Virus record (IMG/VR): IMGVR_UViG_3300005542_000007
Coordinates: 77,878 to 141,877 of that record
Origin: a virus
Reading direction: 5' to 3' (one strand)
Length of the DNA: 64,000 nucleotides
Shown here: piece after piece, positions 1 through 64,000 of the stretch
Layout: every line of letters begins with the position of its first letter
Position numbering within the stretch: position 1 is the first letter of the stretch
Notes under the pieces: generated by a model
What the model was told of the DNA's origin: nothing
Database searches by the model: none
The model's input: the letters and a program-made list of their open reading frames with translations, nothing else
Made by a program: the position numbers and the translations under genes

Positions 1-1581
1 GGTGGTTTTGTTGCAACACCTGGAACGTATTCAGCAGCCGCAGCAGGAACATGGTCTGCCGGAAACCTTACACTCAATGGTGCAGGTACTTATATATTCT
101 TGTTTGGTACAAGTCTTACAATGCCAGCCGCCGCAAGTGTAATATTAGAAAATGGTGCCACTGCTAATAACGTTTACTTCGTAACAGGTACAACCTTTAC
201 ATTTGGTGCCAATGATACCGTTAATGGAACTATTCTAGCAGGTACATCCATTACTTTTGCAGCTTCTTCAGTATTGAATGGTAGAGCTTTAGTTTATGGT
301 CCCAGTGGAACAACCGTTACATTTCCAAGTGCTGGTACTGTTACTGTTCCGGCCAGTTCGACTTTATCAGGTGGAGATAATTCACTTGTAATTACAACAA
401 CTGCTTCATTTAATTCTTCTATTTCAATTGAAAACGGAACGGCAAATTCTATTCTTGGATTTGTTGCGGGTTCATTAGTTTCTACTCCACAACGTCCAGC
501 CCTAGGTGTTGTTTACTTTGTAAATTATGAATGGGCTAAGGCTGTAGGTGATGGACAGAATTCTTTTGAGCCACAGTTTTTCTTTCTACAGAATTTTAGT
601 TCAGTTACAAATGCTGTGGGAACTGTTGGCGGAGGAGATTCTCAGACAGCTAATATGGGAGGCGCTTGGACTCTTCCAATTGCTGCTCAATTGGCACAAG
701 AAAACGGAGCAAGCATTGTATGTTTAATGCAAATGAATCCTGTTGATGGTGCCAATGCTTCTCAGGTTCGTGCAGCCCTTACGAAGCTTCTAATTCCAAA
801 TATTAATATTGTTGTTTCTTTGGATGCAGCAGACAATGCAATGCTAATTCCAGATATTACGAACCACGTCATTACTGCCTCAAGCACAATTAATCGATTA
901 GAGAGAACGGCATTTATTGGTTTTTCTCGCCTATCAAATCCTAGCGATACAACAATGCTTGGATATGCAACGGCAGCTTCCAGCAATCGTGTTGTTGTTG
1001 TGAATCAAACGAATACAACTTATTCCATGTTCATTGGGACAAACACAACAGCTTCAACTGTAGATGGTACAATGATGGCTTCTGCACTTGCTGCTCTTCG
1101 AACAAATCCAGCATTTGACGTTGCCCAGCCTCTTACTCGTGAAGTGGTTTCAGGAATTGCAACAACTAATACTTTGGCACAATCTGAAAAAGTTATTCTT
1201 TCCAATAACGGCGTACTGATTGTGGATAATATTTCTGGTTCGCCAAAGGTTGTATTTGGTACAACAACGGCATTTGATACTATTCTAAATCAACTTTATC
1301 AGGTGACAGAGATTGCAGATTATTGTACTCAAACTATTCGTGGTCTTCTAGATCCTATTTTTATCGGACAGAAATTGCTGGCAAATACACCTTCACAGGT
1401 TGAAACTGTGACTTCCGCAATTTTGTCAGATATTGAATCTAGTAACATCATTGAATCATTTACACAACCAATCGCAACAGTAAACCCACTACAACCAACA
1501 CAGATTTTGGTGAATGTGGGCGTACAGCCCGTATTGGAATTGGATACAATCTTAATCACATTAGGTTTGAATTTAGCCTAA
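1..1581 (+). CDS. Contractile tail sheath protein, 5'-truncated by the window, with an inserted DUF3494 ice-binding-like domain
   Basis: Frame is open from base 1. The C-terminal region is sheath-like (LSNNGVLIVDN...TTT...EIADY...FIGQK...VNVGVQPVLELDTILITL). Lies directly upstream of a tube-sized gene. Confidence 0.85.
   Translation, partial: GGFVATPGTYSAAAAGTWSAGNLTLNGAGTYIFLFGTSLTMPAAASVILENGATANNVYFVTGTTFTFGANDTVNGTILAGTSITFAASSVLNGRALVYGPSGTTVTFPSAGTVTVPASSTLSGGDNSLVITTTASFNSSISIENGTANSILGFVAGSLVSTPQRPALGVVYFVNYEWAKAVGDGQNSFEPQFFFLQNFSSVTNAVGTVGGGDSQTANMGGAWTLPIAAQLAQENGASIVCLMQMNPVDGANASQVRAALTKLLIPNINIVVSLDAADNAMLIPDITNHVITASSTINRLERTAFIGFSRLSNPSDTTMLGYATAASSNRVVVVNQTNTTYSMFIGTNTTASTVDGTMMASALAALRTNPAFDVAQPLTREVVSGIATTNTLAQSEKVILSNNGVLIVDNISGSPKVVFGTTTAFDTILNQLYQVTEIADYCTQTIRGLLDPIFIGQKLLANTPSQVETVTSAILSDIESSNIIESFTQPIATVNPLQPTQILVNVGVQPVLELDTILITLGLNLA
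232..299 (+). repeat. 68-bp exact repeat shared by DUF3494 copies (other copy at 14494-14561, similar at about 16595-16660)
   Basis: attctagcaggtacatccattacttttgcagcttcttcagtattgaatggtagagctttagtttatgg. Confidence 0.9.
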
Positions 1582-1622
1582 TAATAGATAGAATTTAACA
1601 AAGAAATTTAAGGAGAATCACA

Positions 1623-2153
1623 ATGGCCCAGCTAGGTGATACACAAGCACGATTAAGTACATCAGTTTCACTTTTTCTTTTACCACAGAGTTTAAATGCT
1701 ACCACATTAAATAATCCTGCGGCTCTTCTTTCATTGGCGCAGCAATCTACTAAGATTGGTGCTGTGCAATCATTTACCCAAACTCAACGTCGAAATACAG
1801 ATTTTCGATTTGAGTTGGATTCTGATCAGCAAGGCAAGCCCGTTGAAAGATTGCCTCGTACAGTGGATGAATACAGCCTTCACGCGGATCGTGTGATGTT
1901 GTATTTGTCAGATGCTCTGGAAGAGTTGGGAATTTCTGGTGACGACATTGTAAACAACAATGCTCCAATTGGTATTTTGAAACAGGAAATTGCACCCGCA
2001 GGTTCAACGGCTCCTACAAAGAGTACGATATTCACTGGTGTTTGGATTCATTCCGTTTCTGCCACATACAACATTGCTGGTGGAGACCTAAGAGTTCTAG
2101 AGGGCGTTGATTTCGGATACACTTCGTCCACAGTCGTTGGAGAGCCAGCCTAA
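1623..2153 (+). CDS. Tail tube protein
   Basis: 176 aa, follows the sheath, strong AAGGAG RBS, tube-like motifs (KIGAVQSFT, TIFTGVWIHS). Confidence 0.75.
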   Translation: MAQLGDTQARLSTSVSLFLLPQSLNATTLNNPAALLSLAQQSTKIGAVQSFTQTQRRNTDFRFELDSDQQGKPVERLPRTVDEYSLHADRVMLYLSDALEELGISGDDIVNNNAPIGILKQEIAPAGSTAPTKSTIFTGVWIHSVSATYNIAGGDLRVLEGVDFGYTSSTVVGEPA

Positions 2154-2179
2154 GAAGCATCAGCAACAAGAGGATAATA

Positions 2180-2386
2180 ATGTCTAAAGAAATACAGTAT
2201 TGTTTAAACTGTGATGGATATACCCTTCTTGAAGAAGATGATTACGATTTTTGTAAGAAGTGTCAAATTGAGACATTGCAAAATAGAGTGAACATTAATA
2301 AACAATTAGCGGATTACCTCATACAACAAATTCCAGAATCTAATCGAGAGCAGGTTGCAAAAGCAGCGTGGGCCAGCATTAAGTAA
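2180..2386 (+). CDS. Small zinc-ribbon hypothetical protein
   Basis: CxxC...CxxC motif, GAGGA RBS. Confidence 0.6.
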   Translation: MSKEIQYCLNCDGYTLLEEDDYDFCKKCQIETLQNRVNINKQLADYLIQQIPESNREQVAKAAWASIK

Positions 2387-2415
2387 AAAAGATAAGAGAG
2401 TAAAGGAGTCATAAA

Positions 2416-2769
2416 ATGGACTTGAAAAGTTTCTCAGCATTGAATCGTATTGAGAAAGAATTTGAGATTGTAAAAGACTTGAAAGTATCGATGCATACAC
2501 TTTCGGTATTGCAACAGCAGCAAGCATTGTCTGAATTGATTGTTTCTCCAGCCGGACAAGATCCAGCACTTCGCGCTGTGGTTCTTCAGCAAGCTTTACT
2601 TGTTTATGCCTTGGATACAATCAACGGTGTAAAAGTTACGTTGCAAGAAGCAAAAGACTTTATTCAAAATTTACAAGCTCCAGTTTTCAATGAAATTTAT
2701 AATTGTTATGATTTGATGGCCCAAGAACAAGACGCCATCCTAACCGAACTTAAAAAAAAACTTCCCTAA
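2416..2769 (+). CDS. Tail assembly chaperone (G-like)
   Basis: Located between tube and tape measure. Ends in ELKKK encoded by a run of 9 A. Confidence 0.75.
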   Translation: MDLKSFSALNRIEKEFEIVKDLKVSMHTLSVLQQQQALSELIVSPAGQDPALRAVVLQQALLVYALDTINGVKVTLQEAKDFIQNLQAPVFNEIYNCYDLMAQEQDAILTELKKKLP

Positions 2770-3125
2770 CCGAGTCAGTTCCCTTCCGTGAGCTTTGGGT
2801 CGTATCCAAAGCTCTGCATGTATCTCCCTTCTCTGAAACCATCTCGAATCTCTCTCAAGCCGAATTTATGTGGGTTTTAATGAACCATCTCCGTGATGAA
2901 AAGGAAGAATGGGAAAAACAGGAACTTCTCTGTACGTTCATCAATCCCCAGGTCGCTTCTGCCTTATTTGGCAAGAAAGACGTGGAAACGACCGTGAGCA
3001 CCGAAGATGTGATATTTACGCAAATTAGCGAGGATTTGAGGGGTAAATACACGCCTGAAGAGCTTGCTGAGATAATGAAGAACCCCAAACACTACAGTGA
3101 ATTAGATAGAATTGAGAAGGTTTAA
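2752..3125 (+). CDS. Tail assembly chaperone C-terminal extension (GT-like) via a probable -1 frameshift
   Basis: Slippery A9 at 2752-2760. The -1 frame is open from 2754 to 3125 (TSLTESVPFRELWVVSK...). Confidence 0.7.
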
Positions 3126-3157
3126 ATTCGACTCTATTTTTAGAGCAAAAATAGCCC

Positions 3158-3186
3158 TTGACAAACTCCTCCACTTCTGTTACACT
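3158..3186 (+). promoter_or_regulatory. Sigma70-type promoter
   Basis: TTGACA-17 nt-TACACT. Confidence 0.7.
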
Positions 3187-3211
3187 AATAATGAAAGGGA
3201 GGTATAATCAA

Positions 3212-3367
3212 ATGATCGCGCTAGTAATTTTAATCGTAGCTTGTGCGTTTGTTTTTGGCAGTATCGGAAGTTTACTTAATTTAGATAGCCGTGATATAAG
3301 TACGTTAATGACATGGGGCTCAACAATAGTTATTTGCTCTTTACTTATCTATCTTGGTTTTAATTAA
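3212..3367 (+). CDS. Small two-TM membrane protein inserted in the tail operon
   Basis: GGGAGG RBS before ATG 3212, two hydrophobic stretches, own promoter. Confidence 0.6.
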   Translation: MIALVILIVACAFVFGSIGSLLNLDSRDISTLMTWGSTIVICSLLIYLGFN

Positions 3368-3452
3368 AATAAATAGTAATTTTGTATTGAAGTTTTTATA
3401 GCAGCCACTTTGTAGTTCCAACCTAACGTAGTATAATTCCGAGGATATTCCA

Positions 3453-5207
3453 TTGGTAGACCCAATATTGGGCCCTTCTGGGCAACCATTACCACCATCT
3501 AATCCGCTCCTTTCTCAGCAACCTGGGAACCTAAGTGCTACGGCAACTGTAAGCACAGGTTCTGCTCAGAGGGCTTTCGCTGAATTGCAGAAGGTTTTAG
3601 ACAACATTATGAAGTCTTTTAGTGGGAATTGGGAAAAGGCTTCTAATGATAGTTTGAAAGCCCAGGAAAGATTTTATAGGTACGTTGGGGACAAAGACAA
3701 TGAAAGAAGGGCCGCTTTAAAACGTTATAGTAATGAAGCTATAGCGGCTATAGATGAGGAAACAAAAGCTAAACTAGAAGCTTTAGATTTCGAATTACAG
3801 GCTAAAAAGAAAACTCATGAAGAAGGCGAAAGAGAAAAAACTAAAATAACCACAGAAGCTTCTAGACTCAGGTCCAATATTGAACGAGATGCTCTTCGTA
3901 AAGAAGTAGATTCTAAGAAAATTTTAAATAGAATAGGCGGTGGAATTTCGTCTGTTGGAAGCCAAATAGGAGGTCCAATAGGTGGTCTGGTTTCGGGAGT
4001 AGGAAATTTCCTTACCAACCCAGCAGAGCTTATTCCAGCCGCCATTGCTGGGTCCATTATAGAAATGATGAATACCAGGGCTGCTTTCACAGCAACTGGA
4101 GCAAGATTGGCTGGTGCTGGTTTTGGTGTTGGTGCTGGAGCAGGTGCTGGATTAGATTTTACAACTGGACTTTTTGGCGGTCCCATTAGCCCATTTGGTC
4201 GTTCTTTATCGCAGTCGCAGCAACGAGATATTATAAGTAATATGGCTGGGTCGCGTACAATGATTGACCAAGCCAGAGCCGCTGGTGGAATGGATGTTCT
4301 CAGAGGAAATCTTGGACTTTTTGCCAACATTCTTCCCGACGCTTCCAAAGAGATGGAGTTGTTTACTGATGCTACGAAGACCTTGGGAATGTCCCAAAAG
4401 GATATTTCTGGTACGTTCATGTCTTCTCGTGTAAATGCAGAAAGATTAAAAATAACACAACTCGATGCAATCTCAACGCAGATAGAAATGCAGAGAGCCC
4501 TTCGTAATATTACAAATGATGGGACTGTCGCTGCAAGTGTTTTATTTAATGTTGGTGGGTTTTTAAAGGGTATTGGTACTTCTGAAGCAGAACGTCAACG
4601 CATAACTCTTGGTATTGCTCAGGCTGGAGCTAATCTTTCTCTTCCACAAATAGCTGGTATGCTTGCTTTCACCAGAGGAATGAGTCCAACTGGTCAGGGT
4701 ATGGAACGTGCCATTTTTGGAACCAATGGTGCTGGTGGAATGTTGGGCAATAAAGGTACTGGCGTATTTGGGTTGATGGGAGAGTTTTTCAATAAAGTTG
4801 GTGGACAAGCAAAAGATCCTATGCAGCGCTTGTTTATCGCAGATGCCATGAATCGGCAATTTGGGCTCGGACTTCGTACTCAGGATATTCCACAATTTTT
4901 CAATCTGTCTGAAAGACTAAGAACAGGTGGAATGAATGAAAGGGAATATTCTAAACAGGTAGAATCTTTAACAAAACAAGCCAAAGCGATTACAATTGAA
5001 GGTATGGATAAACTGGTAAATGTTGTTAATCCCATAACACAACTTGAGAATGTATTCACAAATTTTTGGACAAAGATGGATCAACTTCTTTCTAAATATT
5101 TTGGAGATGCGACACATCCAAAAAATTATTTGCACAACGCCCCTAGAAAAAGTACTGATCGTAAACCTACTGCTGGACATGGGTTTGATGTGTATAAGGG
5201 GTTCTAA
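3453..5207 (+). CDS. Tape measure protein
   Basis: Follows the chaperones. Helical N-terminus and Gly/Ala-rich hydrophobic segments. Confidence 0.7.
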   Translation: MVDPILGPSGQPLPPSNPLLSQQPGNLSATATVSTGSAQRAFAELQKVLDNIMKSFSGNWEKASNDSLKAQERFYRYVGDKDNERRAALKRYSNEAIAAIDEETKAKLEALDFELQAKKKTHEEGEREKTKITTEASRLRSNIERDALRKEVDSKKILNRIGGGISSVGSQIGGPIGGLVSGVGNFLTNPAELIPAAIAGSIIEMMNTRAAFTATGARLAGAGFGVGAGAGAGLDFTTGLFGGPISPFGRSLSQSQQRDIISNMAGSRTMIDQARAAGGMDVLRGNLGLFANILPDASKEMELFTDATKTLGMSQKDISGTFMSSRVNAERLKITQLDAISTQIEMQRALRNITNDGTVAASVLFNVGGFLKGIGTSEAERQRITLGIAQAGANLSLPQIAGMLAFTRGMSPTGQGMERAIFGTNGAGGMLGNKGTGVFGLMGEFFNKVGGQAKDPMQRLFIADAMNRQFGLGLRTQDIPQFFNLSERLRTGGMNEREYSKQVESLTKQAKAITIEGMDKLVNVVNPITQLENVFTNFWTKMDQLLSKYFGDATHPKNYLHNAPRKSTDRKPTAGHGFDVYKGF

Positions 5208-5211
5208 TTAA

Positions 5212-5709
5212 ATGGCACAAATATATCCCGTTAGAATCAATAATTTAAATTTCTTTGTAAATCCTCGAAATATGAAGATTACAAAAAATGTTTCGTATGG
5301 TACTCTTCCAACTCAGGGTGGAGTTCAATATCAAATTTGGTACAATACTCCAGAAACACTTGTTATTACTGGAGCCTCCGCTGGACAGACTGCGTATCAG
5401 GAACTTTTGTTCCTTAAGCAGCAATTTGAGATGAACAATAAACTTTCCACCCTATTTTATAAAACGCAAGTTTATCAGGGTTTTATTACGCTGTTGGATG
5501 TGGAAGCTTCTACAGGACATTTGAATGAGTTTACATATACAATAAATTTTCAGCTTCTCTTTGGGCAACAATTTGCTATTGAAGATTTTTCAATTTCTAC
5601 AACGAACAACGGATTAATTCAAGGTGCTATTGGTCGATTACAAACTATCTTAAATATTCCGCTAAATAAGGCTAGTGCGAATATCACGAATTTATTGAAT
5701 AAATTTTAA
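5212..5709 (+). CDS. Tail tube initiator/baseplate protein
   Basis: Synteny after tape measure. FFVNP...TQGG...ITG...GF...FTYTINF pattern. Confidence 0.55.
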   Translation: MAQIYPVRINNLNFFVNPRNMKITKNVSYGTLPTQGGVQYQIWYNTPETLVITGASAGQTAYQELLFLKQQFEMNNKLSTLFYKTQVYQGFITLLDVEASTGHLNEFTYTINFQLLFGQQFAIEDFSISTTNNGLIQGAIGRLQTILNIPLNKASANITNLLNKF

Positions 5710-5711
5710 CC

Positions 5712-8012
5712 ATGGCAACAAACGATCAGGTAAGCCAAGAGTATTTATTAATAAAGTGCTTTCTCTATAAATATACGCCCCCTTTTTCACAGGTGACGGT
5801 GCCTCCATCTGTATCCAGTAATTTTTCTCTTTCAACTTTTACACCCTATTCTGTACCGCTCGATGACACACAGTATTTTACAAAATATGACATTTCCAGA
5901 TTTGTTACCGACTATACATTTGAACAAAATATAGATGAAACAACTTATTCGTGGTCCGTGGAATTACAAGATTTGGCTTTGAGTTTTGGAACGATTAACA
6001 ATAGCCTGAAAGTTACCCCAATAGCTGGAAACACTCTTAAGAATGGGCTTTCCTTTTCCCAAAGTACAGACTCACTTTCTTTGTTATCTGAGTATGAAAC
6101 TGGGGCCAACACTTTCAATAATAACAATCCAGCAACTGGAGAGTTGCCAATTTTAGGAGCAAAATCCAATCGTGGGTTAACTCCAGGACCTTTGACAGTA
6201 CAAAATACAAACCTTAATTCAGCATTATCGACAGTTCATGGATTGCGACTTAGTGATTTGATTCAAGAGTACGATTTTATTTCGGTGTTTCTTTATAAGA
6301 ATCAAACTCCTATTACAGATATTTGGGGAGTATTCACTGTTGATGATTCTATAGCAAATAACCCGTTGCAGATTTTTACATACAAAGTTACTTCAAATAC
6401 GACACCAGCATTTCAAAATTTTCAGAATCCTGTTGACCCATTTTTGCAGCAGGAATCCGTACTTTTAACAAAGATGCCAAATGGACAAACCCTCTTTTCC
6501 AATGAATTAAATGGGTTTGTTATTAAAAAAAATGCAACAAGCTCCATCAACCAAGTAGATAGAGTTGTGGTAAGTGGAAATGGTTGGAGCAGATTATTCG
6601 GTTCAACCAGACGTGCCATAAAAACTTCGTTATTTGCTAACGCTTTGTATCAAGCTGGACAAGTAACTGGTTTGAATGACGTGACTCCATATGAAAATAT
6701 ATATGCGGGTCAACCCATATCGAATATTATCCAGGATTTATTTGATACGGTTTATAGGATTGATTTTAATACAACAACCAGCACCGCTGTTTCCGCTGCC
6801 GCGACACCCATAAATCCTTTAAATTCTACCAATTTGGATACTTCTACGCAGGTACAGACAAACTTTTTTGCAAGTCCATTGGGACCATCGGGAACCACTT
6901 CTGCATCTGTATTTTCAGGACCGTCTCTTCCCCCACTTGGGTCAAGCTTTTATAATATTACGTCCTTGATTGTGGGAAATTCGTACCCAGCAAATTTATT
7001 TACTCTGCCTCAATATCTGTTATCAACGGCAATGAAGTTCAGGCCGTTTGCTTATATTGAGCCAATCAATGTTCCAGCTTCCGCTTCTTTTATAAGTGGA
7101 GCCACATCAGCCGCTTTAAGTTTGGCTGGCGCTGGTTCTACTGGACAAATTTCACCAGCAATATTTCAGCAAGCGATTCAGAACTTTGATACGAGTGAAC
7201 AGGTTATAAATTATGGCAGCACAAGTCCTGTATTTGTAGACCCAACTGTACAGAACCTAAAGGCGTATTTTCAATTTTTAGATACTGTCTTTTTACCTTA
7301 CAGCCCTGAATTGCAAACACCCTACGAGATTTTGGATCAGATTCGAGCTATTACATTTGTCGAAATTTATGAACAGCCCAACGGTCAATTTATTGTTCGT
7401 TCTCCTCAGTACAACAATTTTGCAGCTTCTGTTCCTGGACGATCTGATATAGGACTCATTCGCAGTAGCAATTTAGGTATCGTTTCTACTAATTATATGG
7501 AAACCGTAGAGAATTTGGTGAGCAAGCTTCTTACAGGCTATTCTCCAAATATTACACCCATTGATACATTGCAGCAATTTGGATACTGTGATGGAAAGCT
7601 TCTTATTCAAAACGGTTTATTAGAAATGGAGACAGCAGCAAATCCAAATGCAGCAACCGCCTCTTTATCCAACACGACAACCAATAACAGCAAGACAACT
7701 GGGATTTTTGGATGGGCAGAGTATTTGATGGAACTATCAAACGCCAAATTGAAAACAGGCGCAATTGTTTGTGATTTGGATAACACAGTTCAGGTAGGAC
7801 AAACTTTCATTGATGAGACAAAGTTTAAGTTTGGATATGTTATTGGGATAAGCAAACATGTATCTGTTACTGGTACAGCAACAATGACTCTCTCGTTATC
7901 CTATGTTAGAGATGCAGTTCCTGTATACAACGTTGATAATTCTATTCGAACTATTAATACAGACTTGCTTCCAGTTTTGACAGATATTGAAAATTCGTTT
8001 GCGAGTACTTAA
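5712..8012 (+). CDS. Baseplate hub protein
   Basis: Synteny. FVEIYEQPNGQFIVRSP and YVIGISKHV...TMTLSLSYVR hub-like motifs. Confidence 0.6.
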   Translation: MATNDQVSQEYLLIKCFLYKYTPPFSQVTVPPSVSSNFSLSTFTPYSVPLDDTQYFTKYDISRFVTDYTFEQNIDETTYSWSVELQDLALSFGTINNSLKVTPIAGNTLKNGLSFSQSTDSLSLLSEYETGANTFNNNNPATGELPILGAKSNRGLTPGPLTVQNTNLNSALSTVHGLRLSDLIQEYDFISVFLYKNQTPITDIWGVFTVDDSIANNPLQIFTYKVTSNTTPAFQNFQNPVDPFLQQESVLLTKMPNGQTLFSNELNGFVIKKNATSSINQVDRVVVSGNGWSRLFGSTRRAIKTSLFANALYQAGQVTGLNDVTPYENIYAGQPISNIIQDLFDTVYRIDFNTTTSTAVSAAATPINPLNSTNLDTSTQVQTNFFASPLGPSGTTSASVFSGPSLPPLGSSFYNITSLIVGNSYPANLFTLPQYLLSTAMKFRPFAYIEPINVPASASFISGATSAALSLAGAGSTGQISPAIFQQAIQNFDTSEQVINYGSTSPVFVDPTVQNLKAYFQFLDTVFLPYSPELQTPYEILDQIRAITFVEIYEQPNGQFIVRSPQYNNFAASVPGRSDIGLIRSSNLGIVSTNYMETVENLVSKLLTGYSPNITPIDTLQQFGYCDGKLLIQNGLLEMETAANPNAATASLSNTTTNNSKTTGIFGWAEYLMELSNAKLKTGAIVCDLDNTVQVGQTFIDETKFKFGYVIGISKHVSVTGTATMTLSLSYVRDAVPVYNVDNSIRTINTDLLPVLTDIENSFAST

Positions 8013-8013
8013 T

Positions 8014-8628
8014 ATGACTAAAAAATATGCAAAAAAATACAATAGAGAATATTATCAACTACATAAAGAAGAAATTAAAGAAGCTAGAAAAAATTATTAT
8101 GAATTAAATAAAGATAAAATTAAAGAGTATCAAGCTGAGAATAAGGAAAAAATTAGAGAATATAAACACGAATATGATATCAAATATAATAAATTACATA
8201 AAGAAGAAAATGCTGCTCGTTGCAAAGAATATCAAGCAATACACAGAGAAGAAATTAGACAGTATAAAAATGAGTATCAAGATAATAGAAGAAAGACAGA
8301 TCCTCTTTTTAAACTAGCTTGTAATTTGAGAAAGAGAATACGTGCAGCGATTAAACAAAATAACAAAACTGGTTCTGCTGTTAAAGATTTAGGTTGTACC
8401 ATTGAATTTCTAAAGAAATATATTGAATCTAAATTCTACGGTGATATGACATGGGATAATTGGGGTACAGTTTGGGAACTAGACCACATAGTTCCGTTAT
8501 TTAAATTTGATTTGATGGATAAAAAGCAGTTTAAGAGGGCTGTCAATTACAAAAATCTTCAGCCATTGACCAAAAAGGATCATAGAAAGAAAACGAATAG
8601 AGAAGTAAGTGAATGGAGTAATCATTAA
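8014..8628 (+). CDS. HNH homing-endonuclease-like protein
   Basis: Lys/Glu/Tyr-rich N-terminus followed by LGCTIEFL...MTWDNWG..WELDHIVP...NYKNLQPL. Paralog of 59392-60303. Confidence 0.8.
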   Translation: MTKKYAKKYNREYYQLHKEEIKEARKNYYELNKDKIKEYQAENKEKIREYKHEYDIKYNKLHKEENAARCKEYQAIHREEIRQYKNEYQDNRRKTDPLFKLACNLRKRIRAAIKQNNKTGSAVKDLGCTIEFLKKYIESKFYGDMTWDNWGTVWELDHIVPLFKFDLMDKKQFKRAVNYKNLQPLTKKDHRKKTNREVSEWSNH

Positions 8629-8632
8629 TTAT

Positions 8633-9655
8633 ATGGCAGATTATCGTATATTCCAGGCTCAAATTTTAGCCAAAGACCCAACGACCCCAAGGCAGTATTC
8701 GGTTGTTGAGATTCCAAATGGACAGAAACTAGTTGGTGTTCAGCTTGGAAATGCCCTTAAAGACCAAAGTGCTCCGTTGCTTGGAAGTATTGTTTTGGTT
8801 TTGCAATTGGACGCCTATCGCTCTTATATTTTGATGGTGTTGCGAGAACCATTTAATTTTCTCACTACCAATACTCAATACCGTGGATTTATTCCAGCTA
8901 CTGGAAATGTCAGTCAAGATATCGCAATTGGTGCAAACCCAGTACAAGATGGTGAAATTTTTATGGAAGCAACTGGTCCTGCTTCCCCCACCGGAGAAGG
9001 CATTCCAGGATTTGGTGCTCATCTATACTTGGGTAACAATGGAGTAGCACAGATTGAATCGGGCTCCATGGGAGAAAAGCTTATTATTGGTGGTGAAGGT
9101 TCTTCAGATGATCACGAAGTTATTCTTTCAGCCGATAATGGGTTTATTGAAGGAAATCCAAACGATATAACTCAGATCCAAAGCACCTTTAATTGGGACA
9201 GTTTAAATAATTTGCAGTTTGGGAATGTGATTGCCAACCCAGTTACTTCCATTACAATTCCCCTAAGTGAATTGATGATGGATGCAATTGGGAACATTAC
9301 TCTTCGAAATACTACCATAGGAACTGGGGTGAGTTTGGCTTCTTTGAATATGGACCCCATTGGAGATATTTCGTTAACGGGAACTACAATTTCATTGAAC
9401 AATGGTACTGAAGGCGTTGCTCGATTGAACGATTTGACCACTTCCAATTTGGCAATCGATCCCCTATACTGGAAATTCGTTACTGCTATTCAGGCATTCT
9501 TTACAGCTTTATCTGCATTCCAAGGCGGTAATCCGGTTCTTCAATCTCAACTTGGAGTATTGGGGTCAACCTTTTTAGCCCAAGTTCCTATAGCACCCAC
9601 TTCTTTAACGAGCAAGATTTCTACGTCATCTATTACTGTAACGGCAGGTAACTAA
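8633..9655 (+). CDS. Baseplate central spike (gp5/gpV-like)
   Basis: OB-fold-like N-terminus, beta-helix-like C-terminus ending GVARLND...ISTSSITVTAG. Confidence 0.6.
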   Translation: MADYRIFQAQILAKDPTTPRQYSVVEIPNGQKLVGVQLGNALKDQSAPLLGSIVLVLQLDAYRSYILMVLREPFNFLTTNTQYRGFIPATGNVSQDIAIGANPVQDGEIFMEATGPASPTGEGIPGFGAHLYLGNNGVAQIESGSMGEKLIIGGEGSSDDHEVILSADNGFIEGNPNDITQIQSTFNWDSLNNLQFGNVIANPVTSITIPLSELMMDAIGNITLRNTTIGTGVSLASLNMDPIGDISLTGTTISLNNGTEGVARLNDLTTSNLAIDPLYWKFVTAIQAFFTALSAFQGGNPVLQSQLGVLGSTFLAQVPIAPTSLTSKISTSSITVTAGN

Positions 9656-9656
9656 A

Positions 9657-10136
9657 ATGCCAAATCCAGCAACAACTCTTGGTCTTTGTGCAGTACAGTT
9701 CATTAGGGCTGTACTTTGTGGCAACCCAACACTTAAAAGTACATTTAAAACTTTTCTAAATAGCCAGATTTTAGCTGCTGATGCTGAGATAGCAATTTTG
9801 GGGGCACAGGTTGCTAGACTTGATATTTTAAATGAATTTGCTAATTTAGAAATTCAAACCTTAGCAGCAGTACAGAATAAAATTCAAGCTGATCTTAATG
9901 TGGTTCTTGGTCCTATGCAAGGTTCCGCAGCATGTCCAGTCATTAGTCAATTTATGCAGCAAGCGCAAAGCGGCTCTACTTTGAAAGCTCTTGCTGGAAT
10001 TCAGAATCTAATTTATTCTTATAACAGACGTGCATACGTAGCAAATGCAATTTCTAATCAAGTTAAAAGTTTGCAGAATTTTGTAAATACCGCCCAACAA
10101 TTTTTAAATTTAATTGATCAAGTTTGTAGTTCTTAA
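9657..10136 (+). CDS. Hypothetical helical virion protein
   Basis: ORF in the baseplate cluster. Confidence 0.5.
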   Translation: MPNPATTLGLCAVQFIRAVLCGNPTLKSTFKTFLNSQILAADAEIAILGAQVARLDILNEFANLEIQTLAAVQNKIQADLNVVLGPMQGSAACPVISQFMQQAQSGSTLKALAGIQNLIYSYNRRAYVANAISNQVKSLQNFVNTAQQFLNLIDQVCSS

Positions 10137-10147
10137 GGAGAAACTAA

Positions 10148-10624
10148 GTGAGCGATTTATTTTTATCGACAGCTAATACACCGGGACAACCACAATATCC
10201 ACCTCAACAAGGAAGTCCACAATTTTACTTTGGAGAACAGACTAATGATCTTCAGATAGGTACAGATAATGATTTTACTTTAGTAAGTGGAGTCGAAGAA
10301 ACAACACAAGACGTACAGAAAATTCTTATTACGGAACAGGGAGATAATACATTGTTTCCATTATATGGAACATTGCTTCAGAGTCTCATTGGAAATAAAA
10401 TAAATCCAAATACAATTTCTGGTTCTGTGCAGCAAGAGATTGTGCAAGCTTTACAAGTACTCTTTTTACTTACACAGAATAGATCAAATCCAGCAGAGAT
10501 TGTACAAACTTTATACTCTCTACAAACTACATTACAGAGCGATACTAATATAGCAGCATTGCTTACGGTTATTGCAGCCTCCGGGCAAGAAATTACTACG
10601 GGTATTCAAATAGGTAATATCTAA
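10148..10624 (+). CDS. Baseplate wedge protein (gp25-like)
   Basis: LVSGVEETTQDVQKILITEQG...PLYGTLLQSLIG motif. Confidence 0.75.
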   Translation: MSDLFLSTANTPGQPQYPPQQGSPQFYFGEQTNDLQIGTDNDFTLVSGVEETTQDVQKILITEQGDNTLFPLYGTLLQSLIGNKINPNTISGSVQQEIVQALQVLFLLTQNRSNPAEIVQTLYSLQTTLQSDTNIAALLTVIAASGQEITTGIQIGNI

Positions 10625-10635
10625 GGATTAAAATT

Positions 10636-12504
10636 ATGGCACTTCCTACATTTTCACAAATCGTTAGTTCGATGCTCTCCTTTTTGCAAGCAGAAAGGCC
10701 GGATATTAATACAAATACAGGAACCGTAGTAAATGACGTAGTTGTATCTACAGTAGCGAATCAATTATCGGCTGAGAATGGTACATCTCCAAGCGTTTAT
10801 TCTTCTATACAATATGTCCAAGATGTTCAAGCCTTCGTTGATAATGCTGCTATTTTAGTTCCAACAGATTTAGACGCAATAGGTACAAACTATGGATTGG
10901 TAAGAAATCCAGGAACTCAAGCTACGGGAATTATCACATTCCGTATTCGAAATTATACGCCTTCGAGCCCTATTGTTACTGTTCCATCGGGCACCGTAGT
11001 TTCTACATTAGCAACATCTCAAGCTCCCGCTGTTTCATTTTCTACTACGGCTACGGTAACTTTTACCCCCTCTCTCGCTCCTTCTTATTACAATCCTGTC
11101 ACTGGTTTTTATGAGCAAAGTACCACAATTGTCTGTCAGACAATTGGCACTGTTGGGAATGTTGGGGCTGCAACCATTGTTTCTCTTGTCGGTCCTACTA
11201 TAGGAATTGATGCTGTAACTAATACAACAGCTACTACTGGAGGCACAAACGTAGAGAGTAATGTAGCCTTTGCAGGACGTATTCAAATTAAATTGGAAGG
11301 AAATAATGTTGGTACTCCAAATGGAATTATCAGTTTGATGGAAACCAACCCAAACGTTATCCAATCTCTTATTGTAGGGCCCAATGATCCTGAGATGATA
11401 CGGGATCAATTTGGTGGAAGTGTGGATGTTTATATTAGAGGTCAGATTCCTGTAACGACAACCGATACTCCTACTTATACCACGACAGGATCTCAACAAT
11501 TTGTCTTAGTTAATCAACCCGCTTTGTCTGTTGGGTCCGTTACAGGTATTGTTGGTGGTAATCCTTATACATTCGTCCCCAATACTGATTATAGTTTTGT
11601 GGAGAACCCAAATATTCTCTTTTCTGGAAGTATAGATGCAGCTAGTTATATTGTTTTTGGTACCAAAACATTTTTTAATATTGTAACCGTCGGTCTTCCG
11701 TTCACAGTAACTTCGGTAACAGACGGTACCCATTTGTTGGTGAACAGTGTTACGGGAATGAGTCCCAGTGATACAATTGTTCAAGGAAGTAATACTACTA
11801 CTATTACGGCAATCAACCCCATAGGATTTCCACCAAATACAATCGCCGTGGGAAGCACTATTGGTTGGATTGGTGGGGGAACGGCTGCGGCTGACATTTC
11901 AGTGTCACAATTAGTTGTTAACACGACAAATGGTATGAATCCCGGCGACATAATTGTTCAGGGAGCCTTTTCTACTACGGTTAGTTCAGTTACAAATTCA
12001 ACTACAGTAGTTGTTGGAAGCGTGTCTGGTTTTTCAGTAGGAACAGCCCATTTTACTGGGTTTTCACCCGACAATAATACAGTTATTACAATTACCTACA
12101 CTTATGATAGTTTGATAGCAACACTCCAAGCCCTTATTAATAATAACTCCAATCATATTGTTGCTTCCGATGTTTTAGTGCGGGAAGCAATCCAAGCATT
12201 GATTAATATAACGGCTGGAATTCTAATTGTTCCTGGATTTGTTCCATCCACGGTAGTGGCTAATGTAGAAACCGCACTTACCGATAATATCAACGCTCTT
12301 GGACTTGGAGCAGTACTTATTCTAAGTGAAATAGTTGCTATTATACAAGATGTACCAGGAGTGGATGAAGTCGATCTCACTAGTTTAGTTATTCAATCTA
12401 CAGAAGGCATTGTTACTACCACCATTCCCCCAGGGCAGCAAATTTCCGTAGGCAAAAATGCCTATACCGTTACAAACAATTTGACTATAACAGTAGAGTC
12501 ATAA
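10636..12504 (+). CDS. Baseplate J-like protein
   Basis: LDAIGTNYGLVRNPGTQATG, GTVGNVGAATI, TTGGTNVESN, GGSVDVYI motifs. Confidence 0.85.
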   Translation: MALPTFSQIVSSMLSFLQAERPDINTNTGTVVNDVVVSTVANQLSAENGTSPSVYSSIQYVQDVQAFVDNAAILVPTDLDAIGTNYGLVRNPGTQATGIITFRIRNYTPSSPIVTVPSGTVVSTLATSQAPAVSFSTTATVTFTPSLAPSYYNPVTGFYEQSTTIVCQTIGTVGNVGAATIVSLVGPTIGIDAVTNTTATTGGTNVESNVAFAGRIQIKLEGNNVGTPNGIISLMETNPNVIQSLIVGPNDPEMIRDQFGGSVDVYIRGQIPVTTTDTPTYTTTGSQQFVLVNQPALSVGSVTGIVGGNPYTFVPNTDYSFVENPNILFSGSIDAASYIVFGTKTFFNIVTVGLPFTVTSVTDGTHLLVNSVTGMSPSDTIVQGSNTTTITAINPIGFPPNTIAVGSTIGWIGGGTAAADISVSQLVVNTTNGMNPGDIIVQGAFSTTVSSVTNSTTVVVGSVSGFSVGTAHFTGFSPDNNTVITITYTYDSLIATLQALINNNSNHIVASDVLVREAIQALINITAGILIVPGFVPSTVVANVETALTDNINALGLGAVLILSEIVAIIQDVPGVDEVDLTSLVIQSTEGIVTTTIPPGQQISVGKNAYTVTNNLTITVES

Positions 12505-12516
12505 GAGGATAAAAAT

Positions 12517-14931
12517 ATGATACCCTATTCCGTAAAAATTAATGAAAGATTAAGTGCCGCCCCAATTTCTGGAGAATCACATATAATTGGTATAGTTGGG
12601 GTTGCAACTTATGCTCCTGGATTAATTCGTTTAGTTGAAGTACCACAAGGTCCGGCACCTGCGGTAACTATTCCTGGGTATATTGAAATCACAAGTGGGT
12701 CTCCATCAGGCACACAATTTTTAGTTAATTATACAACAGGGGTTGTAACTTTTAATACATCACAGGATGGAATCACCATTTCAGTATCCTATAATGGACT
12801 TGGATCAGAAATTTCAGCCGAAGATATAAATGAACTTCAAGAACCTCTTGGAACTGGCAATGGTGAAATTGCGAATTTATCAATTACCTATAACTGGCCA
12901 GCCGCTCCAACTGTTACGTGGTCTTTAGCTCCAGGCATCGTATCAAATACTAATGTTTCCCCTTCTGCTGCCATTTCTTTGACAAAACTTCAAACATTGA
13001 ATCCTAATATTGTTCCAGTAACCAATGGTTCTGGTATATTAGTTTCTTCCGCTACTACAGCAACAGAACTGAGTTTCTTAGATGCTACATCTTCGATTCA
13101 AACTCAATTAAACTTAAAACAAACATCTGGTAATTTTATTACCGCTTTGACTGGCGATGTTACTACCAGTTTATTTAATCTTCTTAATACAGCATCTACT
13201 TATGCAGTTCTAGGCGCTACAACGGTTACAAATACGGCAACTCCTACTATGTTAACTGGAGACCTTGGTTTAAATCCAGGTACCTCAATCACAGGGTTTC
13301 CTCCTGGGACATTTACTGGTACTGAACGTATTGCAAATAGTTTTGCAGCCCAAGCTCAGACGGACGCTTCTTCGGCATATACACTTCTAGCTGCTCTTCC
13401 CTTTACAACTGATTTAACTGGACAAGTTTTAGGTACGGGGGGAGTTGTACCAACACTTACTGCTGGCGTTTACAAATTCTCTTCCTCAGCCCAGTTAACT
13501 GGTACCTTAACATTAGATGCTCAGAATAATCCCAATGCCCAATTCATTTTTCAAATTGGTTCTACATTAACTACTGCATCGGCTTCTTCCGTCATAATAA
13601 TTAATGGAGGAAATGCTAATAATATTTACTGGTTGTGTGGAACTTCAGCCACGTTGGGCACAACTACAAATTTCCAAGGAACTATTATTGCTTCTGCAAG
13701 CATTACAGCTAATACGAGCGCTTCAGTTAGTGGCCGTTTAATTGCTCTAACAGGCGCGGTAACATTGGACGATAATGCTATTACTGTTACAATTGGTCCT
13801 GTTGGATTAGAAATTGCTACACTTTCCCCTACAGCGGCTGTTTTATCCATACATGCTGATTCTAGTCCCAATCTCACTGGGAATGTACAATTAGTTTCAG
13901 GTACTAATGTTACTCTTTCCCAGGTTGGTCAAGCTATTACAATTAATGCCGCTAGTGGAAGTAGTGGTATTACACAATTAACGGGAGATGTTACTACCAG
14001 TCCTCCTAATCCATATCTTGCTACAGCAGCAACTTATGCTGTTTTGGGTGATACTGCTGTAACAAATACTGGATTTACAGTCTTAACAGGGGATCTTGGT
14101 ATTTACCCTGGTACCTCAATTACAGGATTCCCTCCAGGTACATTTTCTGGAACTGAACATATTGCAGATGCGGCAGCACATCAAGCTCATAATGATGCTA
14201 CTTCTGCGGTAGCAACATTAGATGCAACTCCTGTTACAATGGATATTACTTCAACAGACTTAGGTGGTTTTGTTGCAACACCTGGGCATTATGATTCCTC
14301 TTCGGCAGGAATCTGGTCTGCTGGAAACCTCACACTCAATGGTGCAGGTACTTATATCTTTACGTTTGATACCTCTCTTACAATGCCAGCAAGTGCAAAC
14401 GTAGTTCTAACGGGTGGAGCAATTGCTGATGATGTTTATTTTATTACTGGAACAACATTCACCTTTGGTGCCAATGATACTGTTAATGGTACAATTCTAG
14501 CAGGTACATCCATTACTTTTGCAGCTTCTTCAGTATTGAATGGTAGAGCTTTAGTTTATGGCCCTAGTGGAACGACAGTTACATTCCCAAGTGCAGGTAC
14601 TGTTACTGTTCCTCCAGGTTCTGGTGGTACACAATTTGCTACTATTGCAAATGGTGTAATCACTCCTTCGATGATTACGACTTCGGCAACCGCCGATTTT
14701 ACATTTCCACGCGATGTTTTTGTCACTAGAAATCTTGGTGTTGGAACGAGTTCAGTAGTTGCAAGTGCAATTGTAGAAATAGATTCTACAACCAAAGGCT
14801 TTCTTCCACCAAGAATGACAACAACTCAGCGCAATGCTATTTCTTCTCCTGCTGAGGGGTTAATTGTTTATGATATCACAGATCATCAATGGTATGGATG
14901 GAATAATAGTTCTTGGGTTATTTTAGGCTAA
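12517..14931 (+). CDS. Tail fibre/structural protein with two DUF3494 ice-binding-like domains
   Basis: Two YAVLG..VTN...TGDLG..PGTSITGFPPG domains. C-terminal STTKGFLPPRMTTTQRNAI motif. Confidence 0.75.
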   Translation: MIPYSVKINERLSAAPISGESHIIGIVGVATYAPGLIRLVEVPQGPAPAVTIPGYIEITSGSPSGTQFLVNYTTGVVTFNTSQDGITISVSYNGLGSEISAEDINELQEPLGTGNGEIANLSITYNWPAAPTVTWSLAPGIVSNTNVSPSAAISLTKLQTLNPNIVPVTNGSGILVSSATTATELSFLDATSSIQTQLNLKQTSGNFITALTGDVTTSLFNLLNTASTYAVLGATTVTNTATPTMLTGDLGLNPGTSITGFPPGTFTGTERIANSFAAQAQTDASSAYTLLAALPFTTDLTGQVLGTGGVVPTLTAGVYKFSSSAQLTGTLTLDAQNNPNAQFIFQIGSTLTTASASSVIIINGGNANNIYWLCGTSATLGTTTNFQGTIIASASITANTSASVSGRLIALTGAVTLDDNAITVTIGPVGLEIATLSPTAAVLSIHADSSPNLTGNVQLVSGTNVTLSQVGQAITINAASGSSGITQLTGDVTTSPPNPYLATAATYAVLGDTAVTNTGFTVLTGDLGIYPGTSITGFPPGTFSGTEHIADAAAHQAHNDATSAVATLDATPVTMDITSTDLGGFVATPGHYDSSSAGIWSAGNLTLNGAGTYIFTFDTSLTMPASANVVLTGGAIADDVYFITGTTFTFGANDTVNGTILAGTSITFAASSVLNGRALVYGPSGTTVTFPSAGTVTVPPGSGGTQFATIANGVITPSMITTSATADFTFPRDVFVTRNLGVGTSSVVASAIVEIDSTTKGFLPPRMTTTQRNAISSPAEGLIVYDITDHQWYGWNNSSWVILG

Positions 14932-14941
14932 GGTAAAAATT

Positions 14942-16996
14942 ATGGCATTTTATGGTGCTGGCATATTTTATAATTCTGGAGCTTTCTACACAGGAGCGGT
15001 AACTTCTCCTGCACAAGGTATTCCTATTGATCTCCGTTTTTATAGAACGTCTCAGGATGGAATTTATGTTTTCTGGTGGGGGTTTGACCCAGCATTTATT
15101 ACTCCTGCGTTAGCGTTAGCGGGTTTCGATTTAGAGTTGGATACTAGTCCTTTATTCGATTCCCCAAATTTGGCTACTTTTACACAGCTTACGGCGATTA
15201 CTTTTCAAAATGGAAATGTCCGAAAAGGATTTGCTGTCCCAGTGGCTGCTCGTATTAATGCCACCGTACAGACTTGGTACGCAAGAGTAAGAACGCATAC
15301 TGTTTCATTCACATCTGATTGGTCATCTACATTGATATGGACTATTCCTCAATCTGTACAACAATCTACGGCTGAAGCTTTAATGGAATCATTGCCCGAT
15401 TTTCATGTTTATGGTAAAGGCGATTTATTAAAACCAGTAGATCAACGTAAGACAAATTTGTGGCTTGTGGAAGATATGTATGGGAATCAATTTGATCAGA
15501 TCTACTATGCTGATTTTCTTACTCAAACGAATAACTATGTAGATTTATGTGTCGATGAGGATTTATTTCAAAATTTTGGTGTGTTGTTTAATTTTCCTAA
15601 ACCAGCAAATATGCAGTTTGTAGATTATCGCTGGATTTTGATGAATTTGTATTTAGCTTCTTTGGTAGGCAGTACAAACGAAGCTATTATTTTAACTATC
15701 CAAGCTTTTACCGGGGTCCCTCCCCAAATTACCAATGTTAGGGATGAAGATGATTTCTTTCTGGTTACGATTCAAGATCCACCAGTTGTTCCTAGCGGGC
15801 CGCAAACCGTTTTTCATACATCGCAACCTTATATTGACTCAACTTTAAGGATAGAAGATATTACAACAGGACTTTTTGTACCAAGTAGTGCTTATACAAC
15901 AGATGGGGCATTAGGAACTTGGACAATGAACGTAGCAACAACAGATACATTACAAGCCATGTTTGATGTTGGAAATCCTAATGATCCTGCTCCAGTAATA
16001 TTCGATGCTTTGTCCGGCGCTACTGCTTTAACTGGACTTGTAACTTTTACAAATGGCAGTAACAATATTGTTGGGAATAATGCTGTTGTTAGCCCCTCTC
16101 TCCTTCTTTCAGCATCTACCTTTGCTGTTCTAGGAGATACAGCAGTTACCAATACAGGATTTACAGTACTTACAGGAGATCTAGGCGTTTCGCCAGGATC
16201 TTCAGTCACTGGTTTCCCTCCAGGTACCTTTACAGGCTCTTTGCATCAAGGAGATGCGGTAGCAGCCCAAGCTCATACTGATGCAACATCTGCTGCTGCT
16301 GTTCTATTAGCTCGTACTCCGGTCACTGATATTTCTTCAACTGACTTAAATGGTGCTACTCTTACAGCAGGTAATTATCACGCTACTTCAACAGGCACAT
16401 TCACTGCTACTGGAACACTTACTCTAGATGGTGGCGGAGACCCAAATTCTATATTTGTACTTTCTTTTGGTACAAGCATGACTCTTGGTGCCAATGATAA
16501 TGTGGTTTTAATTAATGGTGCAAACGCCAATAATGTTTATTGGATAACAGGTACAACCTTTACATTTGGTGCCAATGATACTGTTAATGGTACAATTCTA
16601 GCAGGTACATCCATTACATTTGCTTCCAATAGCGTTCTTAATGGAAGGGCTCTTTGTTATGGCCCTTCAGGAACAACCGTTACATTTCCAAGTGCTGGTA
16701 CTGTTACTGTTCCACCTCCTTCTATTATTAGTGGTACATTATTTTTATCTCAATTAAGTGTTGGACAGGAAATTACAGATCCCAATGGTATTTTTATAGG
16801 AGAAATAAGTCAAATAACCGACAATACTCATGCCACTTTATTAAATCCTTGGGCAGGACCTACTGAAGTTGTTACTGCGTATAGATTACTTTATACAGAT
16901 TTGCAACTTCCCCCTCCAATTCTTTGGGATAAATCTACACTAGCTTTTGGAGTCATCATCACTATTTTTAACCCAGGAAATTTTATCCTGAACTAA
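14942..16996 (+). CDS. Baseplate wedge/tail protein I-like protein with one DUF3494 domain
   Basis: LFQNFGVLFNF...YRWIL...GST..AI...IQAFTGVPP wedge motif. DUF3494 at about 16100-16714. Confidence 0.65.
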   Translation: MAFYGAGIFYNSGAFYTGAVTSPAQGIPIDLRFYRTSQDGIYVFWWGFDPAFITPALALAGFDLELDTSPLFDSPNLATFTQLTAITFQNGNVRKGFAVPVAARINATVQTWYARVRTHTVSFTSDWSSTLIWTIPQSVQQSTAEALMESLPDFHVYGKGDLLKPVDQRKTNLWLVEDMYGNQFDQIYYADFLTQTNNYVDLCVDEDLFQNFGVLFNFPKPANMQFVDYRWILMNLYLASLVGSTNEAIILTIQAFTGVPPQITNVRDEDDFFLVTIQDPPVVPSGPQTVFHTSQPYIDSTLRIEDITTGLFVPSSAYTTDGALGTWTMNVATTDTLQAMFDVGNPNDPAPVIFDALSGATALTGLVTFTNGSNNIVGNNAVVSPSLLLSASTFAVLGDTAVTNTGFTVLTGDLGVSPGSSVTGFPPGTFTGSLHQGDAVAAQAHTDATSAAAVLLARTPVTDISSTDLNGATLTAGNYHATSTGTFTATGTLTLDGGGDPNSIFVLSFGTSMTLGANDNVVLINGANANNVYWITGTTFTFGANDTVNGTILAGTSITFASNSVLNGRALCYGPSGTTVTFPSAGTVTVPPPSIISGTLFLSQLSVGQEITDPNGIFIGEISQITDNTHATLLNPWAGPTEVVTAYRLLYTDLQLPPPILWDKSTLAFGVIITIFNPGNFILN

Positions 16997-17019
16997 GGAA
17001 TACTATTAGGAGAACTATT

Positions 17020-17484
17020 ATGTCAGAATTGAATGAAACGCTTAAATTAAAAGGAACGGTTACATTGAAAATGTACGATGCCGATGGAAAATTAATCCAT
17101 GAGCAATGTAATCCGAACCTGATAGTCACAGTAGGTAAATCTTATTTAGCTACTTGGCTTGCTGCTGCATCGCAAGCTGGTAAATTTATGTCTTATATTG
17201 CACTTGGAACTGGGTCAGCATCTCCTACAGTGGGAGATACCTCGCTTCAAAGTGAGTTTTCAGGTGGTGGATATTCAAGACAACAGGGGACTCTAACAGG
17301 CTCTTCAAACGTTTGGCAAAATGTTGCCACATTTCCCGCTGGAAATGGTACAGGTGCAATTACTGAAGCGGGGTTATTTTCGGCAGTTACTTCTGGTACA
17401 ATGTTTGCTCGTCAAGTTTTTGCTGTTGTAAATAAAGCTTCTGGAAATACTGTTATTATAACTTGGCAAGTGTCGTTTTCATAA
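17020..17484 (+). CDS. Phage tail (fibre-attachment-like) protein
   Basis: NLIVTVGK...YIALGTG...DTSLQSE...ITEAGLF...MFAR family pattern. Confidence 0.65.
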   Translation: MSELNETLKLKGTVTLKMYDADGKLIHEQCNPNLIVTVGKSYLATWLAAASQAGKFMSYIALGTGSASPTVGDTSLQSEFSGGGYSRQQGTLTGSSNVWQNVATFPAGNGTGAITEAGLFSAVTSGTMFARQVFAVVNKASGNTVIITWQVSFS

Positions 17485-17504
17485 AATTACAAAGGATAAT
17501 TTAG

Positions 17505-19826
17505 ATGCCTTCTCCCTCATGGTCATTTACTGGATCATTACCTAATACTCCAAGACGTGATATTCCCTGTGTTATTTTACAAAATGGGAAGGCACTCATA
17601 GCTGGAGGAGATGGTTCTTCTCCTACGAATACTGTAAGTACTCTCTATGATCCTGGGACAGGGATTTGGACAGATACCGGATCTTTAAATACCGCGAGAT
17701 CAAATGCTCCTGCAATCGTTTTGCAAAATGGGAAAGTTTTAATTGCTGGTGGTGGTGATGCCGTAGGTCCTATTACATCCTGTGAATTATATGATCCAGG
17801 TACAGGATTATGGACACCTACTGGTTCATTAAATACTGCTAGATCTATAGCAATACTCATTTTGTTAAATGATGGAACAGTTTTACTTGCAGGTGGATTT
17901 TTTAGTGGAGGAAATGCTACAGCTACTGCTGAAATATACGATCCTGTAGCCGCAACATGGTCTTTTACTACAGGACCTTTGAATCAATCTAGAGCGTCAT
18001 ATGGGGCGGTTAAATTAAATAATGGAAAAGTTCTTTTTGCAGGTGGAGAATCACCTGTTCATAGTCCTCTTAGTAGTAGTGAACTTTATGATCCTGTTAC
18101 TAAAACATTTTCATTTACAGGATCACTTAGTTCTACTCATACAGCAGATGAATCAGTAAATAATTTATGTTGTTTATTGAATGACGGAACTGTATTGTTA
18201 GCTAGTGGTAATTCTTCTACAACTTCAGAAGTTTATGATCCTGTGGCTGGAACCTGGGGTCATACTGCTACTTTGTCCTCTGTGCATTTTGGAACAACAC
18301 CACAGGTGTTAAGAGACGGCAAAGTAATACTTCCTGGAGGTGCTGATATAAGTGGGCTATCAACAACTGTTGTAGATTTATATAATCCTGATACAGTTTC
18401 ATGGACACCCACGGCCAGTCTTAATACGTCTCGTGCTAATTTTGGTATTGCAACATTATCTAATGGAACGGTTATAGTTGTAGGAGGAGTAAATAGCCAT
18501 GTTCCCGTTGATTTATCTTCCGCCGAACTATACAATTATCCATTCATCAATGATCATTGGATTGCTACAACTGGGCAACTTAATGTTGCAAGAGGTGGTG
18601 GTTCATCTTTAGTTAAGTTGAATAATGGAAAGATACTACTTATTGGTGGAGAAAATTCTACATTTACGGATACTTTAACTTCTTGTGAATTATTTGACCC
18701 AATTGCCCAAACTTGGTCTGTGACTGGAAGTTTAATCCAAAAAAAGAGACTCGCTGGTGCAGTTCTACTGACAATTGGACCTAACGCGGGAAAAGTATTA
18801 AGCATTGGTGGATTAGCTGGTAGTCCTTTATCCGATTGTGAGATCTACGATCCAACCGCAGGAACTTGGTCCAGTACAGGTTCGATGGCCAATCCAAGGT
18901 GGGGCTTTGCTTCTTTCACTCTTCCATCTGGTAAAATTCTTGTAGTATGTGGAGTTGGGGCTACTGGACAATGTGAAATTTATGATCCTGTAGCTGGAAC
19001 TTGGAGTACTGCTGCGGCATATCCACAGGGAAACATGTTTACGTTCATGGGCTTCGCAACATTAAACGATGGGCGTCCAATTGTTATAGGCGGCGCATCA
19101 GTTATTGGGGGGTCCTTTGCGAATGTTAATATTTACAATGAAGGTAGTGATACATGGGCCGCACAAACGTCTTACCCTTTGATAGTCGAAGATCAGGGTA
19201 TAGCGAATTTTGTTATAACGCTTTTATCAGGAAAAGTTTTAGTTGTAGGTGGATTTGATGCCACTTCTACATATTATACAGCATGTAATATTTTTGACCC
19301 TGTGGCGAATACTTGGAGTGTGGCTGCATCTTTGCCCTTCACTGCGAAGGTTCCAGGAGCGCTTTATTTGTTGGTGGATGGTACCGTACTTTGTGCTGGG
19401 GGATATGATGGAGCTTCTCTTTCTGATAGCGAGATTTATGATCCAGTTGCTAATACCTGGACTCCTACCGGAAGTTTATTGGAAGCGTCATTTCTTGGAA
19501 ATTCCAGCCAACCCCAAGGTATTGTTTTAAATAATCCTAGTTACCCTTTATGGGCGGGTCAGGGTGTATCACCTTTTACTAGATCAGAAGTTTTTCAAAC
19601 ACCAATACTTTCTATATTTTTATCTGATTCTATAACGATGTCAGATTCACAAACCGAAGCACTTGCTATTCCTTTGGCAGATTCAATATCTTTAACAGAC
19701 ACATTCCCAAATTCATTTTCAGTCGAAAGCAATGCCGTAACACCAGTAAATATTCCAATAGTAGAAAATTTAGTAAATCAGCTTGTACCTGCGGATGTAA
19801 AGACATATTTTAAAATAGAGGAATAA
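17505..19826 (+). CDS. Kelch-repeat (probable double beta-propeller) virion protein
   Basis: About 12 repeats of L.NGKVL.AGG...E.YDP..GTW..TGSL. Confidence 0.85.
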   Translation: MPSPSWSFTGSLPNTPRRDIPCVILQNGKALIAGGDGSSPTNTVSTLYDPGTGIWTDTGSLNTARSNAPAIVLQNGKVLIAGGGDAVGPITSCELYDPGTGLWTPTGSLNTARSIAILILLNDGTVLLAGGFFSGGNATATAEIYDPVAATWSFTTGPLNQSRASYGAVKLNNGKVLFAGGESPVHSPLSSSELYDPVTKTFSFTGSLSSTHTADESVNNLCCLLNDGTVLLASGNSSTTSEVYDPVAGTWGHTATLSSVHFGTTPQVLRDGKVILPGGADISGLSTTVVDLYNPDTVSWTPTASLNTSRANFGIATLSNGTVIVVGGVNSHVPVDLSSAELYNYPFINDHWIATTGQLNVARGGGSSLVKLNNGKILLIGGENSTFTDTLTSCELFDPIAQTWSVTGSLIQKKRLAGAVLLTIGPNAGKVLSIGGLAGSPLSDCEIYDPTAGTWSSTGSMANPRWGFASFTLPSGKILVVCGVGATGQCEIYDPVAGTWSTAAAYPQGNMFTFMGFATLNDGRPIVIGGASVIGGSFANVNIYNEGSDTWAAQTSYPLIVEDQGIANFVITLLSGKVLVVGGFDATSTYYTACNIFDPVANTWSVAASLPFTAKVPGALYLLVDGTVLCAGGYDGASLSDSEIYDPVANTWTPTGSLLEASFLGNSSQPQGIVLNNPSYPLWAGQGVSPFTRSEVFQTPILSIFLSDSITMSDSQTEALAIPLADSISLTDTFPNSFSVESNAVTPVNIPIVENLVNQLVPADVKTYFKIEE

Positions 19827-19850
19827 GGATAAGATTTAAAGGAGATTCAT

Positions 19851-21707
19851 ATGTCATCAGTTATTTTTAGCAATGCCCAGCGCATAATTGCACAAATTTT
19901 TGAATGGTTACAGACAAGTAATCAAGGTCAAACAACTAATCTAATTACAGATACTTTCTCGGCTGGAATAGACAATGCTACTACCTCGGGAGAAGGATTT
20001 CTTGTTGTCCCTGGCACCAATAATACTCCAGCTAATCCTTCAGTTAATGTTACATTGGGTGGGATAGCATATGACCCACGAGGGGCGAGAATCTTTATTT
20101 CTCCTTCTGATGCTCTCCTCTACAACCCAACAAATACTACTGCTACTACAAATGACGGTTTAGGAAATTTTCTCAGCACACCTCAAAGTACTGGAGTTGT
20201 AAATATCCCCGTAACTCAATCATCACAAAATTATCTTTGGATTAATTATCTTGCTACTATCGATACTACTGCGTTTACTTTAAATGCTGAAACAAATGCT
20301 AAAATTTTTTATAAACAAACAGATGGGTATAATATTCGAGTAACAGTTACCAATGTTCCTCCTGATGCCAATGCTATTTTCTTAGCAGCAGTGAATATGG
20401 TGGGAGGTGGAGCAGTAGCTTCATCTAATATTTCACAGGTAGGACGTACATTTTATCACATTCTTCCAAATATTGTTCCTATAACTACACCCTTTAATGA
20501 TGGATCAAATCGGACACCTTCATACAATCAAAATTCAACATATACGCTTGATGCCCATATAAAAAGTATTGGTACTGGAACAGGTATTAGTCCTTTCAAT
20601 CCTCATAACATGTCATTGGCAGATTTAGGTGTCGCTGCATTGGATACGGTAGTTGGTCGCACTCAAATCGAAGGTAATAATAATGTTATTATTGCAGGAA
20701 CTCCTGGGAATCCTTTTCCTTCTACCTCTGCTATGGCAACCAGTATCAATATTGTAAATCCTGGAAGCGATACAATTAACGTTTTTCAACTCCTCTCCTC
20801 TGAATTTGCCATCGTCAATGGTACTGCATATAATGTTAATGCAATTTTTGGAGCTTCTCCTACTAACGCTACTGTTATATTTCCCGATGCTTCTGGCACT
20901 TATAATGTTTATTGGGATTCTGTTACCAAATCTTTTGCAGTTACGACAATTAGTATTGCGTCGGATATGACAAAACTTTGGCTTGCTACCGTTACGTATA
21001 CATTTGTTGGGCACGGCGTTTCGGATCACAATGCTTTATCGGGTTTAGTGGATCATAGATTCATCGGAGGTACGACTAATTTATTGCAACGTTGGACTAC
21101 CGCATCCAGACCTACAAATCCAGTAGTGGGAGAATTTGGTTTTAATGTCACGCTAAATTCATTCGAATTTTGGGATGGAAGTAGTTGGCAACAGACAGTT
21201 ACTGGGACAGCTAACGGAGCCGTTCCTACAGGTACCATTCTTGAATTCGCAGGATCTTCCGCACCTACTGGATTCTTAATGGCGAATGGATCTTCTCAAT
21301 CCACAGCAGCGTTCCCCGCATTGTTTGCAGTTATTGGATATACTTATGGTGGAGCGGGACCTAGTTTTAATGTTCCAAATAGAATAAACGTTGTAGGTGT
21401 TGGAGCGGGAGGAAGTATTGTTCCTACTCTCGGAAGTACCGCAGGGTCTACTACCCAAACTCCTACTCAAAATCCACACCAACACAAAGAAAATATAGTT
21501 GCTGATAGTGGTGTGGGACGTGGTGTTAATGATGTTGCGGAATTTGGTACTGCTCCAGAATCGGGAACTAGGACGGTGGGTACTTTTGCAAGTGCTAGTC
21601 CTCTTACCGCAGCTAGTATTTATTTAACATCTGCTGAAACGGCTACAAATAATCCAGTGAGTGTTGTACAGCCTAGCATTGGGTTGAACTACATCATAAA
21701 AACATAA
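19851..21707 (+). CDS. Tail fibre protein with C-terminal collar domain
   Basis: PTGTILEFAGSSAPTGFLMANG...FPALFAVIGYTYG...FNVP and final LNYIIKT. Confidence 0.8.
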   Translation: MSSVIFSNAQRIIAQIFEWLQTSNQGQTTNLITDTFSAGIDNATTSGEGFLVVPGTNNTPANPSVNVTLGGIAYDPRGARIFISPSDALLYNPTNTTATTNDGLGNFLSTPQSTGVVNIPVTQSSQNYLWINYLATIDTTAFTLNAETNAKIFYKQTDGYNIRVTVTNVPPDANAIFLAAVNMVGGGAVASSNISQVGRTFYHILPNIVPITTPFNDGSNRTPSYNQNSTYTLDAHIKSIGTGTGISPFNPHNMSLADLGVAALDTVVGRTQIEGNNNVIIAGTPGNPFPSTSAMATSINIVNPGSDTINVFQLLSSEFAIVNGTAYNVNAIFGASPTNATVIFPDASGTYNVYWDSVTKSFAVTTISIASDMTKLWLATVTYTFVGHGVSDHNALSGLVDHRFIGGTTNLLQRWTTASRPTNPVVGEFGFNVTLNSFEFWDGSSWQQTVTGTANGAVPTGTILEFAGSSAPTGFLMANGSSQSTAAFPALFAVIGYTYGGAGPSFNVPNRINVVGVGAGGSIVPTLGSTAGSTTQTPTQNPHQHKENIVADSGVGRGVNDVAEFGTAPESGTRTVGTFASASPLTAASIYLTSAETATNNPVSVVQPSIGLNYIIKT

Positions 21708-21727
21708 TATCGAAAAAGAGGAACAAT

Positions 21728-21985
21728 ATGAGTGATTCTATTACGAGTTGTACGTTACGTAAAAATTCTGATGGCACAATTCAGATATATGATGTTACTT
21801 TTTCATTTGATAACATGAATATTCCACTTGCTTTAAATACTGTAAGCGTTGAAAGTTCACTGTTGTCTAACCCAAATGATTTAAACGAAGTGAAACTTCT
21901 AGCTTGTCAGCAAGCAAAAGCAATTAAAGAATCCTATTCAAACGTAGTTGTAATTACTGATTTGACTGGTCCTGTAACGCTATAA
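21728..21985 (+). CDS. Hypothetical protein (possible fibre chaperone)
   Basis: GAGGA RBS, follows the collar protein. Confidence 0.5.
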   Translation: MSDSITSCTLRKNSDGTIQIYDVTFSFDNMNIPLALNTVSVESSLLSNPNDLNEVKLLACQQAKAIKESYSNVVVITDLTGPVTL

Positions 21986-22034
21986 GGACTTGTTGTTTTA
22001 AGCAAAACCAGTTATACTAAAGATAAGAAAAGCG

Positions 22035-22625
22035 ATGAATCTATTCTTCGAATTATTTTATAAGCCCTGGGTTTCTATGGCATTTTATCCCATGCCTGTG
22101 GAACACTGGGCTTTTTTTAATGAAGCCCTAGCTTCTTTTCCTACAATTGAACTGCTTCCTGGATACCCTTCATCTTCTCGCCGCACTAAAAAAATTCAAC
22201 TTGTTGTGCTCCACCATACTGGAAGCCTTGACGTTTCCAAAGCACTTAAATGGTTTAATAATCCCAACAATTATGCTTCGACGCATTGGCTTGTTGATTT
22301 GGATGGACATGTGCAGCAACTTGTATCTGAAGAGAATGCATCGCTTAATATTCAAAATGCCAAATATAAGAATTCCAGACTCGTTGCAGAAATGAGTTTG
22401 GGAATACATTTGGTTGGGAATGGATTTACGCCTTTTACAGAAGCTCAATACGAGGCCGTTGCTATGCTTTGCTCTTATATACAAAGAAAGTATGGACTGA
22501 AGAATGAGGAGATTTTTAAACACGCTGAGGTTGAGACAGTGAATTCAGTTGCTCCTGCCAACGACCCCGCACCATGGGATAAAGAAAAGTTCCAAACATT
22601 GCTTGCACAATTTAAAGGAATCTGA
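22035..22625 (+). CDS. N-acetylmuramoyl-L-alanine amidase (Amidase_2-like)
   Basis: VVLHHTG, STHWLVDLDG, FTEAQY, H...DP. Preceded by TTGTTG-17-TATACT at 21990-22018. Confidence 0.75.
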   Translation: MNLFFELFYKPWVSMAFYPMPVEHWAFFNEALASFPTIELLPGYPSSSRRTKKIQLVVLHHTGSLDVSKALKWFNNPNNYASTHWLVDLDGHVQQLVSEENASLNIQNAKYKNSRLVAEMSLGIHLVGNGFTPFTEAQYEAVAMLCSYIQRKYGLKNEEIFKHAEVETVNSVAPANDPAPWDKEKFQTLLAQFKGI

Positions 22626-22631
22626 TATAAT
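22603..22631 (+). promoter_or_regulatory. Sigma70-type promoter for a probably leaderless map mRNA
   Basis: TTGCAC-17-TATAAT, with the ATG 6 nt downstream. Confidence 0.65.
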
Positions 22632-22637
22632 AGTGGT

Positions 22638-23399
22638 ATGACGATTTTCCTTAAAACAGAAGAACATTTGCAACACATAAGAAGGGCAGGTAAGATTGCT
22701 TCCACAGTCTTGTCTGCCCTTCCTCATTTTATAATTCCGGGAGCGACAACCAAATACATTGATGGAGTTGTTGAGCAGATGACACGAGAGCTTGAGGGAA
22801 TTCCAGCTTGCAAAGGATATAAAGAATTCCCAGCCGCAACTTGTATTTCGGTTAATGATGAAGCGGTTCATTGTATTCCAAGCGAAAGGGTAATTAAAGA
22901 AGGCGACGTAGTAAAGGTGGATTTTGTGGTGGATGTTAATGGTTGGAAGGCTGATACCGCTCGAACCTACCTCGTGCCGCCTATCAAACCTGAAATCCAA
23001 ACTTTTGCCGAGACCTGCTACCTTGCAATGTATGAAGGAATTAAGAAAGCAATTGATGGAAATCGAGTAAGTGATATAAGCAAAGCAATTGAAGAGTTTG
23101 TTAAGCCCAGGGGTTATGGAATCGTAAAAGCGTTCGTCGGCCATGGGATAGGAAAGAGTATTCACGAAGACCCACAAATACCCAATTATTTTGTTAAGGA
23201 GAAAGACTCGCTCCTTTGTTCTGGAATGACAATTTGTATTGAGCCAATTTTAACGCTTAATTCAGACCCTACCGTAGAAATTACAGGATGGAACACAAAA
23301 GCCAAATCCGTTGTAGCCCATTTCGAACATACCCTGTTAATCACCCCCACCAAGCCAGAAATCATTACCCTCCGAAAAGAAGAGTTAAATTTCCTCTAG
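22638..23399 (+). CDS. map: Methionine aminopeptidase type I
   Basis: CISVND..VH.IP, GDVVKVD, ADTART, GHGIG..IHEDP, IEP, AHFEHT. Confidence 0.95.
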   Translation: MTIFLKTEEHLQHIRRAGKIASTVLSALPHFIIPGATTKYIDGVVEQMTRELEGIPACKGYKEFPAATCISVNDEAVHCIPSERVIKEGDVVKVDFVVDVNGWKADTARTYLVPPIKPEIQTFAETCYLAMYEGIKKAIDGNRVSDISKAIEEFVKPRGYGIVKAFVGHGIGKSIHEDPQIPNYFVKEKDSLLCSGMTICIEPILTLNSDPTVEITGWNTKAKSVVAHFEHTLLITPTKPEIITLRKEELNFL

Positions 23400-23420
23400 A
23401 AATCATATCAAACTTTCCTA

Positions 23421-23449
23421 TTGACAAACCCCGGTTTTGGGGCTATACT
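23421..23449 (+). promoter_or_regulatory. Sigma70-type promoter
   Basis: TTGACA-17-TATACT. Confidence 0.75.
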
Positions 23450-23466
23450 TAATTAGGGAGGGAATA

Positions 23467-23958
23467 ATGAATCTACCACAAGCTGAATTTCTTGCTACGG
23501 AACTTATGCGTCAGCATGGATTGTGGGAGCAGCGTTGGAGTTTTAAATTTGATCGTTCTGTAAGGCGGCTTGGAAATTGTAATTATGGGAAGAAGATTAT
23601 TTCTTTAGGGCAACACGCTACTTTGGTAAACGATGAGGCAACTGTTCGTAATACAATCCTTCATGAAATTGCTCACGCTCTTTGTGGGTATGACGCTGGA
23701 CATGGACCCATTTGGAGGGCAAAAGCAGTTGAGATTGGGTGTGATGGGCAGCGTCTTGGAAACATTGCAAAGAAGGCTCCTCACAAATATCAAATGTATT
23801 GTATGGATTGCAATCACACTTGGATGTATTATCGAAGGCCAAAGCTGGGTCCTTGCTACATTCATAAATGCGAAAAATTGTTAAACAGAATCGGATATAC
23901 ACATGATACACCTTGGGTTCCTGTTGCTTCTAATTTGAAAGTGGAGGTATTAGCGTGA
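23467..23958 (+). CDS. SprT-like zinc metalloprotease
   Basis: RRLG.C, TILHEIAHA, HG..W, followed by a zinc ribbon. Confidence 0.85.
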   Translation: MNLPQAEFLATELMRQHGLWEQRWSFKFDRSVRRLGNCNYGKKIISLGQHATLVNDEATVRNTILHEIAHALCGYDAGHGPIWRAKAVEIGCDGQRLGNIAKKAPHKYQMYCMDCNHTWMYYRRPKLGPCYIHKCEKLLNRIGYTHDTPWVPVASNLKVEVLA

Positions 23959-24131
23959 GCTTAAATGAATATCAAAAGAAACCCACACTTACCGCAGACG
24001 GTCTTCCATGGGTACAGCAATGTTTATATTGTGGCACGTCTGTAAATTTTATTAAGGACCCGAAGAGCAGTTGGCTTAGGGTAGGGGAATTTGTTCGCCA
24101 TAAAAAATGCGATCCTCCCCCAGCGAAGTGA
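23955..24131 (+). CDS. Small Cys-containing hypothetical protein (58 aa)
   Basis: GGAGG RBS, GTGA overlaps at both ends. Confidence 0.55.
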   Translation: MSLNEYQKKPTLTADGLPWVQQCLYCGTSVNFIKDPKSSWLRVGEFVRHKKCDPPPAK

Positions 24132-24322
24132 AATACAAAGATTCAGATATTTGTGTTTGTGGCCACCGCTTTGACGACCACGATTGTCACACGGATGGAT
24201 ATTGTTTGGAATGTCTATTCTCCGATGGTATTTATGGAGATGGCGTTGATGAATGTCAAGGTTTTAAGTTGGATAATTTAAAATACGTTGAAGACAAAGC
24301 GAAGAAAAGAAAGTTGCTATGA
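24128..24322 (+). CDS. DNL-tail zinc-finger microprotein 1
   Basis: CVCGH...H...C..C...C, ending DNLKYVEDKAKKRKLL. Confidence 0.75.
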   Translation: MKYKDSDICVCGHRFDDHDCHTDGYCLECLFSDGIYGDGVDECQGFKLDNLKYVEDKAKKRKLL

Positions 24323-24966
24323 AACCAGTTTTGGATAAAGGATTTGTGGAGTTGGTTGATTCAATGGGGTCGGACCTTTCCATTGTCAGAGCCGCCAGAG
24401 TATCTTACGGCAAAACTTCTTCAGATCCTGAGAAGGATAAGAAGCTGATTAAATTCCTTTTGGCTAACGACCATGGCACCCCCTTTGAGCACGTTGCCCT
24501 CACGTTCCATGTAAAAGCTCCAATCTTTGTTGTTCGACAGTGGATGAGACACAGGATTGGAAATTCCTTCAACGAGATCAGCGGTCGGTATACAGAGATG
24601 AAAGAAGAATTTTATATTCCAAAGCAGCTTCGTACCCAGGTGGGAAAGAATTACCAGTACGAAGCTTTGATGGATAGTGTGAATTCTATTGAGAAGATTG
24701 AAGCTCATTACGAAGACACATTCAAATTATATAAGGAGCTTCTAGAATTGGGTGTGGCCAAAGAGCAAGCTCGTGCTATCCTTCCCTTGGGGCTCTATAC
24801 AGAATTTTATTGGACTGTGAATGCCCGTTCTTTGATGCACTTTATATCTTTGCGTCTTGATCCTCATGCCCAGGAAGAGATTAGAGATTACGCTGTCGCT
24901 TTGCTCGAATATTTTAAAGAGGTTCTGCCTTGGACAGCAGAAGCATTTTTGGAGAAGAATAAGTGA
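24319..24966 (+). CDS. thyX: Flavin-dependent thymidylate synthase
   Basis: AARVS, H.TPFE, RQWMRHR..SFNE.S.RY, EQAR..LP, NARSL, AQ.EIR. Confidence 0.95.
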   Translation: MKPVLDKGFVELVDSMGSDLSIVRAARVSYGKTSSDPEKDKKLIKFLLANDHGTPFEHVALTFHVKAPIFVVRQWMRHRIGNSFNEISGRYTEMKEEFYIPKQLRTQVGKNYQYEALMDSVNSIEKIEAHYEDTFKLYKELLELGVAKEQARAILPLGLYTEFYWTVNARSLMHFISLRLDPHAQEEIRDYAVALLEYFKEVLPWTAEAFLEKNK

Positions 24967-25193
24967 TGGAACTTCTGTGCAAATGTGGACACAGAGATAC
25001 AATGCATTCTACATTAGAAGATGCACTTAAGTACCGCCAGAATATTGGTAGGTTATGCACTGAATATGCAGACTATCCTAATTACGATGCTCCTTATTTA
25101 CACGCAACAGAAGAAATTTGTATATGTGATAACTTTATAGCAGATAATTTATTGTCGATTGAACGAGAAGTAAAGAAGAGAAATTTGGTATGA
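24963..25193 (+). CDS. DNL-tail microprotein 2
   Basis: CKCGH...CIC, ending DNLLSIEREVKKRNLV. Confidence 0.75.
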   Translation: MMELLCKCGHRDTMHSTLEDALKYRQNIGRLCTEYADYPNYDAPYLHATEEICICDNFIADNLLSIEREVKKRNLV

Positions 25194-25378
25194 TGTGTTG
25201 GCGATGTGGGCATCAAAAGAGAGGACACGAAGCAGAACCAATAACTGAGTATAAGGAAGTATGTTGGGATTGTTGGTTTGATAAAGATACACTTGAAAAA
25301 CGTTTAAAAGCTTGGTATAAATTTGAAGATAACTTGAGTTATATAGAACGCAAAGCTAAGGAAAAGAAACTGATTTGA
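25190..25378 (+). CDS. DNL-tail microprotein 3
   Basis: CWRCGH...CWDC, ending DNLSYIERKAKEKKLI. Confidence 0.75.
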   Translation: MMCWRCGHQKRGHEAEPITEYKEVCWDCWFDKDTLEKRLKAWYKFEDNLSYIERKAKEKKLI

Positions 25379-25387
25379 GATTCATTC

Positions 25388-25459
25388 GCTCTCATGGTGT
25401 AACGGTTAGCACGGTACCCTGTCAAGGTATTAGCACGAGTTCGATTCTCGTTGGGAGCG
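25388..25459 (+). tRNA. tRNA-Asp(GTC)
   Basis: Acceptor GCTCTCA/TGGGAGC, anticodon loop CTGTCAA, TTCGA T-loop, CCA not encoded. Confidence 0.9.
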
Positions 25460-25473
25460 GAAGAATCTTTAGA

Positions 25474-25548
25474 TGCTCCATAGCACAATGGTAGTGCAAT
25501 CCCCTGTTAAGGGAAAGGTTCTAGGTTCGAATCCTAGTGGAGCAGCCA
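25474..25548 (+). tRNA. tRNA-Asn(GTT)
   Basis: Acceptor TGCTCCA/TGGAGCA, loop CTGTTAA, GGTTCGAATCC, CCA encoded. Confidence 0.92.
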
Positions 25549-25566
25549 AGGATTTGGAAGATGATA

Positions 25567-25639
25567 GCCCGGATAGCTCAACTGGTAGAGCAACCCCTTT
25601 GTAAGGGGAAGGTTGTAGGTTCGATTCCTATTCTGGGCT
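25567..25639 (+). tRNA. tRNA-Thr(TGT)
   Basis: Acceptor GCCCGGA/TCTGGGC, loop TTTGTAA, GGTTCGATTCC. Confidence 0.92.
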
Positions 25640-25649
25640 GTGATCTTCT

Positions 25650-27044
25650 ATGATTAAAATCAATATCGAAAACGTTAAGTCGAATCTCGAAGGGGATCTT
25701 GACCCAAAAGTAATTTCTGCTATATATAATAAATTGGCAGCAGAGGTTCAGGGTTCTTTTTATGCCCGAAAACAAAACCCCTGGTGGGACGGAAAGAAAC
25801 ATTTCTTCACTAAGGTTGGTAAGGCTTTTATGACAGGTTTGATTTGGATGGTGCGTGAAACTCTAGACAAACACCACGTTCAGTACGAATATAACGACCT
25901 TAGAATAAAGCCCAACCCAAAGAAAGAATTGCCTTTGCACAACGTTACCCTTCGTGCCTACCAGCAATCCATTGTTGATGAGGCAGTAAAGAAAGAGCGA
26001 GGTGTGATTCGTGTTTCAACAGGTGGCGGTAAGACAACCATCATTGCAGCTTTAGTTGGGAAACTTAATTTCACAACCCTCATCCTGATTCATCGCCAGG
26101 AAATTATGGCGCAGATTAAAGAGACACTTGAACGCATCCTTCAAATTCCCATTGGAACCGTCGGCGCTGGTACAGTCGATATTCAGCGTGTTACAATTGC
26201 TATGGTTCAAAGTGCCCATGAGTTGAAAGAGTTTCTACCCACTGTTGATGTTTTGATTGGAGATGAAGGACACCATGCTCCTGCTGAAACTTATTGGCAG
26301 GTTGCAGAAGCTTGTCCAAATGCGTATTACCGATATCTTTTTACTGGAAGTGACTGGCGGGAAGATAATATGGATATAATGTTGGATGGATTCGCCGCCA
26401 AGAAGTTCGTTGATATCAACGCTTCCAAGTTAATCGATGATGGTTGGTTGGTTCCACCAACAATTTACTTGTATGATTTTCAGCATGAACGTAAGAACCG
26501 CAAAGGGGTTCGTTATCCTAAAATTTACAATGAAGAGGTGACGAACAATTTAAAAAGGAACCAGCTTGTTGTGGACCTTGCGATGAGGTCGGTGGAGGCT
26601 GGTAAGAGTACATTAATTTTAATAAATTACATCGAACATGGGGAGAACCTTTTAACCCTTTTAAAAGCGGTTTACCCAGATATCGAGTTCATCCATGGGA
26701 GTACGGAAGTTGGAAAGAGACAGAAGGTGCTCCAGGAGTTCAAGGAAGGCACCAGGAAGCTCCTTTTAGCGTCAAATATCCTTGGAGAGGGTGTGGACAT
26801 CCCAAAGCTGGAAGTACTCATTACAGCAAGGGCTGAAGCCTCTACAATTGCAGCCTACCAAGCATTGGGAAGAACGCTCAGGCCGTCAGAGGGTAAAACC
26901 AAAGCAATTATAATTGATCTTTTCGATTCTGATTGTAAGTATTTAGAAAGTCATGCTTCAGCGCGTTTAAAAATCTACGCTTCGGAACCCAGGTATAAAA
27001 TTGTTCCAGTGAGTGATTTGAATGGGGTAAAATTCGATGCTTGA
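25650..27044 (+). CDS. Superfamily 2 DNA helicase (UvsW-like)
   Basis: LRAYQ, TGGGKT, DEGHH, EGVDIP, QALGRTLR. Confidence 0.9.
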   Translation: MIKINIENVKSNLEGDLDPKVISAIYNKLAAEVQGSFYARKQNPWWDGKKHFFTKVGKAFMTGLIWMVRETLDKHHVQYEYNDLRIKPNPKKELPLHNVTLRAYQQSIVDEAVKKERGVIRVSTGGGKTTIIAALVGKLNFTTLILIHRQEIMAQIKETLERILQIPIGTVGAGTVDIQRVTIAMVQSAHELKEFLPTVDVLIGDEGHHAPAETYWQVAEACPNAYYRYLFTGSDWREDNMDIMLDGFAAKKFVDINASKLIDDGWLVPPTIYLYDFQHERKNRKGVRYPKIYNEEVTNNLKRNQLVVDLAMRSVEAGKSTLILINYIEHGENLLTLLKAVYPDIEFIHGSTEVGKRQKVLQEFKEGTRKLLLASNILGEGVDIPKLEVLITARAEASTIAAYQALGRTLRPSEGKTKAIIIDLFDSDCKYLESHASARLKIYASEPRYKIVPVSDLNGVKFDA

Positions 27045-27396
27045 TCCAAAAGATGTGGAGAGTGTAGTAAATAAATCTGATATGGTTTTGGATGTTTTAA
27101 ATAAGCGTAGCAAAGTGGTTTTTAAAGTTCCTCTGGTAAGAATCAGAGTAGCTTTTTTTGGGTACCAATATGTTTGGGGAGAACTGAATCGAGCTAAACT
27201 GACATCCGAACTTTTGGATTTGGGATTCGACAATCTTACCCTTACTTTAATTATTGAAGGTATTATTCATTTAAAAAGAAAAGTAACACAATGGAAGGAA
27301 AGTCCCAAACGTATAACCGATCCTCTTGAATTGGCAAGAATGGAAACACAAGTAAAAAAGCGTGTTCGTTTTAATACCGCTAGAGGTAAATTTTAA
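27037..27396 (+). CDS. Hypothetical protein
   Basis: Overlapping ORF in the operon. Confidence 0.55.
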   Translation: MLDPKDVESVVNKSDMVLDVLNKRSKVVFKVPLVRIRVAFFGYQYVWGELNRAKLTSELLDLGFDNLTLTLIIEGIIHLKRKVTQWKESPKRITDPLELARMETQVKKRVRFNTARGKF

Positions 27397-27581
27397 TGGT
27401 TGAGTATTGCACCTGTGGGCATACGAAAGAATGCCACGCAATACTTCATGGTCCTCACGGTATTAAGAATTTGGCGTTGTGTTTAAACTGTGTAAATAAA
27501 AATGAGATCGCCTCCCATTCTTTTAAACTTGACAATCTTAAATTAATCGAAGACTTAGCCAAAGAGAAAGGATTAGTATGA
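27396..27581 (+). CDS. DNL-tail microprotein 4
   Basis: CTCGH...H...CLNC, ending DNLKLIEDLAKEKGLV. Confidence 0.78.
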   Translation: MVEYCTCGHTKECHAILHGPHGIKNLALCLNCVNKNEIASHSFKLDNLKLIEDLAKEKGLV

Positions 27582-28246
27582 TAAAAATAGTGGCTATTTC
27601 CGATACCCATCTTTCGCACAACCAATTAGAAATTCCTGAGTGCGACCTTTTGATCCATTCAGGAGATTTTTCATTTGTAGGAAAAATGGTTGATGTGCTA
27701 GACGTGAACCAATGGTTTGGGAAGTTGAAAGCAAGTGGTAAGGTAAAAGAGATTGTAGCAATCGCTGGCAATCATGATTGGATAGGACAGACAAACCCCA
27801 GTTGGACAAAAGAAGCTTTTACCAATTGTATTTACTTGGATGAAGAACCTTGTGAAGTGTTTGGGTTCAAAGTGTTTGGGTCGGCATGGAGTCCAGAATT
27901 TAATAATTGGGCGTTCAATGCAAAACGAGGAAAAGAGATAGCTCGACACTGGAGTAAGATTCCCGATGATACGGAAATCCTCGTAACGCATGGACCGCCT
28001 ATGGGAATCTTGGATATTAACACAGAAGAGATTTACAGCAAACCTTTGGGCCCGGAACATTTGGGATGTGAGGAGCTTAGGAAGCGAGTGAAGAAATTGA
28101 AAGAGTTAAAGCTGCATGTTTTCGGCCACATACATTCTTCCAATGGAATGGATACGGTCGATGGTGTTCAGTTTGTTAATGCCTCAGTCTTAAACGAATC
28201 CTACGAAGTAGTTTACCCACCTAGAGTAATTCACCTCGAAAAATAG
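27578..28246 (+). CDS. Calcineurin-like metallophosphoesterase
   Basis: SDTH, HSGD, AGNHD, THGPP, FGHIH. Confidence 0.92.
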   Translation: MIKIVAISDTHLSHNQLEIPECDLLIHSGDFSFVGKMVDVLDVNQWFGKLKASGKVKEIVAIAGNHDWIGQTNPSWTKEAFTNCIYLDEEPCEVFGFKVFGSAWSPEFNNWAFNAKRGKEIARHWSKIPDDTEILVTHGPPMGILDINTEEIYSKPLGPEHLGCEELRKRVKKLKELKLHVFGHIHSSNGMDTVDGVQFVNASVLNESYEVVYPPRVIHLEK

Positions 28247-28260
28247 CATCAAATTACCTC

Positions 28261-28289
28261 TTGACAAAATACCCTTTTCCTGCTAAACT
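28261..28289 (+). promoter_or_regulatory. Sigma70-type promoter
   Basis: TTGACA-17-TAAACT with an extended TG. Confidence 0.7.
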
Positions 28290-28294
28290 AAAGC

Positions 28295-28456
28295 GTGGAA
28301 GAAAAGCTCTGCGAATTCTGCAAGCATAAAGCAAGTGATCACATCCTGGCGAATGCTGGTGCTTGTGGTGATGCAGAATGTTGCGGAAGTGAATACGAAT
28401 TTTGCTATGAATGTGGAGAACGTTGCAGTGGCTTTGATTTAAAGTGGAGGTATTGA
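28295..28456 (+). CDS. Cys/His-rich microprotein related to the DNL family but lacking the tail
   Basis: MEEKLCEFCKHKASDH...CYEC...CSGFDLKWRY. Confidence 0.6.
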   Translation: MEEKLCEFCKHKASDHILANAGACGDAECCGSEYEFCYECGERCSGFDLKWRY

Positions 28457-28970
28457 AAATGAATCAGAAAGAAGCTTTGAAAAGAGTTATGGCTTTGGTA
28501 GAACACGAGGATCGAAAAGAAGTACTCTTTCTTCTAAAAAGATGCCGTAAGCATCTTGTGAAACAATGGGGAGAAGATGATGGATTTATCCAACGGCTTG
28601 ATACAGCTATCGCGCAAATGGAGGGAAAATAGCATGGAAAGACAATTGACCGAATTCCAAAATGCAATTATAAGCGTAGTTCATACTGAGCCCGATTATA
28701 GTTTTGTACAAGTGGAGAGAAAAGCTATTCTAAGAATGGCTCAACGAGGATTGGTAAAGCTTAAAACAAATTCGAATGGACTTACTGGAGCCACGGTTAC
28801 AGCCAAAGGTGAAAAGCTTTATGGTTGGAAAGTGGCATGAATATTCCTATTATTTCCAAATGGTTGAAGTCTCGTGAGAATAAAAAAGTTGTTGCGGCTT
28901 TCCTTAAATTGGAAATGAGAAAAGCTAGGATCATTGATTATAAAAGAAAATACAATATTAAAGATCCCAA

Positions 28971-29951
28971 ATGAACAAAATCCTCGAAGTTAAATTTGGC
29001 AGTCACCTCTATGGAACGGATACCCCCGAAAGCGATCTCGATTTTAAAGGTATTTATTTACCAGACGCTCATCAAATTGTTTTGGGCAGAGCCAGTAAGA
29101 ATGTCAGCACAAGCCGTTCAAAGCAAGAGTTTGAGAAGAATAGTAAAGATGATGTAGACCGAGAAACTTTCAGTCTCAAGGAATATTTGAAGCTCCTTTG
29201 TGAGGGACAAACTGTTGCTCTGGACATGCTTTTCTCTCCCGAATCCTTTCATGTATTTAAAGGGGAAAATACTTACGTTTTGTTTCAATACATTTATCAG
29301 AATAAAGATAAAATCCTTTCCAAAGGTATTTTGAGTTTTGTCGGATACGCACAAAAACAAGCTTCGAAATACGGTATTAAAGGTTCTCGTGTTCGAGCAG
29401 TGAAAGATACAATTGAGTTTTTGAATGGCATTAAAGACGAGCAATCGCTGTTGAAAGAGATTCGAGTAGTACTAGATTCTTTTGTTGCCAGGGGCGATGA
29501 GTTCATCAAATACGTTGAGATGACAGATCCCAACAATGTTCTGGTTACTTATTTTGAAGTGTGTAACCGTAAATTTCAAATGACGAACTCTGTTAAATAT
29601 GTGTTGTCCATCCTAAATAGAATTTACAATGAATATGGACAACGGGCAAAGTTGGCTGAAGTTAACGATGGGATTGATTGGAAGGCGCTGAGTCATGCCG
29701 TGCGCGTAAATTTTGAAGGACAGGAATTGTTAAAGACTGGGTTCATTACTTTTCCCTGCCCGGAGAGAAAGCTCCTTCTGGATATCAAAACAGGCAAGGT
29801 ACCGTATAAAGAAGTAGAGGTATTAATTGAGACTGGATTGCAGGATTTAGAAACAGCACAGAAAGCTTCTAAGCTGCCAGAGAAGCCCGATTTGGAATGG
29901 GCTGATAATTTCTTATACGATGTTTACAGCGATATTGTGAAACGAGGATAA
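28971..29951 (+). CDS. Pol-beta-superfamily nucleotidyltransferase
   Basis: GSHLYGT.TPESDLD motif, DWKALSHAVR. Confidence 0.85.
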   Translation: MNKILEVKFGSHLYGTDTPESDLDFKGIYLPDAHQIVLGRASKNVSTSRSKQEFEKNSKDDVDRETFSLKEYLKLLCEGQTVALDMLFSPESFHVFKGENTYVLFQYIYQNKDKILSKGILSFVGYAQKQASKYGIKGSRVRAVKDTIEFLNGIKDEQSLLKEIRVVLDSFVARGDEFIKYVEMTDPNNVLVTYFEVCNRKFQMTNSVKYVLSILNRIYNEYGQRAKLAEVNDGIDWKALSHAVRVNFEGQELLKTGFITFPCPERKLLLDIKTGKVPYKEVEVLIETGLQDLETAQKASKLPEKPDLEWADNFLYDVYSDIVKRG

Positions 29952-29954
29952 AGA

Positions 29955-30278
29955 ATGAATACAATAACACGTCAAGAAGCTACAGAAGAGCAACTAGAAG
30001 AAATTCATCACCATATTCACGCTTACATGGATTCTCTCGCAGAGTGTTTAGAGGGCGTTGATGTCGCAGGTATCCCGGTGGCTGACGGCATTAAAATGAT
30101 CCTGGGAGTGGGGGTGAAGGCAGGGGCTTTGGGTAAGTTTGAGAACTTAAATATTACGGATTCTGAGGTGTCTTTTGACGCTTGGATCAGAATTGGAATG
30201 AACAATCCTGGGCTTTATTACAAGTTAAAAACAGTCATAAATATAGACGAAAAACGAGCTAGTGTAATTGAGTATTAA
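29955..30278 (+). CDS. Hypothetical protein
   Basis: ORF with GAGGA RBS. Confidence 0.5.
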   Translation: MNTITRQEATEEQLEEIHHHIHAYMDSLAECLEGVDVAGIPVADGIKMILGVGVKAGALGKFENLNITDSEVSFDAWIRIGMNNPGLYYKLKTVINIDEKRASVIEY

Positions 30279-30286
30279 AATAACCC

Positions 30287-30315
30287 TTGACAAACGTAAA
30301 ATTATCTGCTAAACT
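30287..30315 (+). promoter_or_regulatory. Sigma70-type promoter
   Basis: TTGACA-17-TAAACT with an extended TG. Confidence 0.7.
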
Positions 30316-30747
30316 ATACTAGGAGGGAATGAAAATGGACTACAGAAATCTGAAAATTCTTCTGCTTGGAATATTGCTTGGAGCGATGCTCTTAGCAGGT
30401 GGGATGGTATTCAACGCGCTATCGAATATGTTCCACAATCTTCAAGTTAAATACACTGAACAAGGAGTGCTTTTAAAACTATGAGTTTACTAAAATGTGT
30501 GCATTGTAAAGTGTTTTTAATTCACAGTCAAGATGAGCTTAAAAGGCATGAAGCTAAATATCACGATTACCAAGTTTCTAATTATGAGCCGCACCATCAT
30601 CGTCCTTTGAGCAAAGAAGAATTCAAAGCGATTGTGGTTCGTGGAGAAGAGAAGTTTAAACACGCTATTATTACAACGCCTGATTTAGTAAAGTAGTAGA
30701 TGTACTGGCTAAGGCCAGCAATGACAACACGAAAGGAAGAAATTAAC

Positions 30748-32055
30748 ATGAAGAAGCTACTAGTTACAATCGCTTTGGTTATGAGTGTTGCCACTCTAGG
30801 CCGAACAGCGAACGTCACAGATACAGGTCCAGGAACAACGGGAGATGTTCTTTACTTCACAGGTCAGGCGGGAAATGATCAAGGAACTTGGAGCAACTTG
30901 CCAAGTTTGGTTCAAACTATCATCAACAACAACACTGTTGTTCCTGCCACAGTCGGTACGAGCCTTAACAGCAGTGCAGTGAGTACAGTTGGTAACGTTG
31001 ATATTACTGGTTCAGGAATCACCCAAACAGTTACAGGTTCTGGAGCAACAGGAACGTCAAGTTATAACTTCAACAACTTGTCAACTACTGAAGGACAGAC
31101 GAACGCGACCAACATCAGCAATCTGTCAAGCACTGTTGGTGGAAATACAACTCAAATCAACCAGAATACTTCGGACATCAGCAACATTCAGAACTTGTCC
31201 GATAATAGTCTGTTGACGCAGACCGTTAATAACCACACGAGCCAAATCAGCACGTTGAATTCAAATGTTGCGTCAATTAACAACATGAGTGATCCAACCA
31301 CGGTTCTCAATCAAACGGTGAATGGCAATACGGCTGGTATTTCTGCTATTAATAACATGTCTGACCCAAGCACGGTCTTGAATCAGACTGTTAATGGAAA
31401 CACGACGGCAATTGCAAATGAAACAACTCGTGCCACTGGCGCGGAAACTACCTTGTCGAATGGTTTGTCAAATGAGGCCGCTACACGAGCTTCTGCTGAT
31501 ACAACCCTTCAAAACAACATTAACAATGAAGCTACGACCCGCGCTTCTGCGGATCAGGCGTTGCAGAACCAAATCAACAACGTTAATGCTCAGGCGCAAG
31601 ACAATACAAACCGCATTGATCGTTTGGAGCAAACAAAATACCTGTTGGAGCCTACCGTTCGACTTTACGACGATAAGCATTTCCAGGTTCAGGCGTTTGA
31701 TTCTTACGATGTTCGCCACTCGATGAACTTTGCGGCTGGCTTGCGGGTTATGTTCAAGGTTGGTCCTTCCTATGAAGAGAAGCTACTTAAGAAGACCAAT
31801 CCTGAGATTGCTCGTCTGCTGTCGGCTAACGTTAATCACGATATTGTGGAACGTGATGAAATTCGCAAACAGCTTGCTGAGGATCGTGCTCTTATCGCAG
31901 AACAATCTGCATTGCTTAAGCAATTGAGTGCAAAGGGTGACAACGTGGTTCTGAATGCCTCTGCCCCATCGAAGGCTGAAGCTAAGTTTGTGAATGGTGG
32001 AGATGATGATCTTCTGAAGGCCATGGAAGACCGTAACGAGAAGTTTGGAAAGTAA
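30748..32055 (+). CDS. Exported coiled-coil-stalk protein (trimeric adhesin-like)
   Basis: Signal peptide MKKLLVTIALVMSVATLGRTA, 22-aa and 18-aa stalk repeats, C-terminal beta domain shared with the next gene. Confidence 0.65.
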   Translation: MKKLLVTIALVMSVATLGRTANVTDTGPGTTGDVLYFTGQAGNDQGTWSNLPSLVQTIINNNTVVPATVGTSLNSSAVSTVGNVDITGSGITQTVTGSGATGTSSYNFNNLSTTEGQTNATNISNLSSTVGGNTTQINQNTSDISNIQNLSDNSLLTQTVNNHTSQISTLNSNVASINNMSDPTTVLNQTVNGNTAGISAINNMSDPSTVLNQTVNGNTTAIANETTRATGAETTLSNGLSNEAATRASADTTLQNNINNEATTRASADQALQNQINNVNAQAQDNTNRIDRLEQTKYLLEPTVRLYDDKHFQVQAFDSYDVRHSMNFAAGLRVMFKVGPSYEEKLLKKTNPEIARLLSANVNHDIVERDEIRKQLAEDRALIAEQSALLKQLSAKGDNVVLNASAPSKAEAKFVNGGDDDLLKAMEDRNEKFGK

Positions 32056-32109
32056 TTAAAGCTAAACTGTAAAGCCCTGAGAAATCGGGGCTTTCAGTGT
32101 AGTTTTAAA
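32056..32109 (+). other. Long intergenic RNA hairpin with a GAAA tetraloop (terminator or processing site)
   Basis: AAAGCCCTGA-gaaa-TCGGGGCTTT, extended by ACTG/CAGT and TTAAAGCTA/TAGTTTTAA. Confidence 0.65.
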
Positions 32110-32134
32110 TAAAGACACGAAAGGATAAGAATAA

Positions 32135-32647
32135 ATGAACAAGAAAACAGTAATGGCCATTCTGTTTACAAGTTTATTTGTTGCTTCTTTGGCTTCTGCC
32201 AATTGCGGCAGCAATGGTAATGGAAACGGAAACGGTTGTGGTGGTAGTACAGGTTCTGGATCACAAGGTCCCGCAGGTCCTCAAGGACCGCAGGGAAATT
32301 CTGGAAGCAACGGAACTAATGGTGCAAATGGTTTAAACGGAGTGGCTGGAGCAAATGGAACTAACGGAATAAATGGCATTAACGGAGTTGATGCTGTAAA
32401 TCAATCTCGCCTACTTGGTGAGTTGGACCTTCGAATCTGGGATACAAAGCGCACGTCTTTCTATGCCTTTGATTCTTATGGGTTCGATGACGCTCCTGGA
32501 CACGATGTATTATTGGATGGCCGTAATGCCTTTTATGGCGCTAAGTTTGTTGTTAAGCTTGGCTCCTCATATGAGGAACGAATGTTGGATAAGCAAGCGG
32601 CTCAGATTAAGGCGCTTGAAGCAGCCCTAGAAAAGTTGTCCAAGTAG
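32135..32647 (+). CDS. Exported collagen-like protein
   Basis: Signal peptide, Gly-X-Y repeats, C-terminal AFDSY...K.G.SYEE domain paralogous to the upstream gene. Confidence 0.7.
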   Translation: MNKKTVMAILFTSLFVASLASANCGSNGNGNGNGCGGSTGSGSQGPAGPQGPQGNSGSNGTNGANGLNGVAGANGTNGINGINGVDAVNQSRLLGELDLRIWDTKRTSFYAFDSYGFDDAPGHDVLLDGRNAFYGAKFVVKLGSSYEERMLDKQAAQIKALEAALEKLSK

Positions 32648-32718
32648 ACTTTCCTCCGTTCCTGGGGTGCTTCCTCCCCGATGGTGGTTAGCATCGAGCG
32701 GGAACGGGGATGAAGTCT
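32646..32718 (+). ncRNA. GC-rich structured intergenic RNA element of unknown class
   Basis: AGACTT/AAGTCT and CTCCGTTCCT/GGGAACGGGG stems enclose two small hairpins. Confidence 0.4.
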
Positions 32719-32871
32719 TAAAATAGAAAGGAATAAAATGGAAATTATAAGAGATTACGAAGAAGTATTGAGTATGGCGATGCCACATCCAATGGAATCA
32801 GTTATGGGACGATTGGTTACAAAAGGAATTGTTCCTGAAGAAGCCGCCCGAAGATTCTTGTTGGAAACGAA

Positions 32872-33135
32872 ATGAAAATCCTTCCCCTCTTGTTCTTGAG
32901 TAGTACGGTGCTTGCCTACGACCAGCCAAGGGTTGAAGATCCACATACCGTACTGTCAAAGCTCGACCACATCATTTCTTTGAAAAACACCAACGTCAGC
33001 TTGCGCGGAGTAAATGATGTGAACCTAACCCACAAGCTTGTTGGGTCTTCTCGATTGAATTTTGAAGGATACGGCAGGTACAATTTAACACGGCATGATT
33101 CTGAAAGTGGCGTACACTTCAAATTCAAATGGTAA
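32872..33135 (+). CDS. Small exported protein with an outer-membrane-type C-terminal beta signal
   Basis: Signal peptide, amphipathic strands, ends GVHFKFKW. Confidence 0.55.
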   Translation: MKILPLLFLSSTVLAYDQPRVEDPHTVLSKLDHIISLKNTNVSLRGVNDVNLTHKLVGSSRLNFEGYGRYNLTRHDSESGVHFKFKW

Positions 33136-33362
33136 AATTAGCAATACATCGAGGCAGCAAATTTGTAGCCAAAAACACCTTCTTCGAAAATGTCGATCAA
33201 GTTGTTATTTTTGAGGGAATACAAAAGACAGGATTTGCTGATTTTCCAGATTTCCCAATCTACACTCTCACAAGGAAAGTAGATAGTCACCCAGAAGGAA
33301 GTACCATCTCTCGCATGGAATTAAAGAAGTATGGGTACGTTTTGCCAGAAGAGGCTCCTTAG
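33129..33362 (+). CDS. Hypothetical protein
   Basis: Overlapping ORF. Confidence 0.5.
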   Translation: MVKLAIHRGSKFVAKNTFFENVDQVVIFEGIQKTGFADFPDFPIYTLTRKVDSHPEGSTISRMELKKYGYVLPEEAP

Positions 33363-33495
33363 AGTGGAACCCAAAATTGTTAATTTGATTTGTCCTAAGT
33401 GCCGTCTGACCTGGATGTGCAAAAATGGTAGTGATAAATTTTACTTTTGTTACGCCTGTTCGTTTATTTTATTCGATAAGCAGGTTGAAGGCGGC

Positions 33496-33524
33496 TTGAC
33501 AAACAACAAAGGGTCTGGTATAAT
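33496..33524 (+). promoter_or_regulatory. Consensus sigma70 promoter, probably for a leaderless mRNA (ATG 33532)
   Basis: TTGACA-17-TATAAT. Confidence 0.8.
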
Positions 33525-33898
33525 GAAATGTATGAGAACCAAACTATACAATTTTTTCAATAGCCCTTGGGTTGCCTTCCCATTGATGATCCTTCTTGTG
33601 GCCGCACTTTTTGTTGTAGCAATAAAATGTCAGTCCTGGCATTTCCTAAAACTTTCATGTTTGGAGAGAGCGTTATGAAACACGTTAATAAACGAGCTTT
33701 GGTTTTGGCGTTGTTAGATTTGATTGCAGTTATTCTTTTGCTTTTGGTGAGGTAACGGTATGGAAAATAACGGCCACAAATACAAGCACCATTGCAAGGC
33801 ACAAGCTGGGAATTGTCCTTGGTGTACCAAATGTGAGAATTGTGGAGAGATTTGGATTAACTGTTCGTATAAAGAATGTTTAAAAAAAGGATAATTAA

Positions 33899-34303
33899 AT
33901 GGCTTCAAAAGAATATATGCGTAATTGGTACTTAAAAAATAGGGAAAGAAATTTGGAGAAGGCCAAAATTTATCGTCAATCTTATCCAGGGGCTCAACGA
34001 ATGAGAGAAAAACGTTTACGTGGGCAGACATTTATAAATGAAGCAAAAAATAAACCTTGTATGGATTGTGGTGTTCGTTATGCTTCTTGGATAATGCAGT
34101 TTGACCACAGAGATCCAACACAAAAGAGATTTACAATTTCATCTTCTACTTCCCGTTCCTTTGTAGATTTACAAATTGAAATGGATAAATGCGATGTTGT
34201 ATGTGCTAATTGTCATGCAGAAAGAACGCATAAATTAGGTAAATTGTTTAGACCAGGAAGACCAGTCGCGGAACGGAAATATACTAAAAGGAGTCCAAAG
34301 TGA
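33899..34303 (+). CDS. HNH endonuclease
   Basis: PCMDCG...MQFDHRDP..K...CDVVCANCH..RT. Confidence 0.85.
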   Translation: MASKEYMRNWYLKNRERNLEKAKIYRQSYPGAQRMREKRLRGQTFINEAKNKPCMDCGVRYASWIMQFDHRDPTQKRFTISSSTSRSFVDLQIEMDKCDVVCANCHAERTHKLGKLFRPGRPVAERKYTKRSPK

Positions 34304-34926
34304 ATATTATCCCCACTGTGGTAGAAAAAATGACCGGAGCGGGGTCAATGGTTTCCTACGACCTCCTTTCCCGTTTGATGCAAGATAGAATTTTATTCGT
34401 AGGTGGCAATCACGGAGCCATAAGTTTGGACGATGCTAATATCCTAATTTCGCAGCTTCTTTATTTGGATTCGATTGACCCAGGTAAGAAAATTGAAATG
34501 TACATCAATTCTCCAGGTGGGGAGGTTTCAGCGGGCCTTGCTATTCTGGATACAATGAATCACATCCAAAGTCCTATCACGACAATCTGTTTAGGAATGG
34601 CAATGTCTTTTGGGGCTGTTCTATTGAGTGCTGGGGAACCGGGAAAACGTTTTGCTCTTCCAAATGCCCGTATCATGATTCACCAACCATTGATTTCTGG
34701 AGGTGGGATATCGGGTCAGGCGACTGACATTGAAATTGAAGCAAAGGAAATGACTCATTGCAAAACATCCCTTACAAAAATCCTCGCAGCCAACTGCAAT
34801 CAGAAATACGAGAAGGTTTTGAAGGATTGCGAACGCAATTTTTATATGTCAGCAGAGGAAGCAAAAGAGTATGGGTTGATTGATAACGTGATTGTTCCGC
34901 ACAGGAAATTGGATAAACACGTTTAG
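34300..34926 (+). CDS. clpP: ATP-dependent Clp protease proteolytic subunit
   Basis: SRLMQDRI, YINSPGG, AMSFGA (catalytic Ser), IMIHQP, EAKEYGLID. Confidence 0.95.
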   Translation: MNIIPTVVEKMTGAGSMVSYDLLSRLMQDRILFVGGNHGAISLDDANILISQLLYLDSIDPGKKIEMYINSPGGEVSAGLAILDTMNHIQSPITTICLGMAMSFGAVLLSAGEPGKRFALPNARIMIHQPLISGGGISGQATDIEIEAKEMTHCKTSLTKILAANCNQKYEKVLKDCERNFYMSAEEAKEYGLIDNVIVPHRKLDKHV

Positions 34927-35090
34927 AAAATGAGAAACAAGAAAAAAGCAAAACGGATAAAGAAAGCACCTAGGAAAAAGTTGGCGGTTAAACCAGCGGT
35001 AGATTGTGTCTGCCCTGAAAATGATTGGGAAACTTCTGATGAACAAAGCTTCTTTGGAAGTGGCGACTTCCTTTACGATGATCTTCTTTA

Positions 35091-35279
35091 ATGAAAACGT
35101 TGCGTAAACCAGCCATACCTTGCATTTGTGGACACAGCCGGACATCTCATAAAGGTTGGGGACATTGGAAAGTATGTATGGACCCGCTTATTGATTTTGA
35201 AGAGTGTGAATGCGATAAATATGTTCCAGACAATCTCTCTTACATAGAGAAGCTTGCAAAAAAGAAAAAGCTAGTATGA
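35091..35279 (+). CDS. DNL-tail microprotein 5
   Basis: CICGH...H...C...CEC, ending DNLSYIEKLAKKKKLV. Confidence 0.78.
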   Translation: MKTLRKPAIPCICGHSRTSHKGWGHWKVCMDPLIDFEECECDKYVPDNLSYIEKLAKKKKLV

Positions 35280-36052
35280 TAAAATTAAACGGCAGAACAA
35301 TTACTCCGACCGTATTTCCCGACCACTCTTCCCAGGTGTGGAAGGTGCCGGAAGAGTGTTTCCATGTACCAGGGAATGTCATTACTTGGGAATTTGAGAA
35401 CGAGGCTGAATTTTTACACGTCGCACAACTCAAGGACCTTATCCACAGCGTGGTGGGATATGGGGAAGTGATTTTGGACCTTCCCTACCTTCCTTACGCA
35501 AGACAGGATAAAGAAGTTTCAAATAAATCGACCTTTGCACTGCATACGTTTGCAAGGTTGTTAAATTCATTGGAATTTACGAAGGTTGTGGTTTTTGACG
35601 CACACAACTACTCTTTGTCGTATGAGTTGATTAATTGTCTCGACATTGTTATCCCGGACATCGAACCTCTTGCCAAAGAATTAAATGCTACGGTTGTATA
35701 CCCAGATTCTGGTGCCGGGACACGCTACCAAGATTCTTCAGTTGGGGACGTTATCATTTGTGAGAAAGAAAGAGATCCCTTGACAGGTGAAATCAAAGGT
35801 CTTTTAATCAACGATAACATTGAAGCCGGAACTTATTTGATTGCGGATGACATTTGCGACGGTGGCAGGACGTTCATTGAAGTGGCTAAGAAGCTTTACA
35901 AATTCGGAGCTACAGAAGTGCATTTGTATGTGTCACATGGGATTTTTTCAAAAGGGCTGCAAGTATTACGAGATGCTGGAATCAAACGAATCTTTACACG
36001 AAAAGGAGAAGTACATGAGCAACGATTATTTGCCAGCGACACTACTGTGTGA
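35276..36052 (+). CDS. prs: PRPP synthetase homolog (Adps-like, NARP1)
   Basis: FPD, PYLPYARQDK, PD.GA, DDICDGGRTF, YVSHGIFS. Confidence 0.88.
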   Translation: MIKLNGRTITPTVFPDHSSQVWKVPEECFHVPGNVITWEFENEAEFLHVAQLKDLIHSVVGYGEVILDLPYLPYARQDKEVSNKSTFALHTFARLLNSLEFTKVVVFDAHNYSLSYELINCLDIVIPDIEPLAKELNATVVYPDSGAGTRYQDSSVGDVIICEKERDPLTGEIKGLLINDNIEAGTYLIADDICDGGRTFIEVAKKLYKFGATEVHLYVSHGIFSKGLQVLRDAGIKRIFTRKGEVHEQRLFASDTTV

Positions 36053-37526
36053 TTTCTACAAGGTCAGCCACCGCGCCCAGTATCCAAAAGGGACGGAAGT
36101 GGTGTATTCAACGTGGACGCCAAGAACATCTCGTTTACTCGACGTTCAGGAAGTGGTTCACTTTGGTGCCCAGGCATTCATCAAAGAATTCCTGATTGAA
36201 TTCTTCAACAAGAATTTCTTTGAGCGAGAGCAGGAAGATGTTGTGAACGAATACAAACGAGTGATTCAGTATGCTTTGGGTGATTCTGCTCCCGCCTTTG
36301 AGCACATTATTGAATTGCACAATTTGGGTTACTTACCGCTTAAAATTAAATCGTTGCCAGAAGGCTCCGTGGTTCCTCTTAGGGTTCCTACATTAACAGT
36401 TCAAAATACCCATCCTAAGTTTTTCTGGCTCACCAACTATATTGAAACTCTCCTTTCTGCCGAGATGTGGCAAGCTTCCACTTCCGCCACAATTGCCAGA
36501 GAGTATCGAAGAGTGTTTGAAAAGTACGCTTTGGAAACGGCTGGCGGTATTGATTTCGTTCAGTTTCAAGGCCACGACTTCTCTATGCGTGGTATGGGAA
36601 CAGTAGCATCTGCCATAAAGAGCGGCATGGGACATCTGCTTTCTTTTGCAGGAACGGATACAATTCCAGCAATTCTGGGCTTGGAGCATTACTACAACGC
36701 CAACATTGAAAAGGAATTGGTTGGTACTTCAATCCCTGCTACAGAGCATTCTGTGATGTGTGCTAATGGTCGTGATGAATTCGCCGCTTATAAACGAATT
36801 ATTACAGAGGTATACCCCAAGGGATTTGTATCTATTGTGTCGGATACTTGGGATTTGTGGGAAGTGTTGGATAAAGTAGTTCGTCCTTTGAAGGACACAA
36901 TCCTTGCTCGTGAAGGCAAAGTAGTTATTCGTCCAGATAGCGGAGACCCAGTTAAGATTGTTACGGGCGACCCAGAAGGAAAGACAGAGGCAGCACGTAA
37001 AGGCGTAATTGAAATCCTGTGGGATATTTTTGGCGGCACGTATAACATTGTATGGGACGGTGAGAAAAATGTTGGATACAGGCAACTCGACCCACACATT
37101 GGTTGTATTTATGGGGATGCTATTACTCGAACTCGTGCTCAGGATATTTGTGAAAGGCTAAAGGCAAAAGGCTTTGCCTCGACCAATATGGTATACGGCA
37201 TTGGCTCTTATACATACCAGTATAATACTCGTGATACTTTTGGGTATGCTATGAAGAGTACCCTTTGTGTTATTAACGGGCAAGAAGTTCAAATCTTCAA
37301 AGATCCTGTTACAGATAACGGAGTAAAAAAGTCACAGAAAGGTGGAGTAAGAGTATTCGAACATAATGGAGAATTAGTATATTTGGATCAATTTTCCTTG
37401 GCCGAATCTAATGAAAACACACTGCTAAGGGATGTATTCGTCGATGGTAAACTATTGGTGGATGAGAAGTTTTCAGATATCAAGGCAAGAGTTCTTCAAT
37501 CGTTGGAACAAAAAGCTTCTGTATGA
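36015..37526 (+). CDS. nadV: Nicotinamide phosphoribosyltransferase homolog (Namat-like, NARP1)
   Basis: DFYKVSH..QYP, HDFSMRG, PATEHSVM, VSDTWD, IRPDSGDP, GIGS, KDPVTD..KKS. Confidence 0.92.
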   Translation: MSNDYLPATLLCDFYKVSHRAQYPKGTEVVYSTWTPRTSRLLDVQEVVHFGAQAFIKEFLIEFFNKNFFEREQEDVVNEYKRVIQYALGDSAPAFEHIIELHNLGYLPLKIKSLPEGSVVPLRVPTLTVQNTHPKFFWLTNYIETLLSAEMWQASTSATIAREYRRVFEKYALETAGGIDFVQFQGHDFSMRGMGTVASAIKSGMGHLLSFAGTDTIPAILGLEHYYNANIEKELVGTSIPATEHSVMCANGRDEFAAYKRIITEVYPKGFVSIVSDTWDLWEVLDKVVRPLKDTILAREGKVVIRPDSGDPVKIVTGDPEGKTEAARKGVIEILWDIFGGTYNIVWDGEKNVGYRQLDPHIGCIYGDAITRTRAQDICERLKAKGFASTNMVYGIGSYTYQYNTRDTFGYAMKSTLCVINGQEVQIFKDPVTDNGVKKSQKGGVRVFEHNGELVYLDQFSLAESNENTLLRDVFVDGKLLVDEKFSDIKARVLQSLEQKASV

Positions 37527-37715
37527 AAGGGCGAAAAACTTGAGTAATTGTGGTTCTTGTGGAATTGAAGTTCCTGAAGGGCAGCGCCATTGTTCAATGT
37601 GTTACGGCGATCCCTACTATGGGAGTGATGGATATTATTTGGCGTGGTTAGAAGACGCATATCGACAGGAACAAGAGAAGCCGCAATATGAAGAAGGGCC
37701 ACAGCAGGAGCCCCA

Positions 37716-37913
37716 ATGAACAAGCGTGTTGCTTACCTCTACATTCTCACAGTATTCTTTGTTGTGGGATTTTATCTGTTTGGTAAGGGTGAAGTATTTG
37801 GAATAGAAAGATACAAACACAGCAAAAATATGTATGGAGCCCTCAAAGCAGCTTATCGAATGGGATACGAAGATGCTAAAGCAGGGCGTTCTATGGACTG
37901 GGATGGGGAATAA
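37716..37913 (+). CDS. Small membrane protein
   Basis: N-terminal TM helix, coupled ORF. Confidence 0.5.
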   Translation: MNKRVAYLYILTVFFVVGFYLFGKGEVFGIERYKHSKNMYGALKAAYRMGYEDAKAGRSMDWDGE

Positions 37914-38836
37914 TGAAAGACCTTATTATGTCGGATGACATTCCTCCCAAACCCATAGGAATTACGAATGGGACTATTACGCTAATGGAAGATGCTTCAG
38001 GACTTGCTAGTAAATTGGTTGTTCAATATCATTACAGCCATAAAACTACTCCCAATCATTTTTTAAGTTTTCTCGTTAATAAGGACCAGGGCGCTTTACA
38101 GTTGGGGTATGGTATTCGTCCTGCTATGAAGCATACCATTTCCAAAGATATTGTAAAGGGTAACTATTGCGAGTTTGATAGGATGTGGTTAAGTGATGTG
38201 ATGCCAAAGAATAGTGAAAGCCAAGTTATCGCCTTGTTGTTGAGTTACTTAAAACAAGTACACCCGAGAATTAAATTCGTTATTACTTATGCGGATGAAA
38301 GTGTGGGTAATAAAGGTACAATTTATCAAGCTACCAATGCTATAGAACTTCCCAGTGTTCCAACGGATTTTTACTTGCTTCCTTCTGGTGAACGTATTCA
38401 TCCTGTAACAATGTGGCATAGGCACAAAACCAGAGCAAAAGCTTTTGTAGAGAAACAGTATCCCGGTATTAAACACATTAAAGGAACGTATAAACAACGA
38501 CGTTATTTATACATTCTTAATAACGGTTTGCGGAGAAAGTTTCAAGAGCGAAACGATGTGCTTCCAGCACATAAGGCGAAGTGCGATTCTTCGGCTCCGC
38601 TCCAATTTAAGCAAACTAAAAGTGACGTTATTTTTAAAGAGGTGTTTGATATGAAAAAATTCAATGAAGAATACCCAAAAGTGGTAGAAGGACTGCGGTT
38701 ATTTTTAGGCGAAATTTACCTTGCCTTGGAAGAGGGCAAAACCATTTCTAAGGATAATTTTGCCGAGGGTTGCAAAATGCATTTAGGAAACTTAAAACAG
38801 TTTATTAGCGACAATGAAACCCAACGCCCTAACTAA
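37913..38836 (+). CDS. Mom-family (GNAT-like) DNA adenine-modification enzyme; frame reads through an embedded tRNA and a probable second cistron starting at 38651
   Basis: VQYHYSHK, EFDRMWL.D..PKNSES, ITYADESVG.KGTIYQATN, RRYLYIL motifs. Confidence 0.82.
   Translation: MKDLIMSDDIPPKPIGITNGTITLMEDASGLASKLVVQYHYSHKTTPNHFLSFLVNKDQGALQLGYGIRPAMKHTISKDIVKGNYCEFDRMWLSDVMPKNSESQVIALLLSYLKQVHPRIKFVITYADESVGNKGTIYQATNAIELPSVPTDFYLLPSGERIHPVTMWHRHKTRAKAFVEKQYPGIKHIKGTYKQRRYLYILNNGLRRKFQERNDVLPAHKAKCDSSAPLQFKQTKSDVIFKEVFDMKKFNEEYPKVVEGLRLFLGEIYLALEEGKTISKDNFAEGCKMHLGNLKQFISDNETQRPN
38530..38604 (+). tRNA. Non-canonical tRNA-Gly(TCC) embedded in the Mom-like ORF
   Basis: Acceptor GCGGAGA/GCTCCGC plus T73 plus CCA. 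D stem GTTT/AAAC. Anticodon arm ATGTG-CTTCCAG-CACAT. T arm CGAAG-TGCGATT-CTTCG. Confidence 0.82.
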
Positions 38837-38987
38837 TTGCCAGAGTAAGAAAGCTTTCAAAACTCGCCAGGAAGCTGAGAGTGTAGCTTTGTCCCTTTGG
38901 TTTGACCACGAAGTTTACGTGGATGTTTATAGCTGTCCAATCTGTGAAAATTACCATTTCACTTCTGGAGATAAAAATGACAGATAA
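38814..38987 (+). CDS. Small zinc-binding phage protein
   Basis: C..KKAF.T..EA...Y.CPIC..YHFT pattern. Confidence 0.6.
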   Translation: MKPNALTNCQSKKAFKTRQEAESVALSLWFDHEVYVDVYSCPICENYHFTSGDKNDR

Positions 38988-39134
38988 CTGTGTTCATCGA
39001 ATCCTTGTCCACAAATACGATGTAGACGAGGCAATGCCGCGCATGATAGTTTACGTTTGTATGGATCGTACCTGCAACAAAGAATTTACAATTGTGATTG
39101 AAGACGAAACATATTTTGATGTGCAGGATCAAGT

Positions 39135-39488
39135 ATGACAGATAAAGAACTTGAGCAGTTGAATGTCAAGATAGCTCGAAAGCTTGGTTGGAGAAAGTTT
39201 CGTTTAGAACGAACCCCAGAACCTATGAAAACCCAACGTATGACTGGAATCTCTTCAGGAAACTTTAGGCACCAATTTGTTCCGGCGTATACAAACAATC
39301 TTTCTTACGCTCTTCAAATTGTTGATTGGGCGAATCGGCATGGGTATGATTTTACATTGGGGAAATGTGCGGCTGGCGGTGCTGTATATATCGCGCATTT
39401 CAATAAACAATTCATTCCAAAAAGATATACAGGAAGAGGCACCCTTCCATCAATGGCAATTTGCATGGCATTTTTAAATATTAAGTGA
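39135..39488 (+). CDS. Phage ABA-sandwich-like domain protein
   Basis: LN..IA..LGW...P.YT..L..A..IV...P.MAIC.A.L pattern. Confidence 0.55.
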   Translation: MTDKELEQLNVKIARKLGWRKFRLERTPEPMKTQRMTGISSGNFRHQFVPAYTNNLSYALQIVDWANRHGYDFTLGKCAAGGAVYIAHFNKQFIPKRYTGRGTLPSMAICMAFLNIK

Positions 39489-39685
39489 GATATTTTTTAG
39501 CTAGTTTGTTCCTCCTATCAGGCTGTTCTATGTCCAATTTTTATGTATACGGCAACAAGCCGTATTGTTTGGTCCATTATAAAAGTAAATTTGTTGAGTG
39601 TTCCTTTGACAGTATGAATGAATGCCGGAATAGATATCGAGACCGCGAAGCAACTCTTTGTTATCCATTGAAAAATATTAAATAG
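39485..39685 (+). CDS. Small lipoprotein
   Basis: Lipobox LSGC after a hydrophobic leader. Confidence 0.55.
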   Translation: MRYFLASLFLLSGCSMSNFYVYGNKPYCLVHYKSKFVECSFDSMNECRNRYRDREATLCYPLKNIK

Positions 39686-39691
39686 GTTCAT

Positions 39692-40864
39692 TTGCGATCC
39701 CTCTACCTTTTAGCAATTCTCATTTTCTTTAACCAGGGCATTGGCTCTCTTGCTGCCCAACCTCTCTACTACTTCCTTCGGGAAACACTTGGAATTGGCA
39801 TTCCCACAATTATGATGCTTGGGGCACTTGCCAATCTTCCCTGGCTGATTAAACCCGTATGGGGATTCCTCAGTGATTCATTCAGCATTTTTGGATATCG
39901 TAGGAAGAGTTACATTATTTTGTTTTCTCTTTTAGGGACGGTTTCTTTTCTTCTTATCGGTCTTTCACCGTTTATTTCCCTTCCCGTTCTTGTCGGTCTG
40001 ATGATTTTAGGGTCGATTGGAGAAGCGGGCGGGAATGTAGCCGTAAATGGTATGGGGGTAGAAGAGGGAAACAAGGATGGAACGACAGGTAAGTTTCAGA
40101 GTGTTTGTTGGGGAGCATTGGGTGTGGGTTCCGTTCTTACTGGAGTTACGGGCGGTTACATAGCGGAAAAAGCCTCATACCACCTTGCTTTCGTTATATT
40201 GGCTCTTTTCCCTATCCTGATTGCTGTAATGGCCCTCCGGCATCCAGAGCAGAAAGCAGAAGCTTCACATAAAGCTGTAGGACCCATAATTAAAGACTTT
40301 CTAATAAAATTAAAAAATAAGCAGATTTTCCTTTGCAGCTTGTTTTTATTTTTCCTTTGGTTCAGCCCCTCTTTTGGAACACCCCTTTTGGACAGGATGC
40401 GAACAGTGCTCCACATGTCAAAAGTATGGATTGGCTGGCTTGACACGATTGGGTCTGCTTGCGGAATTGTCGGAGCTATGGTATACTTTAAAGTGAGTAA
40501 GAGTATAAACATGAAGCGTTGGTTGTACTACGGAACGGTCTTAAGTGCTTTGGCTACGTTTGCGTATTTGTACCTGACACCCACCACTTTGTTTTGGTAC
40601 ACAATAGTGTTTGGGGTAGCTTCACAGTTCATTCATTTGTTGATGCTGAATCTTATGGCGATGACTTGTCCAGAGGGAACGGAAGCAACCACGTATGCTT
40701 TGCTGTGTTCCCTTGTTAATTGTGCATCTTTCTTTTCTAATTTGGTTGGAGCTAAATGCTTCGCTCTATTTGGGTATAACGGGTTGATTATTATTTCAGG
40801 AGTGACAACGCTCATGTGTTTGGGATTCATTCCGTATCTTGAGGTAAACAAAAATGTCTTGTAA
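39692..40864 (+). CDS. MFS transporter, BT1 (folate/biopterin)-like
   Basis: LPWLIKPVWGFLSDSFSIFGYRRKSY and CPEGTEATTYALL motifs, about 12 TM segments. Confidence 0.82.
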   Translation: MRSLYLLAILIFFNQGIGSLAAQPLYYFLRETLGIGIPTIMMLGALANLPWLIKPVWGFLSDSFSIFGYRRKSYIILFSLLGTVSFLLIGLSPFISLPVLVGLMILGSIGEAGGNVAVNGMGVEEGNKDGTTGKFQSVCWGALGVGSVLTGVTGGYIAEKASYHLAFVILALFPILIAVMALRHPEQKAEASHKAVGPIIKDFLIKLKNKQIFLCSLFLFFLWFSPSFGTPLLDRMRTVLHMSKVWIGWLDTIGSACGIVGAMVYFKVSKSINMKRWLYYGTVLSALATFAYLYLTPTTLFWYTIVFGVASQFIHLLMLNLMAMTCPEGTEATTYALLCSLVNCASFFSNLVGAKCFALFGYNGLIIISGVTTLMCLGFIPYLEVNKNVL

Positions 40865-41146
40865 CTGTTACGATTGTCAGTATAAAGAAGAGCTTTATTT
40901 ATTGAAAGCTTCGCAGGTAGCACGACAACAACGGCTTGATATGGTCCTTCAAGAATTAGAAAAGGATCATTGGAGATTTGAAAAATATGCAAAATAGAAA
41001 GTGTGATTTTCCTCAGACCCCGGAATTTACACAATGTTCTAAAGGTGAATTGCGTAAGTTGAAAATTCTAGGAAATACCATTGGAGTATTTTGTCAGCTT
41101 CACTATCATGTAATGCAATTAATCGTATGGCTGAAAATGAAAAAAC

Positions 41147-42538
41147 ATGCAAAATAAAGAACTCGAATATAATTTTCTGAAGCACGTTCTTACCGATCCC
41201 AAATGTGTCCTGAAGGTGCAGGAACGTGGAGTTGACGAGAGCTTCTTCGATATACCGACAGTCTCTAAGCTCTTTGGAATCACCATCCGGTATTTCCAAG
41301 CTTACAGCGTACTTCCAACCTCTGCCGATGTTGAGTTGGTCCTTTCTTCCAGCAAATATACAGCAAACTTAGGCGATGATTTTAAAAAACAAATCGCGGT
41401 CCTCTTCTCCGAAGTGTCAATCCTTTCCAATCCTCCAAATTTTGATCTTCTCCTCGACGAGTTGATTCAGTACCACAAAACTAATTTGTTCCAGCAATCC
41501 TTGTTTGCTGCTACTGAAGCTCTCACCAACAACAGTACGGATAAAGCGATTGAAGCGGTTAAGAAGTCGCTTGCCTCCATCGATAAGATTTTTGCTTCCA
41601 ATTATGATTTGAACGGCAGCATCGAAGATAATGCGAAACCCCTTTGGGACCAGTTTTTGGATGCAGAGCAACATCCAGAAAAGTACAAGGGAATCAACGT
41701 AGGGTTTGATGGATTTGACAAACTCACTGGTGGATTGGTTGGTGGGACAGTTACGTTAATTATCGGCGGATGGAAAAGTGCAAAATCCGTTCTCTCAATG
41801 AATATGGCGCACAACGTTGCGACAAGTGATTTTGCAACTAAGAGGGTTGGCAAGCGAGTGTTGTACCATGTTAACGAGGGGCGGTTCGAGTTGAACCAAG
41901 CTCGTCTTGCCTCCTGCGCCACTGGAATCAATTATACCAGATTGAGCAGAGCTTTGAGGGGCCGCGTTATCTTTACCCAGGCAGAAAGAGATTTGTACGA
42001 AAAGTATTTAAAGGGAGATGAATTTAAAGAGTTGCGTCACAACCTCATTATCGATTCAGCACCTCCTATCGTTAGTTCCGCTCGTTATGTTGGAGCAAAG
42101 ATTAAAGAACACAAACCAGAGTTTGTTATCATCGACTACTTGGGGCTTTTAGGAACGGACCAGAGAGTGAAAGACGATAATGAGAAATTGGGTAAAGTGT
42201 CATCTGAAATTGTAGGGTTGGCAATTGAACACAACGTACCTATTATCCTGATTGCTCACGTCAATAGGAAAGCGAAACAAGCAGCCGATAAAAATAACGA
42301 GGATTATGACAGCGAAGATATGGGATTGAGTATCGAACCGATTAAGAACGTGGACGCTGTTGTATCCTGGAGGATTGAAGACCCGGAACAATTTAAGCAA
42401 ACACACAAGGGCATTGGAACGTTGGCAATTAGAGATGCCAGGAACGTAGAGACAGGAACGTGTCAGCTTTTGGTTGACACAAATTCGATGAGTATAAAGA
42501 ACATCATTTATGGTGGGATGGGTGGGCAGCAGCCGTGA
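41147..42538 (+). CDS. dnaB: DnaB-like replicative helicase
   Basis: GF..FDKLTGGL..G, atypical Walker A (GGWKSAKS), IIDYL, IAHVNR. Confidence 0.82.
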   Translation: MQNKELEYNFLKHVLTDPKCVLKVQERGVDESFFDIPTVSKLFGITIRYFQAYSVLPTSADVELVLSSSKYTANLGDDFKKQIAVLFSEVSILSNPPNFDLLLDELIQYHKTNLFQQSLFAATEALTNNSTDKAIEAVKKSLASIDKIFASNYDLNGSIEDNAKPLWDQFLDAEQHPEKYKGINVGFDGFDKLTGGLVGGTVTLIIGGWKSAKSVLSMNMAHNVATSDFATKRVGKRVLYHVNEGRFELNQARLASCATGINYTRLSRALRGRVIFTQAERDLYEKYLKGDEFKELRHNLIIDSAPPIVSSARYVGAKIKEHKPEFVIIDYLGLLGTDQRVKDDNEKLGKVSSEIVGLAIEHNVPIILIAHVNRKAKQAADKNNEDYDSEDMGLSIEPIKNVDAVVSWRIEDPEQFKQTHKGIGTLAIRDARNVETGTCQLLVDTNSMSIKNIIYGGMGGQQP

Positions 42539-42696
42539 GTGATAAAGACAGACCCTGCAAAAACTGTGGAAGACCTGGATATTACCCCGTACATGACATT
42601 GTAGGTAGATGCCCAAATCGCAATTTTTCATATTACGCACCAAAAGACAATCTCGATTACGTCGAGTGGCTTGCAGAGAAGAGAGGATTGGTATGA
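42535..42696 (+). CDS. DNL-tail microprotein 6 (53 aa, not in ORF track)
   Basis: CKNCG...H...C, ending DNLDYVEWLAEKRGLV. Confidence 0.75.
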   Translation: MSDKDRPCKNCGRPGYYPVHDIVGRCPNRNFSYYAPKDNLDYVEWLAEKRGLV

Positions 42697-42813
42697 AGTT
42701 TAAATGCCCAAAAGGACATGCAAGAATGGAGTTGGTTATGGGTGTTGCTGGTGCTTATTGTGGCATCTGTGATAGGATTTACAGTTTTGCACAATTAAAA
42801 AAGGATTAATAGA

Positions 42814-43605
42814 ATGAGTTTACTTAAACACATTTACAATTGGCGTAGGGATCTTCCAGACTGGAGAGATAAACGATACAGGGAGCATCGTTTGCTTGGA
42901 GCGTTGCCTCCCCCACCTCCAATAGTGGATTTGCGTCAACAATGCAGCCCAGTGGAAGACCAAGGACAATTGGGTTCCTGTACATCCTTTGCTTGGGCAG
43001 GAATGCTTGAGTTTCTTGAATTGCAAGCTTTAAATAATAAAGTTGCTTCTCCTGAAATCCTCACCCCAACTTATACGCCCTTCTCCCATCTTTTCATTTA
43101 TTACAATGAACGCTTTATTGATGGGGATGTGAGTCAAGATGGTGGATCACAATTGAGGACAGGAGCACAGGCTGTTGCAACTTATGGAGACTGTAGTGAA
43201 CCCACTTGGCCGTATCAGATTGAACAGGTATTTGTTAAACCCTCTGATGTTGCTTTTGCTGAAGCAGCTAATCACAAAATCAGCGTCTACTCCAGGCTGG
43301 AATCGGCTGAGGATTACAAAGCGTGTTTAGCTGAAGGATTTCCTTTTGTATTTGGTGCGACCTTATACGAGAGTTTTGAAAGTGGAGTTATAGCTTCCAC
43401 AGGTATTGTTCCAATGCCTTCAATGAACGAAAGTGACATTGGTGGACACGCAATCCTTTGTGTTGGGTACGATGAAACAAAGCAGCATTATATTGTGCGT
43501 AATTCTTGGGGAACGGGCTGGGGCGATAAAGGGTATTGTTACTTTCCAATGGAATATATGGAAAACCCAGACCTTTGTTCAGATATGTGGACGGCAAGGA
43601 AATAG
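42814..43605 (+). CDS. Papain-like C1 cysteine peptidase
   Basis: DQGQLGSC, GGHAILCVGY, RNSWG..WG..GY. Confidence 0.92.
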   Translation: MSLLKHIYNWRRDLPDWRDKRYREHRLLGALPPPPPIVDLRQQCSPVEDQGQLGSCTSFAWAGMLEFLELQALNNKVASPEILTPTYTPFSHLFIYYNERFIDGDVSQDGGSQLRTGAQAVATYGDCSEPTWPYQIEQVFVKPSDVAFAEAANHKISVYSRLESAEDYKACLAEGFPFVFGATLYESFESGVIASTGIVPMPSMNESDIGGHAILCVGYDETKQHYIVRNSWGTGWGDKGYCYFPMEYMENPDLCSDMWTARK

Positions 43606-43606
43606 A

Positions 43607-43804
43607 ATGGAAGATTGGAAACTTCCTTGCACTTGTAAGCACAATAAAAATGCCCACCGAGGATTTCGTAGTATATATGGAGAATTTCATCGTACAGGTT
43701 GTAGACACAAATATTCTGATTTTTCAAGTTGCATTTGTTTTGGATTCAAACTCGACAACCTCAAACTAATAGAAGACTTAGCGAAAGAAAAAGGTTTGGT
43801 ATGA
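43607..43804 (+). CDS. DNL-tail microprotein 7
   Basis: CTCKH...H...C...CIC, ending DNLKLIEDLAKEKGLV. Confidence 0.78.
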   Translation: MEDWKLPCTCKHNKNAHRGFRSIYGEFHRTGCRHKYSDFSSCICFGFKLDNLKLIEDLAKEKGLV

Positions 43805-43965
43805 CCGATTATTGCATGTGTGGGCACATGCAGTACAAACATCAAAAAGCTGAACGTTTTAACACAAATGGATTGTTTTATTGTTTTGATTGCGACTGTA
43901 TGAAGTACAAACTCGACAATCTAAGATTTATTGAAGACGAAGCGAAAGAACGAGGGCTTGTATGA
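43801..43965 (+). CDS. DNL-tail microprotein 8
   Basis: CMCGH...H...CFDCDC, ending DNLRFIEDEAKERGLV. Confidence 0.78.
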   Translation: MTDYCMCGHMQYKHQKAERFNTNGLFYCFDCDCMKYKLDNLRFIEDEAKERGLV

Positions 43966-44480
43966 AAACCTGCCTTGAAGTAATTGAAGAATATGGAATC
44001 GAACTTAAAGATTTGGGAAAAGACTTAGCTCGTGGATACTGTAAAATCCATAATGACGTTGCTAGTGGAAAGCCTCAGTTCACCTACTATAAAAATAACG
44101 ATTCTTGGTTCTGCTTCCGTTGTGGGATAGGTGGAGATGCAATACGACTTGTTGCCGAGATGGAACACATTTCGTATGCCGAAGCCAAGAAACGATTAGT
44201 AGGAACAGAAGCCGAACAATTAGAAGAGTTGAGGGAGACGCTTGATAGTTTGGATGTTGACATCAGCCAAAGCTACAACCTCCAGCTTAATTTAACTCTC
44301 CGTCCTAAGTTCCGTGATCTTCTTTATAAATACCCAGAGCATCAGCAAGATATTTTAAACGCGATGAAAGCTCTCGATGAAGAGTTGAAGAATAAAATTA
44401 ATTTTACTAAGATGGGCGAATTATTTGAACGATTTAAATTATTCAGTGAGCAGATAGTTGCAGAATCAAGCAGGGTATGA
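43962..44480 (+). CDS. Stand-alone primase CHC2 zinc-finger protein
   Basis: CKIHND...WFCFRCGIGGDAI..V...E. No TOPRIM domain. Confidence 0.8.
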   Translation: MKTCLEVIEEYGIELKDLGKDLARGYCKIHNDVASGKPQFTYYKNNDSWFCFRCGIGGDAIRLVAEMEHISYAEAKKRLVGTEAEQLEELRETLDSLDVDISQSYNLQLNLTLRPKFRDLLYKYPEHQQDILNAMKALDEELKNKINFTKMGELFERFKLFSEQIVAESSRV

Positions 44481-44492
44481 TATAGTTGGTGT

Positions 44493-44696
44493 ATGGAAGA
44501 ATTAGGTAGAAGAGATTGGGAACTTCCTTGTATTTGTGGGCATATAAATAAAGAGCATCGACATATGAACAGGGAAGCAGATCGATGGAAATATACAACT
44601 AAAGTTTGTTGGAGCAAGTATTGTATTTGCTTTGAATTCAAACTCGATAATCTCGCATATGTCGAGCAGGTAGCCAGAGCTAGAGGATTGGTATGA
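44493..44696 (+). CDS. DNL-tail microprotein 9
   Basis: CICGH...H...C...CIC, ending DNLAYVEQVARARGLV. Promoter TTGCAG-17-TATAGT at 44458-44486. Confidence 0.78.
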   Translation: MEELGRRDWELPCICGHINKEHRHMNREADRWKYTTKVCWSKYCICFEFKLDNLAYVEQVARARGLV

Positions 44697-44890
44697 AAGA
44701 ATTTAAGATTCAAAAACGCTACAATAAAAGCGTGAAGCTTTCTGACGGCTCCTACCACAGTTTTGGAACAGAGCTTGAAACGACTGTGAATGTATCCAGT
44801 GGTGAAGAGCTTTTAGCTGAAAGCAATAAGCTGTTTGGACAATGCAAGTTTCTTGTTGAAGAAGATATTAAAAATACATTGGGACAATAA
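44693..44890 (+). CDS. Hypothetical protein
   Basis: Coupled ORF. Confidence 0.5.
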   Translation: MKEFKIQKRYNKSVKLSDGSYHSFGTELETTVNVSSGEELLAESNKLFGQCKFLVEEDIKNTLGQ

Positions 44891-45190
44891 ATGTCGAACC
44901 TTAAAAAGTGGACACAGAAAGACGGTACGAAGATTCGAATCAAAGATATGACGGATAAGCATTTGGTTAACGCCGCGAAGATGCTTTTAAGAATGGCAGA
45001 AGCAGAAAAGAATGAAACATTGGGTTACTATCCATCTTTTAATCCAGATTCAATGGCAGCATATTACTCAGAACAATCATGGGATAATTTAAATGAGATG
45101 GATATCCAAGAGTATGCCGAAATGGAATACCCAATATTTAACGATTTGCTATGGGAAGTGTATAGGAGAAAATTGGAGAATAAAATATGA
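44891..45190 (+). CDS. Hypothetical phage protein
   Basis: WTQKDG..I.IKDMTD.HL.N motif. Confidence 0.55.
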   Translation: MSNLKKWTQKDGTKIRIKDMTDKHLVNAAKMLLRMAEAEKNETLGYYPSFNPDSMAAYYSEQSWDNLNEMDIQEYAEMEYPIFNDLLWEVYRRKLENKI

Positions 45191-45717
45191 AACTTTTAAC
45201 TGAAGCTGAAATGCAGGAACGTCTTGGAGAAGTGGCTACGTCCAGGGTTGCCCTTGACCCAGACCCAACAGTTAATGGCGTACTTTCACTCAATAAGAAG
45301 CTGGCTGAAATTCAATTGTTTAAAGACCGTTTAAGCTATTTGATTACGGAAGCGTTGCACAATTCAAATACAGCCGAGGTGTTATTTGAAGAGCTTAAGG
45401 GCGAACACGACCGCGCCTTGGAAGTACTTCTCGCAACTGATTCGACCGTGCAAGCTCAAAAATCTGCCGAGATGCGAAACGCCACCGCGAAGCAAAAGAT
45501 CGCTGAACAGGTTCTCAGACTTCATCACGCTGAAATTGATTTGCTTAAAGCTCAGGGATATTTGAAAGTTCTCCAGTCAATTCATTTGAATCTGGAAAGT
45601 TGCAACTCTAATTTGTCAAGGCAAATTACCGTGATCCAGCTTGCGACTGGAATGGGCGAAATACAAAGATCTGCAAACGGAATACAACCAGCAGGACAGA
45701 TAACAAAAACGTATTAA
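45187..45717 (+). CDS. Coiled-coil protein (possible UvsY-like recombination mediator)
   Basis: Helical, close to SSB and RecA. Confidence 0.4.
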   Translation: MKLLTEAEMQERLGEVATSRVALDPDPTVNGVLSLNKKLAEIQLFKDRLSYLITEALHNSNTAEVLFEELKGEHDRALEVLLATDSTVQAQKSAEMRNATAKQKIAEQVLRLHHAEIDLLKAQGYLKVLQSIHLNLESCNSNLSRQITVIQLATGMGEIQRSANGIQPAGQITKTY

Positions 45718-45718
45718 G

Positions 45719-45910
45719 ATGCCAAGGCTAAAAGGTAGCAAAGATAAGAAACCGAGAAAGAGTAGAGGTAAAGATAAGTTGTGCTCAAAAGGACACGATA
45801 TATCTGTTGTAGGGCGTAACTCAAGTGGGCATTGTAATGAATGCCATAAGGAATATTACCAGAAACGTTGGGAATTTATTAAGCAGAATTTTAATGAAAA
45901 GCAACCTTAA
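45719..45910 (+). CDS. Basic stand-alone CxxGH-CxxC zinc-finger protein, copy 1
   Basis: CSKGHDISVVGRNSSGHCNECHKEYYQKRWE. Confidence 0.7.
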   Translation: MPRLKGSKDKKPRKSRGKDKLCSKGHDISVVGRNSSGHCNECHKEYYQKRWEFIKQNFNEKQP

Positions 45911-45976
45911 AAGTATAATAAAATGTGGTATTATTAGGACGTACTATACGTCCCACTATTATAATTTTAAGGAGAA
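45906..45976 (+). promoter_or_regulatory. Repeated promoter-hairpin leader, copy 1
   Basis: CTTAAAA..ATAATAAAATGTGGTATTATT, then GGACGTA-cta-TACGTCC, then RBS. Confidence 0.65.
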
Positions 45977-45981
45977 CTAAA

Positions 45982-46824
45982 ATGGGTATGTTATTAAATA
46001 TGGTTGGACAAAGATACGTTAGATTGGCAGTTAAAGCTTTCAGTCATTTGGATGATAATGGCAATTCATACTGGCTTTGCAGGTGTAATTGTGGAACAGA
46101 AAAGATTATTCAGCGTAGTAATTTGTTGGTTGGTAACGCCAAATCCTGTGGGTGTTTAGGCCGAGAAATCCATTCCAAACTTCACAAAGTCCATGGAATG
46201 TCTCACACGCCAGAACACAAGGCTTGGGGTTCTATGATTGAACGTTGTTATGATGTAAATAATCCACGGTATAAGGATTACGGTGGAAGAGGAATTACAA
46301 TTTGTAAAAAGTGGTTGGAGCCGCAAGGAATTGGATTTATGAACTTTTACGAAGACATTGGGCCTAAGCCGTCAAAAAGACATAGTTTGGATAGGAAAGA
46401 TAACGAGGGTAACTACGAACCTGGGAATGTTAAATGGTCAACTCCAAAACAACAAGCTAGAAATACACGAATGTCTACACAAACCAAAAATAAAGCGGAG
46501 CATAAGTATCAGAGAAGTCGTTTAATGTCGTTTTTAAATAAGTTGGTAAGTGAAAAAGTGTTTCCTCAATTGTTTGAAGAAAACTTTGGAATTTCGGTAA
46601 GCGGGTTCAAACAATACATCGAATCCAAATTTCAACCAGGAATGACTTGGAAGAATCATGGTAGAGGTGTTGGAAAATGGCAGTTCGATCACATCATCGG
46701 TTGTAACAATTTTGATTTGAGCAAAGAAGAAGATCGTAAGACTTGTTTCAATTATACAAATTTCCAGCCCTTGTGGTGGGAAGAACACAAACATAAAAAT
46801 AAGAAATTACTTAAAATACAATAA
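45982..46824 (+). CDS. HNH homing-endonuclease-like protein with two nuclease-like domains
   Basis: WLCRCNCG, YGGRGITIC..W, SLDRKDNEGNYEPGN, plus MTWKNHG..WQFDHII...NYTNFQPL. Confidence 0.8.
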   Translation: MGMLLNMVGQRYVRLAVKAFSHLDDNGNSYWLCRCNCGTEKIIQRSNLLVGNAKSCGCLGREIHSKLHKVHGMSHTPEHKAWGSMIERCYDVNNPRYKDYGGRGITICKKWLEPQGIGFMNFYEDIGPKPSKRHSLDRKDNEGNYEPGNVKWSTPKQQARNTRMSTQTKNKAEHKYQRSRLMSFLNKLVSEKVFPQLFEENFGISVSGFKQYIESKFQPGMTWKNHGRGVGKWQFDHIIGCNNFDLSKEEDRKTCFNYTNFQPLWWEEHKHKNKKLLKIQ

Positions 46825-46842
46825 CTAAGGAGAACAACAGTC

Positions 46843-47493
46843 ATGCTTTCAACAATTACAAAAGGTGAGTATAAGAACGATCCAATTCCCGACAATGTTT
46901 ATTTGGCGAAGCTTTTAAACGTTAAGGAGAAGCCAGCCCCGGAAGCGCACCCAGATTGGTACCCTTCTTTAAGCTGGACATTCGAAATCCTTCAAGACCC
47001 ATTCAAGAAACGCCGAGCGTGGGGCAAAACGCCGACCTCATGGATTGCCGGAAAGAAACTTGACAATTGGTTGGTTACATGTGGAATTAACGTGGCCAAA
47101 GGTACAAGCCTTAAGATTGAAGATCTGAAAGACATTTACGTGAAGATCTTGGTTAAAAGCAAACCATACGATGATCCACAAACGAAAGAGAAGAAAACGT
47201 TCCAATCAGTAATTGAGCTTCTTCCTTTGGATAGTTTGGATCAGATTAAGATCAGAGAGTTGGCAATGACAGCACCTCCTTCCGCTGTAGGAATGCAGCC
47301 AGTTGCTTCACAGCAACCTACTATTCCTGTGTCCCAGACCACAACAGGATTTGTGGTTCCAATGACAACCTCTTCCCCCGTATCTAATGTTGTTCCTGGG
47401 CCAGTAAGTGCTCCGGCTACTTTTTCACCACAACCGACATTTACACCAGCGCCCCAGGTTACAGGTACGCCGAGTAGAACGATACCGTTCTAA
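46843..47493 (+). CDS. Probable single-stranded DNA-binding protein
   Basis: OB-like N-terminus (PIPDNVY...WTFEI), low-complexity tail ending IPF. Confidence 0.6.
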   Translation: MLSTITKGEYKNDPIPDNVYLAKLLNVKEKPAPEAHPDWYPSLSWTFEILQDPFKKRRAWGKTPTSWIAGKKLDNWLVTCGINVAKGTSLKIEDLKDIYVKILVKSKPYDDPQTKEKKTFQSVIELLPLDSLDQIKIRELAMTAPPSAVGMQPVASQQPTIPVSQTTTGFVVPMTTSSPVSNVVPGPVSAPATFSPQPTFTPAPQVTGTPSRTIPF

Positions 47494-47496
47494 CGA

Positions 47497-47664
47497 ATGG
47501 AAGAGAAGTGCATTTGTAAGCATTTAAGAAGCAGCCATTGGTGGCATTACAAAGAAGACGGTAGAACGAAAAAGCCTTGCTTATCTTGGTGTCCTTGCAA
47601 AGGATTTGCTTTAGATAACTTGGAATATATTGAACGATTAGCCAAGGAGCATAATTTAATATGA
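47497..47664 (+). CDS. DNL-tail microprotein 10 (55 aa, not in ORF track)
   Basis: CICKH...H...C...CPC, ending DNLEYIERLAKEHNLI. Confidence 0.78.
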   Translation: MEEKCICKHLRSSHWWHYKEDGRTKKPCLSWCPCKGFALDNLEYIERLAKEHNLI

Positions 47665-48632
47665 GTGAACAAGCCGACCTTAAAAAGTTTTTAGCCGCAC
47701 TCTCCAAAACCCATGAAATAATTATCAGTCAGATCAAGGATATGGAAAGACCCGTTATTGAAGCCCTTCCCAGTGGATCTTTCACAATCGATCACGCTAT
47801 GGGAATTGGTGGGTATCCTCGTGGCCGTATTATTGAAATCTTTGGTCAACCTTCTGGCGGGAAGACAACTGTATCGTTGCTGGCGATTGCGGAGACACAG
47901 AAGAATGGTGGGACTTGTGCATTCATTGATGTGGAGCACTCTTTGGACTTGGATTGGGCAGCAAAGCTGGGCGTTGATGTTCCCAAGCTTATTTTTACCC
48001 AGCCAGATTCAGGTGAACAAGCCCTTAATGTGGTAGAAGAGTTGGCAGGTAGCGGGTTGGTTGATTTGATTGTTTTGGACTCCGTAGCGGCCCTTACACC
48101 ACAATCAGAAATTGATGGAGAGATTGGCGACCAGCAAATGGCAGTGATGGCTAGGATGATGGGGCAAGCGTTGCGTAAGTTGGTTCCCGTTGTCAGTAAA
48201 TCTAAGAGTGCTTTAGTGTTCATCAATCAGGTTAGGGAAGGTTTAAATCCCTATGGAGAGAAAGAAGTTACCCCAGGTGGTAAGGCTCTAAAATTCTTCA
48301 GTAGTATTCGCTTGTCAGTTAAGAAGATGAGTGGGTCAGACATTAAAGATGGTGAGAGGATTGTTGGGCACAGGATTGAAATTAGCGTGAAGAAGAACAA
48401 AGTAGCTCCTCCATTTCAGAAGGCAGAACTTACATTGAACTTCCTTAGTGGGATTGATAGAGTTGACGAGTTGTGTACCCTCGGGTTAATGACAGAAGTT
48501 ATTACGCAAGCAGGGCCCATGTATAGAGTTGGACGGGTTACTGCTAAGGGGTATGACGATCTCGTTGGGCAGGTTCGTCCAGATTTAGAATTGCAGAAAG
48601 AGATTTGGAAAGCGATTAAGGAGAAGAAATAA
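47661..48632 (+). CDS. recA: RecA recombinase
   Basis: GGYPRGRIIEIFG..SGGKTT, FIDVEH, DSVAAL, FINQVR, GGKALKF, KNKVAPPF. Confidence 0.96.
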   Translation: MSEQADLKKFLAALSKTHEIIISQIKDMERPVIEALPSGSFTIDHAMGIGGYPRGRIIEIFGQPSGGKTTVSLLAIAETQKNGGTCAFIDVEHSLDLDWAAKLGVDVPKLIFTQPDSGEQALNVVEELAGSGLVDLIVLDSVAALTPQSEIDGEIGDQQMAVMARMMGQALRKLVPVVSKSKSALVFINQVREGLNPYGEKEVTPGGKALKFFSSIRLSVKKMSGSDIKDGERIVGHRIEISVKKNKVAPPFQKAELTLNFLSGIDRVDELCTLGLMTEVITQAGPMYRVGRVTAKGYDDLVGQVRPDLELQKEIWKAIKEKK

Positions 48633-48633
48633 C

Positions 48634-49965
48634 ATGTCTGAATCCAAACTAATTAAAGATGTAGTTGCAAAGATAAAAAAGATTTCTGAGGACTTGGGGT
48701 TGGAGCATCCCTCTCTTCTTCCAAAAGCACAGTTCCTTGAACTGTCCAAGTTGGGAGAATGGGAACTTCGCAAGATTGGCGGGTACAATTCAATTTTGAA
48801 TACGTACTTCCCATACACAGAAAAGGAATTAGCTTCGATACAGCTTGTGGATGATCGCAAAGCTTATGTAAATAAGTTGGAAAAGAAATACGGATCGTGG
48901 GAACTTTTTAAAGAGAACCTTACAGAATCTCTCACAAAAGAATTGAGTAAAATTAAAGTAGAGCCGTTAATCCTTGATAAGAAAGCTACGGAGAAGTATT
49001 TGCACGATCACATCGTCCCTTCACCCAGTGGGGATAAGAATAAAAGAACTATTGTGAGTGTATGGAGCGACCAGCACTTTGGCACAAATGTGGATAAGGC
49101 AGAGCTTGGTGGGTTGAATGAGTTTAACTGGGTAATCGGAGCGAGACGTTTAGGAATGCTTTGTGAGCAGATTGCTTCTTATAAAGTAGAACGTCGCAAT
49201 CTTCATGAGCAGCTTGTTATTATGTTGGCGGGAGATAACATTGGTGGAATCATTCATAATCAGGAAGGACCGGATTACGATTTAATTACACACCAAGTAA
49301 ACGGTACGTTGTGCTACTACGTTCAAGCTATTCAGTACCTTACAAATTACTTCCCTTCGGTTCGTGTTCTTTGCCAGCCTGGAAATCATGGACGTGTGAT
49401 GCATAAGCGTTCTCAGGATAGGGCGTTGTCGCAGAAGTATGATAGTTTTGAGAATATTATGTTTTATTCCCTTTCGTCTGTGTTTGCTAAAGACCCAAAG
49501 GTAACTATCGAAACAAGTAAGGCTCCTTTCATCGATGCAACAATTCAGGGACACCGCATTTGGATGTCGCATGGAGATACAGTGTTTGCAGTGGGCAATG
49601 TCGGAAAAAATATTAAGTTGGAGAAGATTGAAGGACAGATTCATCGACGTAATGCAGAAGCATTGGCCAAAGGCGAAAAGCCATTTGAATTGTTTGTTTC
49701 TGGCCACGTTCATCATCCTGTTATTACCCAAGTTGGTCCTGGAGTGAGAGTTGTTATCAATGGATGTTTGATTGGCACAGATTCATTTGCTCAGAGCGTT
49801 GGAATCTTTTCTTCTGTCCCTACGCAGGTTATTTGGGAAACAACAAAGAAGCATGTGATGGGAGATAGTAGGCAAATCTTCGTAGCAGAGGCAGACCAAA
49901 ATAAACATTTTGATACGATCATTAAACCTTTCAATTATCAGTTGTCAGCACCAAAAGCACTTTAA
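48634..49965 (+). CDS. Metallophosphoesterase/nuclease
   Basis: SDQHFG, GD, GNHGR, HGD, GHVH. Confidence 0.8.
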   Translation: MSESKLIKDVVAKIKKISEDLGLEHPSLLPKAQFLELSKLGEWELRKIGGYNSILNTYFPYTEKELASIQLVDDRKAYVNKLEKKYGSWELFKENLTESLTKELSKIKVEPLILDKKATEKYLHDHIVPSPSGDKNKRTIVSVWSDQHFGTNVDKAELGGLNEFNWVIGARRLGMLCEQIASYKVERRNLHEQLVIMLAGDNIGGIIHNQEGPDYDLITHQVNGTLCYYVQAIQYLTNYFPSVRVLCQPGNHGRVMHKRSQDRALSQKYDSFENIMFYSLSSVFAKDPKVTIETSKAPFIDATIQGHRIWMSHGDTVFAVGNVGKNIKLEKIEGQIHRRNAEALAKGEKPFELFVSGHVHHPVITQVGPGVRVVINGCLIGTDSFAQSVGIFSSVPTQVIWETTKKHVMGDSRQIFVAEADQNKHFDTIIKPFNYQLSAPKAL

Positions 49966-49974
49966 GGAGCTATC

Positions 49975-51372
49975 ATGGCAAGAACCCCACGACCACCAAA
50001 TACAACTTCTAACAATTTGGATATCCCCCTTCCCCCTAAATCCTCTGCTGATTTGACGGATGCAGATTGGAAGAGGGTTTTGAAGGAATCCAAATGGAAT
50101 GGTAATTACAACACGTTCGTTTACATGAATTATTTGGATGTGAAGAGCCCGGATGAAATTCAGTACGATGAGCACGAAGTGAGCGAAGCGTATAGCATTG
50201 TTCCTCGCCATTGTTTGGAAGAGTTTCTAAAGGCAGAAAAGTTTACAGTTGACCGTTTGGCTTGGGTTTTTGAAGATTCTACCTATAGCGTGGAATGGAG
50301 TTTGATTGAAATCGACTTAAACAAGAAAGTGAACAAGGTATTGAACGGCCAGTTTTACATTTCAAACGGCAAAGAGAAATACATCTTTGAATCGAAGGTG
50401 GGATACCACGATAATTATTTCTTCAAAATTATTAGCCGCAAGGATTCAAAGGTGAGTGGCAAGGACCTTCTTGAGAAGTTTTTAAAATATACAGAAGAGC
50501 ACAATTTTCTCAAGGGGAAAAAGATCGACCCACAGTGTAATTTTATCCGCCTCGACCACACGTATACCTGGGATGATATTATTTTGTCAGAAAAGCTTAA
50601 GACAGAAATTCGTCAGAACCTTTCCAACCTCATTGAACATCGCAGTATTTATCGGGACAACGGCTTGAAGGTTCGAAGGGGTTTGATTTTCTCAGGGCCT
50701 CCTGGGGTTGGTAAAACGAATCTGGTTAAAATTCTTTGTGCGACGATTGACTGGACATTGATTTGGATTTCCCCAAAACATCTGGAGAATCCAAGACACG
50801 TTTCAGGAATTATGCAGCTTGCCAAAGACCTCAGCCCGTCAGTTATTGTATTGGAAGATATCGACCTTTATGGTTCTTCACGAGAGATGAACGGCAACCC
50901 AACTGTGCTTGGCGAACTTATGAACCAGCTTGACGGCGTTGAAGGTTTGGTTGACATCATTACAATTGCCACAACCAACCGGGAAGAAGTATTGGAAAAA
51001 GCTCTCCTCGACCGCCCAGGTCGTTTTGACAAAGTGGTTAAGTTTGGATTACCAGAAACAGAAGAACGTTTAAAAATGCTTGAGCTTTTTGCTGCTACAA
51101 TTGGAAAAGATAAGAGTTTCACTTGGAAAGAACTCTCTGAGAAACCAACTGATGGAATGTCTGGAGCGCAGATACGTGAAGTAATTTCCCAAGGAGTAAT
51201 TCAGGCGGTAGATGACGGAAGTGTTGAGAAGGGAAAGATTGTTTTAAAGTACAAGCATTTAAAGGCAGCGATGAAAGCAATTAAGGGAAAAGACTTTTCT
51301 AGAATTGGTATCCAACCTACGAATAGCGGCCTTGGCAGCAAGTTCGATCTTGATAATCTTGATCGGTGGTAG
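49975..51372 (+). CDS. AAA+ ATPase
   Basis: GPPGVGKT, LEDID, LDG, TTN, ALLDRPGRFD. Confidence 0.9.
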   Translation: MARTPRPPNTTSNNLDIPLPPKSSADLTDADWKRVLKESKWNGNYNTFVYMNYLDVKSPDEIQYDEHEVSEAYSIVPRHCLEEFLKAEKFTVDRLAWVFEDSTYSVEWSLIEIDLNKKVNKVLNGQFYISNGKEKYIFESKVGYHDNYFFKIISRKDSKVSGKDLLEKFLKYTEEHNFLKGKKIDPQCNFIRLDHTYTWDDIILSEKLKTEIRQNLSNLIEHRSIYRDNGLKVRRGLIFSGPPGVGKTNLVKILCATIDWTLIWISPKHLENPRHVSGIMQLAKDLSPSVIVLEDIDLYGSSREMNGNPTVLGELMNQLDGVEGLVDIITIATTNREEVLEKALLDRPGRFDKVVKFGLPETEERLKMLELFAATIGKDKSFTWKELSEKPTDGMSGAQIREVISQGVIQAVDDGSVEKGKIVLKYKHLKAAMKAIKGKDFSRIGIQPTNSGLGSKFDLDNLDRW

Positions 51373-51376
51373 AAAA

Positions 51377-51550
51377 GTGAAGAAGAAGAAATCCAAACGT
51401 GGCGGATCGAAGCCCAAACTAGTTTGTAAGAATGGGCATGATATTTTAGTTGTTGGTAGGAATTCATCTGGACATTGTAAGCAGTGCCACAAAGAATATT
51501 ACCAAAGACGTTGGGAATACATTAAAAATAATTTTAAAGAACAGTCTTAA
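51377..51550 (+). CDS. Basic stand-alone CxxGH-CxxC zinc-finger protein, copy 2
   Basis: CKNGHDILVVGRNSSGHCKQCHKEYYQRRWE, paralog of 45719-45910. Confidence 0.7.
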   Translation: MKKKKSKRGGSKPKLVCKNGHDILVVGRNSSGHCKQCHKEYYQRRWEYIKNNFKEQS

Positions 51551-51615
51551 AAATATAATAAAATGTGGTATTATTGAGGCGTATTATACGACTGATATTA
51601 TAATTTTAAGGAGAA
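51546..51615 (+). promoter_or_regulatory. Repeated promoter-hairpin leader, copy 2
   Basis: Same 21-mer, CGTA-tta-TACG hairpin, TATTATAATTTTAAGGAGAA. Confidence 0.65.
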
Positions 51616-51621
51616 TAAAAT

Positions 51622-52269
51622 ATGAAGCACAAAAATTTAAAGAAATTTTGTAAAAAAGGGCACAACACTTTTGTTTGTGGTAGGAAGAAAAATGGAGAAT
51701 GTAAACAGTGCCATAGAGGTGACGTTAAACAATTACGGGATGAGATAAAACAGGGAAAAAGAACAAGTAAAATTAGAAAACGTTTTTGTGTTCATGGCCA
51801 CGATACATTTATTGTGGGAAGAGATGTTCATCAAACTTGCAATGAGTGTAAAAAGCAAATGGATAAAAAATATAGCCGTACAGAAAAAGGTATAAAAGTT
51901 AAGCGAAAAGGACGTTTGAAATATGCACGTTCCAGACATGGAAAAAAGGCTGTGCGAGAATATCAACGATCACCAAGAGGAAAAGTTGCTCACGCCATTG
52001 CTACAATTAAGTGTAGAACAAATCGTGGTCTTCGTGTAATACCGTGGACTGATTGGGATAGGATTAAAGAATTTGAATTAAATAAACCCAAAGGAATGAC
52101 AACCGATCATTTTATTCCTTTAAATAACAAAAAGGTTTGGGGACTTCACGTATCTTGGAATCTTCAATATTTAACTCCCTCTGAAAATTCTATAAAACAT
52201 AATCACGTTGATTTACTCGAAGCTTCTAAATGGTATGGGAAAATATTAAAAAAAGCAGGATTAAAGTAA
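51622..52269 (+). CDS. HNH endonuclease with two CxxGH zinc fingers
   Basis: TDHFIPL...V.GLHV.WNLQYL...EN..K.N. Confidence 0.82.
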   Translation: MKHKNLKKFCKKGHNTFVCGRKKNGECKQCHRGDVKQLRDEIKQGKRTSKIRKRFCVHGHDTFIVGRDVHQTCNECKKQMDKKYSRTEKGIKVKRKGRLKYARSRHGKKAVREYQRSPRGKVAHAIATIKCRTNRGLRVIPWTDWDRIKEFELNKPKGMTTDHFIPLNNKKVWGLHVSWNLQYLTPSENSIKHNHVDLLEASKWYGKILKKAGLK

Positions 52270-52270
52270 A

Positions 52271-53299
52271 ATGGCGATTAAAAATCTTCGATTGGAAAAT
52301 TTCCAATCACATAAAGATTCAACGTTTGAGTTTGACAAAGGACTTAACGTAATCGTAGGAAGTTCGAATCAGGGCAAAACTTCACTTGCCAGGGCTCTTT
52401 CCCTCGTCCTGTATAACACTTGGGACAAAAGTTGGACAAGGGTGGGTTCTGCTTTTTGCAAAATTACTTTGGTAATGGACAACGGAGTTACAATAATTCG
52501 TGAGAAGGGTGAGAAACAGAACAAATATATTTTACAAGTTCCAGGTCAGCCCTCCCAGGAATTTACCAACTTTGGAACTGAAGTGCCAGAAGCGGTGTCA
52601 AAGGTTTTGCACATTGGAAAGATTTCACTCGACAAAGACGATTCGCTTACGCTCAATTATGCAAGCCAATTAGAACCGTTGTTTTTATTTAACAGGAGTG
52701 GAAGCCAAAAGGCTAAGGTATTTGGCCGACTCTCAGGCGCTCATTATTTGGACCACGCACTCCGTAATTTAAATACGGAGAAAAAGCAAATCGGCACAGA
52801 GAAGAATTTAAAAGGTAAAGAGCTTGAAGACTTGAAGGTTCAACATGCCGCTTTGAGTGCCATTTCGGAGTGGCGTCCTAAAATTGAGGAGCTTGAAGCT
52901 AAATCCGCCGCTTTGGATGCCGCAAGGCAGAGACTGGATACCCTCCAATCTTTGTTTACACGCGCTCAGGACTGGAAACGGCGCTACACCTCAGAGATGG
53001 CGAGAGAAAGCGCGTTAGCCCAGGTTCCGGCCCTACAAATCGATTCTATTGAGTCTTCCGTACAACGATTAAAGGGGTTAAAACAGCTTTTTCAGCAACA
53101 TAGGGACATTTTGGACAAAGAAACAACATTAAACAGTATGAAAACACAGCTAGATATGCAATTTTGTGCAGATACTAACGAATACACCTATATTTTATCA
53201 ACAAACAAAGTGTGCCCAATCTGTTTTGGCGTTTTGGATGGAAAAAAGTTGGAAGAGATTAAAAATACGCTGATTGGAAAAGAAAAATGCTCTATTTAA
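52271..53299 (+). CDS. sbcC: SbcC/Rad50 N-terminal half
   Basis: LENFQSH, Walker A GSSNQGKTS, coiled coil, CPIC zinc hook. Confidence 0.85.
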   Translation: MAIKNLRLENFQSHKDSTFEFDKGLNVIVGSSNQGKTSLARALSLVLYNTWDKSWTRVGSAFCKITLVMDNGVTIIREKGEKQNKYILQVPGQPSQEFTNFGTEVPEAVSKVLHIGKISLDKDDSLTLNYASQLEPLFLFNRSGSQKAKVFGRLSGAHYLDHALRNLNTEKKQIGTEKNLKGKELEDLKVQHAALSAISEWRPKIEELEAKSAALDAARQRLDTLQSLFTRAQDWKRRYTSEMARESALAQVPALQIDSIESSVQRLKGLKQLFQQHRDILDKETTLNSMKTQLDMQFCADTNEYTYILSTNKVCPICFGVLDGKKLEEIKNTLIGKEKCSI

Positions 53300-53841
53300 T
53301 TATAATTTTACTCGCTGCTGCTCTAATTTATTTTTTGCCGAAGTATTTTCACATCACAACTAATTTCTCTTCCCAGCTTGCCAAGTATAAAGAGACAGAG
53401 TTGCAAAAGCAAATGGGCGAATATCACACAATGGCGAAAGCGGAAATTGAAAGGCGAATGCAGGAAAATGCTGAAGCGGCCAAGAAAGAAGCGTTGCTGA
53501 TGGTGGCAAAGTGGAAAGTGGAATACGAAGAAGCCACAAGGCAAGACGCCATTAACAAGTCACAGGCGATTATGATGGGTAAAACCCTCGAACACCTTAT
53601 ACCGTTTTTTCCAGAGTTTCATTGGAATCCAAGGGATGCTCGTTTCCTTGGGAGTCCGGTGGATTTGATTGTGTTCGATGGTTTGAGTGAAGGAAAACTG
53701 AAACAAATTGTATTTATTGAAATTAAAACGAACATTTCACAATTGAGTGAGCGAGAAAGACAAATCCGCGATGTTATTAACAGCGGGAAAGTAAAGTGGG
53801 AAGAATTACGACATTTTGTAACGGGGGTTGCGAAGCCGTGA
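53287..53841 (+). CDS. Membrane-anchored Holliday-junction-resolvase-like PD-(D/E)XK nuclease
   Basis: E.LIPF.P.F...P.DARFLGSPVDLIVFDG...FIEIKT..SQLS.RE. Confidence 0.8.
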   Translation: MLYLIIILLAAALIYFLPKYFHITTNFSSQLAKYKETELQKQMGEYHTMAKAEIERRMQENAEAAKKEALLMVAKWKVEYEEATRQDAINKSQAIMMGKTLEHLIPFFPEFHWNPRDARFLGSPVDLIVFDGLSEGKLKQIVFIEIKTNISQLSERERQIRDVINSGKVKWEELRHFVTGVAKP

Positions 53842-54113
53842 AACTTCGATTTTTAATTTATGGAAGTTTGTTGTTTATTACTTTGGCGTTGCCTGTTGTT
53901 TACAAAAGTATGGAAGCGAAAATACAAAAGCAGGAAATGGCAATACGAGCGCAGAAAAAGAATTGGTTGTACGTTATGGCGGAGGCAGAATTTTGTTTAA
54001 CACGCAGTGCTAAAAATTTGGGTGCTTGGAAGTACCATTTTAACAAAGCTTTGGACTACTCTATTTTATTTTTAGAGATGGCACAGGAAGACATCGACAA
54101 TTTAACAAAATGA
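53838..54113 (+). CDS. Membrane-anchored hypothetical protein
   Basis: N-terminal TM segment, coupled ORF. Confidence 0.5.
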   Translation: MKLRFLIYGSLLFITLALPVVYKSMEAKIQKQEMAIRAQKKNWLYVMAEAEFCLTRSAKNLGAWKYHFNKALDYSILFLEMAQEDIDNLTK

Positions 54114-55060
54114 AATTCCTTTTCTTTACTGACAGTCACCTCCGAGATTCACGTCCTCGAAATCGTATTGATGATTTTTATAAAAACCAGTTTGAGGAAC
54201 TCGGGGAATTGGCGAATTTGGTTTTGGAATACGACATTGATGTTGTACTTTGTGGTGGGGACCTGTTGCACGTTCCCAAACCCTCCCATGAGTTGGTAAG
54301 GGATTTGATTGGCTGGGCAAAATACATTAACGTGCCAATCTATTCAGTTGTCGGCAATCACGATGTCCAAGGGTATCAGATGAAAACAATTGGCGCAAAC
54401 GGCATCGGTGTGTTGTTTGAGTCCGAAGCTTTCCATGAATTGACAGAGAAGGTGTTTGAAGAAGAGAAAATCGTAATTCGCGGGATTCATGCGAAGGTGC
54501 AGGAAGATGGAAAAGGGTATTTCTTCAATCCCACACAAACCGATTATTCTGGGTACACAAGAATTATCGTTTCACACAACTACGTAATTCCCGCTGATAG
54601 TATGATGTTCGATTTTATACACCCAAGAGATATTGTGACAAACGCCAATTTGGTGCTTTTAGGGCACTACCACCAGCCTTTCGAATACCAAAAAGGCAAC
54701 ACAAATTTTGTAACGAGATTCATTAATCCAGGAGCTTTGGCTCGTTGGGGAATTGATGAGAAGGACAGAATCCCAACGGTTCTGTTAATTGAAATTGAAA
54801 AGGGAAAGATTGACGTGAAGCATCTTCCGTTAGCTTGTGCCAAGAAAGCTGAAGAGCTTTTCGATTTGAGTAGGGTTGGATTGGAAAAAGAGAAAGAGGA
54901 CCAGTTAAAATCTTTCATGGAAAGTTTGGAAAATACGTCCTTTGAAACCAACGATATTGAAGCTCTGGTGTTGGCAGCGGGAAAGAATCAAGGGGTTGAC
55001 GAAAGAATCCTGAATAAGTCGCTTGAGAAGATTCGGGAAGCAAAAGAGGTGTTGAAGTGA
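54110..55060 (+). CDS. sbcD: SbcD/Mre11 nuclease
   Basis: TDSH, GGD, GNHD, SH, GHYH, NPGAL.R. Confidence 0.88.
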   Translation: MKFLFFTDSHLRDSRPRNRIDDFYKNQFEELGELANLVLEYDIDVVLCGGDLLHVPKPSHELVRDLIGWAKYINVPIYSVVGNHDVQGYQMKTIGANGIGVLFESEAFHELTEKVFEEEKIVIRGIHAKVQEDGKGYFFNPTQTDYSGYTRIIVSHNYVIPADSMMFDFIHPRDIVTNANLVLLGHYHQPFEYQKGNTNFVTRFINPGALARWGIDEKDRIPTVLLIEIEKGKIDVKHLPLACAKKAEELFDLSRVGLEKEKEDQLKSFMESLENTSFETNDIEALVLAAGKNQGVDERILNKSLEKIREAKEVLK

Positions 55061-55329
55061 ATAAAGTTTGTGCCTGTAATCTTCATAAAGAAAGGAAGTT
55101 TCTTAATTCCCTTAAAAAGAAACTCTCTGAAAACGAATTTAAAAAGCTGGAAGAATTCTTTGGAGAGAAGTGGCAACAAGCAGACGATGTGATTCTTTTA
55201 AAATGTAAGATGGATGAAACATGGCCGGGAACTAAATATCGAAAAGCTTTGGTTGATATGCACAGGATGGGGTGGTTTGACAATTTAACTTTTATAGAGT
55301 TGGCGAATAAAGCGAGGGAATTAGAATGA
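55057..55329 (+). CDS. DNL-tail protein 11 (divergent body)
   Basis: CAC..H N-terminus, ends DNLTFIELANKARELE with an ATGA overlap. Confidence 0.6.
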   Translation: MNKVCACNLHKERKFLNSLKKKLSENEFKKLEEFFGEKWQQADDVILLKCKMDETWPGTKYRKALVDMHRMGWFDNLTFIELANKARELE

Positions 55330-55580
55330 GCATTGAAGATACACTTTCATCGTTAAAGCGTAAAATCGATTCAGTCAACACAAAGAGAATTGAAAATGCT
55401 ACGAAGCTTCACGCTTTGGAAGAAGAGAAAGCAAACCTCTTAGCTGAATGTGGAAAGCTTGGAGTTGACCCGGCAGGATTGGAAAAGATTGTTGTGGATG
55501 AAGAAGAAAAGCTCAATACTGAAATTCAAAAGCTTCAAAATGAGATTGGACAAGTTTATGGGCAACTTGAACGTTATTAA
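55326..55580 (+). CDS. Coiled-coil protein (possible middle segment of the split SbcC)
   Basis: Heptad pattern, lies between the SbcC halves. Confidence 0.5.
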   Translation: MSIEDTLSSLKRKIDSVNTKRIENATKLHALEEEKANLLAECGKLGVDPAGLEKIVVDEEEKLNTEIQKLQNEIGQVYGQLERY

Positions 55581-55866
55581 ACCAGGAATGTGGATTAGGG
55601 ATGAGAAGTTCCCTAGTTTTATTTTGGATGCTAGAAACGACCAGTATTACCGTCTGTTTAACGATGGTTCTGGTGGTTGGAGATCCGAAATAAGTATAAA
55701 AGATCTTAATAGTTTAACAAATGAAAAATGTTTCTCTTTGAGAATTGCAGTGAAAAGGGCTTACAAGAAAAATCATATAAAGGACAATCTCGACTACATA
55801 GAATATTTGGCTTTTATTAAAAATTATGAACGCGCTAGAAAACTTAAAAAATCTGTACCACAATAA
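55558..55866 (+). CDS. Protein with a degenerate DNL motif (member 12)
   Basis: KDNLDYIEYLAFIK, overlapping the start of the SbcC C-half. Confidence 0.5.
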   Translation: MGNLNVIKPGMWIRDEKFPSFILDARNDQYYRLFNDGSGGWRSEISIKDLNSLTNEKCFSLRIAVKRAYKKNHIKDNLDYIEYLAFIKNYERARKLKKSVPQ

Positions 55867-56452
55867 GCTTGGAAAGCTGGAAGCAATAACTGCGTCTCTC
55901 CAAGCTTGCCAGAATCGGGTACAGGAATTGGAATTGACCCAGGATACGGTAGAAAAAGCGTCTCTCTTTCTCCAATCCCTGAGCGACACCGCCCGTATAC
56001 AAGTAATTGAGAAAATCTCAGGGCTTGTCACCGAAGTGTTGCAAGCGGTTAAAGATAAAAATTTAACGTTTAAGATGGAGTTAGGAACAGAGAGAGGACA
56101 GCCGGATTTGAAATTCTTTGTTGTAGACAGCTTGACAGGCAAAGATATGGATGTGTTGGAAAGCTGTGGTGGTGGGATAGCCGATTTGGTTAGCTTCGCA
56201 TTGAGAGTGTCTTTGCTTTTGAAATGGCGACCATCTCTTGAGCGCGTTCTTATTTGTGATGAACAGCTTAAATTTGTTAGTGTGCAGGACCAGGAATTGG
56301 CCGGGGAGTTTATTAGAAAGCTTTCAGAGCAGCTTGGGTTGCAAATAATTTTCATTTCGCATTCAAAAACACTGGCAGAAAAAGCACATAAGACGTTCGA
56401 GGTGGTAAAGGAAAATGGAATCAGCAGAATCGAAGAAAGAACTTCTCTTTAG
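55826..56452 (+). CDS. sbcC: SbcC/Rad50 C-terminal half
   Basis: Signature-like ESCGGG, Walker B LICDE, FISH H-loop. Confidence 0.82.
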
Positions 56453-56813
56453 TATTACACGGAAAGATTTCCGTGTGGATACCTTTCGCTCAGGCGGTAA
56501 AGGAGGCCAGAATCAGAACAAAGTTGAATCTGGCGTTCGTATCACTCATTTGGAATCTGGAGCAGTAGCAGAATCTAGGGAAGAACGTGATCAGATTCGC
56601 AATAAAGAGAAAGCCTTCCAGAAGCTGATTAACACGCCAAAGTTTAAAGTTTGGCACAAACGAAAGACGGCATTTATGTTGCAAGGTATTCGAGATGCTG
56701 AGGCAGAAATAGAACGCAGGGTGAATGAAGCTTTAAAGCCAGAAAATTTAAAGGTAGAAGGCAAAGATGAAGAAGGTCGTTGGACCAAAGAAGCTTTTAA
56801 CGAAAATGAGTGA
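56415..56813 (+). CDS. Stand-alone GGQ peptide-release-factor-like protein
   Basis: [22 protein letters not shown]...R.Q..NK..A. Confidence 0.88.
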
Positions 56814-57195
56814 TAAATTGGCAACAACTTTTAAACTTTTCGTTGACGATACTCGTGAAATCCCAAAAGGATGGATGGGAGCGAGAACCGTATCTGATAC
56901 GCTCAGGTTCCTTCACATGTTCAGCCCAATAGCTGAAATCAGCCTGGATCACGACATTCTATTTCCTCAGCATGGGATTGACAGGTACACGATGTATTCA
57001 GCAGAAAATTATACTGGAGTGGCTTATTATATTGCACGAATGCCGACAGAGTTGAAGCCAAAGAAAATCCGCATTCATTCTTCCAATTCCGGTGCAGCAA
57101 TGTCGATGTGCGAAATTATGGGGTTGGACTTCAATACAACATACAAGCTTTACGATCCAAAAGATTATGGAACAGAAGAAAAAACCACCGTTTAA
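56806..57195 (+). CDS. Cyclic-phosphate-processing receiver-like domain protein
   Basis: LFVDD.R..P.GW..ART...ISLDHD...G...IHSSN. Confidence 0.75.
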
Positions 57196-57727
57196 CCAAA
57201 ACGCTGCTATTCGCGGAGCGATTCGCAGGATCTTCAGCCGTTCTCCCGTTAAGATTGAAGTGCTGAAGAAGGTTCGTAGGGAAGTGCCGCGCTACAATCA
57301 GGACGGTTCGAGAGGTAAGCGAGATGCCGTCCAATATCAGTGTGCTGTTTGTAAAACGTGGGTAGGTTCTACAAAGGTTGAGGTGGATCATATCGTGCCC
57401 GTAGTGGAAGTAAATGAAAAGGGTTTTGTTGACTGGAATGTATTTGTAGAACGTTTGTTCTGCGGTCCTGAGAATCTTCAGGTAATCTGCGATCCGTGCC
57501 ACGACAAGAAAACTCAGATTGAAAGAATGCGAAGACAGGCAGCAAAGGATAGAGTGATTCTGGATGAAATTGAAAAGGAAATTCAGGTAGCTTGGTCCGT
57601 TTCACGAGAAGTTGAATTAAAGAAGCAAGTATCCAAGTTCCTAACAAAGACGAAAGCTCCAGAAACCAAGGAACGCGCTTTGAAGCTGAAACAGATTTTA
57701 ATAAATAAAATTACAAAAGAGGACTGA
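57167..57727 (+). CDS. HNH endonuclease
   Basis: YQCAVC...VDHIVPV...RLFC..ENLQVICDPCH.KKT. Confidence 0.85.
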   Translation: MEQKKKPPFNQNAAIRGAIRRIFSRSPVKIEVLKKVRREVPRYNQDGSRGKRDAVQYQCAVCKTWVGSTKVEVDHIVPVVEVNEKGFVDWNVFVERLFCGPENLQVICDPCHDKKTQIERMRRQAAKDRVILDEIEKEIQVAWSVSREVELKKQVSKFLTKTKAPETKERALKLKQILINKITKED

Positions 57728-58194
57728 TGAATTTATTTAAGAAAGCTGTAGCTACAACCCTTGTGTTGTTTATGAGCGTTTCTACATTTGCCGCCGACCC
57801 TGCATCTTATGGCGGATATTCTGTGAGCCGAATTATCGAAAATACTACAACATTGTTTGAGCAGAAACACTTGCTTGACCCGTATTCAAAAACAGCGCTA
57901 GAATGGAACAAATTTTGGGAAGGGGCAGTGGAAGAACATTATAACGGATTTCTCCCGGCCATGCCATTTATGGATTTTGAAAACTCTTTAGTGAATTATT
58001 GTATTGGGAAAGGTTTTATTTCGTACAAACAAGCTACTGAGGCGATAGAAAAATCGCAGAAGGTTGGTGGGCTCGAAGTTAATGGATACAACCTTTTGTA
58101 CTTACACGCAGAAATTTTATGGGCTTTGGTTGTTAACAAATACATAACACAGAAAGAAGCACAAAACTTGTTGGATTCGAGCAAGGTAAAATAA
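57727..58194 (+). CDS. Exported hypothetical protein
   Basis: Sec-type signal peptide ending STFA. Confidence 0.6.
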   Translation: MNLFKKAVATTLVLFMSVSTFAADPASYGGYSVSRIIENTTTLFEQKHLLDPYSKTALEWNKFWEGAVEEHYNGFLPAMPFMDFENSLVNYCIGKGFISYKQATEAIEKSQKVGGLEVNGYNLLYLHAEILWALVVNKYITQKEAQNLLDSSKVK

Positions 58195-58443
58195 ATGAGC
58201 GTCGGTTATATCTCACAGTTTTTTTTCGCCCTTTGCCTCCTTCCACAGAACGTTGCTTTGTTTACAAGAAAAACAACCAAGGGAGTTTCTGGTTGGATGT
58301 GGGTGATTCAGGCTTTGGGTTACACTTTTGGTTTGGTATACGGCCTGAATATCCATCAATGGCCCTTAATTTTAGGAAACTTTTGGGGACTGATTTGCAG
58401 TGCAATTTTTACAATTGGATTTCTTAAATACCGGGACAAATAA
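58195..58443 (+). CDS. PQ-loop/SemiSWEET-like membrane protein
   Basis: LPQ....TRK.TKGVS, 3 TM segments, WPLILGN. Confidence 0.7.
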   Translation: MSVGYISQFFFALCLLPQNVALFTRKTTKGVSGWMWVIQALGYTFGLVYGLNIHQWPLILGNFWGLICSAIFTIGFLKYRDK

Positions 58444-58904
58444 TGTACAGACTTTCTGAAGAGGTTGCACGTAAAATTTTAAGGAACGTGAAAAATCCCG
58501 AAATAGGGCCGCTGGATATTACGCAGAAAGATCCATTCAGTCCAAAGAATTTGAATTCGATTGGTTTTACTGACCCTTATTGTTGTATTGGAACGGACTT
58601 CCCATACATTTTGGAGTTGCCGTACCCATTTATAAATCCTCGTCTGCCAAATATCCCTGGACTCGATGGTTATTGGTTGTACAAAAATTACGAGTTGGTT
58701 CCTCCCACCGAACCTTTTAGTGTTCCTCGTTATTTAGCAGACCCAAATATGCAGGATGGGGAAGAGCAGATAGACGTGACGGATTGTTCTATTGTTATTC
58801 CCGATGAGGTTCAAAAGCTTACGTGCCTTTCACTTACGACCTTTGAATCATTAATAAAATACGAACCAGCCATATTGGATTGTTTGCAAAAGGACTTGAA
58901 ATGA
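58443..58904 (+). CDS. Hypothetical protein
   Basis: Coupled ORF. Confidence 0.5.
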   Translation: MYRLSEEVARKILRNVKNPEIGPLDITQKDPFSPKNLNSIGFTDPYCCIGTDFPYILELPYPFINPRLPNIPGLDGYWLYKNYELVPPTEPFSVPRYLADPNMQDGEEQIDVTDCSIVIPDEVQKLTCLSLTTFESLIKYEPAILDCLQKDLK

Positions 58905-59299
58905 CTGATGAAACCGACGAACCGTTAAAGCCGCCCTCAGTTCCTCTTTTTGACATTCCTCCGCACATATTACGCAGCATGTCAGCAGAGGCTGAGAAAG
59001 ACATGGACAAGTTTTCAAACCCAGTCGATTTCATTATGGCTGAACGAAAGAAAAGACAAGTTGAGGTGTCAGCACCATCTGGTTTGCCCGCGCCTACCTC
59101 CGCTCCATGCCCACAAGTAGAGGCGCAGCCAAAGATTCCCTTGGTTGCAATTGATGGGCACGTTCTTCCTGGCGATACGGTTACAATGATGCTTTATTCA
59201 CTTGTGACGTTAGCGAGGAAAGATAAGAAAATTGCAAAGCTTTTGAAGTCGTTCAAGTACGTAATGAAGGATGTGAATGGGGAGCAAGTGTGGCCGTAG
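58901..59299 (+). CDS. Hypothetical protein
   Basis: Coupled ORF. Confidence 0.5.
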   Translation: MTDETDEPLKPPSVPLFDIPPHILRSMSAEAEKDMDKFSNPVDFIMAERKKRQVEVSAPSGLPAPTSAPCPQVEAQPKIPLVAIDGHVLPGDTVTMMLYSLVTLARKDKKIAKLLKSFKYVMKDVNGEQVWP

Positions 59300-59317
59300 A
59301 ATTTAAAGGAAAACACC

Positions 59318-59368
59318 CTTAAAAGCATAATAAAATGTGGTATTATTAGGAAGTATGTGACCACTTCC
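59318..59368 (+). promoter_or_regulatory. Repeated promoter-hairpin leader, copy 3
   Basis: Same 21-mer at 59327-59347, then GGAAGT-8 nt-ACTTCC. Confidence 0.65.
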
Positions 59369-59391
59369 ATTAACTTAAAAGGGATAATTTT

Positions 59392-60303
59392 ATGAAAAAA
59401 GAAAGTAAGAAATTTAGACTTTGGGCAGCACAACATAGAAATACAGTTATATCGATGTCATTAAGTACCTTAGCCAAAAAATTTGGGCTGTCTACTGTGG
59501 GTATTTGGAAAATTAATAAAGAATTCAATATAAAAACAGCTCCTATTTTAATAAAAAAGTTCTGTATTCACGGACATGATATTTCTATTGTTGGTAGAAC
59601 GAAAGATGGTAAATGTAAAGAATGTAAAAGGGCGCATAGAAAAAGAACTTATGTTCCCCACCCCAGAAAACTAAAACGTTTTTGCAAGCGGGGGCATGAT
59701 TTACGGAAGGTTGGAAGATACAAGGGTAGAGCGTGTAAACAATGTGCTAAGGAAAATTATCATAAGAATCGTATAATTAGATTGCAACAAATGAAAAAAT
59801 ATCGAGAAGAAAACAAAGAATATTTTGCTATAAAAAGGCATGAATATTATTTGGTACACAAAGCTGAACTCTTAGAACAGACTAAAAAGTGGAGAGAGGA
59901 AAATAAAGAAATTCTTCTCCCGAAGCGTAGAAAATATCTTCAGATACTGTATGCGACAGACATTCAGTACAGAATAGCTAAAAATTTGAGACGAAGACTT
60001 AAATTAGCTTTAGAAGGTAATTTCAAGACTGGTTCAGCCATTAAGGATTTGGGATGTACAATTGAGTTTTTGACGGCTTACTTACAAAATAAATTTTACG
60101 GTAAAATGACTTGGGATAATTACGGAACTTATTGGGAAATCGATCACGTTAACGCTTTATGGAAGTTCGATTTAACTAAACGCGAAGAATTTTTAATGGC
60201 AGTTAATTTCACTAACCTTCAACCACTAACTAAGCCAGATCACCAAAAGAAAACTATTAAAGAATTGAAGGAAAGAAATAAAATTTATGCTCGATCTAAA
60301 TAA
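59392..60303 (+). CDS. HNH endonuclease with two CxxGH zinc fingers
   Basis: FCIHGHD..., FCKRGHD..., LGCTIEFL...WEIDH...NFTNLQPL. Confidence 0.82.
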   Translation: MKKESKKFRLWAAQHRNTVISMSLSTLAKKFGLSTVGIWKINKEFNIKTAPILIKKFCIHGHDISIVGRTKDGKCKECKRAHRKRTYVPHPRKLKRFCKRGHDLRKVGRYKGRACKQCAKENYHKNRIIRLQQMKKYREENKEYFAIKRHEYYLVHKAELLEQTKKWREENKEILLPKRRKYLQILYATDIQYRIAKNLRRRLKLALEGNFKTGSAIKDLGCTIEFLTAYLQNKFYGKMTWDNYGTYWEIDHVNALWKFDLTKREEFLMAVNFTNLQPLTKPDHQKKTIKELKERNKIYARSK

Positions 60304-62866
60304 TACAAATTGCCAAAAATGTCCTACTTTGTGTAAAAATAGAAAACAAGTAGTGAACGGCATAGGTCCAGAAAACGATGTAAAAATATTGTTGGTTGGC
60401 GAAGCTCCTGGACCAGATGAAAACGAGCAGGGCCAGCCCTTTGTCGGTCGCGCCGGACAGCAATTAAACAGGATGCTTGCTATCGCAGGAATTTCAAGAG
60501 AGCAGGTAAGGGTTGTAAACGCTGTTCGATGTTTTCCAAAGAACGAAGATAGAAGTGTGATGGCAAGTTTCCGTGCTCCTACTTGGGATGAAATTGAAGC
60601 TTGCCGTGGGTATTTAAAGCAGGAGATTGAAGCGATAAAACCCAACGTAATTGTTCCTTTGGGAAGTGTTGCTTTGAGTGCGATTATGGGTTCAAAGAGT
60701 GCTGCCGCTTCGACGAAAATTACAAAGGTACGTGGTACCGAATTCTGGAGTGAAGAACTTAATTGTAAAATTATGCCGACCTTCCATCCCTCAGCCGTTA
60801 TGCGCGATCCCAACCGAGAGCCAACAGTCATTCAGGATTTTGTTCGGATTCGTGAATCCTCACAATACGCTGAGTTGTCCAAAGGTGACGAGGGGAATTA
60901 CATTACGTTGGACACAATGGAGAAAGTAGATGCTTTCTTCGAACGAATGAGGGAAGTGCCAAACTTCGTTTTCGACTTGGAAACCAACTCCCTGGACTGG
61001 CAGGTTGGTGAAATTTTAGAAGTGGCATTCTCATGGAAAGAGAAGACAGCTTGTGTCCTTCCCCTTACAAAGTACGTTGGAATTCCATATCAGGAAATTG
61101 AAATTAAAAAGCGCAAAAGCAAAAAGAAAGTGGATGGAAAGGTTCAAGTGGTTGAAGTGGAAAAGCAAGTGACAATAGAGAAGGTTCGAGACACTTACGA
61201 ACCTTACTGGGGCGACAAGCAGGAATACGTCCTTGGGAAACTTAAAGAGTTGATGGAATCTGAGAAGGGTAAGATTGGACAGAATTTAAAGTTTGACAGC
61301 AAATGGTTCATGCAAAAAGGCTGGGTCGTTAACAACATAATTTTCGATACAATGCTTGCTGCTCATCTACTTAACGAGAATAACAAGGGCGGCTTGGACC
61401 TCACTTCTTTATCTTTGTTGTACACAAGTATGGGAGCGTATGACAGACCCGTTGAGGAGTGGTTCAAGGAACACAAAGTATCGGCAAATAACAGAAATTA
61501 TGCACATTTACCGGAAGAGCTTCGAATGAAATACGCTTGCATGGATGCGGATTGTACGTACAGACTTTTTGAGAAATTTGCTCCTTTATTGGCTAAGGAA
61601 AATTTAACAGATATTTTCAACCGTTTAATTATTCCGTTAAACAACACTCTCACTGAAGCAGAGTGGCGTGGTGTGAAGATGGATACGCAGTACCTTCAAG
61701 TATTGAAGAAGGAACTTGAGACGGACATTGCAGCACTTGAGAAACGCATTAAGGCAGTGACGGGTGACATGAACCTCAACTCCCCAGACCAGCTAAGGGA
61801 TCTTTTGTTTAAACAATTAAAACTCCCAAAGATTAAAAAAACAAAGAAGGGCGATGATTCAACCGACGTTGAAGTGTTAACAATTTTAGCAGACATGAAT
61901 CCCATTCCACAGTTGATTCTCGATTACCGCAAGATGGAAAAGCTTTACAACACTTATGTTGTGGGTATTGAAGAGAAGTTGGATAAAGATGGATACTTGC
62001 ATGGGTCGTTTAATATTACAGGAACTGAGAGTGGGCGTCTTTCCAGCAGTGACCCAAACCTTCAAAACATTCCAAAGAAAGACAAACGAATTAAGAAGAT
62101 GTTCAGAGCCGAAGAAGGAAACGTGATGGTAGAGGGCGACTTGTCTCAAGCTGAGATTTGTTTCTGGGCAGAGTTTAGCCGTGACCCACAGATGTTGATG
62201 GACATTGCAAACGGGCTTGACATGCACAAACAAACTGCTGCAACAACCGCTACTCTCATTAAGAAAGTAAAAGTTACCCCAGAAGAAGTAACAGACGATC
62301 AACGAACCTTGGCGAAACGAACTGCCTTTGGTTTGTTGTACGGTATGGGTGATGAAAAGTTTGCGAAGCAGAATCATTGTACAGTTGAAGAAGCTGCCCA
62401 AGGAAGGGTAGCATTTTTTGGTCGTTATCCAATCGCCAAACAATGGCTGTACCACATTGTTCGAGAAGCAAGAATGAATGGATTTGTAACGAACTTGTTT
62501 GGCCGTCGAAGACATTTGCCAGGAATCAACAGTCAAGACGAAATGGTAAAATATGAAGCGGAAGCTGCTGCGAAGAATTCTCCAATTCAAGGAACCGCTT
62601 CTGACTACACTTGCAATGCAGCCAATAGAATTGTAATGCGATTTAAAGAGTTGGGATTGTCTGGCAAACTTCGTATTTTGATTCACGATGCTATTTTGAT
62701 GGACATTCCCAAGAGTGAGTTGGAACAGTCGATTAGTGTAATGAAAGAAGAAATTGAACGCCCAGTTTGCAACATTGTAGTTCCCATTCGAGCGGATTTC
62801 TCAACGGGTCCAAATTGGGGCGAAATGAAAAAGTACGAATTTAAAAAGGAGGCAGTAACGATATGA
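60287..62866 (+). CDS. polA: Family A DNA polymerase with an N-terminal family-4 UDG-like domain (SPO1-type architecture)
   Basis: VGEAPG..E...PFVG.AG, HPS; exonuclease DLET, DAD; polymerase GRLSS..PNLQNIP, DLSQAE, K...FG..YG, IHDA. Confidence 0.93.
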   Translation: MLDLNNTNCQKCPTLCKNRKQVVNGIGPENDVKILLVGEAPGPDENEQGQPFVGRAGQQLNRMLAIAGISREQVRVVNAVRCFPKNEDRSVMASFRAPTWDEIEACRGYLKQEIEAIKPNVIVPLGSVALSAIMGSKSAAASTKITKVRGTEFWSEELNCKIMPTFHPSAVMRDPNREPTVIQDFVRIRESSQYAELSKGDEGNYITLDTMEKVDAFFERMREVPNFVFDLETNSLDWQVGEILEVAFSWKEKTACVLPLTKYVGIPYQEIEIKKRKSKKKVDGKVQVVEVEKQVTIEKVRDTYEPYWGDKQEYVLGKLKELMESEKGKIGQNLKFDSKWFMQKGWVVNNIIFDTMLAAHLLNENNKGGLDLTSLSLLYTSMGAYDRPVEEWFKEHKVSANNRNYAHLPEELRMKYACMDADCTYRLFEKFAPLLAKENLTDIFNRLIIPLNNTLTEAEWRGVKMDTQYLQVLKKELETDIAALEKRIKAVTGDMNLNSPDQLRDLLFKQLKLPKIKKTKKGDDSTDVEVLTILADMNPIPQLILDYRKMEKLYNTYVVGIEEKLDKDGYLHGSFNITGTESGRLSSSDPNLQNIPKKDKRIKKMFRAEEGNVMVEGDLSQAEICFWAEFSRDPQMLMDIANGLDMHKQTAATTATLIKKVKVTPEEVTDDQRTLAKRTAFGLLYGMGDEKFAKQNHCTVEEAAQGRVAFFGRYPIAKQWLYHIVREARMNGFVTNLFGRRRHLPGINSQDEMVKYEAEAAAKNSPIQGTASDYTCNAANRIVMRFKELGLSGKLRILIHDAILMDIPKSELEQSISVMKEEIERPVCNIVVPIRADFSTGPNWGEMKKYEFKKEAVTI

Positions 62867-63252
62867 ACGAGCAACCTAAATGGGACAAACTTCCAACCTT
62901 TACAGATTACCACGAGCTTGAGAAAACTTCTTTAGAATCTTACCAAGAGTGGACAGATAAGACCGCAATCTATCCCAAGGATGAACCACTTTATTACACG
63001 GTCCTTGGACTCGTTAATGAAGCTGGGGAAGTGGCTGGAGTAGTTAAGAAGATTATGCGGGACGACAACAAAATTGTAACGCCTGAGAAACGTGAAAAGA
63101 TTATTGCGGAGTGTGGGGATGTGTTTTGGTATTTGGCTCGAATCGCTCAAGAATTGAATTTCTCATTGGAAGAAGTTATCGAGAAAAATAGAACGAAGCT
63201 TGAAGACCGCCTGAAGCGTAACGTCATCCAAGGGTCTGGAGATAACAGGTGA
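62863..63252 (+). CDS. mazG: MazG-like NTP pyrophosphohydrolase
   Basis: LGL.NEAGEVA..VKK..RD, E.GDVFWY, N..KL..R..R..I.GSGDNR. Confidence 0.88.
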   Translation: MNEQPKWDKLPTFTDYHELEKTSLESYQEWTDKTAIYPKDEPLYYTVLGLVNEAGEVAGVVKKIMRDDNKIVTPEKREKIIAECGDVFWYLARIAQELNFSLEEVIEKNRTKLEDRLKRNVIQGSGDNR

Positions 63253-63424
63253 AGAAATTTCCCCGCGAGTTATTCTTTTTTGGAGAAGTATTTATTGCTT
63301 GTTTGGCGTTGCGGGAATTTCCCCACGCTTCTGATATTTTGGCGATGTTCCTTTTTATGCAACTTCCAATTGTAAGCGTAATAGCAATTGTATGGCTAGA
63401 TAGAACAACTGGAAATAATCGTTA

Positions 63425-63964
63425 ATGTTTGATTGGCTGAATAAAATTAATGTTCGCGTTTACGCTGCTCAGCAGATGACCGGAGTTAGGCGAAGCGTTA
63501 TTTACCAGCGCAATGCTTACTGTAGTAGGGTATTTACAAAATACGGAATTACAGTTCTCAGCCCAGTAACAGAAGAGGGCGTGAAATCCGATAAGAAGAG
63601 ATTGAACCAACCATCCCAAGAACAGCTTAGGTACTTTTGGAAACGCGACAAGTGGTTGATTCGCAACAGCCACATCCTTGTGGATATTACGGGTCCATCA
63701 AAAAGCCAGGGTCTTTTACACGAGATTGGGCTCTCACGTTATTTTTATTTTAAGCCGATTGTACGTGTTATGAAACTTTACGGTCCTTCGGTTGCTATTG
63801 AAGAAGAGGACTTGATTGCCCCCACAGTGGAGAAGGCCGCTAAATTTATTGTTGAGGAGTTTGGAACGCCATGGAAAAGATTGAAGTGGAAATTTAAATT
63901 GTTTGGTCGATGCTTTCCTGGGTATATGTGGATACGCTTAAAATGGTGGGGGGACTGGATTTGA
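63425..63964 (+). CDS. Nucleoside 2-deoxyribosyltransferase-like protein
   Basis: VY.A..MTG, LSP, RD..LI..S, S.G...EIG. Confidence 0.55.
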   Translation: MFDWLNKINVRVYAAQQMTGVRRSVIYQRNAYCSRVFTKYGITVLSPVTEEGVKSDKKRLNQPSQEQLRYFWKRDKWLIRNSHILVDITGPSKSQGLLHEIGLSRYFYFKPIVRVMKLYGPSVAIEEEDLIAPTVEKAAKFIVEEFGTPWKRLKWKFKLFGRCFPGYMWIRLKWWGDWI

Positions 63965-64000
63965 CAAACATTTTCAAACACGAACCCGGACAATTTAAGG

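Follow-up and report, generated by a model that had tools for sequence, protein, structure and literature searches.

Two described systems are among those closest to the feature analysed here, the ClpX degron of the MuA protein and the SspB-type adaptors. The MuA degron, C-motif-2, reads CILEQNRRKKAI (PMC12723719), and SspB is a protein that tethers itself to ClpX (PMC9963277). Our feature is a 16-residue C-terminal peptide beginning with Asp-Asn-Leu (the DNL tail). Likened by sequence, MuA CILEQNRRKKAI and the phage end ..YIEKLAKKKKLV follow a common pattern of two hydrophobic residues and Glu, a basic run and two aliphatic residues at the free carboxylate, and in both cases this is the extreme C-terminus of a phage protein. 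However, the DNL tail is longer, its D-N-L is invariant, it is predicted to form a stable capped helix rather than being unstructured, and it occurs on at least 30 proteins. The likeness to SspB-type adaptors, with their short C-terminal ClpX-tethering peptide, lies in the architecture: a variable cargo-binding body and a constant C-terminal docking peptide for one machine. However, SspB is one protein and has a flexible linker, whereas the DNL family is multigene and has no linker, and docking is here putative.

The window (64 kb) is the final part of a 141.9-kb virus record that is about 74% complete. An initial annotation had listed twelve ORFs in it as a dispersed family with a fixed-length tail. 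All twelve are present on the + strand where they had been placed, and the original observation is confirmed, but the family is larger than first described. Its size, put at about twelve, was three times too low, with 30 strong and about 6 degenerate or weak copies found by a tail HMM in the whole record, all on the + strand. About 22 copies lie at genome positions 1-20 kb, outside the window. The spacing is far from random. Across six frames the whole genome holds 63 DNL tripeptides. On the + strand 26 of them stand 16 codons before a stop, one in a chance ORF, against an expectation of about 1.4 (binomial P about 3e-26), and at this distance none is found on the - strand. Variants with 1 to 11 extra C-terminal residues do occur (15651, +1; 13322 and 21978, +9; window position 55866, +11), and in-frame tandem fusions retain an internal DNLxYLE. 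Family genes are frequently arranged in tandem, and about 33 of the 36 copies are found among the early and replication genes, not in the structural block at 20-100 kb.

The members within the window are all on the + strand. The first (24107-24322, 71 aa) has a CxCGHx4H knuckle and the DNL tail (..FKLDNLKYVEDKAKKRKLL), and its stop overlaps the ThyX start (ATGA); the start formerly placed at 24128 is an internal GTG, the ORF opening at the ATG at 24107. Directly 3' of ThyX is a 75-aa member (24966-25193; the start given before, 24963, is a GTG adjoining the ATG at 24966). Its loop is conserved in orthologues, and it shares an ATGA overlap with a 62-aa member carrying a CWRCGH knuckle (25190-25378), after which comes a tRNA-Asp/Asn/Thr cluster. 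ATGA overlaps likewise join the 61-aa member at 27396-27581 to a metallophosphoesterase gene, the 62-aa member at 35091-35279 to a phosphoribosyl-pyrophosphate synthetase-like gene and the 55-aa member at 47497-47664 to RecA. A 53-aa member (42535-42696) starts at the DnaB stop, has a variant knuckle, CKNCG, without the His pair and overlaps a small zinc-ribbon ORF by ATGA. A 65-aa member (43607-43804) follows a papain-like peptidase and overlaps by ATGA a 54-aa member (43801-43965), which overlaps a primase gene in the same way and folds in prediction with a helix at residues 40-50 (pLDDT about 91). The 67-aa member (44493-44696) belongs to an orthologue group with near-identical ends and an unalignable middle. 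In these ten ORFs both the 16-residue spacing and the proposed consensus hold. In the divergent 90-aa member (55057-55329; knuckle remnant CACNLH, mostly non-Cys body, ATGA overlap) the tail FDNLTFIELANKARELE keeps the spacing, but its end (..ARELE) departs from the consensus. The copy at 55558-55866 is degenerate, as had been noted: it retains DNLDYIEYLA followed by 17 more residues, with DNL 27 residues from a TAA stop and no overlap. An opening knuckle had been ascribed to most members, and in the form C-x(1,2)-C-x-H-x4-H it is present in 9 of the 11. Only one knuckle ORF in the genome has no tail, a paralogue of the putative metal-binding body at 28295-28456 (+ strand; CEFCKHx4H, ending ..CSGFDLKWRY). 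The knuckle body is thus nearly always tailed (20 of 21 ORFs), and the helix there may be a mere part of the fold.

The family extends well beyond this record. A profile search retrieved at least 1,289 clusters of viral proteins of 51-117 aa, and this family has no match in Pfam, PHROG, NCBIfam, PADLOC or the PDB, in keeping with the failure to recognise it at the outset. The tail is the most conserved part of these proteins. Among the best 145 homologues it ends exactly 16 residues after the Asp in 139, and D, N, L and A9 are conserved in 100%, E6 and L14 in 99%, K/R12 in 99%, I/V15 in 96% and K10 in 86%. The middle is another matter. It had been described as unrelated from copy to copy, and in some zinc-finger-like members it is indeed hypervariable, differing in length and unalignable even between orthologues. 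However, in other members the loop is conserved among orthologues.

Three known families or systems were considered and rejected. The zf-DNL proteins (Tim15/Zim17/Hep1; PF05180) also have a Cys pair followed a few residues on by a hydrophobic residue and D-N-L. However, the phage pairs are CxC (..CxCGH.. and ..CxCxxFxLDNL) rather than two CxxC, the spacing is different and varies between the pairs, a 12-residue helix follows DNL, and PF05180 gives no match at E<=1 to ten members and none at E<=10 to the six-frame translation of the whole record. The ferredoxin-thioredoxin reductase catalytic chain (PF02943) reaches only E about 5 in a profile-to-PDB comparison, its Pfam model finds nothing at E<=10 in the genome, and the middle CxC pair of its CPC..CPC..CHC cluster motif is missing from the family consensus. 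As for a diversity-generating retroelement target, the record has no RVT_1 match and the middle varies in length and cannot be aligned.

Is it the peptide or the DNA that is being conserved? Synonymous variation in the DNL codons had been read as a sign of protein-level selection. D, N, E and A do use all their synonymous forms and Leu all six codons, and the copies at 27396 and 43607 share an identical 19-residue tail despite 10 synonymous differences in 57 nt. Since the tail is saturated at its synonymous sites (pS 0.88-0.95) and its core codons are nearly unchanged (pN 0.085), selection acts on the protein: the tail is maintained by protein-level purifying selection. A DNA or RNA signal (a recombination site, promoter, terminator or RNA structure) with an incidental peptide is scarcely credible given these saturated sites, the invariant peptide core, the use of all six Leu and all Ala codons and a mean nucleotide identity among tails of 58%. 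It is already contradicted for tail residues 0-9 and applies solely to the part that the last codons play in coupling.

This last point was overlooked in the initial annotation. The final six codons of the tail are constrained as DNA too, because they contain the ribosome-binding site (Shine-Dalgarno) of the next gene and an ATGA, GTGA or TTGA stop-start overlap. Such an overlap is found in 25 of 26 family genes and in 45 of 175 others (P 2e-12). Codon choice follows: the last Val is GTA in 9/13 (29% genome-wide) and never GTT (49% genome-wide), the last Ile is ATA in 6/8 (18% genome-wide), Gly13 is GGR in 12/13, and Arg12 is AGR or CGA in 11/11. Every tagged gene therefore brings its own translational-coupling cassette. 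With the peptide and the next gene's ribosome-binding site and start in the same six codons, this is a compact, self-contained and insertable unit, and its dual use explains how genes as small as these are able to spread among essential ones while leaving their expression intact.

Perhaps the peptide itself acts in cis, on the ribosome that makes it. While the ribosome stands on the UGA, its exit tunnel would hold the 16 residues of the tail, which would there modulate termination and re-initiation at the overlapping AUG; the sensor would be a small metal-binding domain that folds where the tunnel opens. The fixed distance from tail to stop fits this idea, as do the invariable UGA overlapping the next start in 25 of 26 cases, the position of the last Cys pair (about 22 residues from the C-terminus) and the presence of a stand-alone RF-1/GGQ-domain protein (window 56415-56813). 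TnaC and SecM are arrest peptides and would be the natural counterparts: there too the conserved peptide keeps a fixed distance to the codon occupied by the ribosome and is tied to expression of a downstream gene. However, those are single leader peptides without folded bodies, whereas the DNL core survives away from the stop in extended and internally fused tails. The barrel-type proteins described below have other residues (..ALKKYD) where the chain would adjoin the peptidyl-transferase centre, and their next start lies 8 nt upstream. The order of residues in the tail matches a folded and capped amphipathic helix, and UGA is a trivial consequence of the ATGA overlap. Such a mechanism seems highly doubtful.

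The tail is not confined to the knuckle proteins. It is carried by at least five body types, the knuckle body and at least four bodies unrelated to it. One, of about 105 aa, is a barrel plus helix; its tail is likewise 16 residues long and keeps DNLSYIEALA. Further tailed bodies have 99, 100 and 145 aa. The 145-aa body matches phrog_28969 (E 1.9e-10) and has a homologue in an E. coli Seuratvirus (E 4e-13), a protein whose end carries no DNL tail. With tail-less homologues of one body in E. coli phages, the tail is portable. It can be transferred between bodies, and the modularity first proposed for the family is borne out.

From sequence and models, the tail reads as an Asp N-cap with a hydrophobic staple (Leu at -1, Tyr at +4), then a 12-residue amphipathic helix (N-L-x-Y-I-E-x-L-A-K-x-K/R), a Gly/Asn C-cap and a protein-ending Leu-Val/Ile hook. 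The helix is predicted at pLDDT above 90 in two different bodies. A Foldseek search found no structural match; the top 13 rows of a VIA search were RING, U-box or SP-RING folds at a mere Z of 2.0-2.5 (rmsd 2.9-4.1 over 44-51 residues), and a RING row of the atlas had a TM of 0.34.

What if the helix is purely structural? It would then be the last secondary-structure element, packed on the metal knuckle or the preceding barrel-type helix and multiplied by ordinary paralogue expansion with no common partner, and the other bodies would have gained it by recombination between neighbouring family genes, which are often in tandem. The joint occurrence of knuckle and tail, seen also in the top homologues, is consistent with this. 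Capping (Asp N-cap, Gly/Asn C-cap and an A9-L14 contact) accounts for several invariant positions, and in the barrel-type model the tail lies within a helical hairpin (pLDDT 92-95). Nevertheless, D-N-L-x-Y-I-E-x-L-A is kept on unrelated bodies, including the polar D, N and E that packing alone would not fix. In addition, a homologous body works without the tail in E. coli phages, and the tail is more conserved than the rest of these proteins. A structural helix is a serious possibility, although an unlikely one.

A short, basic amphipathic helix with which small proteins of unrelated kinds end could also be an address for packaging. Encapsulin cargo-loading peptides, microcompartment encapsulation peptides and the C-terminal coat-binding helix-turn-helix of the P22 scaffolding protein are analogues: in each, a short amphipathic helix at a terminus directs unrelated proteins to a single shell. 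The tail would then bind the procapsid interior or another phage-built assembly, and the small proteins would be packed and then delivered together with the DNA. A helical hairpin closes the barrel type, one weak copy (genome 21709-21978) directly follows a ClpP-like protease where the head module begins, and a single strong copy (genome 59745-59972) is among structural genes. However, the concentration of the tagged genes in early and replication operons, away from the capsid genes and coupled in translation to enzymes such as ThyX, primase and RecA, speaks against it, as does the absence of the tail from the large head proteins. Packaging, with its hypothetical shell binding, is accordingly improbable.

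The family has many copies whose ends are constant and whose Cys-rich middle is hypervariable, and a papain/C39-like peptidase lies between family genes. This also brings to mind RiPP-like precursors, in which a modifying or processing enzyme would recognise the constant parts and the middle would be the product. The roughly 30 prochlorosin precursors are processed by one enzyme. However, the about 74%-complete record has no radical-SAM (PF04055) or LanC-like (PF05147) match, the Cys and His ligands show the conservation expected of a metal site, some middles are conserved, and the tail is also present on non-Cys proteins of 100-145 aa. This makes a peptide product very improbable.

The best explanation is that the DNL tail is a portable C-terminal module serving as a docking or recognition tag, a tentative conclusion to which we give a little less than an even chance. 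A tag of this kind looks not to have been described for phages so far. A lineage of large virulent phages puts the tail on at least 30 small early- or replication-region proteins per genome, most of them a putative metal-binding mini-domain (CxCGHx4H...C...CxC) with a variable loop, and the constant helix would be read by one highly conserved partner. Invariance over at least 1,289 clusters fits a partner that is itself unable to change. The adaptor/effector interpretation of the initial annotation is supported in part. It counts against a tag that the ATGA overlap, rather than recognition of the C-terminus, can partly explain the exact end of the tail.

Who might the reader be? The most likely one is a host Clp-type unfoldase working with the phage ClpP, although this remains a rather unlikely identification in its own right. 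A MuA-like Clp signal is a possibility because the phage encodes ClpP (34300-34926, + strand; Pfam CLP_protease, E 4.6e-69; here context only). The record encodes this true ClpP and a second ClpP homologue, and no ClpX/ClpA-type ATPase was found in this roughly 74%-complete record. The tail would act like the MuA C-terminal ClpX signal, with its hydrophobic pair, Glu, basic run and two aliphatic residues at the free end, and the outcome would be timed removal of the tagged proteins or tethering of them, with body-bound cargo, to the protease. Both the extreme C-terminal location (139/145 homologues; 25/26 strong genomic copies) and the basic run before an aliphatic free end (K10, K/R12, L14 and I/V15, at the frequencies given above) agree with such a degron. 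However, the ClpX degrons known so far are unstructured while the DNL tail is predicted to be a stable capped helix, and 16 conserved residues far exceed what a degron requires. The extended tails and internal DNLxYLE fusions also indicate that the tail need not in every case be followed directly by a free carboxylate.

If the helix is merely structural, the family is still a large uncurated putative metal-binding mini-domain worth a database entry. If it is a docking or degradation tag that the proteins have in common, phages are able to operate a protein-addressing system of their own for dozens of effectors simultaneously, and at least 1,289 unannotated clusters of hypothetical phage proteins become a single functional system. 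A short transferable peptide is directly testable and could perhaps be put to use in the host, for instance as a tether or an inducible degron. A more far-reaching version of the tag is a protein-addressing code. Here the invariant helix would route fast-evolving, putatively metal-stabilised mini-binders and small effectors to a single machine, most plausibly a Clp protease around the phage ClpP, and host proteins bound by the loops would be removed. We consider this a long shot. In the poxvirus ankyrin-repeat/PRANC (F-box-like) multigene families the recognition part varies, a constant C-terminal module connects the protein to a degradation machine of the host, and copy number turns over between relatives. 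Those belong to a eukaryotic virus, use the ubiquitin system and are large proteins, with no sequence or fold relation to the DNL family. Nevertheless, if the addressing code is true, the DNL proteins would be the bacterial-virus counterpart of the poxvirus ankyrin/F-box families.

The DNL tail, a C-terminal module of 16 residues (consensus D-N-L-x-[YFL]-[IV]-E-x-x-A-x4-L-[VIL]-stop, numbered from Asp as 0), marks a large, unannotated phage family whose core is a portable helix that also bears the translation signals of the downstream gene. The feature is genuine, and the statistics behind it are overwhelming. In six frames the record (141,877 bp, a single virus, ~74% complete according to CheckV, with the window covering its bases 77,878-141,877) contains 63 DNL tripeptides. 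Those lying 16 codons before a stop number 26 on the + strand and 0 on the - strand, against an expectation of ~1.4 (P ~3e-26). A tail HMM run on the whole record scores 30 copies as strong (E<1e-7) and another six or so as weak. Every one of them is on the + strand, and ~22 lie outside the window, within the genome's first 20 kb. All twelve ORFs listed in the initial annotation are present, but a family of about 12 was too small an estimate, by a factor of ~3. The 16-residue spacing and the consensus hold in 10 of the listed ORFs. ORF 55057-55329 has the spacing but a divergent end, and ORF 55558-55866 has lost the spacing, retaining DNLDYIEYLA followed by 17 extra residues.

Twenty ORFs share one plan, in which an N-terminal knuckle (C-x(1,2)-C-x-H-x4-H) is followed by a later Cys and a CxC pair 5-6 residues before DNL. 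The sole knuckle ORF in the genome without a tail is at window 28295-28456 (+) and encodes a Cys-rich protein of 53 aa with CEFCKHx4H. The remaining tagged ORFs have bodies of 75-145 aa that are unrelated to the knuckle, including a ~105-aa type with the tail LDNLSYIEALAALKKYD, likewise of 16 residues. AlphaFold predicts a confident helix at residues 40-50 of the knuckle member 43801-43962 (the tail, pLDDT ~91); the knuckle is modelled fairly confidently and the loop poorly. For the 105-aa type it predicts a small beta-barrel and then a helical hairpin, with the DNL tail as its second helix (pLDDT 92-95 in the tail, 82 on average over the model). Judged from its residues, the tail may start with an Asp N-cap and a hydrophobic staple (Leu -1, Tyr +4), continue as an amphipathic helix of 12 residues and end with a Gly/Asn C-cap, where the A9-L14 contact would be typical of a Schellman motif, before a two-residue hydrophobic hook. 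A further small Cys-containing ORF of 38 aa, zinc-ribbon-like (MKFKCPKGH..CGIC..), lies at window 42693-42809 (+), and its ATG overlaps the stop of member 42535-42696. An alternative reading of 66 aa from 42609 probably does not use a real start.

The initial annotation did not recognise the family, and neither do the databases. Scans of the knuckle members against Pfam, PHROGs, NCBIfam and PADLOC give nothing significant, the knuckle-plus-tail proteins have no PDB sequence match, and a literature search yielded no described phage family of this kind. A search of the record for the namesake zf-DNL domain (Tim15/Hep1) was negative. A PDB profile search gave only a non-significant Cys-pattern match to the ferredoxin-thioredoxin reductase catalytic chain (E ~5), which the Pfam model did not bear out. 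The knuckle model has no match in a Foldseek search of the PDB; a VIA-wide fold search returns only RING/U-box rows (Z 2.0-2.5), BFVD nothing beyond weak rows for small proteins of actinophages, and the structure atlas only unannotated viral clusters. Fold searches with the barrel-type model give nothing above Z 3.8. The non-knuckle bodies match the family libraries significantly in a single case, phrog_28969.

This match comes from the N-terminal half of the 145-aa tagged protein at genome 13306-13743 (E 1.9e-10), which also aligns with a hypothetical 122-aa protein of the E. coli Seuratvirus phages KS_A8, Seurat and slur01 (E 4e-13). The C-terminus of the Seuratvirus homologue is without any DNL motif. 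Therefore, within a phage protein family that already existed, only this lineage bears the tail, and on present evidence the tail is a portable module. One weak observation is that all matches are of <=146 aa, and the tail was not found on longer proteins with a known domain. What if the helix is purely structural and serves only the fold of its own protein? This is unlikely, although it deserves some weight given the hairpin model. The near-perfect invariance of the helix across more than a thousand clusters, including that of its polar residues, its strictly C-terminal position, the unrelated bodies and the presence of 30+ copies argue that a function belongs to the helix itself.

It had been noted that the DNL codons vary synonymously and that selection acts on the protein, and this is borne out. 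The third positions of D, N, L, [IV], E and A are free, with Leu encoded by all six codons, and the identical 19-residue tail of two window copies contains 10 synonymous-site differences. Across 276 pairs of tails, the proportion of synonymous differences (pS) is 0.88 and that of nonsynonymous differences (pN) 0.30, with a mean nucleotide identity of only 58%. The seven core codons give 0.95 and 0.085. A nucleic-acid element is therefore scarcely credible as the conserved entity, although the end of the tail has a codon bias of its own. The final Val is GTA in 9/13 and GTG in 4/13 but GTT in 0/13, although GTT is the most frequent Val codon genome-wide. ATA encodes the final Ile in 6/8, Gly13 is GGR in 12/13 and Arg12 is AGR or CGA in 11/11. 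The K-E-K-G codons are purine-rich and lie at the expected place of the Shine-Dalgarno sequence of the downstream gene. The 16-residue tails all stop at TGA (25/25), which forms an ATGA, GTGA or TTGA overlap with the start of the next gene. Such an overlap is present in 25/26 strong copies as opposed to 45/175 other + strand genes. Residues 0-9 are thus under constraint only as peptide, while residues 10-15 are constrained in two ways, as peptide and as a cassette for translational coupling.

Could the tail be a nascent-peptide or termination device? This is a long shot. The uniform TGA is one relevant feature, and another is the 132-aa product of window 56415-56813 (+), whose RF-1/GGQ peptidyl-tRNA hydrolase domain (Pfam RF-1, E 9e-21) makes it look like a phage-encoded ArfB-like ribosome-rescue or release factor. 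The metagenomic homologues P0029, P0034, P0055 and P0059 are in-frame tandem fusions of two knuckle domains, and an internal DNLxYLE, away from the stop, is kept in two of these four.

The relatives were collected with a profile of 22 members run against 1.84 billion representatives (clusters at 50% identity, E<=1e-3). This gives 1,289 clusters, and the best 150 of the 1,289 are all of 51-117 aa; the nearest ESM Atlas clusters are from tailed phages. In 139 of the best 145 homologues the protein ends exactly 16 residues past Asp. D, N, L and A9 are the same in all of these 145; E6, L14 and K/R12 are conserved at 99% and I/V15 at 96%. A relative with conserved synteny, represented by two contigs of a single sample (175.5 kb and 151 kb), has a similarly large family in the same places, with a different copy number; for example, the peptidase-primase gap holds one small gene there and two in the window. 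The same UDG-PolA polymerase also occurs on a more distantly related contig, where four copies fall within 17.6 kb and three of them show the ATGA overlap. A degenerate DNA pattern finds the family in IMG/VR in one 151-kb contig and one small contig, and in 596 Gb of prokaryote genomes only in one MAG-contig fragment, along with one chance match and no sign of a prophage. The MAG fragment consists of DNL-tail ORFs in a short 35%-GC stretch at the end of an 83,354-bp contig (47% GC overall) in a Bathyarchaeota bin. The likely explanation is a chimeric assembly, or else cellular DNA to which a piece of phage genome has been joined. Since the family is absent from prokaryote genomes, this fragment aside, it belongs to virulent phages.

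The modular picture proposed at the outset, with variable loops and a common helix, holds in part. The tail is separable from the body, as the Seuratvirus homologues and the unrelated bodies indicate, but the loops are variable only in some members. Orthologues of 44493-44696 are near-identical in the first 22 and last 19 residues, around a middle that varies in length and is unalignable. The DNA follows the same pattern, and flank differences are mainly synonymous. Conversely, the middle is well conserved in orthologues of 24966-25193. A diversity-generating retroelement is unlikely because no reverse transcriptase was found in the record.

No close relative is present among deposited phage genomes. 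One window protein is recorded on a 178,899-bp contig as well. The genome has ~40% GC and nearly all of its genes on the + strand. Tail and baseplate genes occupy window 1-23 kb. The DNA-metabolism block lies 3' of these and includes ThyX, a helicase, a metallophosphoesterase, ClpP, NAD-salvage genes, a Mom-family DNA-modification gene (37913-38836, +; Pfam Mom, E 2e-40), an MFS/BT1 transporter, DnaB, a papain-like peptidase, a primase, RecA, a Cdc48/VAT-like AAA ATPase, SbcCD-like genes, the RF-1-domain protein and the UDG-PolA polymerase. The peptidase (papain family C1, weakly C39-like; window 42814-43605, +) has family genes on either side and keeps its position in the relative L009. Tandem genes for tRNA-Asp(GTC), tRNA-Asn(GTT) and tRNA-Thr(TGT) (window 25387-25640, +) lie directly 3' of two family genes. 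Two of these tRNAs decode Asp and Asn, the pair of polar residues that is invariant in the tail, which is probably a coincidence.

What, then, does the tail do? It may well be a portable docking or recognition tag, to which we give nearly an even chance. Tagged copies number 30+ per genome and lie in early and replication operons. Most likely, the tail would be recognised by one partner that is unable to co-vary with it, which could be a core machine of the host or a conserved protein of the phage itself. A capsid or compartment address is improbable, and a RiPP-like precursor very much more so, since no RiPP maturase was found in the record. One alternative phage candidate is the N-domain of the AAA ATPase (window 49975-51372, +), whose ATPase domain is nearest to D2 of Cdc48/VCP/VAT/AFG2 (E ~1e-41) and which sits between RecA and the SbcCD-like genes. 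A complex prediction of its residues 1-200 with member 43801-43962, run without controls, scored 0.00 and favours neither binding nor its absence. The ATPase has an unassigned 195-residue N-domain and a conserved ..DRW end. Its own C-terminal ..LDNLDRW is not a DNL tail but a coincidence, and is not conserved in the relative.

The Clp system is the most concrete lead, although as the reader of the tail it is doubtful and takes only a minor share of the total. The phage encodes a bona fide ClpP (window 34300-34926, E 4.6e-69) and, where the head module begins, another ClpP homologue (genome 20218-20880, E 1e-26), which may be a prohead protease. A ClpX/ClpA-type ATPase of its own was not found in the record, which is ~74% complete. 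Three points do not fit. The tail is predicted to be a folded helix and not a floppy tag, it is far longer than a degron requires, and variants with extra C-terminal residues exist. A Clp reader would have parallels in known systems. Degradation of MqsA by ClpXP is reportedly gated by zinc occupancy. Adaptors of the SspB type are self-tethering to ClpX (PMC9963277). The DNL tail also resembles in pattern C-motif-2 of MuA, a ClpX degron with the sequence CILEQNRRKKAI (PMC12723719): in each, a hydrophobic pair and a Glu are followed by a basic run, and the free end is formed by two aliphatic residues.

Follow-up and report, generated by a model that had tools for sequence, protein, structure and literature searches.

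The locus described here raises the question of why a phage gene for a putative DNA-modifying enzyme should contain, within its own reading frame, an RNA resembling tRNA-Gly. The locus lies in the window, by which we mean the whole 64,000-nt stretch of viral DNA analysed, part of a 141.9-kb record. As the original prediction for this locus had stated, it is now published that the Mom protein of phage Mu transfers glycine from Gly-tRNAGly to the N6 position of adenine in double-stranded DNA (Silva et al., Nat Commun 2026, PMC13219725; bioRxiv 10.1101/2023.03.24.534169). The same prediction proposed that the embedded RNA is a private glycyl donor for a Mom-like enzyme.

A Mom-family gene that reads through a tRNA-like element

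The Mom-like nature of the encoded protein, initially proposed from sequence motifs, was borne out by profile searches. The Pfam Mom family (PF25680) matched the ORF with an E-value of 2.2e-40 and 139 bits (cut-off 27.1), PHROG 1384 ("Mom-like DNA modification protein") matched the same domain, and the Mu Mom structure 8bv8 aligned with aa residues 30 to 211 (E-value 2.3e-21). The alignment with 8bv8 crosses the HTH-like insertion (Mu residues ~175–209) with single-residue gaps only. Residues R111 and S124 have been reported to be essential in Mu Mom (PMC13219725), and their counterparts in the window protein, assigned with a numbering offset deduced from the S124A substitution in the 8bv8 crystal construct, show the same spacing of 13 residues. 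The match of R90 and S103 to these residues suggests that the window Mom is probably competent. No other Mom gene occurs in the whole 141.9-kb record, and no DruA match was found in the window.

As had been predicted, the tRNA-like element lies in frame within the ORF: no stop codon occurs between the Mom core and position 38836, and the tRNA supplies, with its first 22 nt, the codons for the basic C-terminal tail of the Mom domain (LRRKFQER). Among tRNA-bearing relatives the closest is L053, where the Mom frame ends 6 nt past the tRNA. The 61-aa ORF that follows in the window gave no match in Pfam or PHROG and is probably a separate small gene sharing the Mom frame by chance. A blastn comparison with 50,697 phage records returned no match for the locus, a promoter scan of the locus gave nothing above chance, and a terminator scan found none after the tRNA.

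Table 1. Features of the mom locus and the evidence for each.
Feature	Coordinates	Strand	Evidence
ORF, 307 aa	37913..38836	+	ORF list; Mom, tRNA read-through, linker and in-frame small downstream gene
Mom-family GNAT domain, aa 31–213	38003..38551	+	Pfam PF25680, PHROG 1384, PDB 8bv8
Arg90, counterpart of Mu Mom catalytic R111	38180..38182	+	8bv8 alignment
Ser103, counterpart of Mu Mom catalytic S124	38219..38221	+	8bv8 alignment; engineered Ala there
tRNA-Gly-like RNA gene, 75 nt	38530..38604	+	Fold, ARAGORN at 90%, covariance models R1 and R2, covariation
Closing pair C32-G38 around anticodon	38561 and 38567	+	Sequence; covaries across family
Anticodon UCC (U34 C35 C36)	38563..38565	+	Sequence; C35 and C36 are GlyRS identity bases
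Encoded 3' CCA	38602..38604	+	Sequence; follows discriminator U73 (38601)
Shine-Dalgarno-like AAAGAGG (38636–38642) and 61-aa ORF from ATG 38651	38636..38836	+	Sequence

The element keeps glycine identity and departs from the canonical tRNA core

The predicted cloverleaf with anticodon TCC and encoded CCA was recovered as the minimum-free-energy fold of the 75 nt (−26.8 kcal/mol, z −2.3), with an acceptor stem of 6 bp plus an A7·G66 mismatch, a D stem of 5 bp, an anticodon stem of 6 bp and a T stem of 5 bp. Positions 32 and 38 form a Watson-Crick pair, and the anticodon loop is therefore of 5 nt. A relaxed ARAGORN search, which had been suggested as a check, called tRNA-Gly(tcc) on exactly these 75 bases at a 90% threshold. 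The element was not called at default settings, and RF00005 was not matched at E ≤ 10 when 501 nt or 96 nt surrounding it were scanned against Rfam. All four arms (acceptor, D, anticodon and T) are present, and the score stays below the threshold of the canonical tRNA family. A covariance model, whose training set includes the element, scored it at 88.7 bits, and of 51 pattern hits in viral contigs, 50 then matched the same model strongly. The window element is far beyond chance.

Direct reading of the sequence gave G1-C72, C2-G71, G3-C70, U73, A8, A51-U63 and a T-loop UGCGAUU, in agreement with the features originally described. With C35 and C36, the bacterial tRNAGly identity set for GlyRS (G1-C72, C2-G71, G3-C70, U73, C35 and C36, as listed in PMC7826273) is complete. 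In place of the canonical core (U8, G18, U55 in a T-loop UUC, a 7-nt anticodon loop, U33 and unpaired 32·38), the window element has A8, A18, G55 and the C32-G38 pair, whereas the three tRNAs at 25.4–25.6 kb of the window are canonical, with U8, a D-loop GG and a UUCGA T-loop. The earlier statement that G18G19 had been lost stands in part. In the window, A18 and G19 lie opposite G55 and C56, and D-loop bases four and five covary with T-loop positions 55–56 across the family; G18-U55 appears to be replaced by A18·G55, and G19-C56 is probably kept.

A family of structured RNAs

We collected 105 distinct relatives of the window RNA from viral and metagenome contigs. A first DNA pattern, built on the D arm alone, had matched 14 places, among which the real ones were just the 3 already known; an improved pattern matched 27 places in bacterial and archaeal genomes, 4 of them real and all in MAG contigs. 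Nineteen divergent Mom cores, once aligned, differed too much from one another to serve as the query of a search for related loci.

The family is a real structured RNA gene. In a MAFFT-only alignment of 6 copies, pairing reached 94.7%, with compensatory changes in 12 of 22 pairs. In 34 distinct copies (alignment A2), 96% of cells pair, and the covariation score was 0.70 against 0.13 for shuffled and slid controls. RNAalifold recovered the cloverleaf de novo, with compensatory changes in 16 of the 22 pairs.

The family retains the GlyRS identity elements. In alignment A2 the 3' partners C69-C72 pair throughout, U73 is present in 32 of 34 copies and 15 of 34 encode the 3' CCA. Members reached through the Mom gene, and not through the DNA pattern, all retain G1-C72, C2-G71, G3-C70, U73, C35 and C36, and the distant members L196 and L198 likewise retain the full identity set. 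The anticodon loop departs from that of decoding tRNAs. Positions 32 and 38 are Watson-Crick in 98 of 105 members (CG 42, AU 34, UA 18, GC 4), and this pair covaries; U33 occurs in only 71 of 105, with all four bases found at position 33 in relatives that share over 90% Mom protein identity; position 34 is U in 55, A in 30, C in 20 and G in none of the 105 members; and one member has a loop shortened by a deleted base. Further departures from decoding tRNAs across the family are A8, a usual 7·66 mismatch and A18·G55 for G18·U55.

The T-stem pairs 49-65, 50-64 and 51-63 tune EF-Tu affinity, and the original prediction had used a weak T stem as an argument for EF-Tu evasion. When an EF-Tu-weak T stem was sought across the family, these three pairs were found to vary freely, with no consistent signal, and since they are not conserved this argument was dropped, EF-Tu evasion finding no support in the sequence.

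Linkage of the RNA to mom genes

The proposal that Mom homologues would adjoin covarying tRNA-Gly variants was clearly upheld. Of 35 distinct viral loci, 28 have a Mom core within 200 nt of the RNA, and the two share a strand in every case, although the median Mom identity is only 24% and linkage holds across 14–25% protein identity. One Mom clade carries the RNA in all 26 loci that have a downstream flank, and Mom-Mom-tRNA-Mom arrays as well as repeated tRNA-Mom units are among the arrangements seen. RNA distance correlated with Mom distance (rho 0.27; none of 2000 permutations as high). The RNA was also seen upstream of Mom, between Mom paralogues, or 2–30 kb from Mom in the same genome. Five "unlinked" viral records all have either a Mom 11–30 kb away or a DruA-family relative. 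In two viral records lacking a Pfam Mom, the RNA family co-occurs with a DruA-domain gene (DUF4338, PF14236); in one of them, G002, the RNA shares an open frame with this gene and precedes it by 220 nt.

Many close Mom relatives have no RNA nearby, including the closest relative (L001) and, in a search within 1.5 kb, about 69 of the 73 loci of one clade. In metagenome contigs, a Mom was found within 250 nt of only 23 of 76 copies, and of 9 of the 22 copies in which both flanks were at least 800 nt.

A proposed dedicated glycyl donor and its alternatives

We consider it likely that the RNA serves as a dedicated, non-translational glycyl donor for Mom. The element would be a non-decoding tRNA-Gly gene, co-transcribed with a Mom-family gene whose 3' end overlaps it, and host RNase P and 3'-end enzymes would excise it from the mom transcript. 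Bacterial RNase P prefers U(-1), and a U precedes the RNA in 32 of 51 cases. The retained identity set points to charging with glycine by the host GlyRS. The RNA would not be used by the ribosome because of its 5-nt loop with the 32-38 pair, free position 33, A or C at position 34, A8, 7·66 mismatch and rebuilt D/T elbow. Once charged, it would be the glycyl donor with which Mom acylates the N6 of adenine in phage double-stranded DNA, the product rearranging to N6-carbamoylmethyl-adenine; for the window enzyme, we infer this chemistry from homology and the conserved catalytic residues. With a private donor of this kind, protection of the DNA would no longer have to compete with translation or depend on the condition of the host tRNA pool, and the combination of a retained GlyRS identity with discarded ribosome features fits this reading. 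Against a donor role, the 5-nt anticodon loop and the 7·66 mismatch might impair charging by GlyRS as well as decoding, Mu Mom uses all three ordinary host isoacceptors, so that the chemistry needs no private tRNA, and the Mom relatives and metagenome copies without a partner nearby also weigh on this side.

Alternatively, the tRNA shape could act in cis within the mom mRNA, controlling Mom expression and not donating glycine, either because an RNase P cut removes the stop codon and leaves a non-stop message or through mRNA stability or ribosome passage, thereby limiting a toxic enzyme. Where Mom is upstream, its frame crosses the entire tRNA without a stop in 21 of the 22 distinct viral loci, in three different frames, with the Mom stop usually 0–57 nt past the tRNA, whereas by composition just 59% of frames would be open; metagenome loci give a similar picture. 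Mu mom is tightly regulated after transcription, and the present phage encodes a small RF-1/GGQ-domain protein that could be a rescue factor for stalled ribosomes. A cis role alone, however, explains neither the strict retention of U73, G1-C72, C2-G71, G3-C70, C35 and C36 nor the free variation at positions 33 and 34, and it sits poorly with RNAs located upstream of Mom, between paralogues or kilobases away. We therefore regard it as unlikely on its own, although cis and donor roles could coexist. Somewhat less doubtful, and offered tentatively, is the idea that the in-frame layout is itself functional: each transcript would be either translated through or have its tRNA cut out, leaving a non-stop mom message in need of rescue, possibly by the phage GGQ/RF-1 protein, so that donor supply and self-limitation of a toxic enzyme would be coupled, and RNA-bearing Mom clades may prefer this orthogonal, ribosome-invisible Gly-tRNA. 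Even less probable than a purely cis-acting element is an RNA that binds Mom without donating, either as a scaffold or as an inhibitor, a chaperone or an antitoxin-like substrate mimic that holds Mom inactive up to the late stage of infection. Any physical partnership would fit the linkage and the partial co-divergence with Mom, and the RNA does mimic the known co-substrate, but the conserved C35 and C36, which are read by GlyRS, would be left unexplained if charging were irrelevant, and PMC13219725 takes Mom to recognise chiefly the acceptor end.

The remaining readings have very little to commend them. That this is an ordinary decoding tRNA-Gly merely adjoining mom is very improbable: about one third of the family is called tRNA-Gly(tcc/acc) by ARAGORN at default settings, and tRNA genes are frequent in large phages (here for Met, Asp, Asn and Thr), but the pentaloop with its covarying closing pair, the third of members without U33, the frequent A34, the member with a deleted loop base, A8, the 7·66 mismatch, the missing Rfam tRNA match and a Mom linkage that outlasts deep protein divergence all argue otherwise. 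Scarcely credible is a decayed integration-site remnant or a coding extension of the Mom C-terminus with an accidental fold. tRNA genes are common attachment sites and the window element is translated in frame; yet the cloverleaf is full-length, with compensatory changes in every stem among the 105 variants, its sequence is unlike canonical tRNAs and so was not copied from a host gene, and the use of three frames, or a location outside any Mom frame, means that no peptide is conserved. The remnant and the coding reading were both rejected on the basis of the covariation and the three reading frames.

Relation to known systems and implications

The window protein is a clear relative of Mu Mom, with equivalents of R111 and S124, and its chemistry and class of co-substrate are presumed to be alike. 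Mu Mom requires Gly-tRNAGly and rejects Gly-tRNAAla; having no tRNA of its own, Mu relies on host isoacceptors, all three of which work, a use that the authors read as scavenging, and dedicated tRNA-like RNAs are not mentioned in that paper (PMC13219725). By contrast, a specialised tRNA-Gly-like gene is joined physically to that of the enzyme here and in many other phages. Gly-tRNAGly-dependent formation of N6-carbamoylmethyl-dA has been shown just for Mu Mom and two mined homologues (PMC13219725). A 76-bp tRNA-Gly-like "pseudo-tRNA" was described inside a mom homologue in ssrA genomic islands of Dehalococcoides (McMurdie et al., BMC Genomics 2011, PMC3146451), in a paper that proposed no function for it and predates the known tRNA dependence of Mom. 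Compared by description, it shares with the window element a conserved tRNA-Gly-like cloverleaf in the frame of a mom homologue, but it is found within the initial 150 bp of mom in bacterial integrative islands, whereas the window element lies at the 3' end of the gene in a large phage.

The likeness to staphylococcal tRNAs drawn in the original prediction holds for function and not for descent. By description, what is shared is a working principle, that is, GlyRS identity is kept and the RNA is reserved for a tRNA-dependent transferase, and not membership. Staphylococcal non-proteogenic tRNAGly keep a normal 7-nt anticodon loop, whereas the window family is viral, has a pentaloop, is linked to the gene of its presumed user enzyme and would serve DNA, not peptide, as acceptor. 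In S. aureus, these isoacceptors serve the synthesis of the peptidoglycan pentaglycine by FmhB/FemA/FemB, keep GlyRS identity and interact poorly with EF-Tu and the ribosome, the discrimination residing in the D and T arms, and their lineage occurs in staphylococci only (Rietmeyer et al., NAR 2020/21, PMC7826273).

The use of Gly-tRNAGly by Mom and the tRNA-Gly-like locus in a Dehalococcoides mom homologue are thus already published. If the donor reading is correct, many phages would carry a two-gene DNA hypermodification cassette consisting of an enzyme and its own carrier of activated amino acid, and the RNAs would form a viral tRNA family without a role in translation, paralleling the staphylococcal cell-wall tRNAGly but with DNA in the acceptor role. 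The donor reading would also account for the "pseudo-tRNA" of 2011 and many odd "tRNA-Gly(ACC)" calls in phages, offer testable hypotheses on which tRNA features matter to GlyRS and Mom as against EF-Tu and the ribosome, and provide a naturally orthogonal pair of Gly-tRNA and enzyme. The tRNA counts of phage genomes would then not always be about codon usage.

A tRNA-Gly-like cloverleaf in a Mom reading frame

The 307-aa open reading frame was confirmed as a member of the Mom family of DNA-modifying enzymes, as originally predicted: it matches Pfam PF25680 over aa residues 31–213 (139 bits), PHROG 1384 ("Mom-like DNA modification protein") and the crystal structure of phage Mu Mom (PDB 8bv8; E 2e-21). 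Residues R90 and S103 align with the essential R111 and S124 of Mu Mom. Since the Mom profile extends to aa 213, the tRNA-like element codes with its first 22 nt for the basic C-terminal tail LRRKFQER, and the frame stays open across the whole RNA, as had been claimed.

The acceptor stem of the element pairs G1-G6 with C67-C72, followed by an A7.G66 mismatch and by A8 and A9. The D arm has a 5-bp stem (GUUUC/GAAAC) and a 6-nt loop; the anticodon stem (AUGUG/CACAU) is lengthened by a C32-G38 pair enclosing U33-U34-C35-C36-A37; the variable region is 4 nt; the T arm has stem CGAAG/CUUCG and loop UGCGAUU; and the 3' end is U73 plus an encoded CCA. This cloverleaf, previously proposed with anticodon TCC, is exactly the RNAfold minimum-free-energy structure (-26.8 kcal/mol, z -2.3). 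ARAGORN missed the element at default settings and, in the relaxed search suggested earlier, called the same 75 bases tRNA-Gly(tcc) at a 90% threshold; the Rfam tRNA model did not report it, even with the search limited to 96 nt.

The viral record is 141.9 kb long and about 74% complete, and the window is its final 64 kb. The whole record contains one Mom gene and one copy of the RNA; its ordinary tRNA genes cover Met, Asp, Asn and Thr and leave out Gly. The genes around the Mom locus (ClpP, NAMPT, BT1 transporter, DnaB-like helicase, primase) are of kinds that large phages typically carry. A BT1-family membrane transporter is unusual for phages.

Features of the window and of related loci
Feature	Location	Strand	Remarks
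Mom-family ORF	window 37913-38836	+	PF25680, PHROG 1384, 8bv8 matches
tRNA-Gly-like cloverleaf	window 38530-38604	+	75 nt, read from sequence
61-aa ORF	window 38651-38836	+	in Mom frame, no intervening stop; own Shine-Dalgarno-like AAAGAGG; no Pfam or PHROG match
Auxiliary genes	window 34300-37526 and 39692-40864	+	ClpP protease, phosphoribosyltransferase-domain protein, NAMPT (NAD salvage), BT1-family folate/biopterin transporter
Papain-family (Peptidase_C1) cysteine protease domain	window 42814-43605	+	263-aa ORF beside replication genes
RF-1/GGQ peptidyl-tRNA-hydrolase domain	window 56448-56636	+	74 bits; small 134-aa open frame
RNA and DruA domain	G002:C1:33096-33914		complete 89-kb phage genome (L084, L354, L357)
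Three Mom paralogues and RNA	L006:3004-5144		same layout in L010
Tandem-duplicated tRNA-Mom unit	L051:7077-8843		RNA copies identical, Mom copies diverged
Tandem RNA copies	L237:3713-3928; L287:1019-1232		marine contigs; copies different, about 65 nt apart

A covarying RNA family

A homologous cloverleaf lies directly 3' of Mom in 3 of 35 viral contigs encoding close Mom relatives, and one gene beyond Mom in 2 further contigs of this set. A six-copy MAFFT alignment was 94.7% paired, with both-side changes in 12 of 22 pairs, and these copies were used to train a covariance model (R1). The searches used a DNA pattern in which GCGG, A8, the frame of the D stem and CCA at positions 35–37 are fixed; this CCA is C35-C36-A37 and not that of the 3' end. 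The pattern matched 51 times in viral contigs, where 50 matches were strong covariance-model matches (64–90 bits), and 27 times in bacterial and archaeal genomes, where only 4 were real; metagenome contigs yielded at least 76 strong model matches among the 80 matches listed.

In an alignment of 34 distinct copies from viral contigs, pairing holds in 96% of cells, and all anticodon-stem pairs and four of the five T-stem pairs are compensatory. The alignment has a covariation score of 0.70; shuffled controls score 0.13 and slid controls about 0.1. RNAalifold recovered the cloverleaf from 16 diverse members aligned with plain MAFFT, with 16/22 pairs compensatory; the covariation check had been proposed earlier. 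Some columns are forced by the DNA pattern, which leaves U73, the 3' acceptor strand and the columns that covary unconstrained. Members gathered independently of the pattern, via the Mom protein alone, add compensatory D-stem changes (GUGUC to GGCUC, GGAUC or GGGUC) and keep G1-C72, C2-G71, G3-C70, U73, C35 and C36 without exception, two distant members beside Mom relatives at 30–34% identity included. The GlyRS identity set claimed for the window element is retained in the family (105 members collected).

Departures from canonical tRNAs

Features were counted over 105 distinct members among the matches listed from viral and metagenome contigs. Positions 32 and 38 form a covarying Watson-Crick pair in 98 (CG 42, AU 34, UA 18, GC 4), so the anticodon "loop" shrinks to a pentaloop with the sequence N33-N34-C35-C36-A37. 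Only 71 members have U at position 33, and all four bases occur there among relatives with Mom proteins >90% identical; one relative has a loop base deleted. At position 34, U occurs in 55 members, A in 30 and C in 20, and G is absent. A mismatch (G.A or U.A) is usual at 7.66, position 8 is A across the family (a column forced by the DNA pattern), and a fifth D-stem pair, C-G, replaces the canonical A14 and A21. Covariation also links the D and T loops: D-loop AG accompanies T-loop GC(A/G) in 64 cases, GG accompanies UC(G/A) in 24, and AA accompanies GAA in 3. We read this as a G19-C56 contact that is kept, with A18.G55 in place of G18.U55, as in the window; the elbow would thus be maintained yet altered. 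Such features fit an RNA selected for a tRNA-like fold and GlyRS recognition, not decoding. The EF-Tu evasion in the original prediction found no sequence support, pairs 49-65, 50-64 and 51-63 varying freely in the 34 viral copies.

Linkage to Mom genes

An HMM of Mom cores was searched against all loci. Among the 35 distinct viral ones, 28 have a core within 200 nt of the RNA and without exception on its strand, bearing out the suggested adjacency of Mom homologues and tRNA-Gly variants. Mom is upstream in 22 of the linked viral loci and downstream in about 7; some loci are arrays (Mom-Mom-tRNA-Mom, or a tandem pair of tRNA-Mom units). Linked pairs have a median Mom identity of 24%, and their RNAs are 61% identical; the Mom and RNA distance matrices correlate (rho 0.27; 0/2000 permutations as high). 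In one Mom clade, all 26 loci with downstream flank carry the RNA; in another clade, of 73 loci, it occurs within 1.5 kb only in the closest 4. Among the metagenome matches listed, 23/76 copies adjoin Mom; the others lie mostly on short contigs or on marine contigs with AAA_5 ATPase and Hsp20 neighbours, which resemble those of T4-like phages. Full-record searches of five "unlinked" viral contigs found Mom genes 11–30 kb from the RNA in 3 and a DruA-family (PF14236) gene instead of Mom in the remaining 2. Linkage is thus strong but not obligatory, and it extends to DruA, a related acyltransferase family.

In the G002 genome, which has no Pfam Mom match, the RNA and the DruA domain share a 1103-aa open frame, with the RNA 220 nt upstream. 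At L006 and L010, the RNA has an ACC or UCC anticodon and is mismatched at the end of its acceptor stem (A1.A72 or G1.A72). It sits between the second and third Mom in a row, and these three elements form a single uninterrupted open frame. No Mom was found near the tandem copies of L237 and L287, one of which has an 8-nt anticodon loop.

An open frame through the RNA

Of the 22 distinct viral loci with Mom upstream, 21 have a Mom frame that runs open across the full RNA, a count inflated by relatedness (an estimated ten or so independent lineages), compared with only 59% of frames open by composition; in the metagenome, 19/21 loci are open among the matches listed. All three possible frames occur, and the stop usually falls 0–57 nt past the RNA (6 nt in the closest RNA-bearing relative of the window locus). 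These observations suggest some importance of translating through the RNA, or of having no stop before it. If the RNA were excised, the remaining mom message would lack a stop codon. The RF-1/GGQ protein is possibly a phage-encoded ribosome-rescue factor; connecting it to such a message is pure speculation.

A candidate glycyl donor for Mom

Mu Mom moves glycine from Gly-tRNAGly to the N6 of adenine in dsDNA, accepting all three host isoacceptors and rejecting Gly-tRNAAla (PMC13219725). This chemistry, together with the linkage to Mom genes, the GlyRS identity retained and the decoding features lost, makes a dedicated, non-translational glycyl donor for Mom the best reading of the RNA, and a probable one. 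Structure, conservation, linkage and catalytic residues come directly from the present analysis; the RNA would in addition be processed, charged, kept out of translation and used by the window Mom, with a chemistry known from Mu Mom.

Alongside the frame kept open through the RNA, a cis-regulatory or processing element can be considered; it is unlikely as the explanation, and compatible with a donor role. A binding partner of Mom that donates nothing would share the gene linkage, and with the GlyRS-read bases C35 and C36 preserved we consider it quite improbable. The ordinary decoder is very improbable given the variable position 33 and the closed pentaloop, and an attachment-site remnant or plain coding sequence, despite the open frame, is hardly credible for stems that covary to this extent.

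The Mom papers are silent on tRNAs encoded by phages. McMurdie et al. (2011; PMC3146451) described a conserved 76-bp tRNA-Gly-like locus in a mom homologue of Dehalococcoides genomic islands and gave no functional reading. The closest working analogy to the Mom-linked RNA is the staphylococcal non-proteogenic tRNAGly (PMC7826273). What would be new here, with good comparative support, is a known enzyme, Mom, accompanied by its own specialised donor tRNA.
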